Of a stretch of 64,000 nt of DNA, positions 1-64,000 are shown one piece after another. The DNA is from Sphyrna mokarran. Its lineage: Eukaryota. A program made the translations under genes and the position numbers. Within the stretch, counting starts at the first letter, position 1; each line of letters opens with the position of its first letter. The stretch is taken from the NCBI GenBank assembly GCA_024679065.1, contig JAGIQG010000023.1, forward strand, positions 10,354,001-10,418,000, written 5' to 3'. The notes under the pieces were generated by a model that did no database searches, was not told where the DNA came from, and worked only from the letters and a program-made list of their open reading frames with translations.

Positions 1-208
1 TTGACAGAGCCAAGGTCAAATAAATCCCTAAATGTGTCCAAATGTTCGAGTGGAGTTTATCCAGCGTATCAGGGACATTTCCCAGTACGGATCACTGCAA
101 TAATTCTTGCTGGTTCAGACTCCAGGTGATGTCTCCAGTGACCGATCTCCTCACGTGTCACAGAATTCCCTTCAGCCAAGAACTGGGGGAGTTGCATTCA
201 GCAGAGTG

Positions 209-540
209 GAATCATAGAATCATAGAAACTCTACAGTACAGAAAAATCAACCCCCCGAGTCTGCACCAACCACAATCTCACCCAATGCCCTCCTCATAAA
301 TCTCTACCAACTAATCCCCCTTTCCTATGAATCCCAGGACACTAAGAGCAATTTTTAGCATTGCCAGTCGATCTAATCCGCACATCTTTGGACTGTGGGA
401 GGAAACCAGAGCACACGGAGGAAACCCATGCAGATGTGAAGAGAATGTGCAAACGGCACACAGACAGTGACACAGGAATTGAACCCAGGTCCCTGGAGTT
501 TTGAAGTAGCAGTGCTAACCACTGTGCTACCATTCTACCC
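209..540 (-). mobile_element. tRNA-derived V-SINE (HE1-like) with CR1-type tail
   Basis: Head ggtagcacagtggttagcactgct..gggttcaattcc, V-type core, ttctatga tail repeats. Confidence 0.85.
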
Positions 541-2689
541 TGTGGATGGAGGCGCACAGAGCCAATGACAGTGTATCAGTCTGCCTGATACTCTCGATGC
601 TCTGAATTTTAGGCTTGACATGGAAGCATGATTAGCAGCCTGGAGGCAGGTGTGGTATCCACTGCTCAAGCCTCTGACCCCAATTCCATTCTGGCCGGCC
701 AGTGGGAAACATGTGGGGAATGGCTCACTATTAACTTGTATGGGTGGCAGCAGGGCATATACCAGGTGTAATGAGGTTTCTGGGGGACGGGGGGATTTGG
801 AAGTGGAGACCAGGAAATTGTTGAGTCCAAGGCAGATGAGGAGTCTCTGGAGTTGTCCATCAGATGGCAGTTGTTGGATTTCCAACAAGATGCACAAGAA
901 AATGTGGAAAAGATCCCTGAACATCTGTGTCCCATTGTCCCTGCGTTGGGTGCAGCATGTGGAGTGTGAGCGCTGCATTGACCCTGCACTCTGAACACAG
1001 CCTCTTCCATAGAGAGAATGATGGCAGTCATGGACACATACTCAAAGGTTTCTGGGATTGTGTTCAGACGTGCAAGCCAGCAAACTGGCCGTGACCACAG
1101 CAGCTCACTGCTAATGTGAGCAATGTGTGAACAAAAGCTGTTGTTTTTAATACTTAGGTGATTTTTGTGTTGTTCTGTGAACTGGGTTATGTATCTTTAT
1201 ATGTGACTAATAACCTTCAACTGGGACTAGTAATCTGCAGGATTAAGGATATCAAAGAAATCTGGGTGTGCAAGATGCACTTGGAGTAAATCTGGCCAAG
1301 TTGAATTTTCAGAAAGTAACTATGACATGGATAGAAATTTGCATTAGGAGATAAAGACGTTTCTTGTGTTCAGCTGCTAAATTTAAAAGGGAAGTAAAAG
1401 GTTTTACAATTTGGAAAATGTTCTTAATAAATAACGCAAAGTTAATCCATTTTGTTTCACCCAAAAGTGGTATCATATGTTCTGAGAAATAGAAAATTTT
1501 AAGAAGTATAAGGAGAAAGGTAAAAAGATAAAAGAGAAAACAAGGGGACAATTCTCCCATCTCTCTGCACTACTCTATTCTGCCCAGTGGGTAGGCCATT
1601 TCGGGGGCTTCTTGCTGGACACTACGGCCTCCGGGAGTCTCCGTGTGTCAGGTTTCCAGCGCCGTCAGCTCTGCGTGATCTCTGGTGCAGAGCTGCATAA
1701 CTTATTCAACTTGTCATTCAAATCCTATTTAAGTATTATTAGCAGGATCAGGACTGCGATCTCCGGGGCCTGTTAACCCCTTCCCCACACACCAGCAGTG
1801 TTTCATTCCAACCGAGTTTATTATAGTCCAACCCTCCCCCCACACTTGTGGGGATCTGGTCGCCCAACCCTTCTGGAACGAAGAGGGGTGGGGGTGTGGA
1901 GACAATTGAGACCACCCCCCTCCCCCCCGCAAGAATGTGGCACTGTAATCTCCCACTCAGTCGAGGCCTGCACCAACTACACAGGCCAGGGCAAGGCTGC
2001 CAAGTTAATCAAGGTCTACAGGGCATCAGAGTCAGCCAGTTGCCTCCAACCAAACTGCCAGCAATGGGGAACTACTGAGACATCAGGCTCACAAATACAA
2101 ATGTAAGTCACTATGATGGCCCTCACCATTCCAGGGTATGCCCTGTCCCACCAGTGGGCAGAGCCAACAGAGGCAGCAGTGGCACAGTGATACATTTTCA
2201 GGAGCGAGTTACCCTGGGTGACCTCACCATTGGCTCTCTGCCCCTTTAATTGTGACGATACTTTTCCACATTCTGCGTCTACCAGCCGAACAAATTATTG
2301 TGAGATGATGCAATGATGTCATCCTCCAAACGTAATCGCCTGCAATTGCCAGGATGATCAGGTATGCCACACGCCCACTTTCAGAGAGTAAAATTCAGTT
2401 CAAATGTTGAAACAATATGTCACTCAGCAGGATCATTCATCACTATCTATGTCTTGGCAAATACACGTCCCCATGTCACAGGGTGGTGAGTAGTTATATC
2501 CTCAATTTGGAATTGAATCCTCTTCCCAGTTACTCAATCACAATTTCCTTTGACCCAGAGCCTTCTCTCTGTGAATTGAGATCCTTTTCTGACTGAATTC
2601 TGCCCCAGAACGTGTGTGTGGATAAACAGAGTTGGGGGTGTTTTTCTGCTGCACATCAAGGAGCTCTGATCTCCTCCCTATCAAACTTC

Positions 2690-3095
2690 CCTATCCCTAT
2701 ACTCAAATCCTCTCACTATGAAGGTCAACATACCATTTGCTTCTTTATTGTCTGCTGTACCTGGGCACTTACTTTCAGTCACTGGCACACAAGGACAGCA
2801 AGACCTTGTTGAATATCCACATCTCTCAATTTACATCCATTCATCTTATTGTTACCCAGCTGGATAATCTCACATTTATCCACATTACGTTGCATCTGCC
2901 ATACAGATGGCCATGCACTCAGCCTGTCCAAATCACACTGAAGCATCGCTGCATCTTCCTCACAGCTCACCCTCCCACCCAACTTTGTATCATCTGCAAA
3001 TTTGGAGATAATACATTCAGTTTCCTCTTCCAAATCATGTATGCATAATGTGAACAGTTGGGGTCCTACCACAGACCCCTGCAGCACCCCACTAC
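2690..3095 (-). mobile_element. CR1 LINE reverse transcriptase fragment
   Basis: QGSVVGPQLF..KFADDTKLGG..LQCDLDRL. Confidence 0.9.
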
Positions 3096-3096
3096 C

Positions 3097-3400
3097 TGGG
3101 TTCGAAACTCAGACTGGGGTTCGATTCCCAGCTCGGGTCACTGTCCGTGTGGAGTTTGCATGTTCTCCTCGTGTCTGCATAGGTTTCTTCCAGGTGCTCC
3201 AATCTCTTCCCACAGTCCAAAGATGTGCGGGTTGGATTGATTGGCCATGCTAAAATTGCCCCTTAGTGTTCTAAGGTGCTTCGGTTAGAAGAATTAGTGG
3301 GTAAAATATGTGAGGCTATGGGGATAGGGCCTGGATGGGATTGTGTTCCGTGCAGACTTGATGGGCCGAAGGGCCTCTTTTTGCACTATAGGGTTCTATG
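3097..3400 (+). mobile_element. V-SINE (HE1-like), CR1-type tail
   Basis: Core gtgtggagtttgcatgttctcc..ggccatgctaaaattgcccc, tail gggccgaagggcc. Confidence 0.85.
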
Positions 3401-3728
3401 GTTACTACGGTTACTACTAACTAACTACCGGTCAGAAAAAGGCGCATTTGTGCCGACACTTTGTTTCCTGTCTGCTGACCAGCTTTCTGTCCATCTCAAT
3501 ATATCACCTCAATCCCATGTGCTTTAACATTATGTAAATTGCACAGGCTGTCATCTCCACACACAATTAATTATAAAACTTGGCTTGGGTCAATACTATC
3601 CATAGCTCTGACTTTTTAACACCTTGCTTCCAGAAGTTTACATTCTTTCAACAATAATTACTTCAAGTGCTAAATGTAGCTGACAGAATTTCAGGTTCTG
3701 AGAAGCCAGACTTTGCAAAGTGGCTAAC

Positions 3729-3753
3729 TGTGGTTTCATGACCCCATTTCCTG
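3729..3753 (+). promoter_or_regulatory. Putative RUNX (TGTGGTT) + ETS (ATTTCCTG) composite element upstream of gene A
   Basis: Both motifs and their 10-nt spacing are conserved at 36006-36030 in gene B, while the spacer sequence differs. Confidence 0.5.
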
Positions 3754-3867
3754 CTGTCTTCTTCTTCATTTAATTTTCCGATACAATTTATTTTTGACAT
3801 TTATTTCAGTGTGAGACAAGGAGCTGGGGGACCGACGACAAGCACTGACCTGATCTCCAACACAACA

Positions 3868-3904
3868 ATGTGGATTTTGATTCTCCTTCTTTCCTCTCTG
3901 CCTG
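3868..3904 (+). CDS. Gene A exon 1, signal peptide MWILILLLSSLP
   Basis: acaATG start, hydrophobic leader, donor G|gtgagt (phase 1); same 37-nt length in gene B. Confidence 0.88.
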
Positions 3905-6900
3905 GTGAGTAACAGCCAGAGCTGGATAGTCAGATAATCAGTGTTAGTTTAACTCTAGTCGACAGGTTATATAAATATGTGAGAGAGAGAGAGAGATGTT
4001 TAAATATTTGGAGACCTGTAAAAGCACATAATGAGGATTTTTGTTGCAGTAGATAGAGTCTGTGGGGCAAATTCTCCAACCTCGCTCATAGCAGGGATTT
4101 TCCAATCCCATTGCAGCGAAGGGAGATTTGTCTGAGCTTCTGATTCCCCATCCTCTCTGGCAGTGGTGGTGGGACGTGAACAGCCTGAGGATTCTGGCCC
4201 TCAGTCTCCTACTGTTTATGGGAATGGAAGATGGGATGTAACGATGCCAAACAGGTTAATGGTCAACCTGCAAATTCTTCCAATACAGTGAAGGCCAGAG
4301 TGAGAGATACTCAATCAGCCATGTCTTGATGGGGAGAGGTGTCCCTTCTGCTACAGTCTCTGGATTCAGGCCACTGACCAGTTCTCGGAAGAATAAGGTA
4401 TTGGGAACAGGCATACACATTTGCTGTGTCTGCTTCATCTTTTTATAGATTTGGGAAGTTGTCTGTATTTAAAGGAACAAATACTCAGCAAATATAAATC
4501 GCTAATATTTGTAAGATTTTATACAGTAACTTCTTGTAATTATATTATTGCATCATGGAAATATTTAGCAAATAAACAAAAGAGCAACACGCATTGTGAA
4601 TGGGAATTTGAGGACAATTTAATTTTTAATTTTCAAAGAGCCACATTTTTAAAATGAAAGGCCTTTTTTGTTTTGTACTCATTTTTTATTTATGAAGGCT
4701 GCAGCATTAATAACCCCACAAATACGTCTCAATTTTATACAAGTTGAAAATAGGGGCAGCACGATGGCACAGTGATTCTCACTGCTGTCTCACAGCATCA
4801 GGGAGCCAGGTTTGATTCCAGGCTTGGGTGACTGTGCAGAGTCCACATGTTCTCCCTGTGTCTGCATGGGTTTCCTCTAGCTGCTCTGCTTTTCTCCCAC
4901 GTTCCAAAAGATGTGCTGGTTAAATGCATTGGCCGTGCTAAAATCTCCCTCGGTGTACCCAAACAGGCACCAGAATGTCATGCCAAGGGGATTTTCACAT
5001 TAACTTCATTGCAGTGCTAATGAAAGCCGATTTGTGACTAATAAATAAACTTCAGAGTTGATGAGATATTATTTTATGAACCTCTGTCAGTGTCACTGAT
5101 CCTCACTGGCAGATGATTGATCTATATTACTATTCCCATAAACAATCTTTTTCTTCTAATTGTTTTAGTTATTTGTGCTGCCCATTTTAATATGACAAGA
5201 TTACGCTGTAGTGAGGTTTTGGCTAATGACCTCGATGCCATTAATGATGAAATATAATTTCAAATGAATGCGGTTACACTCCCAGTCCCAGCTACACTCA
5301 GCCTCTCTGTTAACTCATCTCTAATATTTCCTGGATCTTATTTCTCATATCCTCGAGCTTTATCTCTAGTTCTTTAATTGTCTTGGAATACCCCCCCACC
5401 CCTGTCATTTATTGTAAACTCTTTCTGAAATGTCAACCATATTGCTGTGGATCTGGAGTCACATGTAGGCCAAACCGGGTAAAGAGGGCAGATTCCCTTC
5501 CCTTAAGGACATTAATGAATCAGATGGGTTTTTATAACATTTGACAATGCTTTCATGGTCATCAGCAGATTCTCCATTCCAGATTTTTTATTATTGAATT
5601 TAAGTTCCAACATCTGCAGTGGTGGGATTCAAACCCGAGTCTCCAGATCATTGGCAGAGTTTCTGGATTAATTGCTTAGCGATAATACCACAAGACCATT
5701 GCCTCCCCTTAAGTATGAGTATGAAAGTCAGCTAGCAGTGAACATAATCACTGACTGTGAAAGTTTCTATATGTAAAGATATGTATAGAGAAAAAGATTG
5801 ACTAAAACAAATGTCGGTCCTTACAGTCAGAAACAGGAGAGTTCATAATGGGGAATAAAGTGACGGCTGATGAATTAAATTTGTACTTTGCTCCAGTCTT
5901 CATAAAGGAAGATATGTATAATGTAGCATAGGTTCAGAGAGAAACATGTTTAAGTGAGAAACTGGAGGAAATCAGCATTCGTAGACAAATGGTTTTGGGG
6001 AAATTGATAGGATTGAAGGTGGATAAATCTCCAGGTCCTGATAATCATCATCTCAGAGTTCTTAACAAAGTGCCCAGGAAATAGTAGATCCATTAGTGAT
6101 CATTTTCCAAAATTCTTTAGATTCTGGACTGGTTTCTACAGATTGGAGGATAGTTAACATAAGCCTGCAGTTCACAAAGGGAGTAAAGAGAAAACAGGGA
6201 ACTATAGACCAATGAGACTAACATCAGTATTGGGGAATTTGCTAGCATCGATTATCAAGGATTTCATAACTTGGCATTTGAAAGGCAGTGCTATCAGACA
6301 AAGTCAGCATGGATTTACAGAAGGGAAATCATGCTTGATGAAGCTATTAGAATTCTTTGAGGCTGTAACTAGTACATTTGGCTGAGGAGAACCAGTGGAT
6401 GTGGTTTATTTAAGCTTTCAAAAGACTTTCGACAAGGACTCACATAACCTACGAGTTTGTAAAGTTAAAACACATGGGATTGTAGGTTGTCTTGAAATGG
6501 ATAGAAATCTGATTAGCAGATAGGAAGCAAAGATTTATTGGCAGTCAGTGACTAGTGGGATGTGCAGGCATCTGTGTTTGTACCCCAATTGTTCACATCA
6601 TATATTAATGATTCTGAACAGAGAACTGAATGTATTACCTCCAAGTTTACAGGTGATATAAATTTAGAAGTACGGTGAGCTGTGAGGCGGATACAGAGAT
6701 GTTTCAGCTTGATTTGGACAGGCTGAGTATATCAGCGTCTACATGGCAGGTGCAGTATAACGTGGATTAATGTGAGGTTATCCACTTTGATAACAATAAT
6801 AGGAAGATAGATTATAACTTGAATGGATGTAAATTGAAAGATGTGGATACTCAGTAAGACCTTAAAGTCTTCGTCTATCAGTCGCTGAACGTAAGCGTAC

Positions 6901-9900
6901 AGATTACAGCAGGCAGTAGAGAACGCCATCATATCGAGAGGATTTGACTATATTGTTTGGGGTGTTTTACTGTAATCGTGTAGATGAGGCCACACCTGGA
7001 GTATTGTGTGCAGTTTTGGTGGAATGATGTCCTTGCTGTCGACGGAGTACAGCAAAGGTTCACCAGGCTGACCTGTGGGATGGCAGATCTGTCATATGAG
7101 GGGAGAGTAAGTCAGTTAGGTTTATATTCACTAGAATTTAGAAGACTGAGAGGGGGTCTCATAGAAACTTATAAAATTCAAACAGGATTAGAAACAGTAA
7201 ATTCACTGAGAATGTTCCCAATGATGGGGGAGCCCTGAACTAGGAGGTCATAGTTTAAGGGGTAAATATTTTCAAACTGAGGCGAGGAGAAATTTTTTCA
7301 CCCAGAGGATGGTGAACGCAGAATTCACTCCCACAGAATGGAATTGAAGCCAAAATATTTTAAGAAGAAATTGGATATAGTTCTTGGGGCTAAGGAGATC
7401 AAACGGATATGGGGGGAAGAGGGAATCAGTATATTGAACTCAATGATCAGCAATGATCAAAATGAATGGTGGAACAGGCTTGAAGGGCCGAATGCCCTAC
7501 TCCTGTTTCTAGTTTCTATGTTTCTTCGGTCCTGCTCAGTGATCAGTCTCCAAGTTTCTGAATCTCCTCTGGCCAATCCTCAATCTCTTTCCTTTCTATG
7601 TTTGTCAGTAATGTTCTCATCATCTCCAATTCATCCTACAGTACATGTTATAGCAACAAAGTTGAGAAGATGGAAAATGTGCTGAATCCTCACACAACAC
7701 GACACTTCCAGTTTTCCGCGTTCCCTTCATTGCCCTATCATCCTCCCAAGACCTCTCACCACTCCCAAGACACTCCACGACAAACAAAAAGGACTCTGTT
7801 TTCCCAAAGTCACCCAAACCTCCCCCTGATTTCCACTCACCTCCCCAGGAAGCATCTAACTCCCGACAGACCTCCAGCTATTCCCTAAGGTTACCCATCA
7901 CCAAGGCCTGCAAAAATCAACCCTGCGACATTCCCAATCCATCCACAATCTGAATATCCCTTCTTGCCAGCATCAAATTCATGTCTAACTCTCAACGCAC
8001 CGACTGGTAGTGCCGCAAAATTCTCAGGTCTGCACATGGGTCTAAAAGTTAAAGTTTATTAATTAGTCACAGGTCTGGCTTACATTAACACTGCAATGAA
8101 GTTACTGTGAAAGTTCTCTAGAAACCACACTCCGCACCTGTTCAGGTCAATGCACCTAACCAGCACGTCTTTCAGAATGTGGGCAGAAACCAGAGCACCT
8201 GGAGGAAACCCACACAGACACAGGGAGAATGAATAAACTCCACACGAATAGTGATCCACACCGGAAATCGAACCCAGATCCCCGGCACTCTGAGACAGCA
8301 ATGCTAACCACAGTACCATCTCATGTCTATTTGTGTGTGCAAAATCTTTTGATGAAGTCACACACTGAGTGAAAGCCCACAGTGTGAGGCAGAACTTCAA
8401 TTTCTAGCTCCCTTACACTCTCCCAACTCCTACCTGTGAGTCAAGAAAATACCCCAAAATGTTTCAAAAGGAAAACATTGGCTGTGAAATACTTTGGGAG
8501 ACGCTGAGATTGTGGAAAGTCTCTATTTAAATGGTTATGTTAATCCGCATGGAATTTAACTCAAGAATGTACGTATTTGAATGAAGTAATTATTTCCTCT
8601 TCAATTTCTGAAATGTTGTCTCCTCAGTTTCAGGTGCATTGTGGGCAGAAACAAAAGTGACAGGAATTGTGGGAAGAACGATCACAATAAATTGTCACTA
8701 TGATGCAGGGTACGAGTCATATGTTAAATATTGGTGTCGCGGCTATTCTCGCCAGTGTAAGGTTGTAGCAAAGACATATTGGCAAAAGGGCAGAATATCA
8801 ATCACAGATGACAAGACACGAAGAGTATTTGTTGTCACTATGAAGGATCTTCGCTCAGGAGATGGAGGATGGTACAACTGTGGGATTGAACGAGCTGCAC
8901 TTCTCGATCCAATGTGTGCTGTCGAGCTTCAAATATCTTACGGTACATTTCTCAATGATTATCTTTATTCACCTCGACTGAAATGTTCGATCCATGTTTT
9001 ATCCGTGGGGAAACATAGACAACTGCGATATTCCGAGCAGTGCAGAGTCTGGTAGCTGGAAGGCAGAGATCGGGAAAACTGACTTACGTTACATAAATCC
9101 AATGTCAGGAGCTCGCATTCAGAAAAAAAGAAAAATTCAGACAATAACAACAGTTTTGTGGTCACCAGTAGATTCTATATCCCTGTTACTTTTTATTGAA
9201 TTCAAATTCTGCCATCTACCATGACAGGAATCAAACCCAAATCCCCAGAACATTCACTAAGTTTCCAAACACTCCAGCAATAATACCATTAGACTATCAC
9301 CTCTCCTATGGAATCCCTCCAAAGAATTGACCAAGATCCAGAGGCTTCCTGATATAATGAGTGACTCAAAATACTGAGGTCAGCCAAACAGAGTCCAATT
9401 TTACAAGTGAATTAATCTGGAGTTGTCATATTGTTTAGATGGTAAAAGCAGCCTCTTTAATAATTGTTGAGACATTGACCTCGATTTTCATTCCGGAGGC
9501 AGGTAGGGAGAATATGGAAAATTCCCAACTCAACCTGCCCTCCTCAGGAAAAACAGTCCATAAATGACAAGATTGTTATTTCTACAGGGGAGCAGGGGTG
9601 GGGGGTGTTTATTGTGGACTGGATACAGGCCAGCCAGCACAGGAAGATAGGCACAGAGAGCCAAAGTTTAAAAAGTTTATTTATTAGTCACAAGTAGGCT
9701 TACATTAATACTGTATTGAAGTTTCTGTAAAAATCCCCTAGTCACCACACTCCAGCACCAGGTCAGCCACATTGAGCAAGAACTTAGCATGGCCATCGTG
9801 GCGAACTAGCACATCGATCATAATCGGTTGGATTTAAAACTGGTGTTGCAGACTTCTTACTGTCAGAAGAAACCAGAGCACTTGGAGGAAACCCATGCAG

Positions 9901-12900
9901 ACATAGGGAGAACGTGCAAACTCCACATGGACAGTGACTCAAACCAGGAATCGAACCCAGGTCCCTGGCATGGTGAGGCAGCTGTGCTAACAACTGTGCC
10001 ACGTGGTGTGGTGACAGGCTGTTTAAAATGTTCCCCCTCATGTCATGGGAATTTGTCCCAAGAAAAACCAAGGGCCTTCCATCCGTCATCCCTCACAGCC
10101 CACAAAAGATGTGGATGGATGGGAAGGGATTGGCGGGAAGGGGCATTGGGGGCATCGGGATTAGGCAAAAGGGCAGAACACAGCTCTGACTGGGTGTGGA
10201 TAAAGGAGTATTTGCTTCATGAGAGGACATGGAGGGCGGCAGAGAGGTTGAGGAGGACCTTTTTCTTAACTTTTCTTAACTTAAAACAAGTTGGTGAAAA
10301 TCCCACTCATTATCCTGCGCAAACCTTCGGATCAAAGTCAAAGTCATTGCTATTTTCAAGGGGCTTCTTGATTTTGTTCTTGGGTAATGTTTTGATTTTA
10401 AGAGCCTCTACTTTGAATTTTGAATGTTCATTTTTCATTCTGATTTACTCCTTTACTTAGTGATGGAATTGTCAGATTAGATTCGGAATTCATGTTCGTT
10501 TTTAGAGTTTCTTCCTTTCGCGAATGTGTGTTGACATAAAATTGAACATTTTAATTAACTCCAAAGATAAGATAATACTTCATCATTTATTGTAAATGAA
10601 TCTCCCTTTCTTGATTTCCAAACTGAAGACTCTAGATATTCGCCAGAAGTAACTGATTAGGAATGATTCTCAGATGTACAGCGGGAGAGCAGGAGGTGAA
10701 AATGATTACAGATCTTCATAGAATCCCTACAATATAGAAAGAGCCCATTTGGCCCATCGAGCCTGTAACAACCACAATCCAACCGCTATCCCTATGTCCC
10801 CCCATGTTTACCTTGCAAATCTCGTGATACTGGCCATAATCAACCTAACCTTTGGTTCATGGGGGGAAATGCAGCACCGGGGTGGGGGGGGGGACATGCA
10901 AGATGCGGAGAGAATGTGCAAATTCCATACAGACGGTGACCCAAGCCAGAATCAAACCTGGGTCCCTGGCATTGTGGAGCAGCAGTGCTAACCCATACAG
11001 GTGTTGTAACTCCTGCTCCTGAATGAGAAGATATTTTCTCTAAGTTGCTAAAATTAAACATATTGTAGAAAGATTTTGTCTGTTGTGCGGTTTGACAATG
11101 CGACAGACTGACTGACTGACATTCTATTTTCACTGTCCAAGATCAGTTTATGTTTCTGCTGTCTAACTATGTGCTGCATCTCTCTTTGGAAAGCTGGTTT
11201 GAAGATGTAACATTTGACAGTGCTTATAGCAAATCCCCTCATTATTACAAAAATAGGAAAATGCTGGAAAATCTCAGCAGGTCTGACAGCACGTGGAGAG
11301 AAAATAGCACCAATGTTTCGAGTGCAGATGACCCTTGGTCAGAGCTGGCTAAAGGTCATCTAGGCTTGAAATGTTGGTTCTATTCTCGCTCCACAGATGC
11401 AATCAGATCTGCAGAGATTTTCTAACACTTTTCTGTTTTTGATTTCAGCATCTGCAGTATTTGCTAATATTCCGTGTCAAATGAGAGAATTTCGGATTTA
11501 AAAAATGGGTCTTTTGCAATCAGCAAAGTAGATTGAACCCATTCCGCTTTATCGAAATTAAGTTAATGAGAAGCTGATGGTCTCTAATTTTGTGTTTTAT
11601 TAATTTTATTGAAAAACTGCCCATTTAACGAGGTGCTTCGAGATTTGCAAAATAGTTGCAGAGGTTTTATCGTAGAGAAGGCGAAACAATAAAAACTCAC
11701 ACAATTCTGATCATCATTGATTTACGTTCAAAACTCATCAGCTGCCCCACTACACCAGCAGTGATCAGCTCAGAGCAGGACCCTATATATTGTTTGAGAG
11801 CATTATGCAGCAACAAACAATATTAAGAATAACAATAGTGAATAACGTAAAGCTGGACAAATGTATCTCAAAATCTCATGTGACGTGTGATAAGTGACTG
11901 AGTTTGCAACACCTGTTTCCTGTGCCGTACACCAACCTTTTTCCAACTCACAACCGAAAATATGTACTTCCTCATCGCAATAGAGAGAGTTCCAGACACA
12001 TAGGGTGTAATCTTACTGCCATGCTCTCACTGCAGCGGGATTGGAAAATCCTACTGGTATGAGAAGTTGGAAAATTCCGGTCATAATTCCGTTCCCGGAC
12101 TCACGTCTCATCAGATCGCAAGATTAATGGTACGGTGATCGCATGATAAGAGTGGATGTACGTCTCTCTTTTTCTCACAATTGATTACAACAGCTTTGGA
12201 AATTTAAAAGGATGAATGTGCCAATTTAGTTTAGGAGCTTTAACTTTTCACATGCTGATTACAACGAAGTCAGTCAGTTTCCATAATTTCTATAGGAAAT
12301 TTAGTTTACTGGAAATTGATGGTCTTTGGTTTTGAGTTTTAATAATTTTATTGGAAAACTGCCCTTTTCAGCAGATTTACTAAGTAAGTATAAATTTTCT
12401 ATTGTACAGGAAGGTGCAGCAATAAAAACTCACACAATTCTGATCATCATTGATTTATGTTCAAAACTCAAAAGGAACTGTGCGGACAGTTAACACGAGG
12501 AAGAAATTTCCCAATGGAGCTTCATAAAGTGTCATTGACATGCCAACTGAGGTTTTCAGTTAGCAATGCAGACAGGCCACACTGTCCGGTCAGGAATCAG
12601 GGTCAGGCAGCTGTGGGATTTTCAAGAATGAAGTAAACTCACCTGGGTTTGCCCCTCTCTGTCTCCATTCTCAGATCAGCAAGTCCCACCTCAGCCAGGT
12701 GAGACCCTCCAGCACCAGGATCCCACCCACTCTCCCTGATTGGTTAATGAGCTTGTCCCTGGCCTTTAATTGGCTGGAGCATTGGAAATTGCAATGAGCA
12801 TGCCTAAAGTGTGACGTGCGGCATCTGGGCCCAGACTCTCTCCCGTTTCCCATTCCCAAACCCTGATTAAGTATTTTCTTCATTAATTCATTCATTCACC

Positions 12901-15900
12901 GGACTTGGGCATCGCTGGCTGACCAGCACTTTTTGTCCATCCCTACTTGCCCTTGAGAAGGTGTTGGTGAGCTGCCTTCTTGAATCGCTGCAGTCCACGT
13001 GCTGTGGGTTGATCCACAATGCTATTAGGGAGGTAATTTCAGAATTTTGATCCAGCAACTGTGAAGGAACGGTGATATATTTCCAAGTCAGGGTGGTGAG
13101 TGGCTTGCAAGTGGTGGTGTTCCCAGGTATCTGCTGCCCTTGTCCTTCTAGATGGAAGCAGTCATGGGTTTGGAAGGTGCTGCTTAAGGATTTTTGATTC
13201 ATTGCGGAACTTGTAGATGGTAAGCAATGCTGCTACTGAGTGTCGGTGGTGGAGGGGATGGATGTTTGTGGATTTGGTGCCAATCAAGCAGGCTGGTTTG
13301 TCCTGGATGGTGCCAATTGTGTTGGTATCCATCCCATGGAGGAGTAGAAGTCAGATTCCAACATGGTTAACCACGCCTGAGGTTCTGAGGGGCAGAGAGC
13401 AGGAGAGTATTTTATTTTTAGATGTTCAGTCAGTGTCTAAATGTTTGCTTCTTCTCCACAGAACCCGTGTCTGTTCCTGAACTTAAATTTCTAACACCAC
13501 CAAATGCCTCATGTTCTGGGGGCTCAGTGTCCGTCTCCTGTGAGTCTCTCCAGGGATCACTTCCCATTCAGTACACGTGGTATGAAAAGGCCCCGTCTGG
13601 AGATTCAAAGATCTCTAACACCAATAAACTGGATCTACATTGTGAACGCTTCAAACAGCAACGTCATCAATATTACTGCACAGCCTCAAATAACCAGGGA
13701 GACAAATCCAGTAAAATGGTTACAGTGTCAGCGATCAACAGAACAGGGGAGAACTACAGTTATGAGATTCAAATCACAAGCAATGGTAAGTGTGACTGTA
13801 AACAAACCATTTGGTGATTGAATTTTTGAAGAAATGTTTAACTCATCAGAGTTTCTGGGCATAACGGGATTTGCGCTCACAGTGGACAGGCCCAAATAGT
13901 CACCCATCCCCCATCTCTACACCCCCCACCCCAATCACCCCCCTGCCCCACCCCATGCCCTCTCCACAATGTTTAACTCTTGTGTCTGGATTTTGAATGA
14001 TGTCAAAGACAAAAGAACAAAGGGAGAAATCAGGAGCACGTAACGAACGCAAATCAATATGGGACGTGTAATGCCCAACTCAAACAAGATGACAAACAAG
14101 TTCAATAATATTTTATGAAAAAGGAGTGAAGAGAGCAAATTAATGAGGGTCTGAGGAAAGGACAATGAAATGACTGGGGAGATCTTCCAGTGAACCAGCA
14201 TTAAAATGATGGCAGAATCTCCTCCCTCTGGGCTATAAAATTCCATCATTCCAGAAAGTTACCTTGTCCTAAAATTTAAATGTTTCAAATTCCATCACAT
14301 ACACACCCCTAAAGAAGATATCCCTGCTTACAAAGAACCAAGAAGAGTACAGCACAGGAACAGACCCTTCCGTCTTCCAAGCCTCTGCCAATCATGATGC
14401 CCCAAAGAAATTTTTAAAAAACCTTCTGCTCTTACTCAATCGATATCCCTCTATTCCCTTCCTATTCATGTACCCATCCAGATGTCTCTTAAATGTTGCT
14501 AATGTGCCTGCTTCCCCCATCTCCTCTGGCAGCGCATTCCAGGCACTCATCACTCTCTGAGCAAAAGACTTCTCCCCAAACATTTCCCTTAAACATTCTC
14601 CACCTCACCGTGAATCTGCAGTTTTGTTTTTCCACAGAGTGAGAGAAACACATTTCCCGGTGGTTGTTCTGGTTTAAAAAAAAAGAGCAAAATTGCCAGA
14701 AATTCCATTTGCCGCTGAAGATTGTAAGACCTGCAAAAGCAGTGCTATATCTTTCTTACATTTTGGAACAAATGATTTACTAAAATGCTCTGAGACAATC
14801 AGTGCCTAGTGGAGGGTGGTTGGGGAAGGATAGAGAGGAGAGGGTCTCCCACTGATAACATGGACCATTATAATTAAACGGACAGAAAATTACTGGCTGG
14901 TTTGTGATGTTCACGGTCAGTGAGTGAAGATTCCCCTCGTGACTAAGCTCATAGAACTGACCCCAGGCGATGACCGTTCTTAATGGTTCTCAACTGTCAA
15001 GTGACAGTTTAATGTATTCATGAGAAATTGATGACAAAAAGGGGAATATCTGGATTGAAATTCACCAATCCGAGCTCATTAACTGGCTTATGATTAACTG
15101 TCCACCACCAACTCTCAGATTTGGGGAATAAAATGAAATTTGCAGTAAAACTGGGCCAGATATGAGCCGCTTCTCTATTGTGACCAGAGAGGGAAAAATT
15201 ACACAGAAATCAGATCTTTCCTCAAGTACTGAAGTCCCATTTCACAACGACGCTCTCTCAGTTGATGGAGAGTGAAAATGAGGTGAATCTGAATGTTATT
15301 CCTATGTTTCAACAGAATCTAAATATTTATGTGAAGTTTCTACAACAGAATCACCAACTACAACACATTCCACAAGTACAAACATTATTACCACCACCAG
15401 CAGCAGCCAAACTCCAGAATCGAAAAATGAAGAAGAAGAAAGGTACAATGTTCTCATTGGGGATGTAATGATTGGCATGGACTTCTAGGCAATTGACAAA
15501 ATGTTCTTTAAACATTTGGAGATGATGTTGTTAATTGTTGTACTATGTGGCTGATCAGAATGGAAATGGTGGCTGGACCCACATTGTGGTGTTGTGTCAG
15601 CGTTCTAACCAAGGTCCAATTCTTTGTCATTAGAAATTACGAATAAGGGACAGAATTGTCTTACCCAATGGTTCCCTCTGCACAACTCAATGGCAAGGCA
15701 GACCTTATCTTCCATCCAATAGGACGGCTTGGTGGCACAGTGGTTAACACTGTTCCCTCACAGCATCAGGGTCCCAGGTTCGATTCCTAGCTTTGGTCTC
15801 TGTCTGTGCAGATTCTGCACACTCTCCCCATGTCTGCCTGTGTTTCCTCCGGGTGCTCCAGTTTCCGCCCACAGCCCAAAAGCCATGCTGGTTAGGTATA

Positions 15901-18900
15901 TTGGCCATGCTAAATCGTCCCTCAGTGTACTCAAACAGATGCCAGAGTGTAGTAACTAGGAGATTTCCACAGTAACTTCATTGCAGTGTTAATGTAAGCC
16001 TCCTTATGACAAGTAAATAAACCTTTTTTTTCACTGTGCAATTAAGTTTGCACCTAGGGTTTTGCACCGTCTTCCCTGGCAGGGTGGGCTTGAGGGCATG
16101 TGTCCCACTATCATATCTGGATGACATATTGTAACAGCATCAGGTATCACTGAGTTATCATTGAAGAAAGAGGATGGATGTCTTGAAAAAAGAAAATGGA
16201 CTTCCAGAAACACTCTGAGGCTGGATGATGGACAGTCTCACTGAAGCTAGCAGATCCACTTGATCGATGCTTCGCCCACCCATTGAGATGGAGTTTCAGG
16301 AGCCAGGGTCGCGAGCAGACTCCATCACAATCTCTGAAGGCAGCCTCAGGCTTTGTTCGGATCTTGAATGATCATGCCACACTGGACCAGACATGTTCTG
16401 GATTGTTGTGTTTTCCCACTGTCGTAACAGAGAATTGGACATAGTAGGGAGTTTCTAGTTGGCCTTTCATTTGCATCCCAGTAGCAGGACGTGGTTTAGT
16501 TAAAAGCCAGCCTCCAGTGGAATTCCTGATCTGTTTTGATGGGTGGGTATAATTGAAAGATCTTGGGTGGGATTCTTAAGCCACACTCATCCCAAAACTG
16601 GGGAATCCTATCCGAATTTAGTGGACTTTTGCATGGTTCTTCCCCCGCAGTGTCTTGGTGACCCAAGCCAGGAATTGAACCCAGGTGCCTGGAGCTGTGA
16701 AGCACCAGCGCTAAACACTGTTACCGCGCCACCAGAGAAGAGAAGAGAAGGTTAGTTCTCCCTAAGTAATATTCAGCCCTAAAAGAGTCACCCTGAATCA
16801 AAACATTAACTCTGCTCTTCTCTCCACAGACTTGCTGAGAATTTCCAACATTTTCTGTTTTTAAACAATGTATTCATTTATCTAAATGTTGTTAGAAAAT
16901 GTTATCTAACTGTTGTTAGATAATAACTTGTTAGATAGCAGGATGTGTGTAAATTAATTGCCAGGTTTGTCACGTTACAATAGTTCCCCATGCACCAAAA
17001 CTTGATTTCATTGTCTGCAAAGTGCTTAGGAATGTCCTGAGTGCATGAAAACGACTTTATGAATGTCATCCTTGAAATATTTCTTTAACCGAAAGGCCAT
17101 GAATCAATTGTGAACCTGCACTGATCTTTTCCTATTTTCTGTATCTCAGACTGATTAACATTGCGCTCGCAGTGCTGGGGGCCATTCTTATGTTCGTTGT
17201 TTCTCTCCTGTTGTACCTGAGGCAAAATGACAAAGGTGAGATTCTATCTCCTTTTAATCATTTCAGTATGTCAGTAACTTGTCACAGAAAATAAAGAATA
17301 TATAAGTTGTTATATGAATCAATAAACAGCTATATTGTAGTATTCTCATTCTAGTCAACACAAATTGAACATGCAAGAATAATTAAGTTGCATACCTTTT
17401 GATTTGATTTAATATTGTCACATCTATTGGGACACAGTGAAAAGTATAGTTTGTTGCACGCTATATAGACAAAGCAAACCAAAAGTACATGCACTCGTTT
17501 CCTTCTCTTTGGTATATTTTGTCCATATAGCATGCAAGAAGCAATACTTTTTACTACATGCTAATCCATATGACAATAATAAATCAAAGTAAATAAAATC
17601 ACAAAGTACATTGGGGAGAAAGGAAGGAGAGAATGCAGAAGATAATGTTATAGTCGTAACTACAGTGCAGAGAAAGATCAACGTAATATATAAGTCCATT
17701 CAAAAGCTGAGAAGAAGCCTTTGTTGAGTTGGATGGTACATGATATCAATTGGATTGGCACATGAATATTAAGAACTTAAGAACTAGGAGCAGGAGTAGG
17801 TCATCTGGCCCCTCGAGCCTGCTTCGCCATTCAATAAGATTATGGCTTCGTGGATTCAGCTTCAATTTCCTGCCCACTCGCCATAACCCTTAATTCCTTG
17901 ACTGTTCAATATCCTTGCCTTGAAAACATTCAATGAGATGGACTCAACTGCTTTACTGGGCAGGGAATTCCACAGATTCACAAACCTTTGTGTGAAGAAA
18001 TTCCTCCTCAACTCAGTGCTGAATCTGCTCCATCTTATTTTGAGACCATGCCCCCTAGTTCTAGTTTCACCCGCCAGTGGAAACAAGTTTCTGCTTCGAT
18101 CTTATTTATTCCCTTCATAACCTTATATGTTTCTATAAGATCTCCCTTCTGAATTCTAATGAATATATATTGTTATATATCTGGATTAATTCTTACTGAA
18201 GAGCTGTTAAATTAATGCAATGACATTTTCACCAGTGGTGATTTCTCAATTCCCTACCATGGGGAACAGGTTGAGAAGGAACAGCCATGTAAGAGAACAC
18301 ACCCCTGTAAATAAAGCTGCGTTGGTTCAAACCCTCCGTGCTCCCAGGTGTCATTCTTCAATATACAACAAATATTGCTGAATAAAAAGACATTCTTTCA
18401 AAGCAATCTGCCCTCATTTCACGTGCAGTTTAAATTGTTGTTTCTTTTACGATTGTTATTCTTGTGAATTGTCCTGATGAGAGTACGGTGCAAAGTGATT
18501 GGGCTAAAGTGAGATAAAGGGAGTGAGGTTTGGATCTGTTTCTCAGTGAGCCTATCAGGCGGCAGGGTGCAACAGTAAGATCACCATATTCCCCTACGCC
18601 TCTCCAAAGGCTTTGGTCTTTCAATGGCAAGGCTGATTTTTGACAATTGGCCATCCTAATTAATAGATAATCAATACTCAATATATTGATACTAAGATGG
18701 TCAATATCTTTTTCCCAAAGGTAGGGGAGTCTTAAACTAGAGGGCATAGGTTTAAGGCGAGAGAGAGAGGTACAAAATTATCCAGAGGGGCAATTTTTCA
18801 CACAGAGGGTGGTGAGCATCTTAACAAGCTGCCAGCGGTAGTAGAGGCGGGTATAATTTTGTTTTTTTTAAAAAGCATTTAGATAGTTATATGGGTATGA

Positions 18901-21900
18901 TGAGTATAGAGAGACAATATATGGGACAAATGCAGGCAATTGGGATTAGCTTAAGGGTTTTTTAAAAAAAGGGTGGTGTGGGCAATTTGGGCTGAAGGGT
19001 GTGTTTCCATACGGTAAACCTCTATGATAATTGAAAGCTGTCAGGGTTTAATATGCTAAACGTCTCCCAATCACATCAGTTACAATAAGGTGCAGTCAAA
19101 TCCAGGATAGGTATTTCCTCTAAAAAGGCATTAGTTTGTGAGCCAGGTGCACAATATTGGAACATTTGTTGTTTAGTCAAGCTGTTTCTAGGTTCGCTCC
19201 AGAGATGAGTGTTGTTACAGAGCTCGGTTTAAACAGGCCCTGCTGAGTTGTTTGCTTTGCTGTTTGCTGAACAAATAGATGACTTTGCTGTCCAATAAAT
19301 TGGGCAAGCCCATCTCCAACTCGCACCATGGTGCCAGCAGACACTCTAGACTGAGGGTCCAATTGCAACTCTGTCTTAATGGGATTCGAGTGAGTGAGAA
19401 TTGGGCCTCATTCCTCCATGTGATAGCTTATTTATCTTTCCAACGATACCACAACATAACAGAACTCATTCGCTCATGACTGAGTGGATCAATCTGTCTG
19501 TCATTAAATCTTAAACACACAGGAGTTAATTTTCAATTCACACCCTGGTTGTTAATCTGACAACACTGCAATGAAGTTACTGTGAAAGTCTCCTAGTTGC
19601 CACACTCCAGCGCCTGTTTGGGAACATTGAGGGAGAATTTAGCATGGTCAACGCACCTATTCAGCATGTCTTTCAGACTATGGGAGGAAAGGAGAGTACA
19701 TGGTGGAAACCTACACAGAGACAGGGAGAACATACAAACTCCACGTAGATAGTGACCTGAGCTGGGAATCGAAAATGGGCCCCTGGCACTGAGAGGCAGC
19801 ACTGCTAACCGTGAGTGGTGGAGTAGGCTTTGTGCTGATCTATATGGCAAACAACTCTCGCCCCAAGAATAGAATCTCTCCTGTGCAGAAGGAGGCCATT
19901 TAGCCAATCAAGTCTGCACCAATCCTCTAGCAGAATATTTTACCCAGGCCCTAACATTACATATTTATCCTGCTAATCCCCTGAACTACTTTGGATACTA
20001 ATGGCAATTTAGCATGACCAATCCATCTAACTCGCGCATATTTGAAATGTGGGAGGAAACTGGAGTACACGGAAGAAACCCATGGCCTAGTTTAGTGGAT
20101 AGCGAAATCATCTATTTGTTCAGCAAACAGCTCAGACACGGGGAGAACAAGTAGACTCCACACAGACAGTGAATAAGCCAGGAAGCAAACCCGGCGCTGT
20201 GAAGCAGCAGAGTTAACCACTATGCCAGCGCGCCAACCAAATCAATGTAAAGAAATTTGGGTGTTTTCTCCACAGACAATCTGTTTTGTCAGACAGTGAG
20301 GGTGAAATCTACCTCTGATTGTCATGAATATCATGCATAATTATCAGTCCAATTCTTGACTTCATGTTGGGAACCATGGGTGCGATGTAGGTGATTTACA
20401 TCAATATAGATTTTAAATTTTTAGGGTGAATTTTACTGTCCTGCTCGCCGCGGGAATCGGAACGGGCAAGGGGTGGACCATGGAGAGGCCCATTGACTTC
20501 AGATGGGGCTTTCTGTTTCAGGGAGAGAAAGATGAGAAAATCCCACTCTTAAAATTTATATATTTGTGTCACAAGTAGGCTTATTATTAACATTGTAATG
20601 AAGTTACTGTAAAAATCCCCTTGTCACCTATTTGGGTACACTGAGGGAGAATTTAGCACGGCCAATGCATCTAACCCGTACCTCTTTCAAGCTGAGAGAG
20701 GAAACCGGGTCACCTGCAGGAAACCTACACAGACATGGGGAGAATGTGCAGACTCCACACAGACTAACCCAAGCCAGGAATCGAACGCAGATCCCTGGCG
20801 CTGAGAGACAGCAATGCTAACCACTGTGCCACCGGAAGATTATGCACATTTGCAAGTCACTCAGTTTTTAGGTTTTAAACATTAACCATTCCTGCTTCAG
20901 CTCTTTTAACAATTATGTTGTCACTTTTTCAGGCTCAATTGGCATTCTATGTCATCGAAGAGACAAGACTCTGCATGATAATCTGGTAAGGATAATAAAT
21001 ATGAACATGAATAATTGGAAATTTCCAACTCTGGATGATACAGAATTTGCTGAGAATTTGCAGCAGGAATACGCCATTCAGCCCACCTGCTCAATGTTGG
21101 TCTTCTGCTCCATTTGAGTCTCCTCCCACCCCTTTCCATCTCACATTATCTGTATATTCTTCTGTCTCTTTCTCCCTTTTGTGATTATCTGGCCTTCTCT
21201 GAAATGCAGTAATTCTAAATGACTCAATTTACATGGAAGAGATAAGAAATTCGGGAGAAGCATCTTTACAGAGAGTGTCACTATCTGAAATTCATTACCT
21301 TTAAAAGGTTAGTTGAAGTATGTAGCATAAATACATTTCGGGGGAAGCTGAATAAATAGTTGAGGGGGGATAGAAATAGGAAAGGATTAGACAAAGAGGG
21401 GATGACAAAAAGCTGGGTGGGTGGGTGAGATGTGAGGAGGATGCAGAGATGCACCATTGTGCCTTGGACAGATTGAGTGAGTGAGCAAATTCATGCAGAC
21501 ACAGTATAATGTGGATACATGTGAGGTTATCCACTTTGGTAGCGAATACAGAAAGGCAGATTATTATCTCAATGGTTATAGATTGGGAGAGGAGAATGTG
21601 CAACAAGACCTGGGTAAGCAAAGTAGGTGAGAATGGCAAATGGTATGTTGACCTTCAGAGCAAGATGTGGAGATGCCGGGGTTGGACTGGGGTGGGCATA
21701 ATAAGAAGTCTCTCAATACCAGAGCAAATCATCAACTTTCGCAGTGCTGCTCTTTCCTCATGTGAGTGCACCTGATGAAGGAGCAGTGTTCTGAAAATCT
21801 GTGATTCCACATAAACCTGTTGGAATATAACCTGGTGTTGTGAGACTTCTTACTGTTCATCGCGGGAAGGTTTGAATACAAGTGTAAGAATGTCTTGCTG

Positions 21901-24110
21901 CCTTGGAGAGACCACACTTGGAATATTGTGTGCTGTTTAAGTCATCTTATCTGAGGAAGAATGTTCTTGCTATGGAGGGAGTGTAGTGAAGGTTAACCAG
22001 AAGGTTCCAGGGATGATGGGACTGACTGAAGAGAGATTGAATTGGTTAGGATTCTGGACTTCAGAGGAATGAGGAGGGAAATAACAAAGAACAAAACAGC
22101 ACGGGAAACAGGCCCTTCGGCCCAACGAGCCCACGCCGCCACCCCAATGTTCCCACCTCTACCCGCGATCCCTGTCCATGTTATAGATCTATGGATTAAA
22201 AACCAAATTTGAGACAATTTAGGGAGAATTTGTTTTGCCAATTAGCCTAAGAGCACATCCTTGGAATGTGGGAGGAAACCGGAGAACACCCACGCAAGCA
22301 CGGGGAGAATGCGCAACTCCCACAGACACAGGCCCAAATCCACGTATCTGCACAGCACAGCGATAGTCACTGAGCTGTGGTGTTGCCCATCAAATGTTCC
22401 AGGTCAAGCGTACACTAACGACATGAAGCACTAGGATACTCTCGAAATAAATCCAAGAGCAGCCCTCTCACGACCCATCGCGTGTATGCCCCTCGTTAGA
22501 CAACAAGGTGGACCAAAGCACCTGTAGGATAAAAACAAGTACATCAATATCATCATCTATTTACACACTTCCCATGGACTCCCAAGGCTCACGATCCCTA
22601 TTTTAAATCAGTTTTCTATACCTCTCCATTCCCATTCTGTTCATGTGCCATCTAAGTATTTCTTAAATAACTCCAGAGTACCTGCCTCCACCACTTTGCT
22701 TGGCAGCGCATTCCATACCCCCACCACCCTCTGTGTGAAAAAACTCCCTCTAGCATCCAAATTATACCTTACCCCCCTCACCCTAAGCCCGTGACCCCTC
22801 GTGCTATTTGAGTCCATCCTAGGGAAAAGCTTAACCCTGTTTACTCTATCTATACCCCTCATAATCTTGTACACCTCTATTAGATCTCCTCTAAGTCTAC
22901 ATCTTTCTAAGGAAAATAGTCCCAGTTTGCCTAACCTCTGCTCATAACTCAGACCTTCCATACCAAGCAGCATCTTGGTAAACCTCCTCTGCAGTCTCTC
23001 CAGACTCTCCACATCCTTCCAGTAGTAGGGCGACCAGATCTGGAAGCAGTATTCCAAATGAGGTCTAACCGACATTTTATACAACTGCAACATTAAAGGC
23101 CAGCTCTTGTACTCTATACCCCTTCCTATAAAGGCTAACATACTATATGCTTTCTTCACAACCTTCTGCACTTGCTCTGCCACCTTCAGAGACTTGTTCA
23201 CCCAGGTCTCTCTGCGTTTCTATACTCTTAATAGGTCTACCCTTTATCATCTCATAAAAGTCTATTAAAATTCAAACAGGACTACACAAGGTAGATGCAT
23301 GAAGGAATTTTCCAGTGGTGGGGGTGTCCACAACTAGGAGTCAGTTTCAGGAAATGGGATAAACCACTAAGGGCTGAGATGAGGAGAAATATTATCATCC
23401 AGAGAGTGGTCAGCCTGTGGAATTCTTTGCATTTGAGAACAGCACATTATATGCTTTCAAGAAGAAGTGAGATATAGCTCTTCGGGCTATTGGGATCAAA
23501 GGATATGAGAGGAAAGCAGGAACAAATTACTGAGTTGGAGAATCAATCAGGATCATAATGAATGACAGTGCAGACTCAAAGGGCTGAATGGCCTTCGCCT
23601 TCTCCTATACTTGATGTTTCTATGCTTGGAGTCAGAAGTGAATATAAATAATTGGGCTGAATTTGTTGTAAATAATTTGTAATAACTTGCAATACTTTAT
23701 AACCTGATTTAGAATAATTGATAAATAGCTTCCTTCTAATAACAGCACAATCCATCACTCAAGTCAATCAGAAATAAATGTGATCTTTGTTATTTCAGCA
23801 GTTGGCAGCATTGGAAGAGAACATTGTGTATTCACACATTAACCACGATGGTAGGAAAGCAGCAGGAAAGCACAGAGAGAGAAGCGCCCCATTGGATAAT
23901 GATGGAATCACATATGCAGCAGTGCAGTTTCAGAAGAACGCGTCTACACAGAGCGTTGAAGTGTCACGTCACTCAGTTAACAATCCAGACAGCATCGTCT
24001 ACAGTACTGTCAGCATTCCGAACCAGCCACAACGGAAAAATCCAAAAACTTCAAGACTGCTCACTCCGCAGGAATCCGAAACGACAATTTATGCTAACTT
24101 CACTCATTAG
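3868..24110 (+). CDS. Gene A: CD300/CMRF35/pIgR-like (MDIR-like) inhibitory Ig-superfamily receptor, 417 aa; join(3868..3904,8628..8942,13462..13785,15316..15442,17150..17235,20933..20985,23799..24110)
   Basis: Seven exons with GT-AG boundaries and phases 1,1,1,2,1,0 join into a 1254-nt open frame: signal peptide, IgV, IgC2, stalk, TM, tail with ITIMs. Every exon has a counterpart in gene B. Confidence 0.9.
4753..5052 (+). mobile_element. V-SINE, alternative-tail subfamily
   Basis: Same head and core, tail aacttcattgcagtg..gtgactaataaataaactt. Confidence 0.85.
5425..5710 (-). mobile_element. Second SINE family (other copies at about 9150-9305, 53635-53975, 57745-58095, 60700-61050)
   Basis: Recurrent taaggacatta..ttccagattttt..taataccac block. 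Confidence 0.7.
5712..7525 (+). mobile_element. Degenerate CR1 LINE ORF2 3' part and tail
   Basis: aactatagacca, cagcatggattt, RPHLEYCVQFW and ..RLRGGLIETYK motifs; many stops. Confidence 0.9.
8044..8325 (-). mobile_element. V-SINE, alternative-tail subfamily
   Basis: Similar to the reverse complement of 4753-5052. Confidence 0.85.
8628..8942 (+). CDS. Gene A exon 2, CD300/pIgR-type IgV domain
   Basis: ITINCHY..VKYWCRGYSRQC..RISITD..FVVTMKDLRSGDGGWYNCGI. The KYWC-x6-C second disulfide is typical of CD300/pIgR/TREM. Acceptor cctcag, donor G|gtacat. Confidence 0.95.
9664..10002 (-). mobile_element. V-SINE containing a short Penelope pLTR fragment (about 9811-9862)
   Basis: SINE head and tail; internal taatcggttggatttaaaactggtgttg matches the pLTR near 43600. 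Confidence 0.7.
10716..10995 (-). mobile_element. V-SINE, CR1-type tail
   Basis: catagaatccctac tail and SINE head. Confidence 0.8.
11248..11465. mobile_element. Palindromic Penelope-pLTR-like element (family C)
   Basis: Inverted arms gaaaatgctggaaaatctcagcaggtctg / cagatctgcagagattttctaacacttttc; absent at the paralogous site near 45140. Confidence 0.65.
12890..13325 (-). mobile_element. LINE 3' end (L2/CR1 group)
   Basis: cattcatt tail repeats and ccatccctacttgcccttgagaaggtg 3' terminus, shared with the second SINE family. Confidence 0.65.
13462..13785 (+). CDS. Gene A exon 3, C2-type Ig domain (FCRL/PECAM-like)
   Basis: EPVSVP..SVSVSCESLQGSLPIQYTWY..YYCTASN; acceptor ccacag, donor G|gtaagt. 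Confidence 0.93.
14330..14615 (-). mobile_element. CR1 LINE 3' end
   Basis: FAQRVMSAWNALPEE..FKRHLDGYM plus tail. Confidence 0.85.
15316..15442 (+). CDS. Gene A exon 4, Cys-containing Ser/Thr-rich stalk
   Basis: ESKYLCEVSTTESPTTTHSTSTNIITTTSSSQTPESKNEEEE; acceptor caacag, donor AG|gtacaa; homologous to 49096-49207. Confidence 0.88.
15722..16025 (+). mobile_element. V-SINE, alternative-tail subfamily
   Basis: Head, core and aacttcattgcagtgttaatgtaagcc tail. Confidence 0.85.
17150..17235 (+). CDS. Gene A exon 5, transmembrane segment
   Basis: LINIALAVLGAILMFVVSLLLYLRQNDK; acceptor tctcag, donor G|gtgaga. Confidence 0.92.
17770..18165 (-). mobile_element. CR1 LINE 3' end
   Basis: TRGHGLKI..FFTQRFVNLWNSLP. 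Confidence 0.85.
18700..19027 (+). mobile_element. CR1 LINE 3' end
   Basis: actagagggcataggtttaagg..cacagagggtggtgag. Confidence 0.75.
19562..20237 (-). mobile_element. Two adjacent V-SINEs
   Basis: Two heads and cores, one copy of each tail type. Confidence 0.8.
20424..20548. mobile_element. Short MITE, PIF/Harbinger-like
   Basis: Imperfect TIRs gggtgaatttt / aaaatcccactc flanked by TTA..TTA; relatives at 49641 and 54858. Confidence 0.65.
20555..20833 (-). mobile_element. V-SINE, alternative-tail subfamily
   Basis: Head, core and tail similarity. Confidence 0.8.
20933..20985 (+). CDS. Gene A exon 6, short cytoplasmic exon
   Basis: GSIGILCHRRDKTLHDNL; acceptor tttcag, donor gtaagg. Its 53 nt bridge phase 1 to phase 0; same length in gene B. 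Confidence 0.85.
21664..21856. mobile_element. Palindromic Penelope pLTR element (family A) with degenerate hammerhead
   Basis: Inverted arms centred near 21768; CTGATGAAGGAGCAGTGTTCTGAAA. Confidence 0.75.
22081..23247 (-). mobile_element. CR1 RT C-terminus + long 3' UTR + V-SINE-like segment
   Basis: Uninterrupted 186-aa ORF 22641-23201 (VRPHLEYC..FFTQRVVGVWNALP), then a SINE core and CR1 tail at 22081-22390. Confidence 0.85.
23799..24110 (+). CDS. Gene A exon 7, cytoplasmic tail with ITIMs
   Basis: IVYSHI, ITYAAV, IVYSTV, TIYANF, then TAG; acceptor tttcag(cag). Confidence 0.93.
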   Translation, partial: QLAALEENIVYSHINHDGRKAAGKHRERSAPLDNDGITYAAVQFQKNASTQSVEVSRHSVNNPDSIVYSTVSIPNQPQRKNPKTSRLLTPQESETTIYANFTH

Positions 24111-24169
24111 GAAAACCGTTCCTGCTGCTTATTGCTCCTTTTTGTTTTTGTGTATCAGTTCCATTCAAT

Positions 24170-24340
24170 TCCTTCTGCCGTGAGCTGCCCATCTATTTAC
24201 TTTGGTCCAACTCCTTCTGGAACTTTGGAGTTGTTCTCGGCATTCCCACTGCTCCTCCCAGTTTGATATCTTCAGCAAATGTAATCAATTCACCTGGCGT
24301 TTGAGTCTGGGTTAATCGACTCAGAGAGAGTGGTCCCATG
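24170..24340 (-). mobile_element. Ancient CR1-like RT relic in the gene A 3' UTR
   Basis: Minus strand reads FAEDIKLGG..KFQKELD; shared with 58580-58750. Confidence 0.65.
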
Positions 24341-24782
24341 ATCAAGGTTTGTCACGTTCCACTTGGTACCCATCACCTCCCCACCTCACTTCACACCCCC
24401 CACCCCCCGGCCCTCCCAACCCCACTTCACCCCCTCCAACTCCAGCATACAATAATTTAACCAAGACAAAGAGCAGTTCATTTAAAACTGAGGTGTGAAG
24501 AAAATTCTTCTTGCAGAGGTTGGCAAATCTCTGGAATTTTTTTTACCCCAATGCGTAATGAAGGCTGGATCATTAGAAGTATTTAAAGTGGAGATGGATA
24601 AATATTTAATAGTTTGAGGAATAGAGGGCTCTGGGGAAATGACACAGAAAAGGACTTGAGATTAGCATAGATCAGCTATGATCATATTGAATGGTGGGAA
24701 GGGCTTAAGGGACACAGTAGCCACCATTGCTTCTATTTCTTGGTCCTTGTATCTGTGGATTGGTTGCTGTGTCTTCTACTTT

Positions 24783-24914
24783 ATGATGTAGAGATGCCGG
24801 CGTTGGACTGGGGTAAACTCAGTAAAGTTTTACAACACCAATTTTAAATCCAACCAATTTATTTGATAGTAAATTTGCGAGCTTTTGACTTTATAGCCTT
24901 CGTCAGGCAAATGC
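24783..24914 (-). mobile_element. Penelope pLTR fragment (family B) with TSD
   Basis: Matches the 3' part of the pLTR at 43545-43677; flanking direct repeat cttctactttat at 24773-24784 and 24915-24926. Confidence 0.85.
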
Positions 24915-25726
24915 CTTCTACTTTATAGCAGTGACTGTACTTCAAAAGTATTACATTGACAAATGATGTCTGGTGATCATAAAAAGCACGATATAAATGC
25001 ACAACTTTCTTTCCTTTAACACAAAAGGGAACAAATTTGGCTTCACATCTAACTCTTGTCTCCAAGACAGGGAGTTGTGCTTTAACTCTGAGATTGATTG
25101 TACAATTCAGACTGAACTTTCATTGCAGTACTGAGAGAATGCTGCATTGTCGGAATTGTCATTTTTGTTTTGGTTGGGACATTAACCTAAAATGCCTTCC
25201 GCTTCCTTAGCTCATTAAAAAAAATCCATCAGCATTATTCAAATAGTTCTCACAGTGAGAATTCTGTAACCAACGTCAATGGAATTGATAATCTGCTTTT
25301 TCATTTAATTTGGGATTCTTCATTGCATGATGCATATAAGCTACATCTCTCTATTTCAAAAATACTTCACTGGCCATGAAAGGCATTGTGTAAATTACAA
25401 GTTCCTCTTTTCTACTGAATTTCACTTTTTCATTGTGATAGTTTCTTATCAATTCCCAGCATTTACCCTGAACACTCAGAACTTTGGGTCAGATTATAAC
25501 TTCAGGGACTCTGGCAAATGCATTTTGAAAGTTATAAGGCTAACCAGGATAAATGAGGGAGATGCTTATCACTCAAAGAAGTTATGAAGGTTGGTTAGGC
25601 AATAGCTTCCAACATCAGTCGATGCTACTCTTAGTTATTATGCTACAGATATTTCTCAAGTTTACTCTGTACAATAACTTCTATTATTTGTCATAAATGG
25701 AAGTGAAACTAATGCTTTTGTAAGCC

Positions 25727-25732
25727 AATAAA
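25727..25732 (+). terminator. Candidate polyadenylation signal for gene A
   Basis: AATAAA about 1.6 kb after the stop codon, in non-repeat AT-rich sequence. Confidence 0.35.
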
Positions 25733-25804
25733 GTAATTTCTGAAAATGTTCCAGAGCCTTCAGGGGTCACACATGGGAACAGTTGTGAATCCAGTAACCA
25801 TCTG

Positions 25805-26767
25805 CACCGTAGCACCATGGTTAGCAGTGATGCCTCAAAACACCCAGGACATGGGTTCAATTCCAGTCTTGAGCAATAGAAATCATAGAAACCCTACGGT
25901 GCAGAAAGAAGCCATTTGGCCCATCGAGTCTGCACTGACCACAATCCCACTCGTTCACTACCCCCATATCCCTACGTATTTACCTACTAATAGCCTTTTT
26001 CCTAGGATGGAGAAAGCTAGCACGAGGGGACACAGCTTTAAATTAAGGGGTGATAGTTATAGGACGGATATCAGAGGCAGGTTCTTTACCCACAGGGTGG
26101 TTCGGGAGTGGAATGCCCTGCCTGCAGCAGTTGTAGATGCGCCAAGTTTGGTGGCGTTTAAGAGTTTAGTTGATAAGTATATGGAAGAGAAGGGAATGGT
26201 TTAGTTTGGAGGGGCATTGCTTTTTGTATTGGTCGGCGCAACATCGAAGGCCGAAGGGCCTGTTCTGTGCTGTAATGTTCTATGTTCTATGTTCTAATTC
26301 CTCTAACCTACACATTTCAGAGCGCTAAGGGGCAATTTTAGTATGGCCAATCAACCTAACCCGCACATTTTTTGGAATGTGGGAGGAAATCGAAGCACCT
26401 AGAGGAAACCCACGCAGGCATGAGGAGAATGTGCAAACTCCACACAGTCAGTATTCCAAGCCAGGAATCGAATCCAGTTCCCTGGAGCTGTGAAGCAGCA
26501 GCATTAACCACTATGCTACTGTGCCATCCAATAGTTTGCATGGAATTAGTAAATTCTCTCCATTCTGCATGGGCTTAACCTGGATTCTTTAGTTTCCTCT
26601 CACAGTCCAAAGATGCACAGGCTAGTTTGATTGGCCATGCTAAAATTGCCACTTAGTGTCAGGGGGGTGAGTAGAATAAATATGTTGGGTTAAGGAGGCC
26701 TAGGTGGGACTGATGTCAATGCAGGTTTGATGGGCTGATTGGCCTCCTTCTGCACTGTAGGGATTGA
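25805..26767. mobile_element. Nested SINE(+) / SINE(-) / CR1(+) cluster
   Basis: A + SINE is split by a - SINE (about 25876-26530), which is split by a CR1 3' end (about 25993-26295). Confidence 0.8.
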
Positions 26768-27074
26768 AACAGTATGAATCTATCTCATCGGCTATCACAA
26801 AAGACTTCACTTGAGGTTGGCCCTAAAAACAGCATTCATATGGTTGGGATAGAGCAGGAAAAAATCATCGACAAAGTAGCAAAATGGGGGGTGGGATGAT
26901 TCAATCATGGGCAAAGCACCCACTAGGGTTACCAACCCTCCAGAATTGGCCTGGAGTCTCCAAGAATTGAAGCTCAATCTCCAGGATACTGCCATGTCCC
27001 TGGAGAAAAATCATCAGCGTATTTAACAGATAGAAAAATGTTGAAAACAGGCTGGTTGACTGACAGCCAAGCAT

Positions 27075-30000
27075 CATAGAACATTATAGCGCAGTACAGG
27101 CCCTTCGGCCCTCAATGTTGAGCTGACCAATGGAACCAATTTTATGACCCTCTATCCTAAATTATTCCAATGCTATCCATATGCCTATCCACTGACCATT
27201 TGAATGCCTTTAAACTTGACGAGTCCACAACTACTGTAGGCAGGGCATTCCATGCCCTTACTACCCTCTGAGTAAAGAACCCACCTCTAGCATCTGTCCT
27301 ATAACTACCACCCCTTAATTTAAAGCTATGTCCCCTTGTGTTAGCCATCACCGCCCAAGGAAAAAGGCTCTTACTGTCCACTCTATCTAATTCTTTGATC
27401 ATCTTGTCTGCCTCAAGTAAGTCACCTCTTAACCTTTTTCTCTCTAATGAAAACCATCTCAAGTCCCTCAGCCTTTCCTCATAAGACCTTCCCACCATAC
27501 CAGGCAACATCCTGGTAAACTTCCTCTGTACCCTCTCCAATGCTTCCACATCTTTCTTATAATGCGGTGATCAGAACTGTACACAATACTCCAAGTGCGG
27601 CCATGCCAGAGTTTTGCGCAGCTGCAACATGATTTCATGGCTCCGAAATTCAATCCCTCTATCAGTAAAATCTAATACACCATATACCTTCTTAAAAACC
27701 TTATCAACCTGGGTGCCAACTTTCAGGGATCTATGCACAAGTACACCGAGATCTCTCTGTTCATCCACATTACCAAGAGTCTTTCCATTAGCCCAAAACT
27801 CTGTAGTCCTCTTACTCCTTGCAAGGTGAATCACCTCACACTTTTCCGCATTAATCTCCATTTGTCACCTCTCAGCCCAGCTCTGCAACTTATCTATGTC
27901 CCTCTGCAAACTGTAACATCCATCCTCCCTGTCTACAACTGCTCCGACTTTAGCGTCATCCACAAATTTACTAACCCATCCTTCTACACCCTCATCTAGG
28001 TTATTTATAAAAATGACAAACAGCAGTGGCCCCAAAACAGATCCCTGCGGTACACCACTAGTAACTGAACTCCAGGTTGAATATTTCCCATCAACCACCA
28101 CCCTCTGTCTTCTATCAGCTAGCCATTTCCTGACCAAACTGCTAAATCACCCTCGATCCCATACATCCATATCTTCTGCAGTAGCTTACCATGGGGAACC
28201 TTATCAAATGTTTTGCTGAAATCCATATCAACCACATCAACAGCTTTACCCTTATCCACCTCTTTGGTCACCTTCTCAAAGAACTCAGTAAGGTTTGTGA
28301 GGTACAACCTACCCTTCACAAATCTGTGTTGATTACCCCTAACCAAATTATTTCTCTCCAGATGATTATAAACCCTATCTTTTATAATCCTTTCCAAAAC
28401 TTTGCCCATAACAGAAATAAGGCTCACCGGTCTATAATTCCCAGGATGATCTCTACTTCCCTTCTTGAGCAAGGGAACAACATTTACTATCCTCCAGTCT
28501 TCCACACTATACCTGTAGCCAATGCTGACATAAAGATCACAGTCAAAGGTTCTGCAATCTCCTCCCTCGGCTCCCAGAGAATCCTAGGATTAATCATACT
28601 TTTCATACTTTCAAGAATTGCTAACACCTCCTCCTTATGTACCTCAATCCCGTCTAGTCTACAACCCTGTATCTCAGTATTCTCCTTGACTACATTGACT
28701 TTTTCCTGCATGAACACTGACAAAAAATATTCATTTAGTGCCTCTCTTATCTCTTCAGGTTCCATGCACAACTTCCCACTACTGTTCCTGACTGGCCCTA
28801 ATCTTGCCCTAATCCATCTTTTATTTCTGATATACCTCCATCTTTTATTTCTGGTTCTCCTTCAGCCAAAGTCTTCTCATGTCCTCTTCTGGCTCTTCTT
28901 AACTCTCTCTTTAGTTCCTTCCTGGATAATTTGTAACTCTCCAGTGCCCTAACTGAGCCTTTATGTCTCATCTTTACGTAAGTCTCCTTCCTCTTCACCA
29001 GAGATTCAACTTCCTTAGTAAACCACGGTTCCCTCACTTGACCACTTCCTCCCTGCCTGACAGATACGTATTTATCAAGGACTCACAGTAACTGCACCTT
29101 GAACAAGCTCCACATTTCAATTGTTCCCATCCCCTGCAGTTTCTTTCTCTAACCTATGTATCCTAAATCTCGCCTAATCACCTCATAATTTCCTTTCCCT
29201 CAGCTATAACCTCTGCCCTTCGGTATATATTTATCCCTTTCCATCACTAAGGTAAATGTAAGTGAATTGTTTTCACTATCACCAAAGTGCTCACCTACCT
29301 CCAAGTTTAACACCCGGTCTGGTTCATTACTCAATACCAAATCCAATGTGGCCTTGCCTATTGCTGGCCTATCCACATACTGTGCAGGAAACCTTCCTGC
29401 ACACACTGGACAAAAATTGGCCCCTTTAACGCATAGAAACTATAACTTTTTCACTCAATATTTGTAAAGTTAAAGTCCCCAATAACAACTACCCTGTTAC
29501 TTTCGCCCCTATCCAGGGTCATCTTTGCAATCCTTTCCTCTACGTCTCTGGATCTTTTTGCAGCAGCATGACCTCTCCTTTTCCTGTTTCTAATCTCAGC
29601 TCATACTACCTCAGTAAATGAGTCCTCATCAAACATCCTTTCTGCCACTGTAATACTGTCCTTGACTAACAACGCCACACCTCTCCCTCTTTTACCACTT
29701 TCCCTGCTCTGACTGAAATATCTAAACCCCGGAACCTGCAACAACCATCCCTGTCCCTGCTCTAGCCAAGTCTCCGAAATGGCCACAGCATCGAAGCCCC
29801 AGGTACCAACCCAGACTGCAAGTTCACCCATCTTATTACGTATGCTCTTAACATTAAAGTATACACACTTCAAACCATCTTCCCAACTGCCAATACACTA
29901 CTGCAACCGTGAAGCGTTATCCATGACCTCCCTATTCTCAACCTCCTGCACATTGGAGCTACAATTCGGGTTCGCATCCTCTTTCTGAATCAGTTTAAAC

Positions 30001-30455
30001 CTTTCCGAAGAGCATTGGCAAATTTTCCCCTCAAGATATTGGTACCCCTCTGGTTCAGGTGTAGACCATCCCTTTTGTAGAGGTTCCCACCTACCCCAGA
30101 ATGAGCCACAATTGTCCAGGTATCTGAAACCGCACCCCCCACCCCACACCATCCCTTTAGCCACAAGTTCAAACGCTCTGTCTTTCTCTATTGTTCTCCT
30201 CACTATCCCGTGACATGGGTAACAAACCAGGGATAATAACTCTGTTTGCTTTAGCCCTAAGCTTCCACCCTATCTCCCTGAATTTCTGTGTTACATCACC
30301 ATCCCTTTTCCTACCTATGTCCTGGGTGCCTACGTGAACCACGACTTGCGGCTGGTTCTCCTCCCACTTAAGAATCTCAAACACATGATCGGAGACATCA
30401 CGGACCCTGGCATCTGGGAGGCAACATACCAACTGCAAGTCTTGCCTGTTCCCAT
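27075..30455 (-). mobile_element. CR1 LINE with degenerate ORF2 (APE + RT) and partial ORF1 esterase
   Basis: ORF1 VCCLPDARVRDV..VVVHVGTQDIG..RDGLHLN; APE CVYFNVKSIRNK..AISETWL; RT NYRPVSL, GVPQGSVLGP, KFVDDAKVG; frameshifted. Confidence 0.95.
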
Positions 30456-30835
30456 CGTCCAATTGGATGGGATTCTTCGCCCTCCCAACTGCGTGTTTCT
30501 TGGTGACTGTAGTTGGAGGGGTTGGTGGTGGGAGGCAGTGGGCAGGAGGGCAGTGCTGAAATTTGAGGCCGTGGGATCTTCTGGTTCTGTCATTGGCAGT
30601 GGGAATTCCCATTCAAACCACCCCATGCCTCTGGGAAGGGGCCATGTCACAGACAGGACCAGAAAATCCCTCAGGCATGAACAGCCTGCGGATTCCAGTC
30701 TGAGTCTTATATCTTTCCAATTTCTGTAGGGAGACAGCACATTGCAAGTATGGATATGTTGGCCAAATGATGGCCTGGAGCTTTGGGGCAAGTCATGTGA
30801 CTACACCTCCTGGAATACACCTCATCATGATTGTT

Positions 30836-31080
30836 AGGTCATGCTAAATTCACCCTCAGTGACCCAAACAGGCACTAGAGCATGGCAGTCCAAAGATGTG
30901 CGGGTTAGGTTGATTGGCCATGCTAAGAAATTGCCCTTAATATCTAGGGATGCGTAGGTTAGAGGGATTAGTGGATATAATTTGTAGGGAAACGGGGGTA
31001 GGGCCTGGGTAGGATTGTGTTGGCTGTAGACTCCATGGGCCGAAGGGCCTCTTTCTGCACTGTAGGATTCTATGATCATG
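30836..31080 (+). mobile_element. V-SINE 3' portion
   Basis: ccaaagatgtgcgggttagg..ctgtaggattctatga. Confidence 0.75.
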
Positions 31081-31381
31081 GCATTTTCACAGTAACCTCA
31101 TTGCTGTGTCAATGTAAGCCTACTTGTGACACTAATAAATAATGATAAATAAACAAACTAAGGGGCTAGGCTGCCAAATCTCTCCCAATTCCCACCATGA
31201 TAGTGCTGGAAATTTCTGGCTTTAGTCTCTGGAAAGGAGAACTCCACTCATTGTAACCCCCCTTCCAGCAGCAACTGTCGACAGGTCAGCAAGGACACAG
31301 ATAAAGAGCTGTACTACCTATTGCAAAGGTAACTGGACCCCAGTGAGGACAATATTCAACTGACATCTCCGTTGTCGAGGA

Positions 31382-32931
31382 ATGATGTGGAGATGCCGGC
31401 TTTGGACTGGGGTAAACACAGGAAGAAGTCTCATAACACCAGGTTAAAATCCAGCAGGTTTATTTGGTATCATGAGCTTTCAGAGTGCTGCTCCTTCATC
31501 AGTTGAATGGAGAAGTAGGTTTACAAACATGGCATATATAGACGAAGGACACAATTACAAGATAATAGTTGGAATGGAGTCTCTTCAGGTAATCAAGTCA
31601 TTACAGATGCAAACAATATGAGTGGAGAGAAGGTTAAACACAAGTTAAACAGGTGTGAATTATCTCAAGCCAAGACAGCTAATAAGATTTTCTGAGCCCA
31701 GGCTAATGATGGGAGTTGCATGAAGTCCTGTACTCATGCATACTATCAATTTTGCTCAGTGTTTCTGCGCTGTCATGTGTCTTGAAGGCCATATGGAAGA
31801 ATATGGAAGATATGGAATATGGAAGAAGAGGCTGAATGCCCTTGACTGCTGAAGTGTTCCTGGAATGGAAGGCAACTATCCTGCTTGATGATTGTCAAGC
31901 AGTGTCCATTCATATATTGTCATAGCGTCTGCATGCTTTCACCGATGCATCATGCCTCGGGACATCCTTTCCTGCAGCGTATCAGGTAGAGAACATTGGC
32001 TGAGTTGCCTGAGTATGTACCATGTACCTGGTGAATGATGTTCTCATTTGTGATGGTAGTATCCGTGTCGATGATCCAGCATATCTTGCAGAGGTTACTA
32101 TGGCAGGGTTGTGTGGTGTCGTGGTCACTGTCCTCTTGAAGGCTGACTAGTTTGCTATGGACAATGGCCTATTTGAAGTTGTGCAGTTGTTTGAAGGCAA
32201 GAAATAGGGCTGTGGCAATGTGTTAATCTTCATCAATGATAGGATGAAAGCTCCAAAGAACATGTTGTAGTTTCTCCACCCCAAGGAAGTACTGGACAAC
32301 GAAGCATTGGTCATGTCCTGTGTTCGTTTTCTGAGGAGACCAGTGTGGTTTTTCGCTGTGGCGTGTCAGAACTGTCGATCTATGAGTCGAGCACCATATC
32401 CCATTTCAAACATGGTCATCTTTCAGTGTGTGTAGATGTCTGTTGCATTCCTCCTCATCTGGAAAGATCCTGTGTGTATGGAAGGCTTGTCCATAGGGAA
32501 TGGCTTCTTTAACATGTTTAGGCTGGAAGCTGGAGAAGTGGAGCATCGTGAGGTTATCCATGAACTTGTTGTAGAGTGAAGTGCTGAGGTGACCGGCTTT
32601 GATGGAGGTGCACGTATCCAAAAATGCAAGTGATTCTGGAGAGTCGTCCATGGTAACTCTAATGGTGAGATAGAACTTGTTGATGTCATTATGTAGTCAT
32701 TTTAGTGACTGTTTATCATGTGTCCAAAGGAAGAAAATGTCATCGATGTATCTTGCAATTATGTCTTTGTCTATATATACCTGTGTTTGTGAAATCTACC
32801 TCTACATTCACCTGATGAAGGAGAGCGCTCCAAAGGCTCGTGATTCAAAATGAACCTGTTGGGTTTTAACATGGTATTGTGTGACTTTTAACTATGCACA
32901 CCCCAGTCCAATGCCGACATCTCCACATAAT
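31382..32931 (-). mobile_element. Penelope-like element (family A): degenerate RT/GIY-YIG flanked by inverted pLTRs
   Basis: AFLDTCTSIK..LYNK..HVKEAIPYGQA; inverted repeats at about 31382-31563 and 32749-32931. Confidence 0.9.
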
Positions 32932-33375
32932 CATTAACCCAGCAGCCCACCCATTGCGCACAATTCCTGGGAAGGTAAACCCCTGGGTCAGGCTGATCTA
33001 CAGATTGTGGGTGGATCACTGAACCATTCCAGATCAAATAGGATCTACATCCCACTGGGGGGAGGAACTCCATAGCAGGGCCTTGCCTTGTTATTGTTCA
33101 TTTGAGGGACAGACATTTAAAATGGCGTTCAGTTCACAACTGCCAGAATATGGTTATCACACAGGAGAAAACTCTTTTGACATTTTACAGGAATTTGAAC
33201 TATTTAGTCAGATGTTCATCGGGTTGTGAACAAAAACTGAATTAGCTGTTTCAGTGTGAATCTAATCAACATCCTGAAGGAGAGATGTGAATTTTGAGCT
33301 CAACGTTTGCACAATGATTTGTCAGCGGATTATAGCCTGAGTGTGGCTGAGAATGTTTCAGGGGGTCTACACAAA

Positions 33376-33867
33376 GGGCTCGATTTTACCATTTTACTTC
33401 TGGGTGCTGGACAAACCTGAAGCTGGAAATGTTTCAGATCCAGCTTTTGGGCCCGTTCTCAGGCACCCCCGTACGCACTCCATCTGAAAAAAAAATCAGC
33501 GATTCCGAATTGCTGGGCTTGACCCGATCAAAACGTTGCAGCTCCGATCATCATCCCCAACCACGCACGCAGAGTAAAAAAAATGAGAAAAATGCTCCCT
33601 CCCGGGCCGGATAATGCCTCCTCCCCTAGCCCCCAGCAGACATTGCCCCACCCTCACAACATAACTGACCCTCTTACCACCCCCCCCACCCCCCCATGCA
33701 AATGCATTTAAATTGACATCGCACCTGTTCCAGGTGGCCATTTTAGGCTCTTGATCAAGGGGGAATCTGTGGGAAGGTGGTCATGGATTGTGTTACTCAC
33801 TTTACGCCCGACTTTAGTAAGTTTTCGTGCCCGAAAATGGGCACAAGTTGATGGTAAAATAAGACCC
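33376..33867. mobile_element. Non-autonomous DNA transposon (MITE, possibly Harbinger-type)
   Basis: TIRs gggctcgattttaccat / atggtaaaataagaccc; CpG-rich interior. Confidence 0.6.
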
Positions 33868-34751
33868 AGTGGGTCATTCTGACACAGATTGAGACAAATC
33901 AAAGCTGGGGATTGAAGATCAGGCCCAGAATGATGCCTATCTCCCAATAACTTCCCCAATTCTCATTCTGGCAGAGGAGCTCTTTGACTTTCTGGTTCAG
34001 AAAGAATCACTGAGTGAAGAAAAAGCAACAGCTGCTGGAATGTTCTCGCACTGAGCACCACTTCAGTCTCTGGCTCATTCACTTCAGCAGAGTTCCCCTG
34101 CATTCCTCACCCTGAATTAGACAGGGTTTGAGAAGCGATTTGGAAACAACTCCCCATCAGTTGGTGAAATACATGACTGTGTCGGCGAAAATGGACAGGC
34201 AGATTAAACAGATTTAACCATTGATATTCTCTTTCTCCACATCACACCTGAACATTTCCAAATTTACTGCAAGTTATCTGACACAGAGCATTCAATCTCA
34301 TTCAAACTGTTCAAACCCCTGAATATCAAAGACATTAGAACGGATCCTCCAATCCTAGTAATTTTGAGTCAATATTCAATACAACGTGATCTGAGAACAG
34401 CCACAGGAAGGGGACAGGTGCAAGGAGAATAAAACATAAATTCAAGCTTCTCAGACCCTTCTCGGAACTGGGGTAATGAAAGACACCAACGGACTCATTT
34501 TGAACCAGAGTAGAATGAAGGAGGGGCAAAAGAGAAATTAATGATTCCAATAAATCAGGGCCAAGAAATAGGTACAGGCACCAGAGAGGCATTCCAAACT
34601 CAACTCCTGACTCTCATTCTTTTGATGTGACAGCAGAGACTTAAAGTGCTTGATGACAGAGGCTCGGACTTTAGATCACCAAATGTTCCAAGTTTTCCAG
34701 TGGAGTTTACCCAGGGTACCAGACACATTTCCCAGTACAGAGCACATCACC

Positions 34752-35025
34752 AGGTAGCACAATGGTTAGCACTGCTGTCTCACTGTGCCAGGGAACCGGG
34801 TCTGATCCTTAGCTTTGGTCACTGTTTATTGTGATGTCAGCACATTCTCCCATGTTTGCATGGGTTTCTTCCCACACTCCGAAATATGTGCATCGGCCAT
34901 GCTAAATTCTCCCTCAGTGTACCTGAACAGGAGCCAGAGTGTGGCAACTGGGAGATTTTCACACTAACTTCATTACAATGTTAACGTAAGCCTACTTGTG
35001 ACTAATAAATATAAGCTTAAACTTT
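34752..35025 (+). mobile_element. V-SINE, alternative-tail subfamily
   Basis: Head and tail present; absent at the paralogous site near position 95. Confidence 0.8.
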
Positions 35026-35235
35026 AGGTTCTTGCTGAGTCAATCAGATTCAATCTCTTCCCATGTCTCGGAGTTTCCCTTCAGATCAGGGAATTTATTT
35101 GGACATATTGTGTCAAGACACACAGAGCTGATGGCTGGGGTTTAGCTAGTTTAATATTCTCATTGGTTGAAGAAAGTGTCATTCTCCAGCCTCACCCACC
35201 ACCAACTACATTAAGAGAAATACACAGCCCATGTC

Positions 35236-35592
35236 GGGGTGGCACAGTAGCACAGTGGTTAGCACTGCTGCTTCACAGCTCCAGGGACCTGGGTTCAATT
35301 CCCGGCTTGGATCACTGTCTGTGTGGAGTTTGCACATTCTCCCTGTGTCTGCGTGGGATTCTTCAGAGTGCTCCAGTTTTGTCCCACAGTCCAAAGATTT
35401 GTGGGTTAGGTTGATTAGCCATGCTAAAATTGCCCCTTAGTATCTTGAGATGAGTAGGTTAGCGGGATTAGCGGGTAACTATGTAGGGATGTGAAGGGGG
35501 GGGGGTTTGGTGGGCAGGTAGGGCCTGGGTGGGATTGTGGTTGGTGCAGACTTGATAGGCCATATGGCCTATTTCAAGACTGTAGGGATTCT
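35236..35592 (+). mobile_element. Full-length V-SINE, CR1-type tail
   Basis: A/B-box-like head, core and tail. Confidence 0.88.
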
Positions 35593-36005
35593 GTATCAGG
35601 GAGTTGAGAACAACTATCATCACATTGGAGCAGTTTGTCAATCACAATTTACTTACACCCAGAGTCTTCTCTCTGTGAATTGAAGTTCCTATCTGCCTCA
35701 GAATGTGTTTATGTGTCTGATAAATGGAACAATGGGGGTTGTTCTATCTGATATCAAGCAGCTCAGATCTCTTCACCCTGACAGAATTGTTCCTCGTCAC
35801 CAACAACAAGATTGAGATTAAAACAAAATATTAATAAAACATGCCTCACAATTCAGTAGAAGTAATAAGCCTGAGTCACCAACAGCCATCTTCATACCGC
35901 TGCTTTATTTTTCACTCTCTCAATGTAAGCCGGTGTAGTTGTTTTGTTAGATATGACTAACAAAAGTTCAAGATCTTACGAGCCAGATTCCATTATTTGG
36001 CTCAC

Positions 36006-36030
36006 TGTGGTTATGTGACATAATTTCCTG
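36006..36030 (+). promoter_or_regulatory. Putative RUNX + ETS composite element upstream of gene B
   Basis: TGTGGTT-N10-ATTTCCTG, as in gene A. Confidence 0.5.
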
Positions 36031-36146
36031 CTGGCTCCTTCCCCATTTTAAATTCCTTCTACAATTCATATTAAATACTTATTTCAGCGTGAGGCACAGG
36101 AGCTGGGGGACTGATGACAAGCACTGATCTGATCTCCAACAAAACA

Positions 36147-36183
36147 ATGTGGAGTTTGATTCTGCTCATTTGCTCTCTGTCCG
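36147..36183 (+). CDS. Gene B exon 1, signal peptide MWSLILLICSLS
   Basis: acaATG start, donor G|gtgagt; homologous to 3868-3904. Confidence 0.88.
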
Positions 36184-39100
36184 GTGAGTAACAGCCAGAG
36201 CTGGGCAGTCAGATAATCAGTGTTAGTTTAACTCTAGTCTACAGCGTATACAGCAGAGATGTTTAAGTATTTGGAGATGTGTAAAGGCACAAAAGGAAGT
36301 TTTGTGTGGCAGTGGGTGGAGTCTCTTTCTCTGAGCATGAGTTCCAGGTTCTAATTCTGGTTTTGTTATTGATGGGAATGAAAGGTGGGTCCTAACAAAG
36401 CCAAACAGTTTGATATCAACCTGAATATGCTGGAGGCAGGCAGTAAGAGGGAGAGATACTCAGTCAGTCGTATCTTGATGTGGAGTGATGTCCCTCGTGT
36501 TCATAGTTGTGAATGGGAAATTCAGAATGATTTAATTTTTAAAAATGCAGGCAAGTAACATTTTAAAAATGGAAGCTTTTTTAATTGGTAATTATTTGAA
36601 ATATGTTGTGAAATACATACTGAAAAGTGCTATGATAATAATTCAGTCAACAGAACATATCTCTAGTTTGCTATTGTTTCTGTTTTTTAATGTACATTTG
36701 TAGAGATATGATTTTATGAGGGTCTCTTAGTAACAATGTTCCTCTGTAGTAGATGGTTAATCTATATGAGAACAAAGAGAACAAAGTTATGTACAGCCCT
36801 CCAAGCCTGTGCCAATTGTGATGCCCTAACTAAAATAAATTCTTCTGCCCTTGCTCAGTCTGTATACTTCTATTACTCTTTCCGCTCTTTTTCTTTCAAT
36901 TTAGTTCTTTTAATTCTTTAATTTTTTTAAATCGAATTTCCCTTTTCATTTTCCTGCCCATTTTAAGGGTGGTACGGTGGCACAGTGCTTAGCGCTGTTG
37001 CCTCACAAAGCCAGGGACCAGGTTCAATTCTGGCCTTGAGTGACTGTCCAGGTGAGGTTTGCACATTCTCTCCATGTCTTTGTGGCTTTTCTCTGGGTGC
37101 TCCACTTTCCTCCCACATTCGAAAGATGTGGGTGGACTGGGCATGCCAAATTGCCCTTTAGTATCGGGAGATTAGCAAAGTAATTACGTGGAGTTATGGG
37201 GATTGGGGCTAGCAAGATTGTTGTCAGTGCTGGTTTGATGGGCTAAATGGCCTCCTTCTGCACTGTAGGGATTCTCTGATTCTATGATCATCTAATTCTA
37301 CACTGCAATGGAGTTCTTGATCAACATTATCAACCCCCTACCATTTATAATAGATCTACCTTCTCACAAGCAACATTAAACTCCTAATCCCATCTTCTCT
37401 AAGCCTCTACTTTACTAATTCTATACATCAAGCCTCCCCACAACATGGTGTGCCTTCAGTTTACCAATTTGATGCAGATTACTTCATGTACACATGAACA
37501 GACAATTGAAGTGTGCTTCTGCCTGTCTGACAATCTTCATCTGTTCAATCCATCTTCATTTTAATCTGATCTCTTTTCCACTACTTTTTCATCTTTAATC
37601 CTTTCTGCATCTTTTCCTTTTTCTTCCTTTCTCTTGAGTTTTTTAATTGTTTGGAATCTCCATTCTATCATTTACTATAAATTCTTTCCTCAAGAGTTCC
37701 TCTCCTAGTAAGGCCATTTGTCTAATAACTCTTCTAAAGTCCATTCCTCAGGCTCCTCCCCTTCTACATTTGAGATCATTGTGGCAGGAATCTCACTTTT
37801 CTCGCTTTCCTCATGAATCATCTTGCCTAAAAAATTGTTCCTTTTGTTTCCTTACTATTCTTGTCCTGACCATCAGGAATGATTCTGTGTTTATTCCCCT
37901 CCAGGATCTGCTCAGTGATCAGTCTCCACGTTTCTGAACCTTCTCGGCCCTCTGCCTTTCTATGTTCTTGTTTGCCTGAACCTCCCCTTTCCAAATCCTC
38001 CTTCAGAACTGGCCGTAGAGAACAAGGACAAGAGGTTGAAAATTCACTCGGCTTAAGTTGTTGCTGTTGTTTGAAAGGAAGAATTGCATTTCCATAGTGT
38101 TGTTATTGTAATGGAGAAAAGAGAATTTTTTCCCTCATACAGCAATACAATAATGACTGAATAATCTTTTTTTCCAGCACGATAAATATTGGTGAAGACA
38201 CTGTGGAGAATTCACCTGCTCCTCTTCACAATACCACCACCATGGGATGGTTTACACTCACCCGGGAGAGTAGATAGTGTCATGATGGTTACCTGCCCAA
38301 CTCCCACTTGCTGTGAAACCTTTCACCACCCCATTCTTTGCAAATAGTCACCTGACCTCGCCATGAAATCTGCATCAGTCCAAAAGAACGTGCTTTCAAA
38401 CTGTCCACACTCCCACCATTCCACTGCCACCCTTCCAAAGGGGCCTCATTTCCTCCCAGGCCACGCATGGCTCAAATCCAAGCCTCTAATTTCCCTGATT
38501 CATCCAAATTTCCAGTCACTTCCTCAGCAGGCATCTAAATCCCTATCCAAGGCCTCCGGCCATCCTCCAAGGCCACCAATCCTGTGCACCATCACCGAGG
38601 TCGGCAATCTTCACCTCCTGAAATCCCAAAACCACCCAAGATCTGAAAACCCCCTCCTGCCAGGATTTAAGGTGTGTGTTACATCTCAGCCCTACTGCCT
38701 ACACCACCTTCCACGTCAGATCAAGGACCTCTGTACTCCTGTCATCTCCTCTGGGCTGTTCCCCAGCTAACTGTAAGTTGGGCCTGGTTTGTTTCTCAGT
38801 CTGAAACCTCTTGATGATGTCTCACAATCACACTGTGGAGTGAAGGCCCACAGTGTGAGGCAGAACCCCAACTTCCAGGTTCCACAACTTCCCACCCCCA
38901 ATTAAAGCTTAACCAGCCTCTGTCAGTGGCCAGGAAAATACACCAAATATTTAAAAAAAAATCCATGAGAGAAATGCTTTGGGACACCCTGAGACTGTGA
39001 TAAATGTTTATATTAATGTTTATTTTCATTGCAAACTAGAATTTAACTCATTAGAATGTGTGTGTTTGAATGAATTGTTCCCTGTTCAATTTCTGAAATG

Positions 39101-42100
39101 TTGTTTCCTCAGTTTCAGGTGCATTGTGGGCAAAAAAGGAAGTAAGAGGAATTGTGGGAAGAGCGATCACAATAGATTGTCACTATGATGTGTGGTACCG
39201 GTCAAATGTGAAATATTGGTGTCAGGGCTGGACTCGCCAGTGTGTTGTTGTAGCAGCAACAAATCGGCAAAATGGCAGAATATCAATCACAGATAACAAG
39301 ACACGTCGTGTATTTGTTGTCACTATGAAGGATCTTCGCTCAGGAGATGCAGGATGGTACAGCTGTGGAATTGAAACACCCGGCCTCGATCCATTGTATA
39401 ACGTAGAACTACAAATATCTAACGGTACGTTATTCTCAGTGGTTATCTTTATTGCTCTCTGCTTAAATCTCCCATTAGTGGCCAGAATTTTATGTATAAA
39501 GATCAGACACGTGCCCTACCCAAATGTGGGTAAAATCAGACCCCTATGGCAATATGCCTTCACCCAATATCTCAGTCGCCAGGCACATGAGCAAGTTGGA
39601 AATGCACCTGCAGCCATCCAAAATTCAATTTAAATTCCTTAAACACCAATTATCCAGAACTTTAAGTTCCCTGTCTGTCTTTACAGTTGGCAGGTAGCCC
39701 AATTGGTCAGGTGACCTTTATATTTTAGCTACAACCTCATCCAGGGCAGAATGAAAGGTCAGGGTTCATATTAAAATAACAAATGTGTCTGGGGGCCGAG
39801 CTGTGTGTGTGTGAGATCGTGCTGCCCTGACACTCTCAGTATCATTTTAACACTGATATTCTTCACAAGTCAACAGCTCCCTGAAGACAGTTCCACAGTG
39901 ACTCTTCCCCCATTCATTGGACAGCCAGTGTGAAACTGTGCAGGGCTGAGGTTTCGTGCCTGTNNNNNNNNNNNNNNNNNNNNNNNNNNNNNNNNNNNNN
40001 NNNNNNNNNNNNNNNNNNNNNNNNNNNNNNNNNNNNNNNNNNNNNNNNNNNNNNNNNNNNNNNNNNNNNNNNNNNNNNNNNNNNNNNNNNNNNNNNNNNN
40101 NNNNNNNNNNNNNNNNNNNNNNNNNNNNNNNNNNNNNNNNNNNNNNNNNNNNNNNNNNNNNNNNNNNNCAACCACACACAACACACACATACATACACAC
40201 ACATACACACACACAACACACACATATGCACGCACCAAACCACATNNNNNNNNNNNNNNNNNNNNNNNNNNNNNNNNNNNNNNNNNNNNNNNNNNNNNNN
40301 NNNNNNNNNNNNNNNNNNNNNNNNNNNNNNNNNNNNNNNNNNNNNNNNNNNNNNNNNNNNNNNNNNNNNNNNNNNNNNNNNNNNNNNNNNNNNNNNNNNN
40401 NNNNNNNNNNNNNNNNNNNNNNNNNNNNNNNNNNNNNNNNNNNNNNNNNNNNNNNNNNNNNNNNNNNAATGAGCAAAAAATTCAGGCCATGCTTTTATCT
40501 GGGAGGAAACATTGACAGTTCCGGTATCTCAAGGCTCCGCTGCAGTGCAGACTCTGGCAGGTGGAGCAGAAGTCGGGAAATCCGACTCACACAAAACTCA
40601 ATTCCTGCTCTTTCCAACATGTCACTGTGTCGGGTGTTCGCTTTCGGATTGACTCCAGCTACTCCACTGCAGTTTAACATTAAAGCAGTGTTTGCGAGTG
40701 CCGCCCATTCGCCTCGCAGGAAGAGCCGCCACATATTCAGGCGGGGTGTGGGTGGGGAGGCTGGGGGGGAAGTGATGGTGTCGAGTTGCTCTGTCCTGAC
40801 TGCTGACTGTGCGGTACTGGGGCAGGAGCTGCCCTATGGGTGGGGCAAGAGGGGTGGGGATCCAGCACGGTCTGATGGCAGTGCACAAGCAAATGTATGA
40901 GGTGGTGGTGGGGGAGGAGGGGAGACAGGGAATCAGCCCCGTTCTGAGGGAAGCTTGTATAAGGTGTGCATTATTCCGCAGCTCAGACTGTTCATCGCAA
41001 CTCAGTTGCCATGCTTGGAGTGGGGCAAGAACCAGCTTTTCGTGTGAAATCTTTCGTACCCAAGTGTAGAATTGCTGCGAGATCAGGAAGGGTGGGAATT
41101 CAGAGGAAATCCCATTCCTCCAATTTGACTCTCCCGTACATAAAAGGCAGCCAGTGGGTGTTAGTGTAAAAATCTGTAAATTATCAGGCTTCCTGATATG
41201 ATAGCTGACTCACATATTCACCAAGATGCTTAGGTCAGTCGAATAGATTTCAGCTTCACAAGAGGAATTGAAAAGTTGACGATTAAAAGAAGCTGTTTCG
41301 TTCATTAAAATATAAAAGCAAATTATTGCGGATGCTGGAATTTGAAACCAAAAGAGGAAATGCTGGAAAATCGCAGCAGGTCTGGCAGCCCCTGTAAGGA
41401 GAGAAAAGAGCTGATGTTTCAAGCCCAGACGACCCTCAAAGGGCCCCTCCTTCTGCCAGGCCAACATTTCAAATAATTAATAAAGAGGAAGAAAGAGAAA
41501 ATGCAGGAAATTCTCAGCAAGCCTGGCAGCCTCTGTAAGTTCAACAAAAGAACTGATGTTTCAAGTCCAGAGGACCCTCAAACATAGAACACAGCGGCAC
41601 AAACAGGCCCTTCGGCCCTCAAGTTACGCCGATCATACACATACCTATTATCAAAGGATCATCTAGACGCATAACATCAGCTCTTTTCTCTTCTTACACT
41701 TGCTGCCCGACCTGCTGAGATTTTCCAGCATTTTCTCTCTTCTCCTCCTCATTAATTTTTGAGATGTTGGCCTGGCGGCGGGATAGGTCCCTGCTGGAGT
41801 TTGGGCTGCCAACGCAGGAAGAAGTGCAGCAACAGTTGATCAGTAAGAGTCTGGCAACACCAATTTTAAATCCAACCGATTTATTTGATAGTAGATCCGC
41901 GAGCTTTCGGCCTTTGTAGCCTTCGTCAGGCGAATGAGATGTTCTGGTCTCCAAAAGCACACATATCAGCACAGACAGTTTACAGATTGCTGATTAGAAT
42001 GCGAATCCTTATACCTAACCTGCTGTTTAAGTCTTAAAGTGGCTAACAATGTGGGTGGAAGGAATATTGAGCACAGGTTAGAGGGATGTGTATTGTCTCC

Positions 42101-45100
42101 AGACAGCACAGTAAGTGAGGTTTTTTGCTAACCCAGACAAGTCACGGGGGTTACAGTTAGTGTGACATGAAGCCAAGATCTCTGTTAAGACCATCCTCGT
42201 GTGTGCGGAACTTGGCTATCAGTCTCTGCTCAGCGACTCTGCGCTGTTGTGTGTCATGAAGGCCCCCTTGAAGAACATTTACCCGAAGGTTGGAGGCCGA
42301 ATGCCCGTGACTGCTGAAGTGTTCGCCCACAGGAAGGGAACTGTTTTGCCTGGTGATTGTTGAGCGATGTTCATTCATCCGCTGTCGTAGTGCCTGCATG
42401 GTCTCCCCAATGTACCATGCTTCGGGACATCCTTTCTTGCAACGTATTAGGTAGACAACGTTGGCTGAGTTGCAAGAGTATGTACCGTGTACCTGGTGAA
42501 TGGTATCCTCACGTTTGATGATGTCATCCATGTCGATGATCCAGTATGTCTTGCAGAAGTTGCTTGTGGCAGGGTTGTGTGGTTTTGTGGTCACTGTTCT
42601 CTTGAAGGTTGGGTAGTTTGCTGCAAACAATGATCTGTTTGAGGTTGCGCAGTTGTCTGAAAGCAAGAAGTGGGGGGGTGGGGATGGCCCTAGCGAGATG
42701 TTCATCATCATCAATGATATGTTGAAAACTCCGGAGAAGATGTCGTAGCTTCTCCACTCTGGGGAAGTACTGGACAACAAAGGGTACTCTGTCCACTGTG
42801 TCCCGTGTTCATCTTCCGAGGAGATCAATGCGGTTTATCGCTGTGGCACATCGAAACTGTCGATCGATGAGTCGAGCGCCATATCCTGTTCTCACAAGGG
42901 CATCTTTCAGCTTCTGGAAGTGTCTGTCACGATCCTCCTCATCTGAGCAAATTCTGTGTATATGGAGGGCTTGTCCATAGGGAATGGCTTCTTTAACATG
43001 TCTAGGGTGGAAGCTGGAGAAGTGGAGCATTGTGAGGTTGTCTGTCGGTTTGTGGTACAGTGAGGTGCTAGAGATGACTGTCCTTAATGGAGATGCATGT
43101 GTCCAAGAATGCAACTGATTCTGGAGAATAGTCCATGGTGAGTCTGATGGTGGGGTGGAACTTGTTGATATCATCATACAGTTGTTTCAATGATTGTTCA
43201 CCATGAGTCCAAAGGAAAAAAATGTCATCAATGTATCTAGTATATAGCCTTGGTTGAAGATCCCGTGCAGTGAAGAAGTCTTGTTCGAACCTGTACATGA
43301 AGATGTTGGCATATTGAGGTGCGAATTTGGTCCCCATGGCAGTTCCGTGTGTCTGGATGAAAAGCACTTACTGTGCTGTCTGGAGACAATATACATCTCT
43401 CTGACCTGTGCTCAATATTCCTTCCAACACATTGTTAGCCACTTTAAGACTTGAATAGCAGGTTAGGTGTAAGGATTCACATTCTAATCAGCAATCTGTA
43501 AACTGTCTGTGCTGATATGTGTGCTTTTGGAGACCAGAACATCTCATTCGCCTGACGAAGGCTACAAAGGCCGAAAGCTAGCAGATTTACTATCAAATAA
43601 ATCGGTTGGATTTAAAATTGGTGTTGCCAGACTCTTACTGAGTTTACCCCAATCCAACGCCAGCATCTCTACATCATGACTGACATCGCAACAGTTGCTG
43701 CCAGGGGAAGAGGGGGAGTGGTGGGGTTGTTGTAAATGCCCAGCTCAGTGTCATGAGATTTTGTCCCAGCTAAAATCAAAACACAAAGGCCCCTCAATCC
43801 TTCCCTCCTCACAAATGGAATAAGGAAGCATGAGGACATATGGAGCTGGATAAAAGTGCATAAGGTTCATGAGGGAACCTAATGCATGGTTAGGATTCGA
43901 GATTTGCCAAAGGGACATGGGGATAACATTTTAAACTTAATTTTTGAAAGGCCCTGTCATGCAGATTAGGGTTAGTGACTCCTTCTGGCAGTCAATAAAC
44001 CAAAGCTCCCTGAAGGCCTGGCCCAGTTGCATGAACATGGCAGAGGAGCTGGATGTGTCTTGCTCTCCAATGGAAACAGCGGTGGGCTATTGTTAGGACC
44101 CTTGAAAATAAGACTTAAAATCACACAGACTGGGAATGGGGTTAGGAATCCAGAAATTAGGAGCAATTGGCATTTTTAGAGGGCTCCCAATTCAATGTGA
44201 TTTGGTGAAAATCCAGTTTATTATCTTCCCAAACAAATCTGCAGCTTAGGATCAAAATCATTTTCTGTTTCTAGAGAATCCTATAGTGCAGAAGGAGGTC
44301 AATCGGCCCATTGAGTCTGCACCTACCACAGTCCCACCCAGACCCTATCCCCATAGCCCTACTTATCCCCTAACATTAAGGGGCAATTTTCATGGCCGAT
44401 CCACCTAACCCACACATCTTTGGAGGAAACTAGAGCACTTAGAAGAAACAGACATGGGGAAAATAAGCAAAGTTCACACAGACAGTGACCCAAGTTGGGA
44501 ATTGATCCATGGTCCCTGGCTCTATAAGGCTGTGGTGCTAACCACTGTGCCACTATGCCACCCTTCATGCCACCATAATGCCCCATTTATGTGTGTGTGT
44601 GTGGCTGTGTGGGGAATGTACGTGGGTGTGTGTATCTGTATGTGTGTCCGTGGTCATACGTGTGTATGTGTCTCTTTGTGTGTGGTATTTATATGTGTGT
44701 GTGTCCGTCTGCATGTGTCTGTTTATCTATGTGATTGTATAATTAAATGTTTTAATCTGAAATTTATTTTTAAAAATTACATTTTTATTTTATTACAAAT
44801 AAATCTTCAATACTTAATTTCCAAAATGCTTAGCACATTGGTAACAGAATTGAAGTTTTGTGCAGATGCACAGCCCCTAGCAGTGAGGAGGAAGTGAAAG
44901 GCAGGTATTGTAACTCTTGTTCCTGAGTGGGAAGGTACTTCCTACTACATTGCTAAAATTAAACATATTGTAGAAATAATCTGTCTGTTGTGCGGTTTGA
45001 CAGTGTGACAGACTGATATTTAATTTTCACTGTCCAAGATCAGTTTATGTTTGTGCTGTCTGTCTGTGTTGCATCTCTCTTTGGAAAGTTGATTTGAAAA

Positions 45101-48100
45101 TGTAACATTTGATTGTGTTTATAACAAATCTCCTGATTGTTATATTATCCCAGCATCAAACTAATATTCTATGTCAAATAAAATATTTCTAAATAAAAGA
45201 AAGGGTCTGCTGCAATCAGCAAATTGATTGGATCCATTAAGTTAACTGGAAGCTGATGGTTTCTTGTTTTGGGTTTTACTAATTTTATTGGAAAATTGCC
45301 CATTTGAGATTTTGGTAAATAGGTACAGATTTTTTATTGTACTGCAAGACAAAGCAGCAAAAGCTCACACAGTTGTGATCATCATTGACTTACATTCAAA
45401 ACTCATCGGTTGACCCACTACACCAGCAGCGATCAACTCAGACCAGGGTCTCTATATGTTGTCCGAGAGCACTAAGCAGCAAATGACATGAGTTAAGATT
45501 GTAAGCCTGGACAAATGTATCTCAAGCCCTCAATTAGCACACGTATTGAGTAAGCCCAGTTCACAATACTCGAGAGAGAAATTTGCTGTGCTGTACGCCC
45601 CAGCACTCTCTCAGCTCATTTCCTGGAATACAAAATGGAGGTAGCTCTTTTCTTCTCCCTGGGGTTGTGTCACCTTTAACGAGGCTCACACCTCGTTATG
45701 AAGATCTCTATTTTTTTTATTTTAAACAGGGATATTCCATGCCAGGAAGACACAACTGCTGTCTCGTCAGAATGTGAGACAAATGTTAATGGCATTGTGT
45801 TGTTGCAACCACATGAATAAGAGCACTGCCCTCTTTTACTCAATATTCGGTTGATAATAGCAGGTTTTGAAATTTGAAAGAATGAATGTGCCAATTCATT
45901 GCCGAAGCTTTAACTGTTTCCATGTTGATTTCACACACACACACACATACATACACATGCATGCACACGCACACACACATACACAAATGCACATACGCGT
46001 TCGCACATATGCACGCACACATGCACAANNNNNNNNNNNNNNNNNNNNNNNNNNNNNNNNNNNNNNNNNNNNNNNNNNNNNNNNNNNNNNNNNNNNNNNN
46101 NNNNNNNNNNNNNNNNNNNNNNNNNNNNNNNNNNNNNNNNNNNNNNNNNNNNNNNNNNNNNNNNNNNNNNNNNNNTCACATGACAGATGTCCGCTGATGC
46201 ACATTGGAAGGCACTAACAGTCCAATTATGGAATGATGAAAATCCTATCAGACAGACAAATCCACTAAAAAGTAATAGCATGTCTTTGCGCAAATATGGT
46301 GAAAATTTGGAACTCCTTCCCCAAAAGCATGGTTGCGATACATTGAAAATGTTAAAACTGAGATTGGCAGATTGTATTCAGTAGCCAAAGTGGATAAACA
46401 GGGATAAGGTACAGACAAGATACAGGCTTTAACAAAGAGTCACCCAGACTTGAAACGTCAGCTCTTTTCTTTCCTTACAGATGCTGCCAGACCTGCTGAG
46501 ATTTTCCAGTATTTTCTCTTTTGGTATAAGATATATGTCACTTGTGATTTAAATGAAGTGTGGAACAGGCTCGAGGGGCTGAATGGCTAAATCGTTGTTC
46601 CATGCTCTGGATCAAGTGTTAATTTTACAGTGTGTCTGGTTGTGTCAGCCAGTGTGTGTGAGGCAAGATCACAGCTAGAAACATTTCAAAAATAGACTCT
46701 TTGGTCACTAGGCAAACTTTGGCCTGATTGATTCAGAGTCCAGCTCGTGGCCCTGACAGCAATGAAGACACACCAGCTCTCATTTAAAATGTTGGCGAAA
46801 ACGGTCACTTTTGACTATTCCTTTTTGCCAAAGAGGGAATTTTAACTCCCTCCTCCATCCTGCATCAGGATCCAGCAGCTTTACCAGCACAGATTGTGAT
46901 CTGAGAGGCACAGGAGTGCTTCACCCCGACCCCCTGGGGAAATATGTTGTACAATCTGTCCCTCGCCATGATTGGCTAACTCTGCCCCAAGCAAGAAAGC
47001 TTCCCTGATTGCCTCCTCGCGACTGTCACTTCCGGTTCACGCCCCCAAATCTTACATGACATACTCTCAATTCTGGAAGAGTTCTCAGCAGATTTTGCTG
47101 TTAAATTCAGCCCAAACTTTACTTTCATGAACACGTATTGGTTAGGTGCATTGACCCAAACAGGCGCTGGACTATGGAATTTCACAGTAATTTCATTGCA
47201 AGTGTTAATGTAAGCCTTACTTGTGACTAATAAATAAGCTTTAACTTTTAACTTTCACTTTCCTGCTTTTTCTAACTTTCTGGACAACACAAATGCACTT
47301 CCCATGTATAAACCCTGGTTAAGCATTCGCCCCTTGGAGATGTGGATGGGTTGGCGAGATTCCAACATGGACACCTCCTGGCTGAGATGCTGAAGGGATG
47401 AATTCACAGAGTGTTTGATTTTTAGATGTTCAGTCAGTTTCTAAATGTTTGTCTCTTTCCCACAGAACCCGTGTCTGTTCCTGTGCTTAGATTTCTATCA
47501 GCACCAAATGCCTCATGTTCTGGGGGCTCAGTGTCCGTCTCCTGTGAGTCTGTCCAGGGATCTCTTCCCATTCAGTACACATGGTATGAAAAGAGGCTGT
47601 CTGAAGATTCAAAGATCTCTGACACCAATAAACTGGATCTACATTGTCAATCCTTCACACAGCGACATCATCAATATTACTGCACGGCCTCAAATAACCA
47701 GGGAAACAAATCCAGTGAAATGGTTAATGTGCGGTTTTTAAATACAACTGGGAATTGCATTTATGAGATACATAGCAGCATTGGTAAGTGTAACTGTAAA
47801 CTAACATTGAAGTTAATGATTTTTATATTAATGTCCATCCATACTAGTTTCAAGTTGAGTGATTTGCAACTGAACAAATTCACTCTGTTTCATTTCTCAC
47901 CCATTCCAAACAAAGTCACTAATTTGCAGTCTTCATGAAAAATGACATAAAATATCCCCAGAAAAAGAATAAATATGGTGGAAACTCGATCATCCCATGA
48001 AATGGAGACAGCTTTTTATTGCGGACCTTGCAGAAACCTAAAAGCCCATTTGGGAAATGGTGTAAAAGTAAACTCGCCATTGTCCCAGATGACCTTAGGC

Positions 48101-51100
48101 TACTCTCCCTTTTGACAGAGAGAGCTGACCGGTGATGATTTAACCTCGGTGGTGGGGGGGGGTCACCACATCTCAGGCAAATGGTTCAAGATGCATATGG
48201 AATAGGCTTTCCTCTGCTATTTTATCCAGCAGCATCATGGTACCACCCCAATACCATAGGGGAAAGTGTCAACGTCGAACTTCAAGCGAGAACAAACTAA
48301 GTTTCTCCAATCTCTCCTCATAGCTAGTGCCCCTCCATTCTAGGCAATATCCTGCTAAATATTTTCTGAATCCTGTCCAAATCCTTCTGGTAGTGTAGCA
48401 ATCAGCATTGAACGCTATATTCCAAGTGCGGCCTAACTAATGTTCTATAAAGCTGCAACATGACAATTAAACTCAATGCACCCAGCCAATGAAGGCAAGC
48501 GTGCTGTATGCTTTCTTGACTGCCTTCTCCACCTGCGTTGCCTGTACACGCAGATCCCTCTGTCTTTCAACACCTTAAGGATTCTACCATTTACTGCATA
48601 TTTACCAACTGCATTCGACCTTCCAAAATGCATTACCTCACATTTGTCCAGATTCAACTCCATTTGCCATCTGTCCGCCCAAGTCGCCAACTGATCTATA
48701 TTCTGCTGTATCCTCTGATGGTTCTCGTTACTGAAATCTCAGAAAACTGACCCCACGTGACAGGAAATGGCCATTCACAATATTAGCAAATGGCGATTTA
48801 ATATATTCATGTGAATATCTGGACTGAGGTGCACCAAACTCAACTCGTTCACTGGTGCATGAGTATCTGTGCACCACCAACTCTCAGATATGGGGAATAA
48901 AATGAAATTCCCAATAAAAATGGGCCACTGACAGCTATTAGCCACCTCTCTACTGTGAGGGGAAAGATACTCAGTGATAAATTACACCAACCATGCTTTT
49001 TCTCAAGTACTGAAGTTCCATTTCACAACGACACTCTCTAAGTTGACTACAAATGAAAATGAGGTGAATCTGAATGTTATTCTTATGTTTCATAGTACCA
49101 AAATATTCCTGTGAAGCTTTTACAACAGAATCACCAACTGTGACAAGTACAAATACAAATTCCACTGGCGACCATAGTGAATCTTCAGAGTTGAAAAATG
49201 ATGAAAGGTACAATGTTCTCATTGAGGGTGTAATGATTGGTACTGTTTCTATGTGAGGAATGAAATGTTCTTTAAACAGTTGGGCAAGTAATGTTTGAGC
49301 ATCTGCATTGTGTTGGCTGTGAGATGGTGCTTGTTTCATTTTTCACCTTGATCACCTCAATCTAACCTCGTGGTTTAGAAACAAAGAAACATAAAAAATA
49401 GAAGCCGGAGGAGGACATTTGACTCTGCTCCGCCATTCATTGTGATTGGAGTGAGGCACTCACTGAATGTTAAAATGGGCAGTGCGGGATTGTAAGGCCT
49501 GTTTCCTGTGCTGTGTTGTTCTTTGTTCTTTGTTGTTTGTTGCTGACCATTCAACTCAATAACCTGCTCCCACCTTCCTCCCATATTATAGACACGTTAT
49601 GCTTCAAGTGCAATATCTAATCGCTTCTTGAAAACACTCAGAGTGGGATTTTCTGGCCACGCTCGCCCCAAAGCCAGAGGTCAATGGACTTTGCATGGTC
49701 TGTATCGGGCCTGCTACAATTCCCATGATGGCGAGGTGGGAAAATTCAACCCTCAATGTTTTGGCTGGAACTACTTTCTGTGCTAGCAAATTCCATAGTC
49801 TGCCCACTTTCAGGGTGAAGATAATTCTCCTCACCTCAGTCCAACTTGTATCCTAAATTGAGAGCCCCACCATTGGGAACATCCTTCTTGGATCTACTCT
49901 GTGTAGCCCAGTTAGAATTTTATAGGTTTCTATGTAATGATGAGTTGTACTTACCAAACGTACCTTACTGCTATTTACACTGACAGAATATTTGGTAGTG
50001 ACAGGGAGGAATTAGAGCGATTTGTCCACGCAGCCCTCAGAATCACAGCTCCATCTTGCAGCACTGGTGTCTTATTCCCATATTATTAGCTCGAGCTATC
50101 TACAATTGTACTCTGATGTAAATACTGAGGAATTGGGTCTTTGAAGTTGCGATGGTCATAAAGATTAACAACTAAATATCAGAGGCTGTTGGAAAGAGAC
50201 AGCTGGTAAATCCTCACCTGTGGAGATAATAGACCCATTTATCATTTGGGTGTGGACACTTGTTCAGAATTCTAGTCCACACCTGAACCTAAACAGGTCC
50301 ATTCACCCCACAGATGCTGACTGACCTGATGAATGTTTCCAGAAACTTCACATCCCTAACACATGCAATGAATTTCCTTTTAACCAGATCAGCATAGAGA
50401 AGAATTGAATGTTTATGGATTTTGCACAATGATATTGGCCAGAATTCTCCCAAAAAAATTCTAAGGGTCGAACTCACATCAAAACTGGAGTAAGTCACAT
50501 TGGTTTATTCAGTGGGAGTTCAGAGAAGAATCTCCCACGCTCTGTGCACTGCAGAGGCCACCGGTGTGAGTATCACTAGGGGGCAAGGCCTATCCCTGCT
50601 GGAGAGGCTGAGATCAGGGTGTTGAGTGGGCCACTGCGCCTGTGCTGATCTCAACACTGACAGGTCAGCACATGGGTAGTGGCCCCACACTACCAGTCTC
50701 CCAACTGCTGGTCAGCTCAATTGCTAGCAAACTCCGTGAGCCCCCGCAATACTTACGCCCTGCACTCTACCCTGGCCTGATCACTGGCCCCCTGACTGTA
50801 CCCGGACCCATCCCTGCAAATCCACCCCCTTTCCTGGCCTGCCCCAATCTCCAGTACCCATCTCCTGCAGTGAAATTTCCTGAATGAATTAAGCAGAGCG
50901 CAGTGTTGCACTGTCACCTGCTGAGTCAGAGATTATGACTTCACTTTCCTTCCAAAGAATGAGTGCGTTAACTGGGCTAACACTCCAGTGCCATACTGAG
51001 GGAGTGCTGTGCTGTTAAAGTGTCCCCTTTTTCAAATGTGGTAAACCCAGGGCCCCATCCATTCTCTCTGGTGAATTTAATGGATCTCTTGGGGACATTC

Positions 51101-54100
51101 ATAAAACAGGTCAAGTTTCTCTGGAACCTGGAACAATATTTAGCCCTTAAGCAATATCATTAAACAAAACAATTTATCTCTCCATTCATCTAATTGTTGT
51201 TTGTGAGAGCAGGCTGTGTGCAAATGAGATAGTAAATCTGCTAGCTTTCGGCGTTTGTGCCTTCATCAGGCAAATGAAGTGTTCTGGTCTCCAAAAGCAT
51301 ACATATGAGCACAGACAGTTTACAGATTGCTGATTAGAATGCGAATCCTATTAGATTAGAATGCGGATTCGCATTCTAATCAGCAATCTGTAAACTGTCT
51401 GTGCTGATATGTGTGCTTTTGGAGACCAGAACACTTCATTCGCCTGATGAAGGCACAAACGCCGAAAGCCAGCAGATTTACTATCAAATAAATCGGTTGG
51501 ATTTAAAATTGGTGTTGCCAGCCTCTTACTGAGTTTACCCCAGTCCAACGCCGGCATCTCTACATCATGCAAATGAGACGCCAGGTTTGTCACGTTGCAA
51601 CAGTTCCTGTGCACCAAAATGATTTCATTCTCTGTAAAGTGCTTTGAGGTGTTGTAAGGGAATTAAGACAACTTTATAAGGGCCTTCCTTGAAATATTTC
51701 TTTAACCAAATAGCCATGAATCAATTGTGAACCTGCACTGACTCTTTCCTATTCTCTATATCACAGTCTGGTTTTCATTGTGCTCGGAGTGCTGGGGGGC
51801 ATCCTTGTTCTGTTTGTTGTTTCTCTACTATTGTACCTGAAGATCAACAAGGGTGAGTTTCTATATCTCTTTAATCATTTCATTTTATATCGGTAGCTTG
51901 TCGCAGAATATATAGTTTGTTGCGTCAATCAACAATCACCTCTGATTGTTGTATTCTCATTCGAGTCAACACATATGGAAGAACAATTAAGTTGAGTCTT
52001 GCTGAAAAAAGAGAGACATAAGGCAGAATCCTCCCACATGGGGACTCAGGCCGAAATTCTCTGGCCATTCACGCCCTGCTTCCACTGTCAGCAAGAAGGG
52101 GGAATTTGGAGAATCTCAGCAGTGGGCGAGGTCGGAAAATTCGACCTGAAATCTGGTGGTAGGGCAAGAACAGGGAGTGTTTCCCACTGAGGATAACAAC
52201 AGGAAAATACACCATATCTTCAGGCTCCAAATACTTTTATTATACAACCAGTGATTTAGCACCGCATTCTGTGGTGAGGGGTGGGGTGGGGGGGAGATGG
52301 CGGGTATGATAGTGCACCTCCTTTATCACATCTGGCTGCCATATTTAAAAAGTGCCCCGCATCACTGACCCAGTGTTGGAAGAAATAAGGTAGACCTCCT
52401 GAAGAGGCTGAAACTGGAAAAGATGGACCTCCAGGAAGTTAGACGCAAAGGTAGTGGAGTCTAAAAATGGAGGACATAGGTTTAAAGTGGGAGGGGAGAT
52501 ACGAAAGGGCCCAGAGGGGCAATTTTTTCACAAAGAGGGTGTTGAGTGTCTGGAACAAGTAGGAGGGATAGGTACAGTTTTGTCTTTTAAAAAGCATTTA
52601 CATAGTTACGTGGTTAAGATGGGAGTATGGGCCAAACAGGGGCAATTGGAACAAGCTTCATTTATGGAAAAATTGGACCGAAGGGCCTGTTTCCATACTG
52701 TAAATGTCTATGGTTCTGTCACTCTGAGGCTGGAAGATGGACCTTTTCAATGACACTAAAGCTCTGCCTGAGAGATATGCCCAGATGTGTTCTGGACTAG
52801 TGTGTTTTTCCATTGGTTTCGCAGAGAATCGGGTGTTAGGGTGAGGATTCTATTCAAGTTTTCACCTGCATCCCATCAGCAGGATGCAGTCCAGTTTCAC
52901 ACTGGTCTCCAATGGGATCCCAGATATGTCATGGCTGATGGCATGAGATCCCACACGGGGGAATTCACACACTGTGAAACCAATCTTTGAGCTAGATTTC
53001 TCCTCCTCCTCTTCCTCTACTGATGAACCTGCATGCTGCCAAAGCATGCTGTCAAAGCAATTAATTCTCCCTTCTCAGGCAGTATAAATTGTTGTTGGTA
53101 TCCTTGTGAGCTATCCTGACAAGAGCAAGATGAAAAGCATCAACAACATGCCTATTTTTTCAACAGTACGCCACTTCCATTCCCACCAAACAGCTTCCTG
53201 TTTCTGGGTAACAACAATTAATATTGAATTTTGTATTAATAAAACTTTACGAGTTTAGAATGACAGAGGTGTATGGCAGGAAATGATTTGGTCAAAATGT
53301 GATATATCAGCTTTGGTCTTTCAGCTTTAAGACTGAGTTTCTATGATGCAGCCATTGTAATTAGAAATTGAGGATTTAATGTGCTAAACTTCTCCCATTT
53401 GATCTAATTACTATAATCCACAATCAAATCCAGGACAGATACTTTTTTAAAGGGTATTAGTTTGCAAGTTAAATTATCAGCATTGAAATGTTTACTGTAT
53501 ACTCAAGAAAAGTTAAAATTTATTTATTAGTCACAAGTAGACTTATATTCACATTGCAATGAAGTTACTGTGAAAATCCATTCATTGCCACATTCCAGCA
53601 CCTGTTCAGGTACACTGAGGGAGAATTTTTATTTATTCATTCGTGAGAAAGTGCATCACTGGCTGGCCAGTATTTATTACCCAACCCTAGTTGCCCAAGG
53701 GCAGTTGAAAGTCAACCACATTGCTATGGGTCTGGATTCACATATAGGCCAGACTGGGTAAGGACTGCAGATTTCTTCCCCTAAAGGACATTAGGGAACC
53801 AGATGGATTTTTCTGACAATTGACAATGGTTGCAAGATCATCTGTAGATTCTTAATTCCAGATTTTTTTCTTTTTTTAATTCGACCAGCTGGAATTCGAA
53901 TCTGGGTTCCCCATAACATTGGCTGGTTTCTGGATTAATAGTCTCGTGATAATACCATTAGGCCATTGTCTTCCCTAAAGCAGAGCCAATTCACCTAACC
54001 TGCGCATCTTTGAATTGTGGGAGGAAATCGGAGCACCCAGAGGAAAACCACGCAGGCACAGAGAGAACGTGCAAACTCCACACAGACAGTGATCCAAGCT

Positions 54101-57100
54101 AGGAATCAAACCCTGGTCCCTGGCACTGTAAGGCAACAGTGCTGACCACTGTGCCTCCATGCCACCCCCTAGCAGTAACTAGGTTCTCTCTAAAATTGAA
54201 TAGTGTTCAGCTTTCTGTTTAAATCGGCTTGTTTTGCTACTTGCTGAGTGAATGGATTTTCTTGTTGTCAAATGAATCAGAAGTTCCCCACCTCCAACTC
54301 CCACTACGGTGTCAATAGACACTCTAAACTGAGGCCCCAATTTTAACTTCCTCTTACAGGGATTATAGTGAGTAAATATTGGGCCTCTAATTTCTGTGAC
54401 AAATTGTTAGACCTTCCAACAATGGCATACATTTCAAGAAACAAAAGAGAAAATGCTAGAAAATCTCAACAGGGCTGGCAGCATCTGTAAGGAGAGAAAA
54501 GTCTGACGCTTCAAGTCGAGATGACCCTTTGTCAAAGCCTTTGACCCTTTATCAAAATTGAGCTTTGACAAAGGACTTGAAACATCAGCTCTTTTCTCTC
54601 CTTAGAGATGCTGCCAGACCTGCTGAGATTTTCCAGTATTTTCTCTTCTAGTTTCAGATTCCAGCATCCACAGTAATTTGCTTTCATATGGCACAGGAAC
54701 TTGTTTTCTGGATTGATTTGTTTTTTCTCTGTGTCACTAAATCCAAATCACACAGGAGTTAATGTTCACATTATTAAGCTGGAAGAGAGCTATGTAGAAA
54801 TAAATAGGAAGAATATCAGGTGATCTTTCTGAGACAATCAGCTCTGTCAGAGTGAATAGGGCAAACTTTTCTATTCCGCTAGCCACAGGAATGGCAGTGG
54901 GTGAGGGGTGGACCATGGAAACATCTGTTGACTTTGGGCAGGATATTCTGGTTTCAGGGCAAGCACAGTGGGAAAATCCCACCCAGTGTCACATGTTAGT
55001 AGCATGGTCGCGAGGGTCTGGTATACGTGATCTATTTTATCTAGAAAAACTGTAGTCTTGGTCTGGAAAATGGGAATAAAATGAAGATTAAAGAATTGGA
55101 TGGAAGGAGATTGATAGAGATTCAGATGCACTTGATGTGCAGATTAACCTCATAGCAGGGTGAAAAGATATTTATGTAAGTAAAGTGGTGAATAATAGGG
55201 CATAGAATTATAGAATTAATGACAAAGAGGGTAGGAGTTTGAAAGGAGAAATAAGAATTAATGTCATGTTTGTATGCTACAAGTGTGAGTGACAAGGTTA
55301 CTTGTTCAGATAAGACAAGATCAAAGAGGCATACATCTATACATAAGTGACAGAGTTAGTCCTGCACTGGAGGGACCATCTAACAAGTGATCAATATTAT
55401 AGTCACACCCAACTAGAAACAGAGTTCCCCAAAAAATAAGATTTAATCCTGCAGACTGCTATTTTAAACTCCAGAGGCTTTACACTGAACTGGAAAACAA
55501 GTTTTCCAAAAGAAAGATAGAGGTCATGGTGGTTATTATTGATGGAGTTCATGTTAAAAACTGATGTGGAGATGCCGGCTTTAGACTAGGATGGGCACAG
55601 TAAGAAGTTTCACAATACCAGGTTAAAGTTCAACAGGTTTATTTGGGTAGCACAACTTTTGAAACCTATAAGATGTTATTTTGAGGAAGATATATTCCCA
55701 GATTTTAGGGAAGAAGATAGATTTGAAATGGAGTTAATTTAAGTATATTGTTTGTGTGTGAGCATTATTGCAATTAATTATAATCTTCATTCCGTATTGT
55801 TGTCTTTCTTGTGTGTTTTATAGTTTGCTGCCTTTCTTGTGTGTTTTATAGTTTAATAACCTTTTTCTAGTTGAATGGTTACAACAAGACTGAACTTTTC
55901 CTCACTTCCTCTCTTTCCTCACATTATGCTCAATCACAAAATGAACAGTTAAGAATCAATGTTCCAAGTTTCCCTTCTAGAATTTTGGGTGCCCTTGCAT
56001 TTAGCATCATCAGGATTCATAACATATTAAACTGGTTTATTAACACATATATAAGAGGTTACATAGCTGCATATCTCTCCTAAATGAAGACTGTTCCTCC
56101 TCTTTCCTGAGGAAGTAGCATGGGACCGTTGATGTCATTGATAAAACATAGTCCACATCACTCATTAGCATAGCTAATCCATTAACCTATCACATTACAA
56201 ATACAAATTCCATTTGTCAAGATTATTTGGTATTACAATGAGACCAGATTTGATTTAATTTGATTTATTATTGCCATATGTATTCGCATATTGTGAAAAA
56301 TATTGCTTCTAATGCACTATAAAGACAAAGCTTAGTGTTCATAGGGAAGGAAATGAGAGAGTGCAGAATGTAGTGTTACAGTCATAGCTAGGGTGTAGGT
56401 AAAGATCAACTTAATGCAACATAGGTCCATTCAAACGTCTGACACTGCAGGAAAGAAACTTTTTTGAGTTCGTTTGTATGTGACCTTAGACTTTTGCCAA
56501 CAGAAGAGGGTGGAAGAGAGAATATCCGGGGTGCGCAGGGTCCTTATTTATGCTAGCTGCTTTGCTGAGGCAAAGTGCAGACAGAATCATTTGGGAATCA
56601 ATATAGATCAATGGAAGATTATGCACATTTGCAACTCGTGATCAATTTAGAGGTTTTAAACCATTCCTGTTGTTGCTCTTTCAACAGTTATATTGTCATT
56701 TTTCAGGTTCAAGTGGCATTCTAAGTCATCAAAGAGATAAGACTCTTCATGATAATCAGGTAAGGAGAATAAATATGAACATTAATAACATTAGGAAATG
56801 AGGAAAGTTGGATGAATTATTGAGAATTTACATCAGGAATAGGCCATTCGGCTCAACTGCCTGATACTAGTTTTGATGCTCCTTATGAGCCTTTTATCAT
56901 CCCTATCAGCACATCCTTCAGCTTCTTTCTTCCTCAAATGCTTGTGTTGAAATGCAGCAAAGTTATTTGACTTAATTCATTTCCCAGGAAGGAATAAGGA
57001 AATCAAAAGAAAAACCAAAGGGTATCAGAATCATAGAATCCCTAGAACATTTGGCCCATTGATTCTGCACTGGCAACAATCGCACCCAGGCCTTATCTCC

Positions 57101-58533
57101 GTGATCCCACATATTTACTTATCAACACCAAGAGGGAATTTACAATGGCCAATCAACCTAGTCCATACATCTTTGGACTGTAAGAGGAAACCAGATGAAT
57201 CCCATGCAATCACAGAGAGAACATGCAAACTCCACACAGACAGCCACCCAGAATGTAAAATGTATTACCATAAAAGTTACCATAAATGCATTCCTTGGAA
57301 TAGAAATAAATGTTGAATGGGGTACAATTAAGATCATTGAACCATAGAATCTCTGCAGTGCAGAAGGAGGTCATCCACCCCATTGAGTTGACTCTCTGAA
57401 ATGGCATCTTACCCAGACCCAACCTCCCCTTACCCCCTTGCCCTATTCTCGTAACCCTGTTCATGTATAATGGCCAATCCACCTAATCTGGGTACTAAGG
57501 GGGAAATTTTATTATGACAAATACACCTGCACATCTTCGGACTGTGAGAAGAAATGGAGCATCTGGAGGAACCCATGCAGACACAGGGAGAATGCGCAAA
57601 CTCCACGCAGTCACCCAAGACCGGAATCAAACCCAAGTCCCTGGTACTCTAAGGCAACAGCGCTAACCACTGTATCATCATGCTGCCCAGTATTGAGAAG
57701 AACAACAATGGAAAGTCACTTTTTATGCTTTTATGATTTTTTAAAACTCATTCATGGGATGTGAGCATCATTGGCTCGACCAGCATTTATTGCCCAGCTC
57801 TAATTGACCTTAACTGAAAGGTTCACTAGGTTATTGCAGAGGGCATTTAAGAACAACCAATTGTTGTAGTTCTGGAGTCACCAGTAGTTGGTAGATTTCC
57901 CTCCAGAAAGGACATTTGTGAACCAAATGTTATTTTTAAATGGCAATTGATTCAAGGTCATCATAAGAATTTTAATTCCAGATTTTTGCTGAAATAACCT
58001 TTGTCTGTGGAGAGATTCAAACTGGAATCCCCAGCAAATTACCTTCCCTCACTGAATTACTAGTCCAGCGACAATGCTACTACATGACTGCCAATGCTTG
58101 TTGCTGTGCTGTAAACATCTTTAAACATTTTGCAATACTTCATAAGCTGATTTGCAATAATTGATAAATAATTTCCTTCTCAGGCCATCAATCAGGATGA
58201 TTTGAAATAAATGTGATTTTTTTTTTGTTATTTTAGCAGTTGGCAGCCATGGAAGAGAACGCTGTGTATGCAAAGGTAAACCGCACTCAAAAGAACGCAG
58301 CAGGAACTACCTCGTTGGATAATGATGGAATCACATATGCAGCAGTGCAGTTTCAGAAGAACGCATCTACAAGGAGAGGTGAAGTGTCACGTCACTCAGT
58401 TAACAACGCGGACAGTGTCGTCTACAGTGCTATCAGTATTCCGAGCCAGCCACAACGGAAAAATCGAGAAGCTCCAAGACTGGACACTCCACAGGAATCC
58501 GAAATGACTACATATGCTAACTTCACTCGTTAG
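36147..58533 (+). CDS. Gene B: paralogous CD300/CMRF35/pIgR-like (MDIR-like) inhibitory receptor, 404 aa; join(36147..36183,39113..39424,47466..47783,49096..49207,51767..51852,56707..56759,58237..58533)
   Basis: Seven GT-AG exons with the same phases as gene A form a 1215-nt open frame. The N-runs in intron 2 (each <230 nt) are too short to hide a full Ig exon if their lengths are real. Confidence 0.9.
36967..37287 (+). mobile_element. Full-length V-SINE
   Basis: Head, core and ctgtagggattctctgattctatga tail. Confidence 0.85.
39113..39424 (+). CDS. Gene B exon 2, CD300/pIgR-type IgV domain
   Basis: ITIDCHY..VKYWCQGWTRQC..DLRSGDAGWYSCGIETPGLDP; donor G|gtacgt. Confidence 0.95.
39964..40468. 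repeat. CA-rich simple repeat with N-runs (39964-40168, 40246-40468)
   Basis: CA-rich island between two N blocks. Confidence 0.85.
41310..41750. mobile_element. Cluster of family C pLTR-like arms in inverted arrangement
   Basis: aaatgctggaaaatcgcagcaggtctggcagc ... gctgcccgacctgctgagattttccagcattt. Confidence 0.65.
41896..41934 (-). ncRNA. Minimal type I hammerhead ribozyme (Penelope pLTR), intact
   Basis: UUCGC CUGACGA A GGC-loop-GCC GAAA GCUC GCGGA; stems I and II pair, palindromic AGCU stem III. Confidence 0.75.
43547..43585 (+). ncRNA. Minimal hammerhead ribozyme (Penelope pLTR); core intact, one stem I mismatch
   Basis: ttcgc CTGACGA aggctacaaaggcc GAAA gcta gcaga. Confidence 0.7.
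44272..44562 (-). mobile_element. V-SINE, CR1-type tail
   Basis: Head and tail similarity. Confidence 0.8.
44590..44735. repeat. Degenerate (TG)n
   Basis: Directly visible. Confidence 0.8.
45932..46175. repeat. CA-rich repeat followed by an N-run (46029-46175)
   Basis: Directly visible. Confidence 0.85.
47466..47783 (+). CDS. Gene B exon 3, C2-type Ig domain
   Basis: EPVSVPVL..VSCESVQGSLPIQYTWY..YYCTASN; donor G|gtaagt. Confidence 0.93.
48290..48715 (-). mobile_element. CR1 RT fragment
   Basis: WADRWQMELNLDKCEVMHFGRSN. Confidence 0.85.
49096..49207 (+). CDS. Gene B exon 4, stalk
   Basis: VPKYSCEAFTTESPTVTSTNTNSTGDHSESSELKNDE; acceptor tcatag, donor AG|gtacaa. Confidence 0.88.
49378..49935 (-). 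mobile_element. CR1 3' end interrupted by a MITE
   Basis: MRRIIFTLKVGRLWNLL and CR1 tail. Confidence 0.7.
49641..49752. mobile_element. PIF/Harbinger-like MITE with 3-bp TSD
   Basis: TCA-[gagtgggattttc..gaaaattcaaccc]-TCA inside a CR1. Confidence 0.7.
51228..51567. mobile_element. Non-coding fold-back Penelope pLTR element (family B) with 11-bp TSD
   Basis: 121-bp arms 51228-51348 / 51365-51485; TSD tgcaaatgaga at 51219-51229 and 51568-51578; empty site at about 16950 in gene A. Confidence 0.9.
51237..51274 (-). ncRNA. Minimal hammerhead ribozyme, intact
   Basis: UUUGC CUGAUGA A GGC ACAAAC GCC GAAA GCUA GCAGA. Confidence 0.75.
51767..51852 (+). CDS. Gene B exon 5, transmembrane segment
   Basis: SLVFIVLGVLGGILVLFVVSLLLYLKINK; acceptor tcacag, donor G|gtgagt. 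Confidence 0.92.
52450..52717 (+). mobile_element. CR1 3' end
   Basis: ggacataggtttaaagtg..gaccgaagggcctgtttcc. Confidence 0.75.
53510..54168 (-). mobile_element. V-SINE split by a second-family SINE
   Basis: Tail 53510-53630, insert 53635-53975, core and head 53990-54168. Confidence 0.75.
54438..54684. mobile_element. Palindromic family C pLTR-like element
   Basis: Inverted arms; absent at the paralogous site near 19450. Confidence 0.7.
56707..56759 (+). CDS. Gene B exon 6, short cytoplasmic exon
   Basis: GSSGILSHQRDKTLHDNQ; acceptor tttcag, donor gtaagg. Confidence 0.85.
57025..57690 (-). mobile_element. Two V-SINE copies
   Basis: Tails catagaatcc / catagaatctc with SINE cores. Confidence 0.75.
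58237..58533 (+). CDS. Gene B exon 7, cytoplasmic tail with ITIMs
   Basis: AVYAKV, ITYAAV, VVYSAI, TTYANF, then TAG. Confidence 0.93.
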   Translation, partial: QLAAMEENAVYAKVNRTQKNAAGTTSLDNDGITYAAVQFQKNASTRRGEVSRHSVNNADSVVYSAISIPSQPQRKNREAPRLDTPQESEMTTYANFTR

Positions 58534-59130
58534 GAAAACCTTTCCTGTTGCTTATTGCTCCTTTCTTTGGAGATCAGTTCCTCTTGCCATGCCCACATAT
58601 TTACTTTTGTCCAACTCCTTCTGGAACTTTGGAATTATTCCAGGCATTCCCACTCCTCCTCCCAGTTTGGTACCATCAGCAAACATAATCAATTCACTTG
58701 GAATTTCTGAGTCCGGGTTAATCGATTCAGAGAGAGTGGTCCCATGAGCAAGGCATGCCGCACCCCATTCAATATCTCCAAAGATGTGCAGTTTAGGTTG
58801 ATTGACCATGCTAAGTTGTCCCTTTAGATTCAGGAAGATTAGCAAGGTAAATAGGTGGGGTTTTGAGGATAGGGCTTAGGAGGATAGTCATTGGTGCACA
58901 CTTAATAGGCCAAATGGCCTCCTTCTGCACTGTGAGATCTTATCAGCAGTCACCCCCTCAAAGATCCCCAGCTACCCTGATAGCACTTTTGCCTCAGATT
59001 CATAGGTGCCAAGTTCAAGTTCCATTTGAGGGCTTGGCTGCAAAATTTGAATGTCGACATTCCATTGCAGTACTCCACTGGAGATGATTATAGTGGTTAC
59101 CTTGGTTTTTCACGTGAGGGTGAGCTTAAA

Positions 59131-59136
59131 AATAAA
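59131..59136 (+). terminator. Candidate polyadenylation signal for gene B
   Basis: AATAAA about 0.6 kb after the stop codon; absent from the homologous position downstream of gene A. Confidence 0.25.
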
Positions 59137-59334
59137 GTTCATATAGTCAGGATAGAATGGGAGAAAAGAATTGATGAAGTAGCAAAATGGGAGATAGGGT
59201 GATTCCAGTGGTGAGCCAGGCACCCATGAGAGTTACAACTCTTCAGTATTGGCCTGGAATCTCCAGGGATTCAAGGTGAATCTCCAGGACTCTGTTAAGT
59301 GCGTCCCTGGAGAAAAATCATCAGGACATTTTTA

Positions 59335-59730
59335 CTGGAGTTCAGACAAATGAGACGGGGAGCTCGTAGAGACTTGTAAAATTCTAACAGGACTAGATAA
59401 GGTAAATGCATGGACAACGTTCCTGATGGTGAGGAATTCTAGAACCAGGGGTCACAGTATGACGATTTTGGGGTAGGACATTTAGGATGGAAATGAGGAG
59501 ACATTTCTTCAATCGAAGAATGGTGAGTCTGTGCAATTCATTAGCACAGGAGGTAATTGATGCCAAAACATTGAATGTATTCAAGAGATATAGCACTTGG
59601 GGCAAATGGGATCAAAGGTTATGGGGAGATTAGGCAATTGAGTTGGATGATCAGCCATGATCACGATTAATGGCAGAGCAGGCTAGAAGGGCCAAATGGC
59701 CTCCTCCTGCTCTCAGTTTCTGTGTTTCTA
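59335..59730 (+). mobile_element. CR1 3' end
   Basis: agaaccaggggtcacagt..gaagggccaaatggcctcctcctgct. Confidence 0.8.
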
Positions 59731-60249
59731 TGTAAAATATGTATATTTTTTGAACATTTCTCTTTAACTGATATAAAAATATTGAAAATAAGGAAAAAGG
59801 CTGTTTGGCTGACAGTTAAACATCATCCAATTGGGAGCACCCGGAGGAAACCCATGCAGACATCAGGAGAATGTGCAGACTCCACACAGATAGTGAGCCA
59901 AACCAGGAATTGAACCCGGGTCCCAGCTGTGCTAACCACTCTGCCTCCGTGCTGCATCCCAAGTAGAAGAAGCTATTTAAAAAGATTCTTGTAGATCGAA
60001 GTCGGCGTGGTTTATGTTTGTGGAAGAAAAGCAGAAATGACAGCATAACTTTGTAGAACTGAAAATTAAAATTATCTGCCTCAGCTCTGTTTTCTTTGAG
60101 GGTTTTCTTCACATCTGTTGCAATACCAAAGAAACATTTCTGTCCTACAGCTGTGACAACCACACTGAGGTATAAATCACAAGTTTTTTCATTCTGTATT
60201 TCACCTTCAGTGACAAAAAATGAAACTCTGTTTCTCATTAACGCTAGGC

Positions 60250-60530
60250 ATCATAGAATCCCGACAGAGCAGAAGAGGTCATTTGACCCATCGAGTCTGC
60301 ACCGTCCATTATCCCACCCAAGCCCTATTCCCCCAACCTCATATATTTACCCTACTAATCCCCTGACACTAGGTTCAATTTATCATGACCAATCAATCTA
60401 ACCTATACATCTTTGGACTATGAGAGGGAAACGGAGCAAACCCAGGCAGAGACAGGGAGAATGTGCAAACTCCACATAGACAGTGACCAAGATCAGAATC
60501 GGGCCCAGGTCCCTGGCACTGTGCCATCCA
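60250..60530 (-). mobile_element. V-SINE
   Basis: Tail and core. Confidence 0.8.
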
Positions 60531-61629
60531 CTGCAAATGCTGGTTATCATTCAAATCTGGATTCAAAAACTGAGATGCTGTAGTCTGTCCACGTATGTAA
60601 AATCCAGAATAGGTTTTTGTTATTGTGCCTAAGCTGAATGTGAGTCTGTCACATTGTAAGGGGAGATAGCCTTCGCCTATTTTTACTTTTCAGAAAAGGT
60701 GATGGCCTGGTGTTGTTATCTCTAGACAATTAATCCAGAAATGCAACGAAAGTTCTGGGGGATCCAAGTTCCAATCCCACCAGCGCAGATAGTGGAATTT
60801 GAATTCAATTTAAAAATCTGGAATTTAGAATCTAGTGATGACCATCATCATCAGTTGTCGGAAAAACCTTATCTGATTCACTAATGTCCTTTAGGGAAGG
60901 AAATTTCCTGTTCTTACTGGTCTGGCCTGCATGTGAATACAGAGCCACAGCAATGTGGTTGACTCTGAACTGTCCCCTAGACAAGGGCAACTAAGGGTGG
61001 GAATAAATGCTGTCCAGCTAGTGACGGTCATACCCCACAAATGAATATTAAAAAAAATGTTTTAAATGGTTTAAAGAATAGTTCTGGGGATAATAGCACT
61101 GAGCAAGTCTCTTCAAATAGTATCACGGAACTCTATCATCTAGAAGAACAAAGACAATGGACCTGCCGCATATACCTGTATGTGCAAATTCCTCTCCAGA
61201 TCATTAATTATTCCGACTTGGATGCATGTTGCTGTTCTTTCAGTGTCGTTGGATGAACAATGTAGAAATAATCCCCTGACTCCCTAACATGGACAACTGT
61301 GTTCAAGAAGGTGCTCCATCACCATCTCCCCAGGGGCAATGAGGGATGGACAACTAAATATTGGCCTTGCTACTGATACCCAAATTCCAAGAACGAATAA
61401 AAGAAGTTTTTGTAAGTTTTAATATCCGCGTGATATAACCTTAAAAAAATTCCTAAACCAGGATTTTCCAGCCTCCCCTATAGCGAGACACACCACGGGA
61501 AATGTGACAGGCCAATCAATAGGTGGGACTGGCCAATTGTGATGACAGGCGGGTTCGGAAAATCCTACCCCGGTACTAAAAGGCATTGTATAAACATTGT
61601 ACTTTGTAGTCATGTTAAGATTAAAGAAG

Positions 61630-61810
61630 ATGACTACAGATGCTGGAACTGGAAATATGAGCAGGAAAATCTCAACATATCTGACAGAATCTGTGAAGAG
61701 TCTGTAGCTCTGATGAAGAGTCCTCCAGACTTGAACTGTTTATTCTATTCTCTCCCGACAAATGCTGTCGGCCCTGCTGAGAGTTTCCAGCATTTTCTGT
61801 TTTTATTTGC
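61630..61810. mobile_element. Family C pLTR-like palindrome with hammerhead-like core
   Basis: agct CTGATGA agagtc ctcca gactt gaac. Confidence 0.55.
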
Positions 61811-62329
61811 TGTGGCACTAAGTTCTGATAGAATAAAGAACTTGTGTTTTTGTAATGTTGCTTGCATCATTATTCATCCTCTTCTACCTGACTCAGATAG
61901 AAACATTTATAAATGGTTAATACAACAATTAGAACATTCCATCCATAAGAAAACATTTCTTGATTCTTTATCTGGGTCATTAGCGAATTGCTAATTCATA
62001 GTTATTGCTGAGAGATTTTTTTTATATTAAACTTTTAAAGAAGAAAAAGAGAAATAAAATAATGTTCGCCACCTCAGGAAGTTCTGACTTGCTTTACAGC
62101 CAGTGATGAAAATGTGATTGCCAAATTGCACATAGCAATTTCCCAGCAATAACTATGAAATGAGTTACCAGAATCAAGATTTTTTAAGTAATTGGGTTTG
62201 GGAGAACACTTCTTGAAAAAGTGTGGTGGGTTTAGTTTTAATATTGACTTGGAAAGTGGGGCTTATTGTGCATTATTGCCAGGCAGGAGTAGGGGCTCAA
62301 CTTTCTGGATTGTGATTTGTATTCAATTG

Positions 62330-62662
62330 AAACCCTACAGTGCACAAGGAGGCCATTCAGCCCATTGAGTCTGCATCAACAACAATCCAATGTCAGGTCC
62401 TATCCCCATAACTCCACGTATTTCCCCCACTAATTCCTCTACCCGATATATCCCGGGACACTAAGAGGCAATTTAGCATGGCCTATAAACCTAACCCCCA
62501 CATCGTTAGAGTGTAGGAGGAAACTGAAGTGCTTGGAGGAAACCCATTCAGACAGGGGAGAACTTGCAAACTCCATGCAGATATGACCCAAGCCAGGAAT
62601 CGAACCAAGTTCTCTGGAGCTATGAGGCAGCAGTGCTAACTGCTGTGCCATCATGCTGCCCA
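62330..62662 (-). mobile_element. Full-length V-SINE
   Basis: Head, core and tail. Confidence 0.85.
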
Positions 62663-63289
62663 CACAAGCTTTCTGAGTCAGAGATGAGAGTGCCACTGAA
62701 CCAAGGCTGATATCTTTAAACTATCATTCTTAATATCCTCTCCTCCGTCCTGTGTCATTGCTTTAGGTTAATCATTTGGTGCACAGCTAACTGCATAAAA
62801 AAATTTGCAATTAAATTGCTATACAGATTATATTGCTTACAAAAAAGTTGTCTTCGGAGATAAAGGTATAAGTAGTTCAGCATTGCAATGATGTAGTAAA
62901 ATGGGTCACATGCTTGAACCACAAACTTCCCGTTCAGAGTTGAAAGGATTGAGTCAAGAGGAAGCCTAGTTATAGAAGTTGTAAAACATTTTTATTTCCG
63001 TTCATCTGGTTACACTGAATGATTAATCAGTACACGTGCATCTCTGTAAGTGGACATATCTCAGACTCATGTCCAATGTGGTACAAATTTATGCTGGAAA
63101 TGGGGGGGGCGGGGTTGTTAGCTCTTTAGCTTTGCTGCTGTTTCAATGGCGTTTACACATCAAAGCTCATGTACTCTGCTCTGATCCTATGTACCAGAAA
63201 GTCCTTCAACTTCTCATTCATGCTCAAAATCTTACAGTCTGAGTGAACACTGCAGCAATTATCCACACATGTATTATCCTGGGCTTTAC

Positions 63290-63458
63290 ATAGTGTCTTT
63301 ATGTGCCCTGTCTGTGAACACAAGTCCTCACTCACCTGATGAAGGAGCTTGAGGGTCTGAAAGCTCGTGCTGCCAAATAAACCTGTTGGACTTTAACCTG
63401 GTGTTGTGAAACTTCTTACTATGCTTACCCCAGTCCAACACTGGCATCTCCACATTAT
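63290..63458 (+). mobile_element. Solo Penelope pLTR (family A) with hammerhead at 63333-63369
   Basis: cac CTGATGA aggagcttgagggtct GAAA gctc gtg. Confidence 0.75.
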
Positions 63459-63623
63459 CCTTAACAGGTGTGAGACAGAAATCAGGCTGAATATCACTCA
63501 GGGCCAACAAAAAAACTTATGAAATGGACACACACATCTTTAAAGTTAAAGTTTATTTATTAGTCACAAGTAGGCTTACATTAACACTGCAAAGAAGTTA
63601 CTATGAAAATCCACTGGCACCTG

Positions 63624-63852
63624 CTTTAAGACTTGAATAGGTTAGATGTAAGGATTCGCATTCTAATCAGCAATCTGTGACTGTTTGTGCTGATATGTGT
63701 GCTATTGCAGACCAGAACACTGCATTTGCCTGACAAAGACCAAAGTCGAAAGCTCGCAGATTTACTATCAAATAAATCGGTTGGATTTAAAATAGGTGTT
63801 GCCAGATTCTTACTGAGTATACCTCAGTCCAACGCCAGCATCTCTACATCAT
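63624..63852 (+). mobile_element. Solo Penelope pLTR (family B) inserted in a SINE tail
   Basis: Matches about 43442-43677; flanked by acctg; hammerhead core mutated to CTGACAA. Confidence 0.85.
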
Positions 63853-63862
63853 GACCTGTTTG

Positions 63863-64000
63863 GGAGGCATGGTGGCACAGTGGTTAGCACTGCTGCCTCA
63901 CAATGCCAGAGACCCAGGTTCAATTTCAGGTCATTGTTTCATCTGGAGTTTGCACATTCTCCCACGTTTCTGTGTGTGTTTCCTCCGAGTGCTCCAGTTC
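63863..64000 (+). mobile_element. V-SINE head, running off the window
   Basis: ggcatggtggcacagtggttagcactgctgcctcac. Confidence 0.85.

What the first reader, a model, noticed from the sequence alone, without database searches (positions are those of the whole stretch)
3868..58533. Pair of hybrid inhibitory receptors: CD300-type V domain joined to an FCRL/PECAM-like C2 domain
Seen: domain 1 has the CD300/pIgR signature (KYWC-x6-C, RISITD, FxVTMxDLRxxDxGWYxCGI). Domain 2 has the PVSxP..C-ES-x-QGSLPIQY-W..YYCTASN pattern resembling FCRL/PECAM C2 domains. Known: mammalian CD300s have one V domain and FCRLs lack this V type, whereas skate MDIRs mix such domains and include ITIM-bearing forms. Inference: these are MDIR-like genes linking the CD300/pIgR and FcR-like lineages, and candidates for lipid-sensing or IgM/IgW/IgNAR-binding inhibitory receptors. 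This is the main biological system in the window. The family type is known; the ligands cannot be determined from sequence.
Basis: partly seen in the sequence, partly recalled or inferred. Interest (0 to 1): 0.75.

Follow-up and report, generated by a model that had tools for sequence, protein, structure and literature searches.

The report
Two shark MDIR inhibitory receptor genes
These are two intact neighbouring copies of a shark immune-receptor gene of a family already described in skates (MDIR), predicted to damp immune-cell activity and likely to sense membrane lipids rather than antibodies, and database gene models with the same two-domain design exist in coelacanth and a caecilian.

Summary
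Observation confirmed. The window holds two tandem seven-exon genes on the + strand (3868-24110, 417 aa; 36147-58533, 404 aa; 66% identical). Each reads leader, V domain, C2 domain, stalk, uncharged membrane helix and a tail with four tyrosine motifs. They belong to the known MDIR family: the C2 exon is 73% and 65% identical to skate MDIR5 and MDIR3, and the V-C2 pair is a repeated cassette across sharks, rays and chimaera. The hybrid design is therefore not new. Added here: (1) the V domain is closest to CD300lf and keeps its calcium/lipid-binding Asp98 site but not Trp89; (2) the C2 domain resembles FCRL5 domains 4-9, not the Fc-binding domains 1-3, which weakens the antibody-receptor idea; (3) the C2 family has four extra cysteines and a predicted extra hairpin; (4) coelacanth and caecilian gene models carry the same cassette. 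A sister relation to FCRL was supported in one tree and unresolved in another. Ligand, expression and splicing in this species are untested. The scan's index showed no earlier finding of this family. Verdict: new members of a known family.

The parts
3868..3904 (+). Gene 1 exon 1: start codon and most of the signal peptide (phase 1)
   Evidence: 81% nt identity to gene 2 exon 1; matches N-termini of family proteins
8628..8942 (+). Gene 1 exon 2: CD300-type V domain; C-C' cysteine pair, FG-loop Asp, one extra Cys (C109) and a one-residue FG-loop insertion
13462..13785 (+). Gene 1 exon 3: MDIR-type C2 domain; the family's post-G-strand Cys is replaced by Tyr
15316..15442 (+). Gene 1 exon 4: conserved stalk Cys, then Ser/Thr-rich stalk
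   Evidence: (paralogous block 15044-15519)
17150..17235 (+). Gene 1 exon 5: uncharged transmembrane helix
20933..20985 (+). Gene 1 exon 6: short cytoplasmic exon
23799..24110 (+). Gene 1 exon 7: tail with IVYSHI (Y325), ITYAAV (Y353), IVYSTV (Y382), TIYANF (Y412) and stop codon
36147..36183 (+). Gene 2 exon 1: start codon and most of the signal peptide
39113..39424 (+). Gene 2 exon 2: CD300-type V domain; GLDP loop aligns without gaps to CD300lf Gly96-Leu97-Asp98-Pro99
47466..47783 (+). Gene 2 exon 3: MDIR-type C2 domain with the three exon-encoded extra cysteines
49096..49207 (+). Gene 2 exon 4: conserved stalk Cys, then Ser/Thr-rich stalk
51767..51852 (+). Gene 2 exon 5: uncharged transmembrane helix
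   Evidence: paralogous block
56707..56759 (+). Gene 2 exon 6: short cytoplasmic exon
58237..58533 (+). Gene 2 exon 7: tail with AVYAKV (Y317), ITYAAV (Y340), VVYSAI (Y369), TTYANF (Y399) and stop codon
21..27017 (+). First copy of the tandem duplication unit; collinear blocks match 34672-59324
   Evidence: blocks at about 70-90% nt identity, offsets 30-35 kb
34672..59324 (+). Second copy of the tandem duplication unit

Best explanation
These are two intact tandem paralogues of the cartilaginous-fish MDIR family that likely act as inhibitory leukocyte receptors, with a CD300-type V domain predicted to bind lipid head groups through a calcium ion, held out on a C2 domain that likely serves as a disulfide-braced spacer. 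Step 1 (shown): each gene encodes leader, V, C2, stalk, uncharged helix and tyrosine-motif tail in one open frame. Step 2 (inferred from homologous proteins): the exons are spliced in that order. Step 3 (inferred from CD300lf): the FG-loop Asp and backbone carbonyls hold Ca2+, which binds the phosphate of an exposed lipid in the cleft between the FG and C-C' loops. Step 4 (inferred from established ITIM biology): clustering leads to tyrosine phosphorylation and recruitment of SHP-1/SHP-2-type phosphatases, which damp activation. Step 5 (inferred): the two copies differ mainly in the V-domain loops, so they likely see different ligands, and they likely pair with activating family members that carry an Arg in the membrane helix. 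My odds: MDIR membership about 0.95, inhibitory signalling about 0.85, lipid ligand about 0.55.
For: Family: gene 2 C2 exon is 73% identical to skate MDIR5 (ABC86800) and 65% to MDIR3 (ABC86797). Whole proteins are 42-44% identical to the last cassette and tail of MDIR3 and 72-76% to a Mustelus asterias model. An elephant shark protein deposited as MDIR2 (AFK11143, 405 aa) has the same V-C2-helix-tail plan. The C2 domains form one clade with skate MDIRs at 100/98 and 97. Splicing: 33 of the 120 listed homologues are single V-C2 proteins, several of which align over the full length, and only 2 of 120 lack a V domain. V domain: best single-domain match is mouse CD300lf, 69-70 bits, against 30-38 for human pIgR D1. 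The AlphaFold model of a 62%-identical catshark homologue (V domain pLDDT about 90-95) matches CD300lf at Z 19.6, rmsd 1.2, 104 aligned; trout pIgR Z 16.9; human pIgR D1 Z 15.9 (same order). Pocket: PMC6166816 (passages) names Asp98, the carbonyls of Lys94 and Gly96, Cys36-Cys44, Tyr34, Trp89, Gln41, Arg42 and Met100. Gene 2 keeps Tyr34, both Cys, an Arg in the C-C' loop, Gly96, Asp98 and Pro99; gene 1 keeps Tyr34, both Cys, the Arg, Asp98, Pro99 and Met100. Tail: three canonical ITIMs in gene 1 and two in gene 2, plus one near-ITIM in gene 2 and a terminal TxYxxF in both; the four tyrosine positions recur in most of 24 aligned family tails. Paralogue differences: 16 of 29 loop positions against 12 of 70 framework positions.
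Against: No ligand, expression or splice read was obtained for these genes. The pocket is incomplete: Trp89 is replaced by Asn or Ser (Trp in only 12 of 303 family V domains), the C-C' loop is one residue shorter than in CD300lf, and gene 1 has a one-residue insertion and no Gly before the Asp. The Asp is not invariant: 124 of 199 V domains by pattern, 180 of 303 by alignment, both with redundant rows, and it is absent from all five V domains of skate MDIR3 and MDIR5, so lipid binding cannot be the whole family's job. Trout pIgR D1 is also a close match with the same CDR1 length, and the caecilian V domain scores slightly higher on human pIgR D1 (57 bits) than on CD300lf (52). The folds were made on homologues, not on the window's spliced proteins. 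dN/dS between the copies is 0.6-0.8 in every region, which does not show strong constraint. The loop-versus-framework test used loop limits that I set after seeing the alignment.
Confidence: 0.6

Rival explanations
1. Inhibitory receptors for a protein ligand (a self marker or a pathogen surface protein), diversified as paired receptors; the CD300-like pocket is a relic or only part of the binding face.
For: Differences between the copies and across the family concentrate in the V loops (mean column entropy 2.1 bits in loops against 1.2 in framework over 276 distinct V domains). The Asp is missing in about 40% of family V domains and Trp89 in nearly all. Activating forms with an Arg-bearing helix are common: 42 of 137 proteins by pattern, against 56 with ITIM tails. 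CD300lf itself binds a viral protein through the lipid pocket (PMC6166816, passages).
Against: Loop variability is usual for Ig domains. Both window genes keep the Asp. No dN/dS above 1 over the V domain (0.62).
Confidence: 0.2
2. Inhibitory receptors for shark antibodies (IgM, IgW or IgNAR), the missing Fc receptors of cartilaginous fish.
For: The V domain belongs to the group that includes pIgR and FCMR. Trout pIgR D1 is the second-best fold match and has the same CDR1 length. The C2 domain's best sequence match in the PDB is FCRL5. PMC4016189 (passages) found no PIGR, FcRL or classical FcR homologues in sharks, so the role is vacant.
Against: The C2 domain scores 15-32 bits on FCRL5 domains 4-9 and under 2 bits on the N-terminal domains, whereas D1-D3 are sufficient for Fc binding (PMC12757038, passages). 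CDR1 is two residues shorter than in mammalian pIgR D1. FCMR is a weak match, 23 bits.
Confidence: 0.13
3. The exons are real but the main product differs from my two gene models: for example a read-through V-C2-V-C2 transcript joining gene 1 exon 3 to gene 2 exon 2, or one copy that is silent.
For: All Ig exons are phase 1-1, so such a join would keep the frame. More than half of the 120 listed homologues have two or more cassettes, and the closest one has three. Gene 1 has an altered cysteine pattern.
Against: Each copy has its own leader exon, conserved upstream region, stalk, helix, tail and stop, with no frameshift or stop in any of 14 exons. Many homologous models are single-cassette and align over the full length.
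Confidence: 0.07

Closest known systems
[quoted passage not shown] Named by Cannon et al. 2006, PMID 16738934 (seen only as a reference-list entry; content recalled)
   Same: Same V and C2 domain types, same V-C2 order, same extra cysteines, same kind of tyrosine-motif tail as MDIR3; same overall plan and length as the elephant shark MDIR2 entry.
   Different: One cassette instead of two; both window V domains keep the CD300lf Asp98 site, which all five V domains of skate MDIR3 and MDIR5 lack; gene 1 has lost one C2 cysteine and gained one in V.
Automatic gene models in other sharks, e.g. Scyliorhinus canicula LOC119978459 (P0106), Heterodontus francisci P0087, Heptranchias perlo P0103, Mustelus asterias P0013
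   Same: 59-76% identity over most of the length, same domain order and tail.
   Different: They carry uninformative or misleading names ('uncharacterized', 'polymeric immunoglobulin receptor-like', 'Fc receptor-like protein 5'); P0013 has three cassettes.
Mouse CD300lf / CLM-1 (PDB 6C74, 1ZOX, 5OR7)
   Same: Best single-domain sequence and fold match for the V domain; C-C' cysteine pair, CDR1 length, FG-loop Asp; inhibitory tail type.
   Different: CD300s have one Ig domain (recalled); the shark proteins add a C2 domain, lack Trp89 and have a C-C' loop one residue shorter.
FCRL5 and related FCRL membrane-proximal domains (PDB 9LOC)
   Same: Best sequence match for the C2 domain among solved proteins; shares the PVS-x-P start, GS-x-PI-x-Y and YYCTA-x-N motifs.
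   Different: About 30-37% identity only; no match to Fc-binding D1-D3; FCRL domains lack the four extra cysteines; sister relation not robust.
Polymeric Ig receptors (trout 5F1S, human D1 1XED)
   Same: Related V domain with the C-C' cysteine pair.
   Different: pIgR ectodomains are strings of V domains; mammalian D1 has a longer CDR1; lower fold scores than CD300lf.

Membership tests
MDIR | V-type domain related to CD300, TREM and pIgR (as summarised in PMC3031540) | tested here: met
MDIR | C2 domain of the type found in skate MDIRs | tested here: met
   73% and 65% identity to MDIR5 and MDIR3; one clade at 100/98 and 97
MDIR | Modular build: Ig domains on separate phase 1-1 exons, reused in varying numbers | tested here: met
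   exon phases; one to nine C2 domains per protein among 120 homologues
MDIR | Multigene family with activating and inhibitory forms | tested here: met
   two tandem copies here, both with ITIM tails; Arg-helix and ITIM forms among homologues
MDIR | Spliced transcript expressed in immune tissue | not testable with these tools
   no reads could be laid for this species; splicing is inferred from homologous proteins
CD300 | Second disulfide between the C and C' strands of the V domain | tested here: met
   C49 and C56 align to CD300lf Cys36 and Cys44; the bond itself is inferred
CD300 | Single Ig domain in the ectodomain (recalled definition) | tested here: not met
   two Ig exons per gene
CD300 | CD300lf metal and lipid pocket residues | tested here: inconclusive
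   Asp98, Tyr34, both Cys and an Arg kept; Trp89 lost; loop one residue shorter
CD300 | Conserved gene neighbourhood with tetrapod CD300 clusters | not testable with these tools
   no other gene found in the window and no genome held
FCRL | Ectodomain of C2 domains including the Fc-binding D1-D3 types | tested here: not met
   N-terminal domain is V-set; C2 matches only D4-D9
FCRL | C2 domain nests inside the FCRL clade | tested here: not met
   forms its own clade in both trees
FCRL | C2 domain is sister to FCRL domains (shared origin) | tested here: inconclusive
   98/81 with a long-branch warning; unresolved; PECAM1, Allergin-1 and C17orf99 were not in either tree
pIgR / FCMR / FCAMR | Longer CDR1 of mammalian pIgR domain 1 | tested here: not met
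   two-residue gap against mouse and human pIgR D1; trout pIgR D1 has the shark length
pIgR / FCMR / FCAMR | Binds polymeric immunoglobulin | not testable with these tools
   needs a binding assay
PECAM1 | C2 domain groups with PECAM1 domains | not tested
   no named PECAM1 sequence was in hand

The most novel reading that the evidence does not exclude
The V plus six-cysteine C2 cassette is the ancestral jawed-vertebrate form of the CD300 group. It was expanded in cartilaginous fish, survived as a relic in coelacanth and caecilians, and was cut down to one V domain in mammals. Its calcium-lipid site predates the shark-mammal split, and its C2 domain shares an ancestor with the membrane-proximal FCRL domains, so one ancient gene type joined parts of what became two receptor families.
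Probability: 0.25. Interest if true: 0.65.

Novelty: new member of a known kind. Interest (0 to 1): 0.33.

Why it matters
As genes, these are ordinary members of a described family, already present under vague names in other shark annotations. Their use is as test cases. MDIRs have no ligand that I could find in the held literature, and sharks have no recognised Fc receptor (PMC4016189, passages). A single-cassette pair that keeps the CD300lf Asp allows one clean experiment: lipid and calcium binding against antibody binding, with an Asp mutant as control. The coelacanth and caecilian models suggest that the cassette is older than the split between cartilaginous and bony fish, which bears on where CD300, pIgR and FCRL came from.

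Tried and rejected
Hidden extra Ig exons or a third gene in the window: none found by tblastn; three N gaps (39964-40168, 40246-40467, 46029-46175) are each too short for a full Ig exon. RNA support: no RNA holder listed for 8400-17400, which says nothing about expression. Genome context: no genome held. More bony-vertebrate relatives: word-based searches with the caecilian C2 region and the coelacanth protein returned only the queries (1 of 36 and 1 of 92 candidates); these searches are insensitive at 40% identity, so the range in bony vertebrates is unknown. ESM Atlas: one cluster of 82 chordate proteins matches the whole caecilian ectodomain (TM 0.85) but its taxa are not given, so it may be the shark family itself. 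Fold of the C2 domain: first model poor (pLDDT about 55), second good, but fold searches gave only generic Ig matches (no Foldseek hit at E <= 0.001; best Z 8.2); FCRL5 and PECAM1 were not among the listed rows, which excludes nothing. Disulfide pairing could not be read from the models because no coordinates are returned. A V-domain tree with CD300, pIgR, FCMR and TREM was not built: no such full sequences were in hand. The TIM21 hit on the gene 2 tail (below cut-off) is taken as chance. Literature: searches found one held paper that mentions MDIRs in this sense (PMC3031540); Cannon 2006 and Cannon 2010 are not held, so I cannot say that the coelacanth and caecilian forms or the extra cysteines are unpublished. 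PMC9652883 and bioRxiv 2021.06.11.448072 (passages) had nothing on the question. Earlier scan findings: none on this family. No complex prediction was run, since lipids cannot be scored as partner and no shark antibody chain was in hand.
Full report
What is in the window. The sequence is shark DNA by inference: every close homologue is from a cartilaginous fish and the closest is a Mustelus asterias model. No genome is held. A self-comparison shows a tandem duplication, with collinear blocks from about 21-27017 matching 34672-59324. Each copy holds one seven-exon gene on the + strand. Gene 1: 3868-3904, 8628-8942, 13462-13785, 15316-15442, 17150-17235, 20933-20985, 23799-24110 (417 aa). Gene 2: 36147-36183, 39113-39424, 47466-47783, 49096-49207, 51767-51852, 56707-56759, 58237-58533 (404 aa). 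All introns are GT-AG and neither frame has a stop or shift. The proteins are 66% identical; exons are 73-87% identical in DNA. No further Ig exon was found on either strand.

The observation. Pfam calls exon 2 V-set and exon 3 a generic Ig domain, with Ig_C17orf99 among the matches. The helices carry no charged residue. The tails hold three canonical ITIMs in gene 1, two plus one near-ITIM in gene 2, and a terminal TxYxxF motif in both; the ITIM consensus used is recalled. The four tyrosine positions recur in most of the 24 tails aligned.

Family. The gene 2 C2 exon found 137 proteins among 199 candidates; the 120 listed come from sharks, rays, skates and a chimaera, and include skate MDIR5 (73%) and MDIR3 (65%). 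Among these 120, 33 are V-C2, 28 V-C2-V-C2, 16 have three cassettes, one has nine, and only 2 lack a V domain. Some of the long models may be fused neighbours; the chimaera model P0081 has a second leader in its middle. A chimaera protein deposited as MDIR2 has the single-cassette plan and length of the window's genes. PMC3031540 (passages) describes MDIRs of skate and zebrafish as multigene activating/inhibitory receptors similar to CD300, TREM/TLT and pIgR. The naming paper, Cannon et al. 2006, is not held; from recall it already notes similarity to FcR homologues and ITIM-bearing forms. So the hybrid design is the known family's standard unit.

The V domain. The best single-domain match in the PDB is mouse CD300lf (69-70 bits), ahead of human CD300LF and CD300A (46-65), human pIgR D1 (30-38), TREM2 (28) and FCMR (23); whole pIgR chains rank higher only by summing five domains. 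A model of the catshark homologue P0106 has a confident V domain that matches CD300lf at Z 19.6 (rmsd 1.2, 104 aligned), trout pIgR at 16.9 and human pIgR D1 at 15.9 (one search agrees). PMC6166816 (passages) places Ca2+ on Asp98 and the carbonyls of Lys94 and Gly96, and the choline in a cleft lined by Cys36-Cys44, Tyr34, Trp89, Gln41, Arg42 and Met100. Gene 2 aligns to this loop without gaps and keeps Gly96, Asp98 and Pro99; both genes keep Tyr34, the two cysteines, an Arg in the C-C' loop and the Asp. Against this: Trp89 is lost, the C-C' loop is one residue shorter, and gene 1 has an insertion before the Asp. Across the family the Asp is present in 124 of 199 V domains by pattern and 180 of 303 by alignment, and is absent from skate MDIR3 and MDIR5. 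The two copies differ at 16 of 29 loop positions and 12 of 70 framework positions (loop limits set by me afterwards).

The C2 domain. FCRL5 is the best sequence match in the PDB, but only its domains 4-9 score (15-32 bits); the N-terminal domains score under 2 bits. PMC12757038 (passages) shows that D1-D3 are sufficient for Fc binding. The FCRL likeness therefore does not support antibody binding. In a 97-domain tree the MDIR C2 domains form one clade (100/98), sister to FCRL domains at 98/81 with a long-branch warning. In a 66-domain tree of domain cores with wider outgroups and a newt FCRL, the clade holds (97) but its link to FCRL is unresolved. Rows were my picks from the two searches; PECAM1, Allergin-1 and C17orf99 were absent. 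Fold searches with a good C2 model gave only generic Ig matches.

Extra cysteines. The family's C2 unit has four cysteines beyond the canonical pair: before strand B (A'), at the end of strand E, after strand G, and at the start of the stalk exon. Of 269 C2 domains, 247 could be parsed (22 dropped). The A' Cys is present in 99 of 108 membrane-proximal domains, which are followed by the stalk exon, but in only 69 of 139 internal ones, which are not; the post-G Cys stays in 134 of 139 internal ones. This points to A'-stalk and E-post-G pairs, though the rows are related and the loss may be few events. A model of a ray homologue (mean pLDDT 84.5) adds a confident two-strand hairpin after strand G, with the post-G and stalk cysteines at its two ends, which would also allow those two to pair. 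The pairing is open. Gene 1 lacks the post-G Cys and has an extra Cys in V (C109), shared with the Mustelus model.

Range. A search of 1.84 billion representatives with the C2 exon gave 617 hits at E <= 0.001, 150 listed. Profiles built from the shark domains separate the family (C2 score above 100 bits) from generic Ig proteins (below 50), with two proteins in between at 70 and 75 bits. These are models from the caecilian Rhinatrema bivittatum (XP_029428703) and the coelacanth (XP_014347698, partial V). Both have V then C2, all four extra cysteines, the FG-loop Asp and the Trp89-site Trp; the coelacanth model has the Arg-bearing helix of activating MDIRs. They are 36-40% identical to the window's proteins and pair with each other inside the MDIR clade (99/92; 97). 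Two follow-up searches found no more, but they are insensitive at this distance. I found no mention of these forms in the held library, which lacks the key papers.

Mechanism. Most likely each protein sits on a leukocyte with the V domain outermost, binds exposed lipid head groups through calcium, and on clustering recruits SH2 phosphatases through its ITIMs, opposing activating family members. The anatomy is shown. Splicing, cell type, ligand and signalling are inferred. A protein ligand (0.2) and antibody binding (0.13) remain as rivals; PMC4016189 (passages) reports no PIGR or FcRL homologues in sharks, which is why the latter would matter.

Verdict. Observation confirmed; interpretation right on family, partly right on the link to FcR-like genes, unsupported on antibody binding. 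New members of a known kind. Interest 0.33: ordinary genes, with a testable ligand prediction and a lead on the family's age.

Noticed in passing
window 42160-43320 and 31743-32938, minus strand: Two decayed copies of one repeat (77% identical over about 1 kb). The copy at 42160-42834 has an open stretch with a GIY-YIG endonuclease match at Pfam's cut-off, which suggests a Penelope-type retroelement (recalled association).
   Followed up: partly
window 3727-3756 and 36004-36033: Both upstream regions keep ACTGTGGTT and ATTTCCTGCTG about 110-140 bases before the ATG. These resemble RUNX and ETS sites (consensus recalled), as in leukocyte promoters. With the regions about 77% identical, such matches are not unlikely by chance.
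   Followed up: partly
window about 5760-7520 (+), 21300-23620 (+, with an insert on the other strand), 27070-30470 (-): Decayed LINE-like remnants; open stretches at 22644-23219 and 28122-28583 (minus strand) read like reverse-transcriptase elements. Not classified by a tool.
   Followed up: no
window 10998-11871 and 44902-45525; 12299-12470: Non-coding blocks in intron 2 are kept between the copies (83% over 250 bases), and part is duplicated again within gene 1. No family protein matched there.
   Followed up: partly
window 8628-8634, 39113-39119, 23799-23802, 58237-58240: In-frame alternative acceptors: a second AG six bases into each V exon and CAG-CAG at each last exon. They would change the proteins by two residues or one.
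   Followed up: no
P0075 (Rhinoraja longicauda model): A model named TRIM69-like ends in MDIR C2-V-C2 domains and an Arg-bearing helix; probably two neighbours fused by the annotation, which would place a TRIM gene beside the MDIR cluster.
   Followed up: no
P0001, P0002, P0004 and similar: Models with six to nine V-C2 cassettes in one frame. If real they are very long receptors; several lack a membrane helix and may be partial or fused.
   Followed up: no
window 39964-40467 and 46029-46175: Three assembly gaps beside CA repeats in gene 2 intron 2.
   Followed up: no
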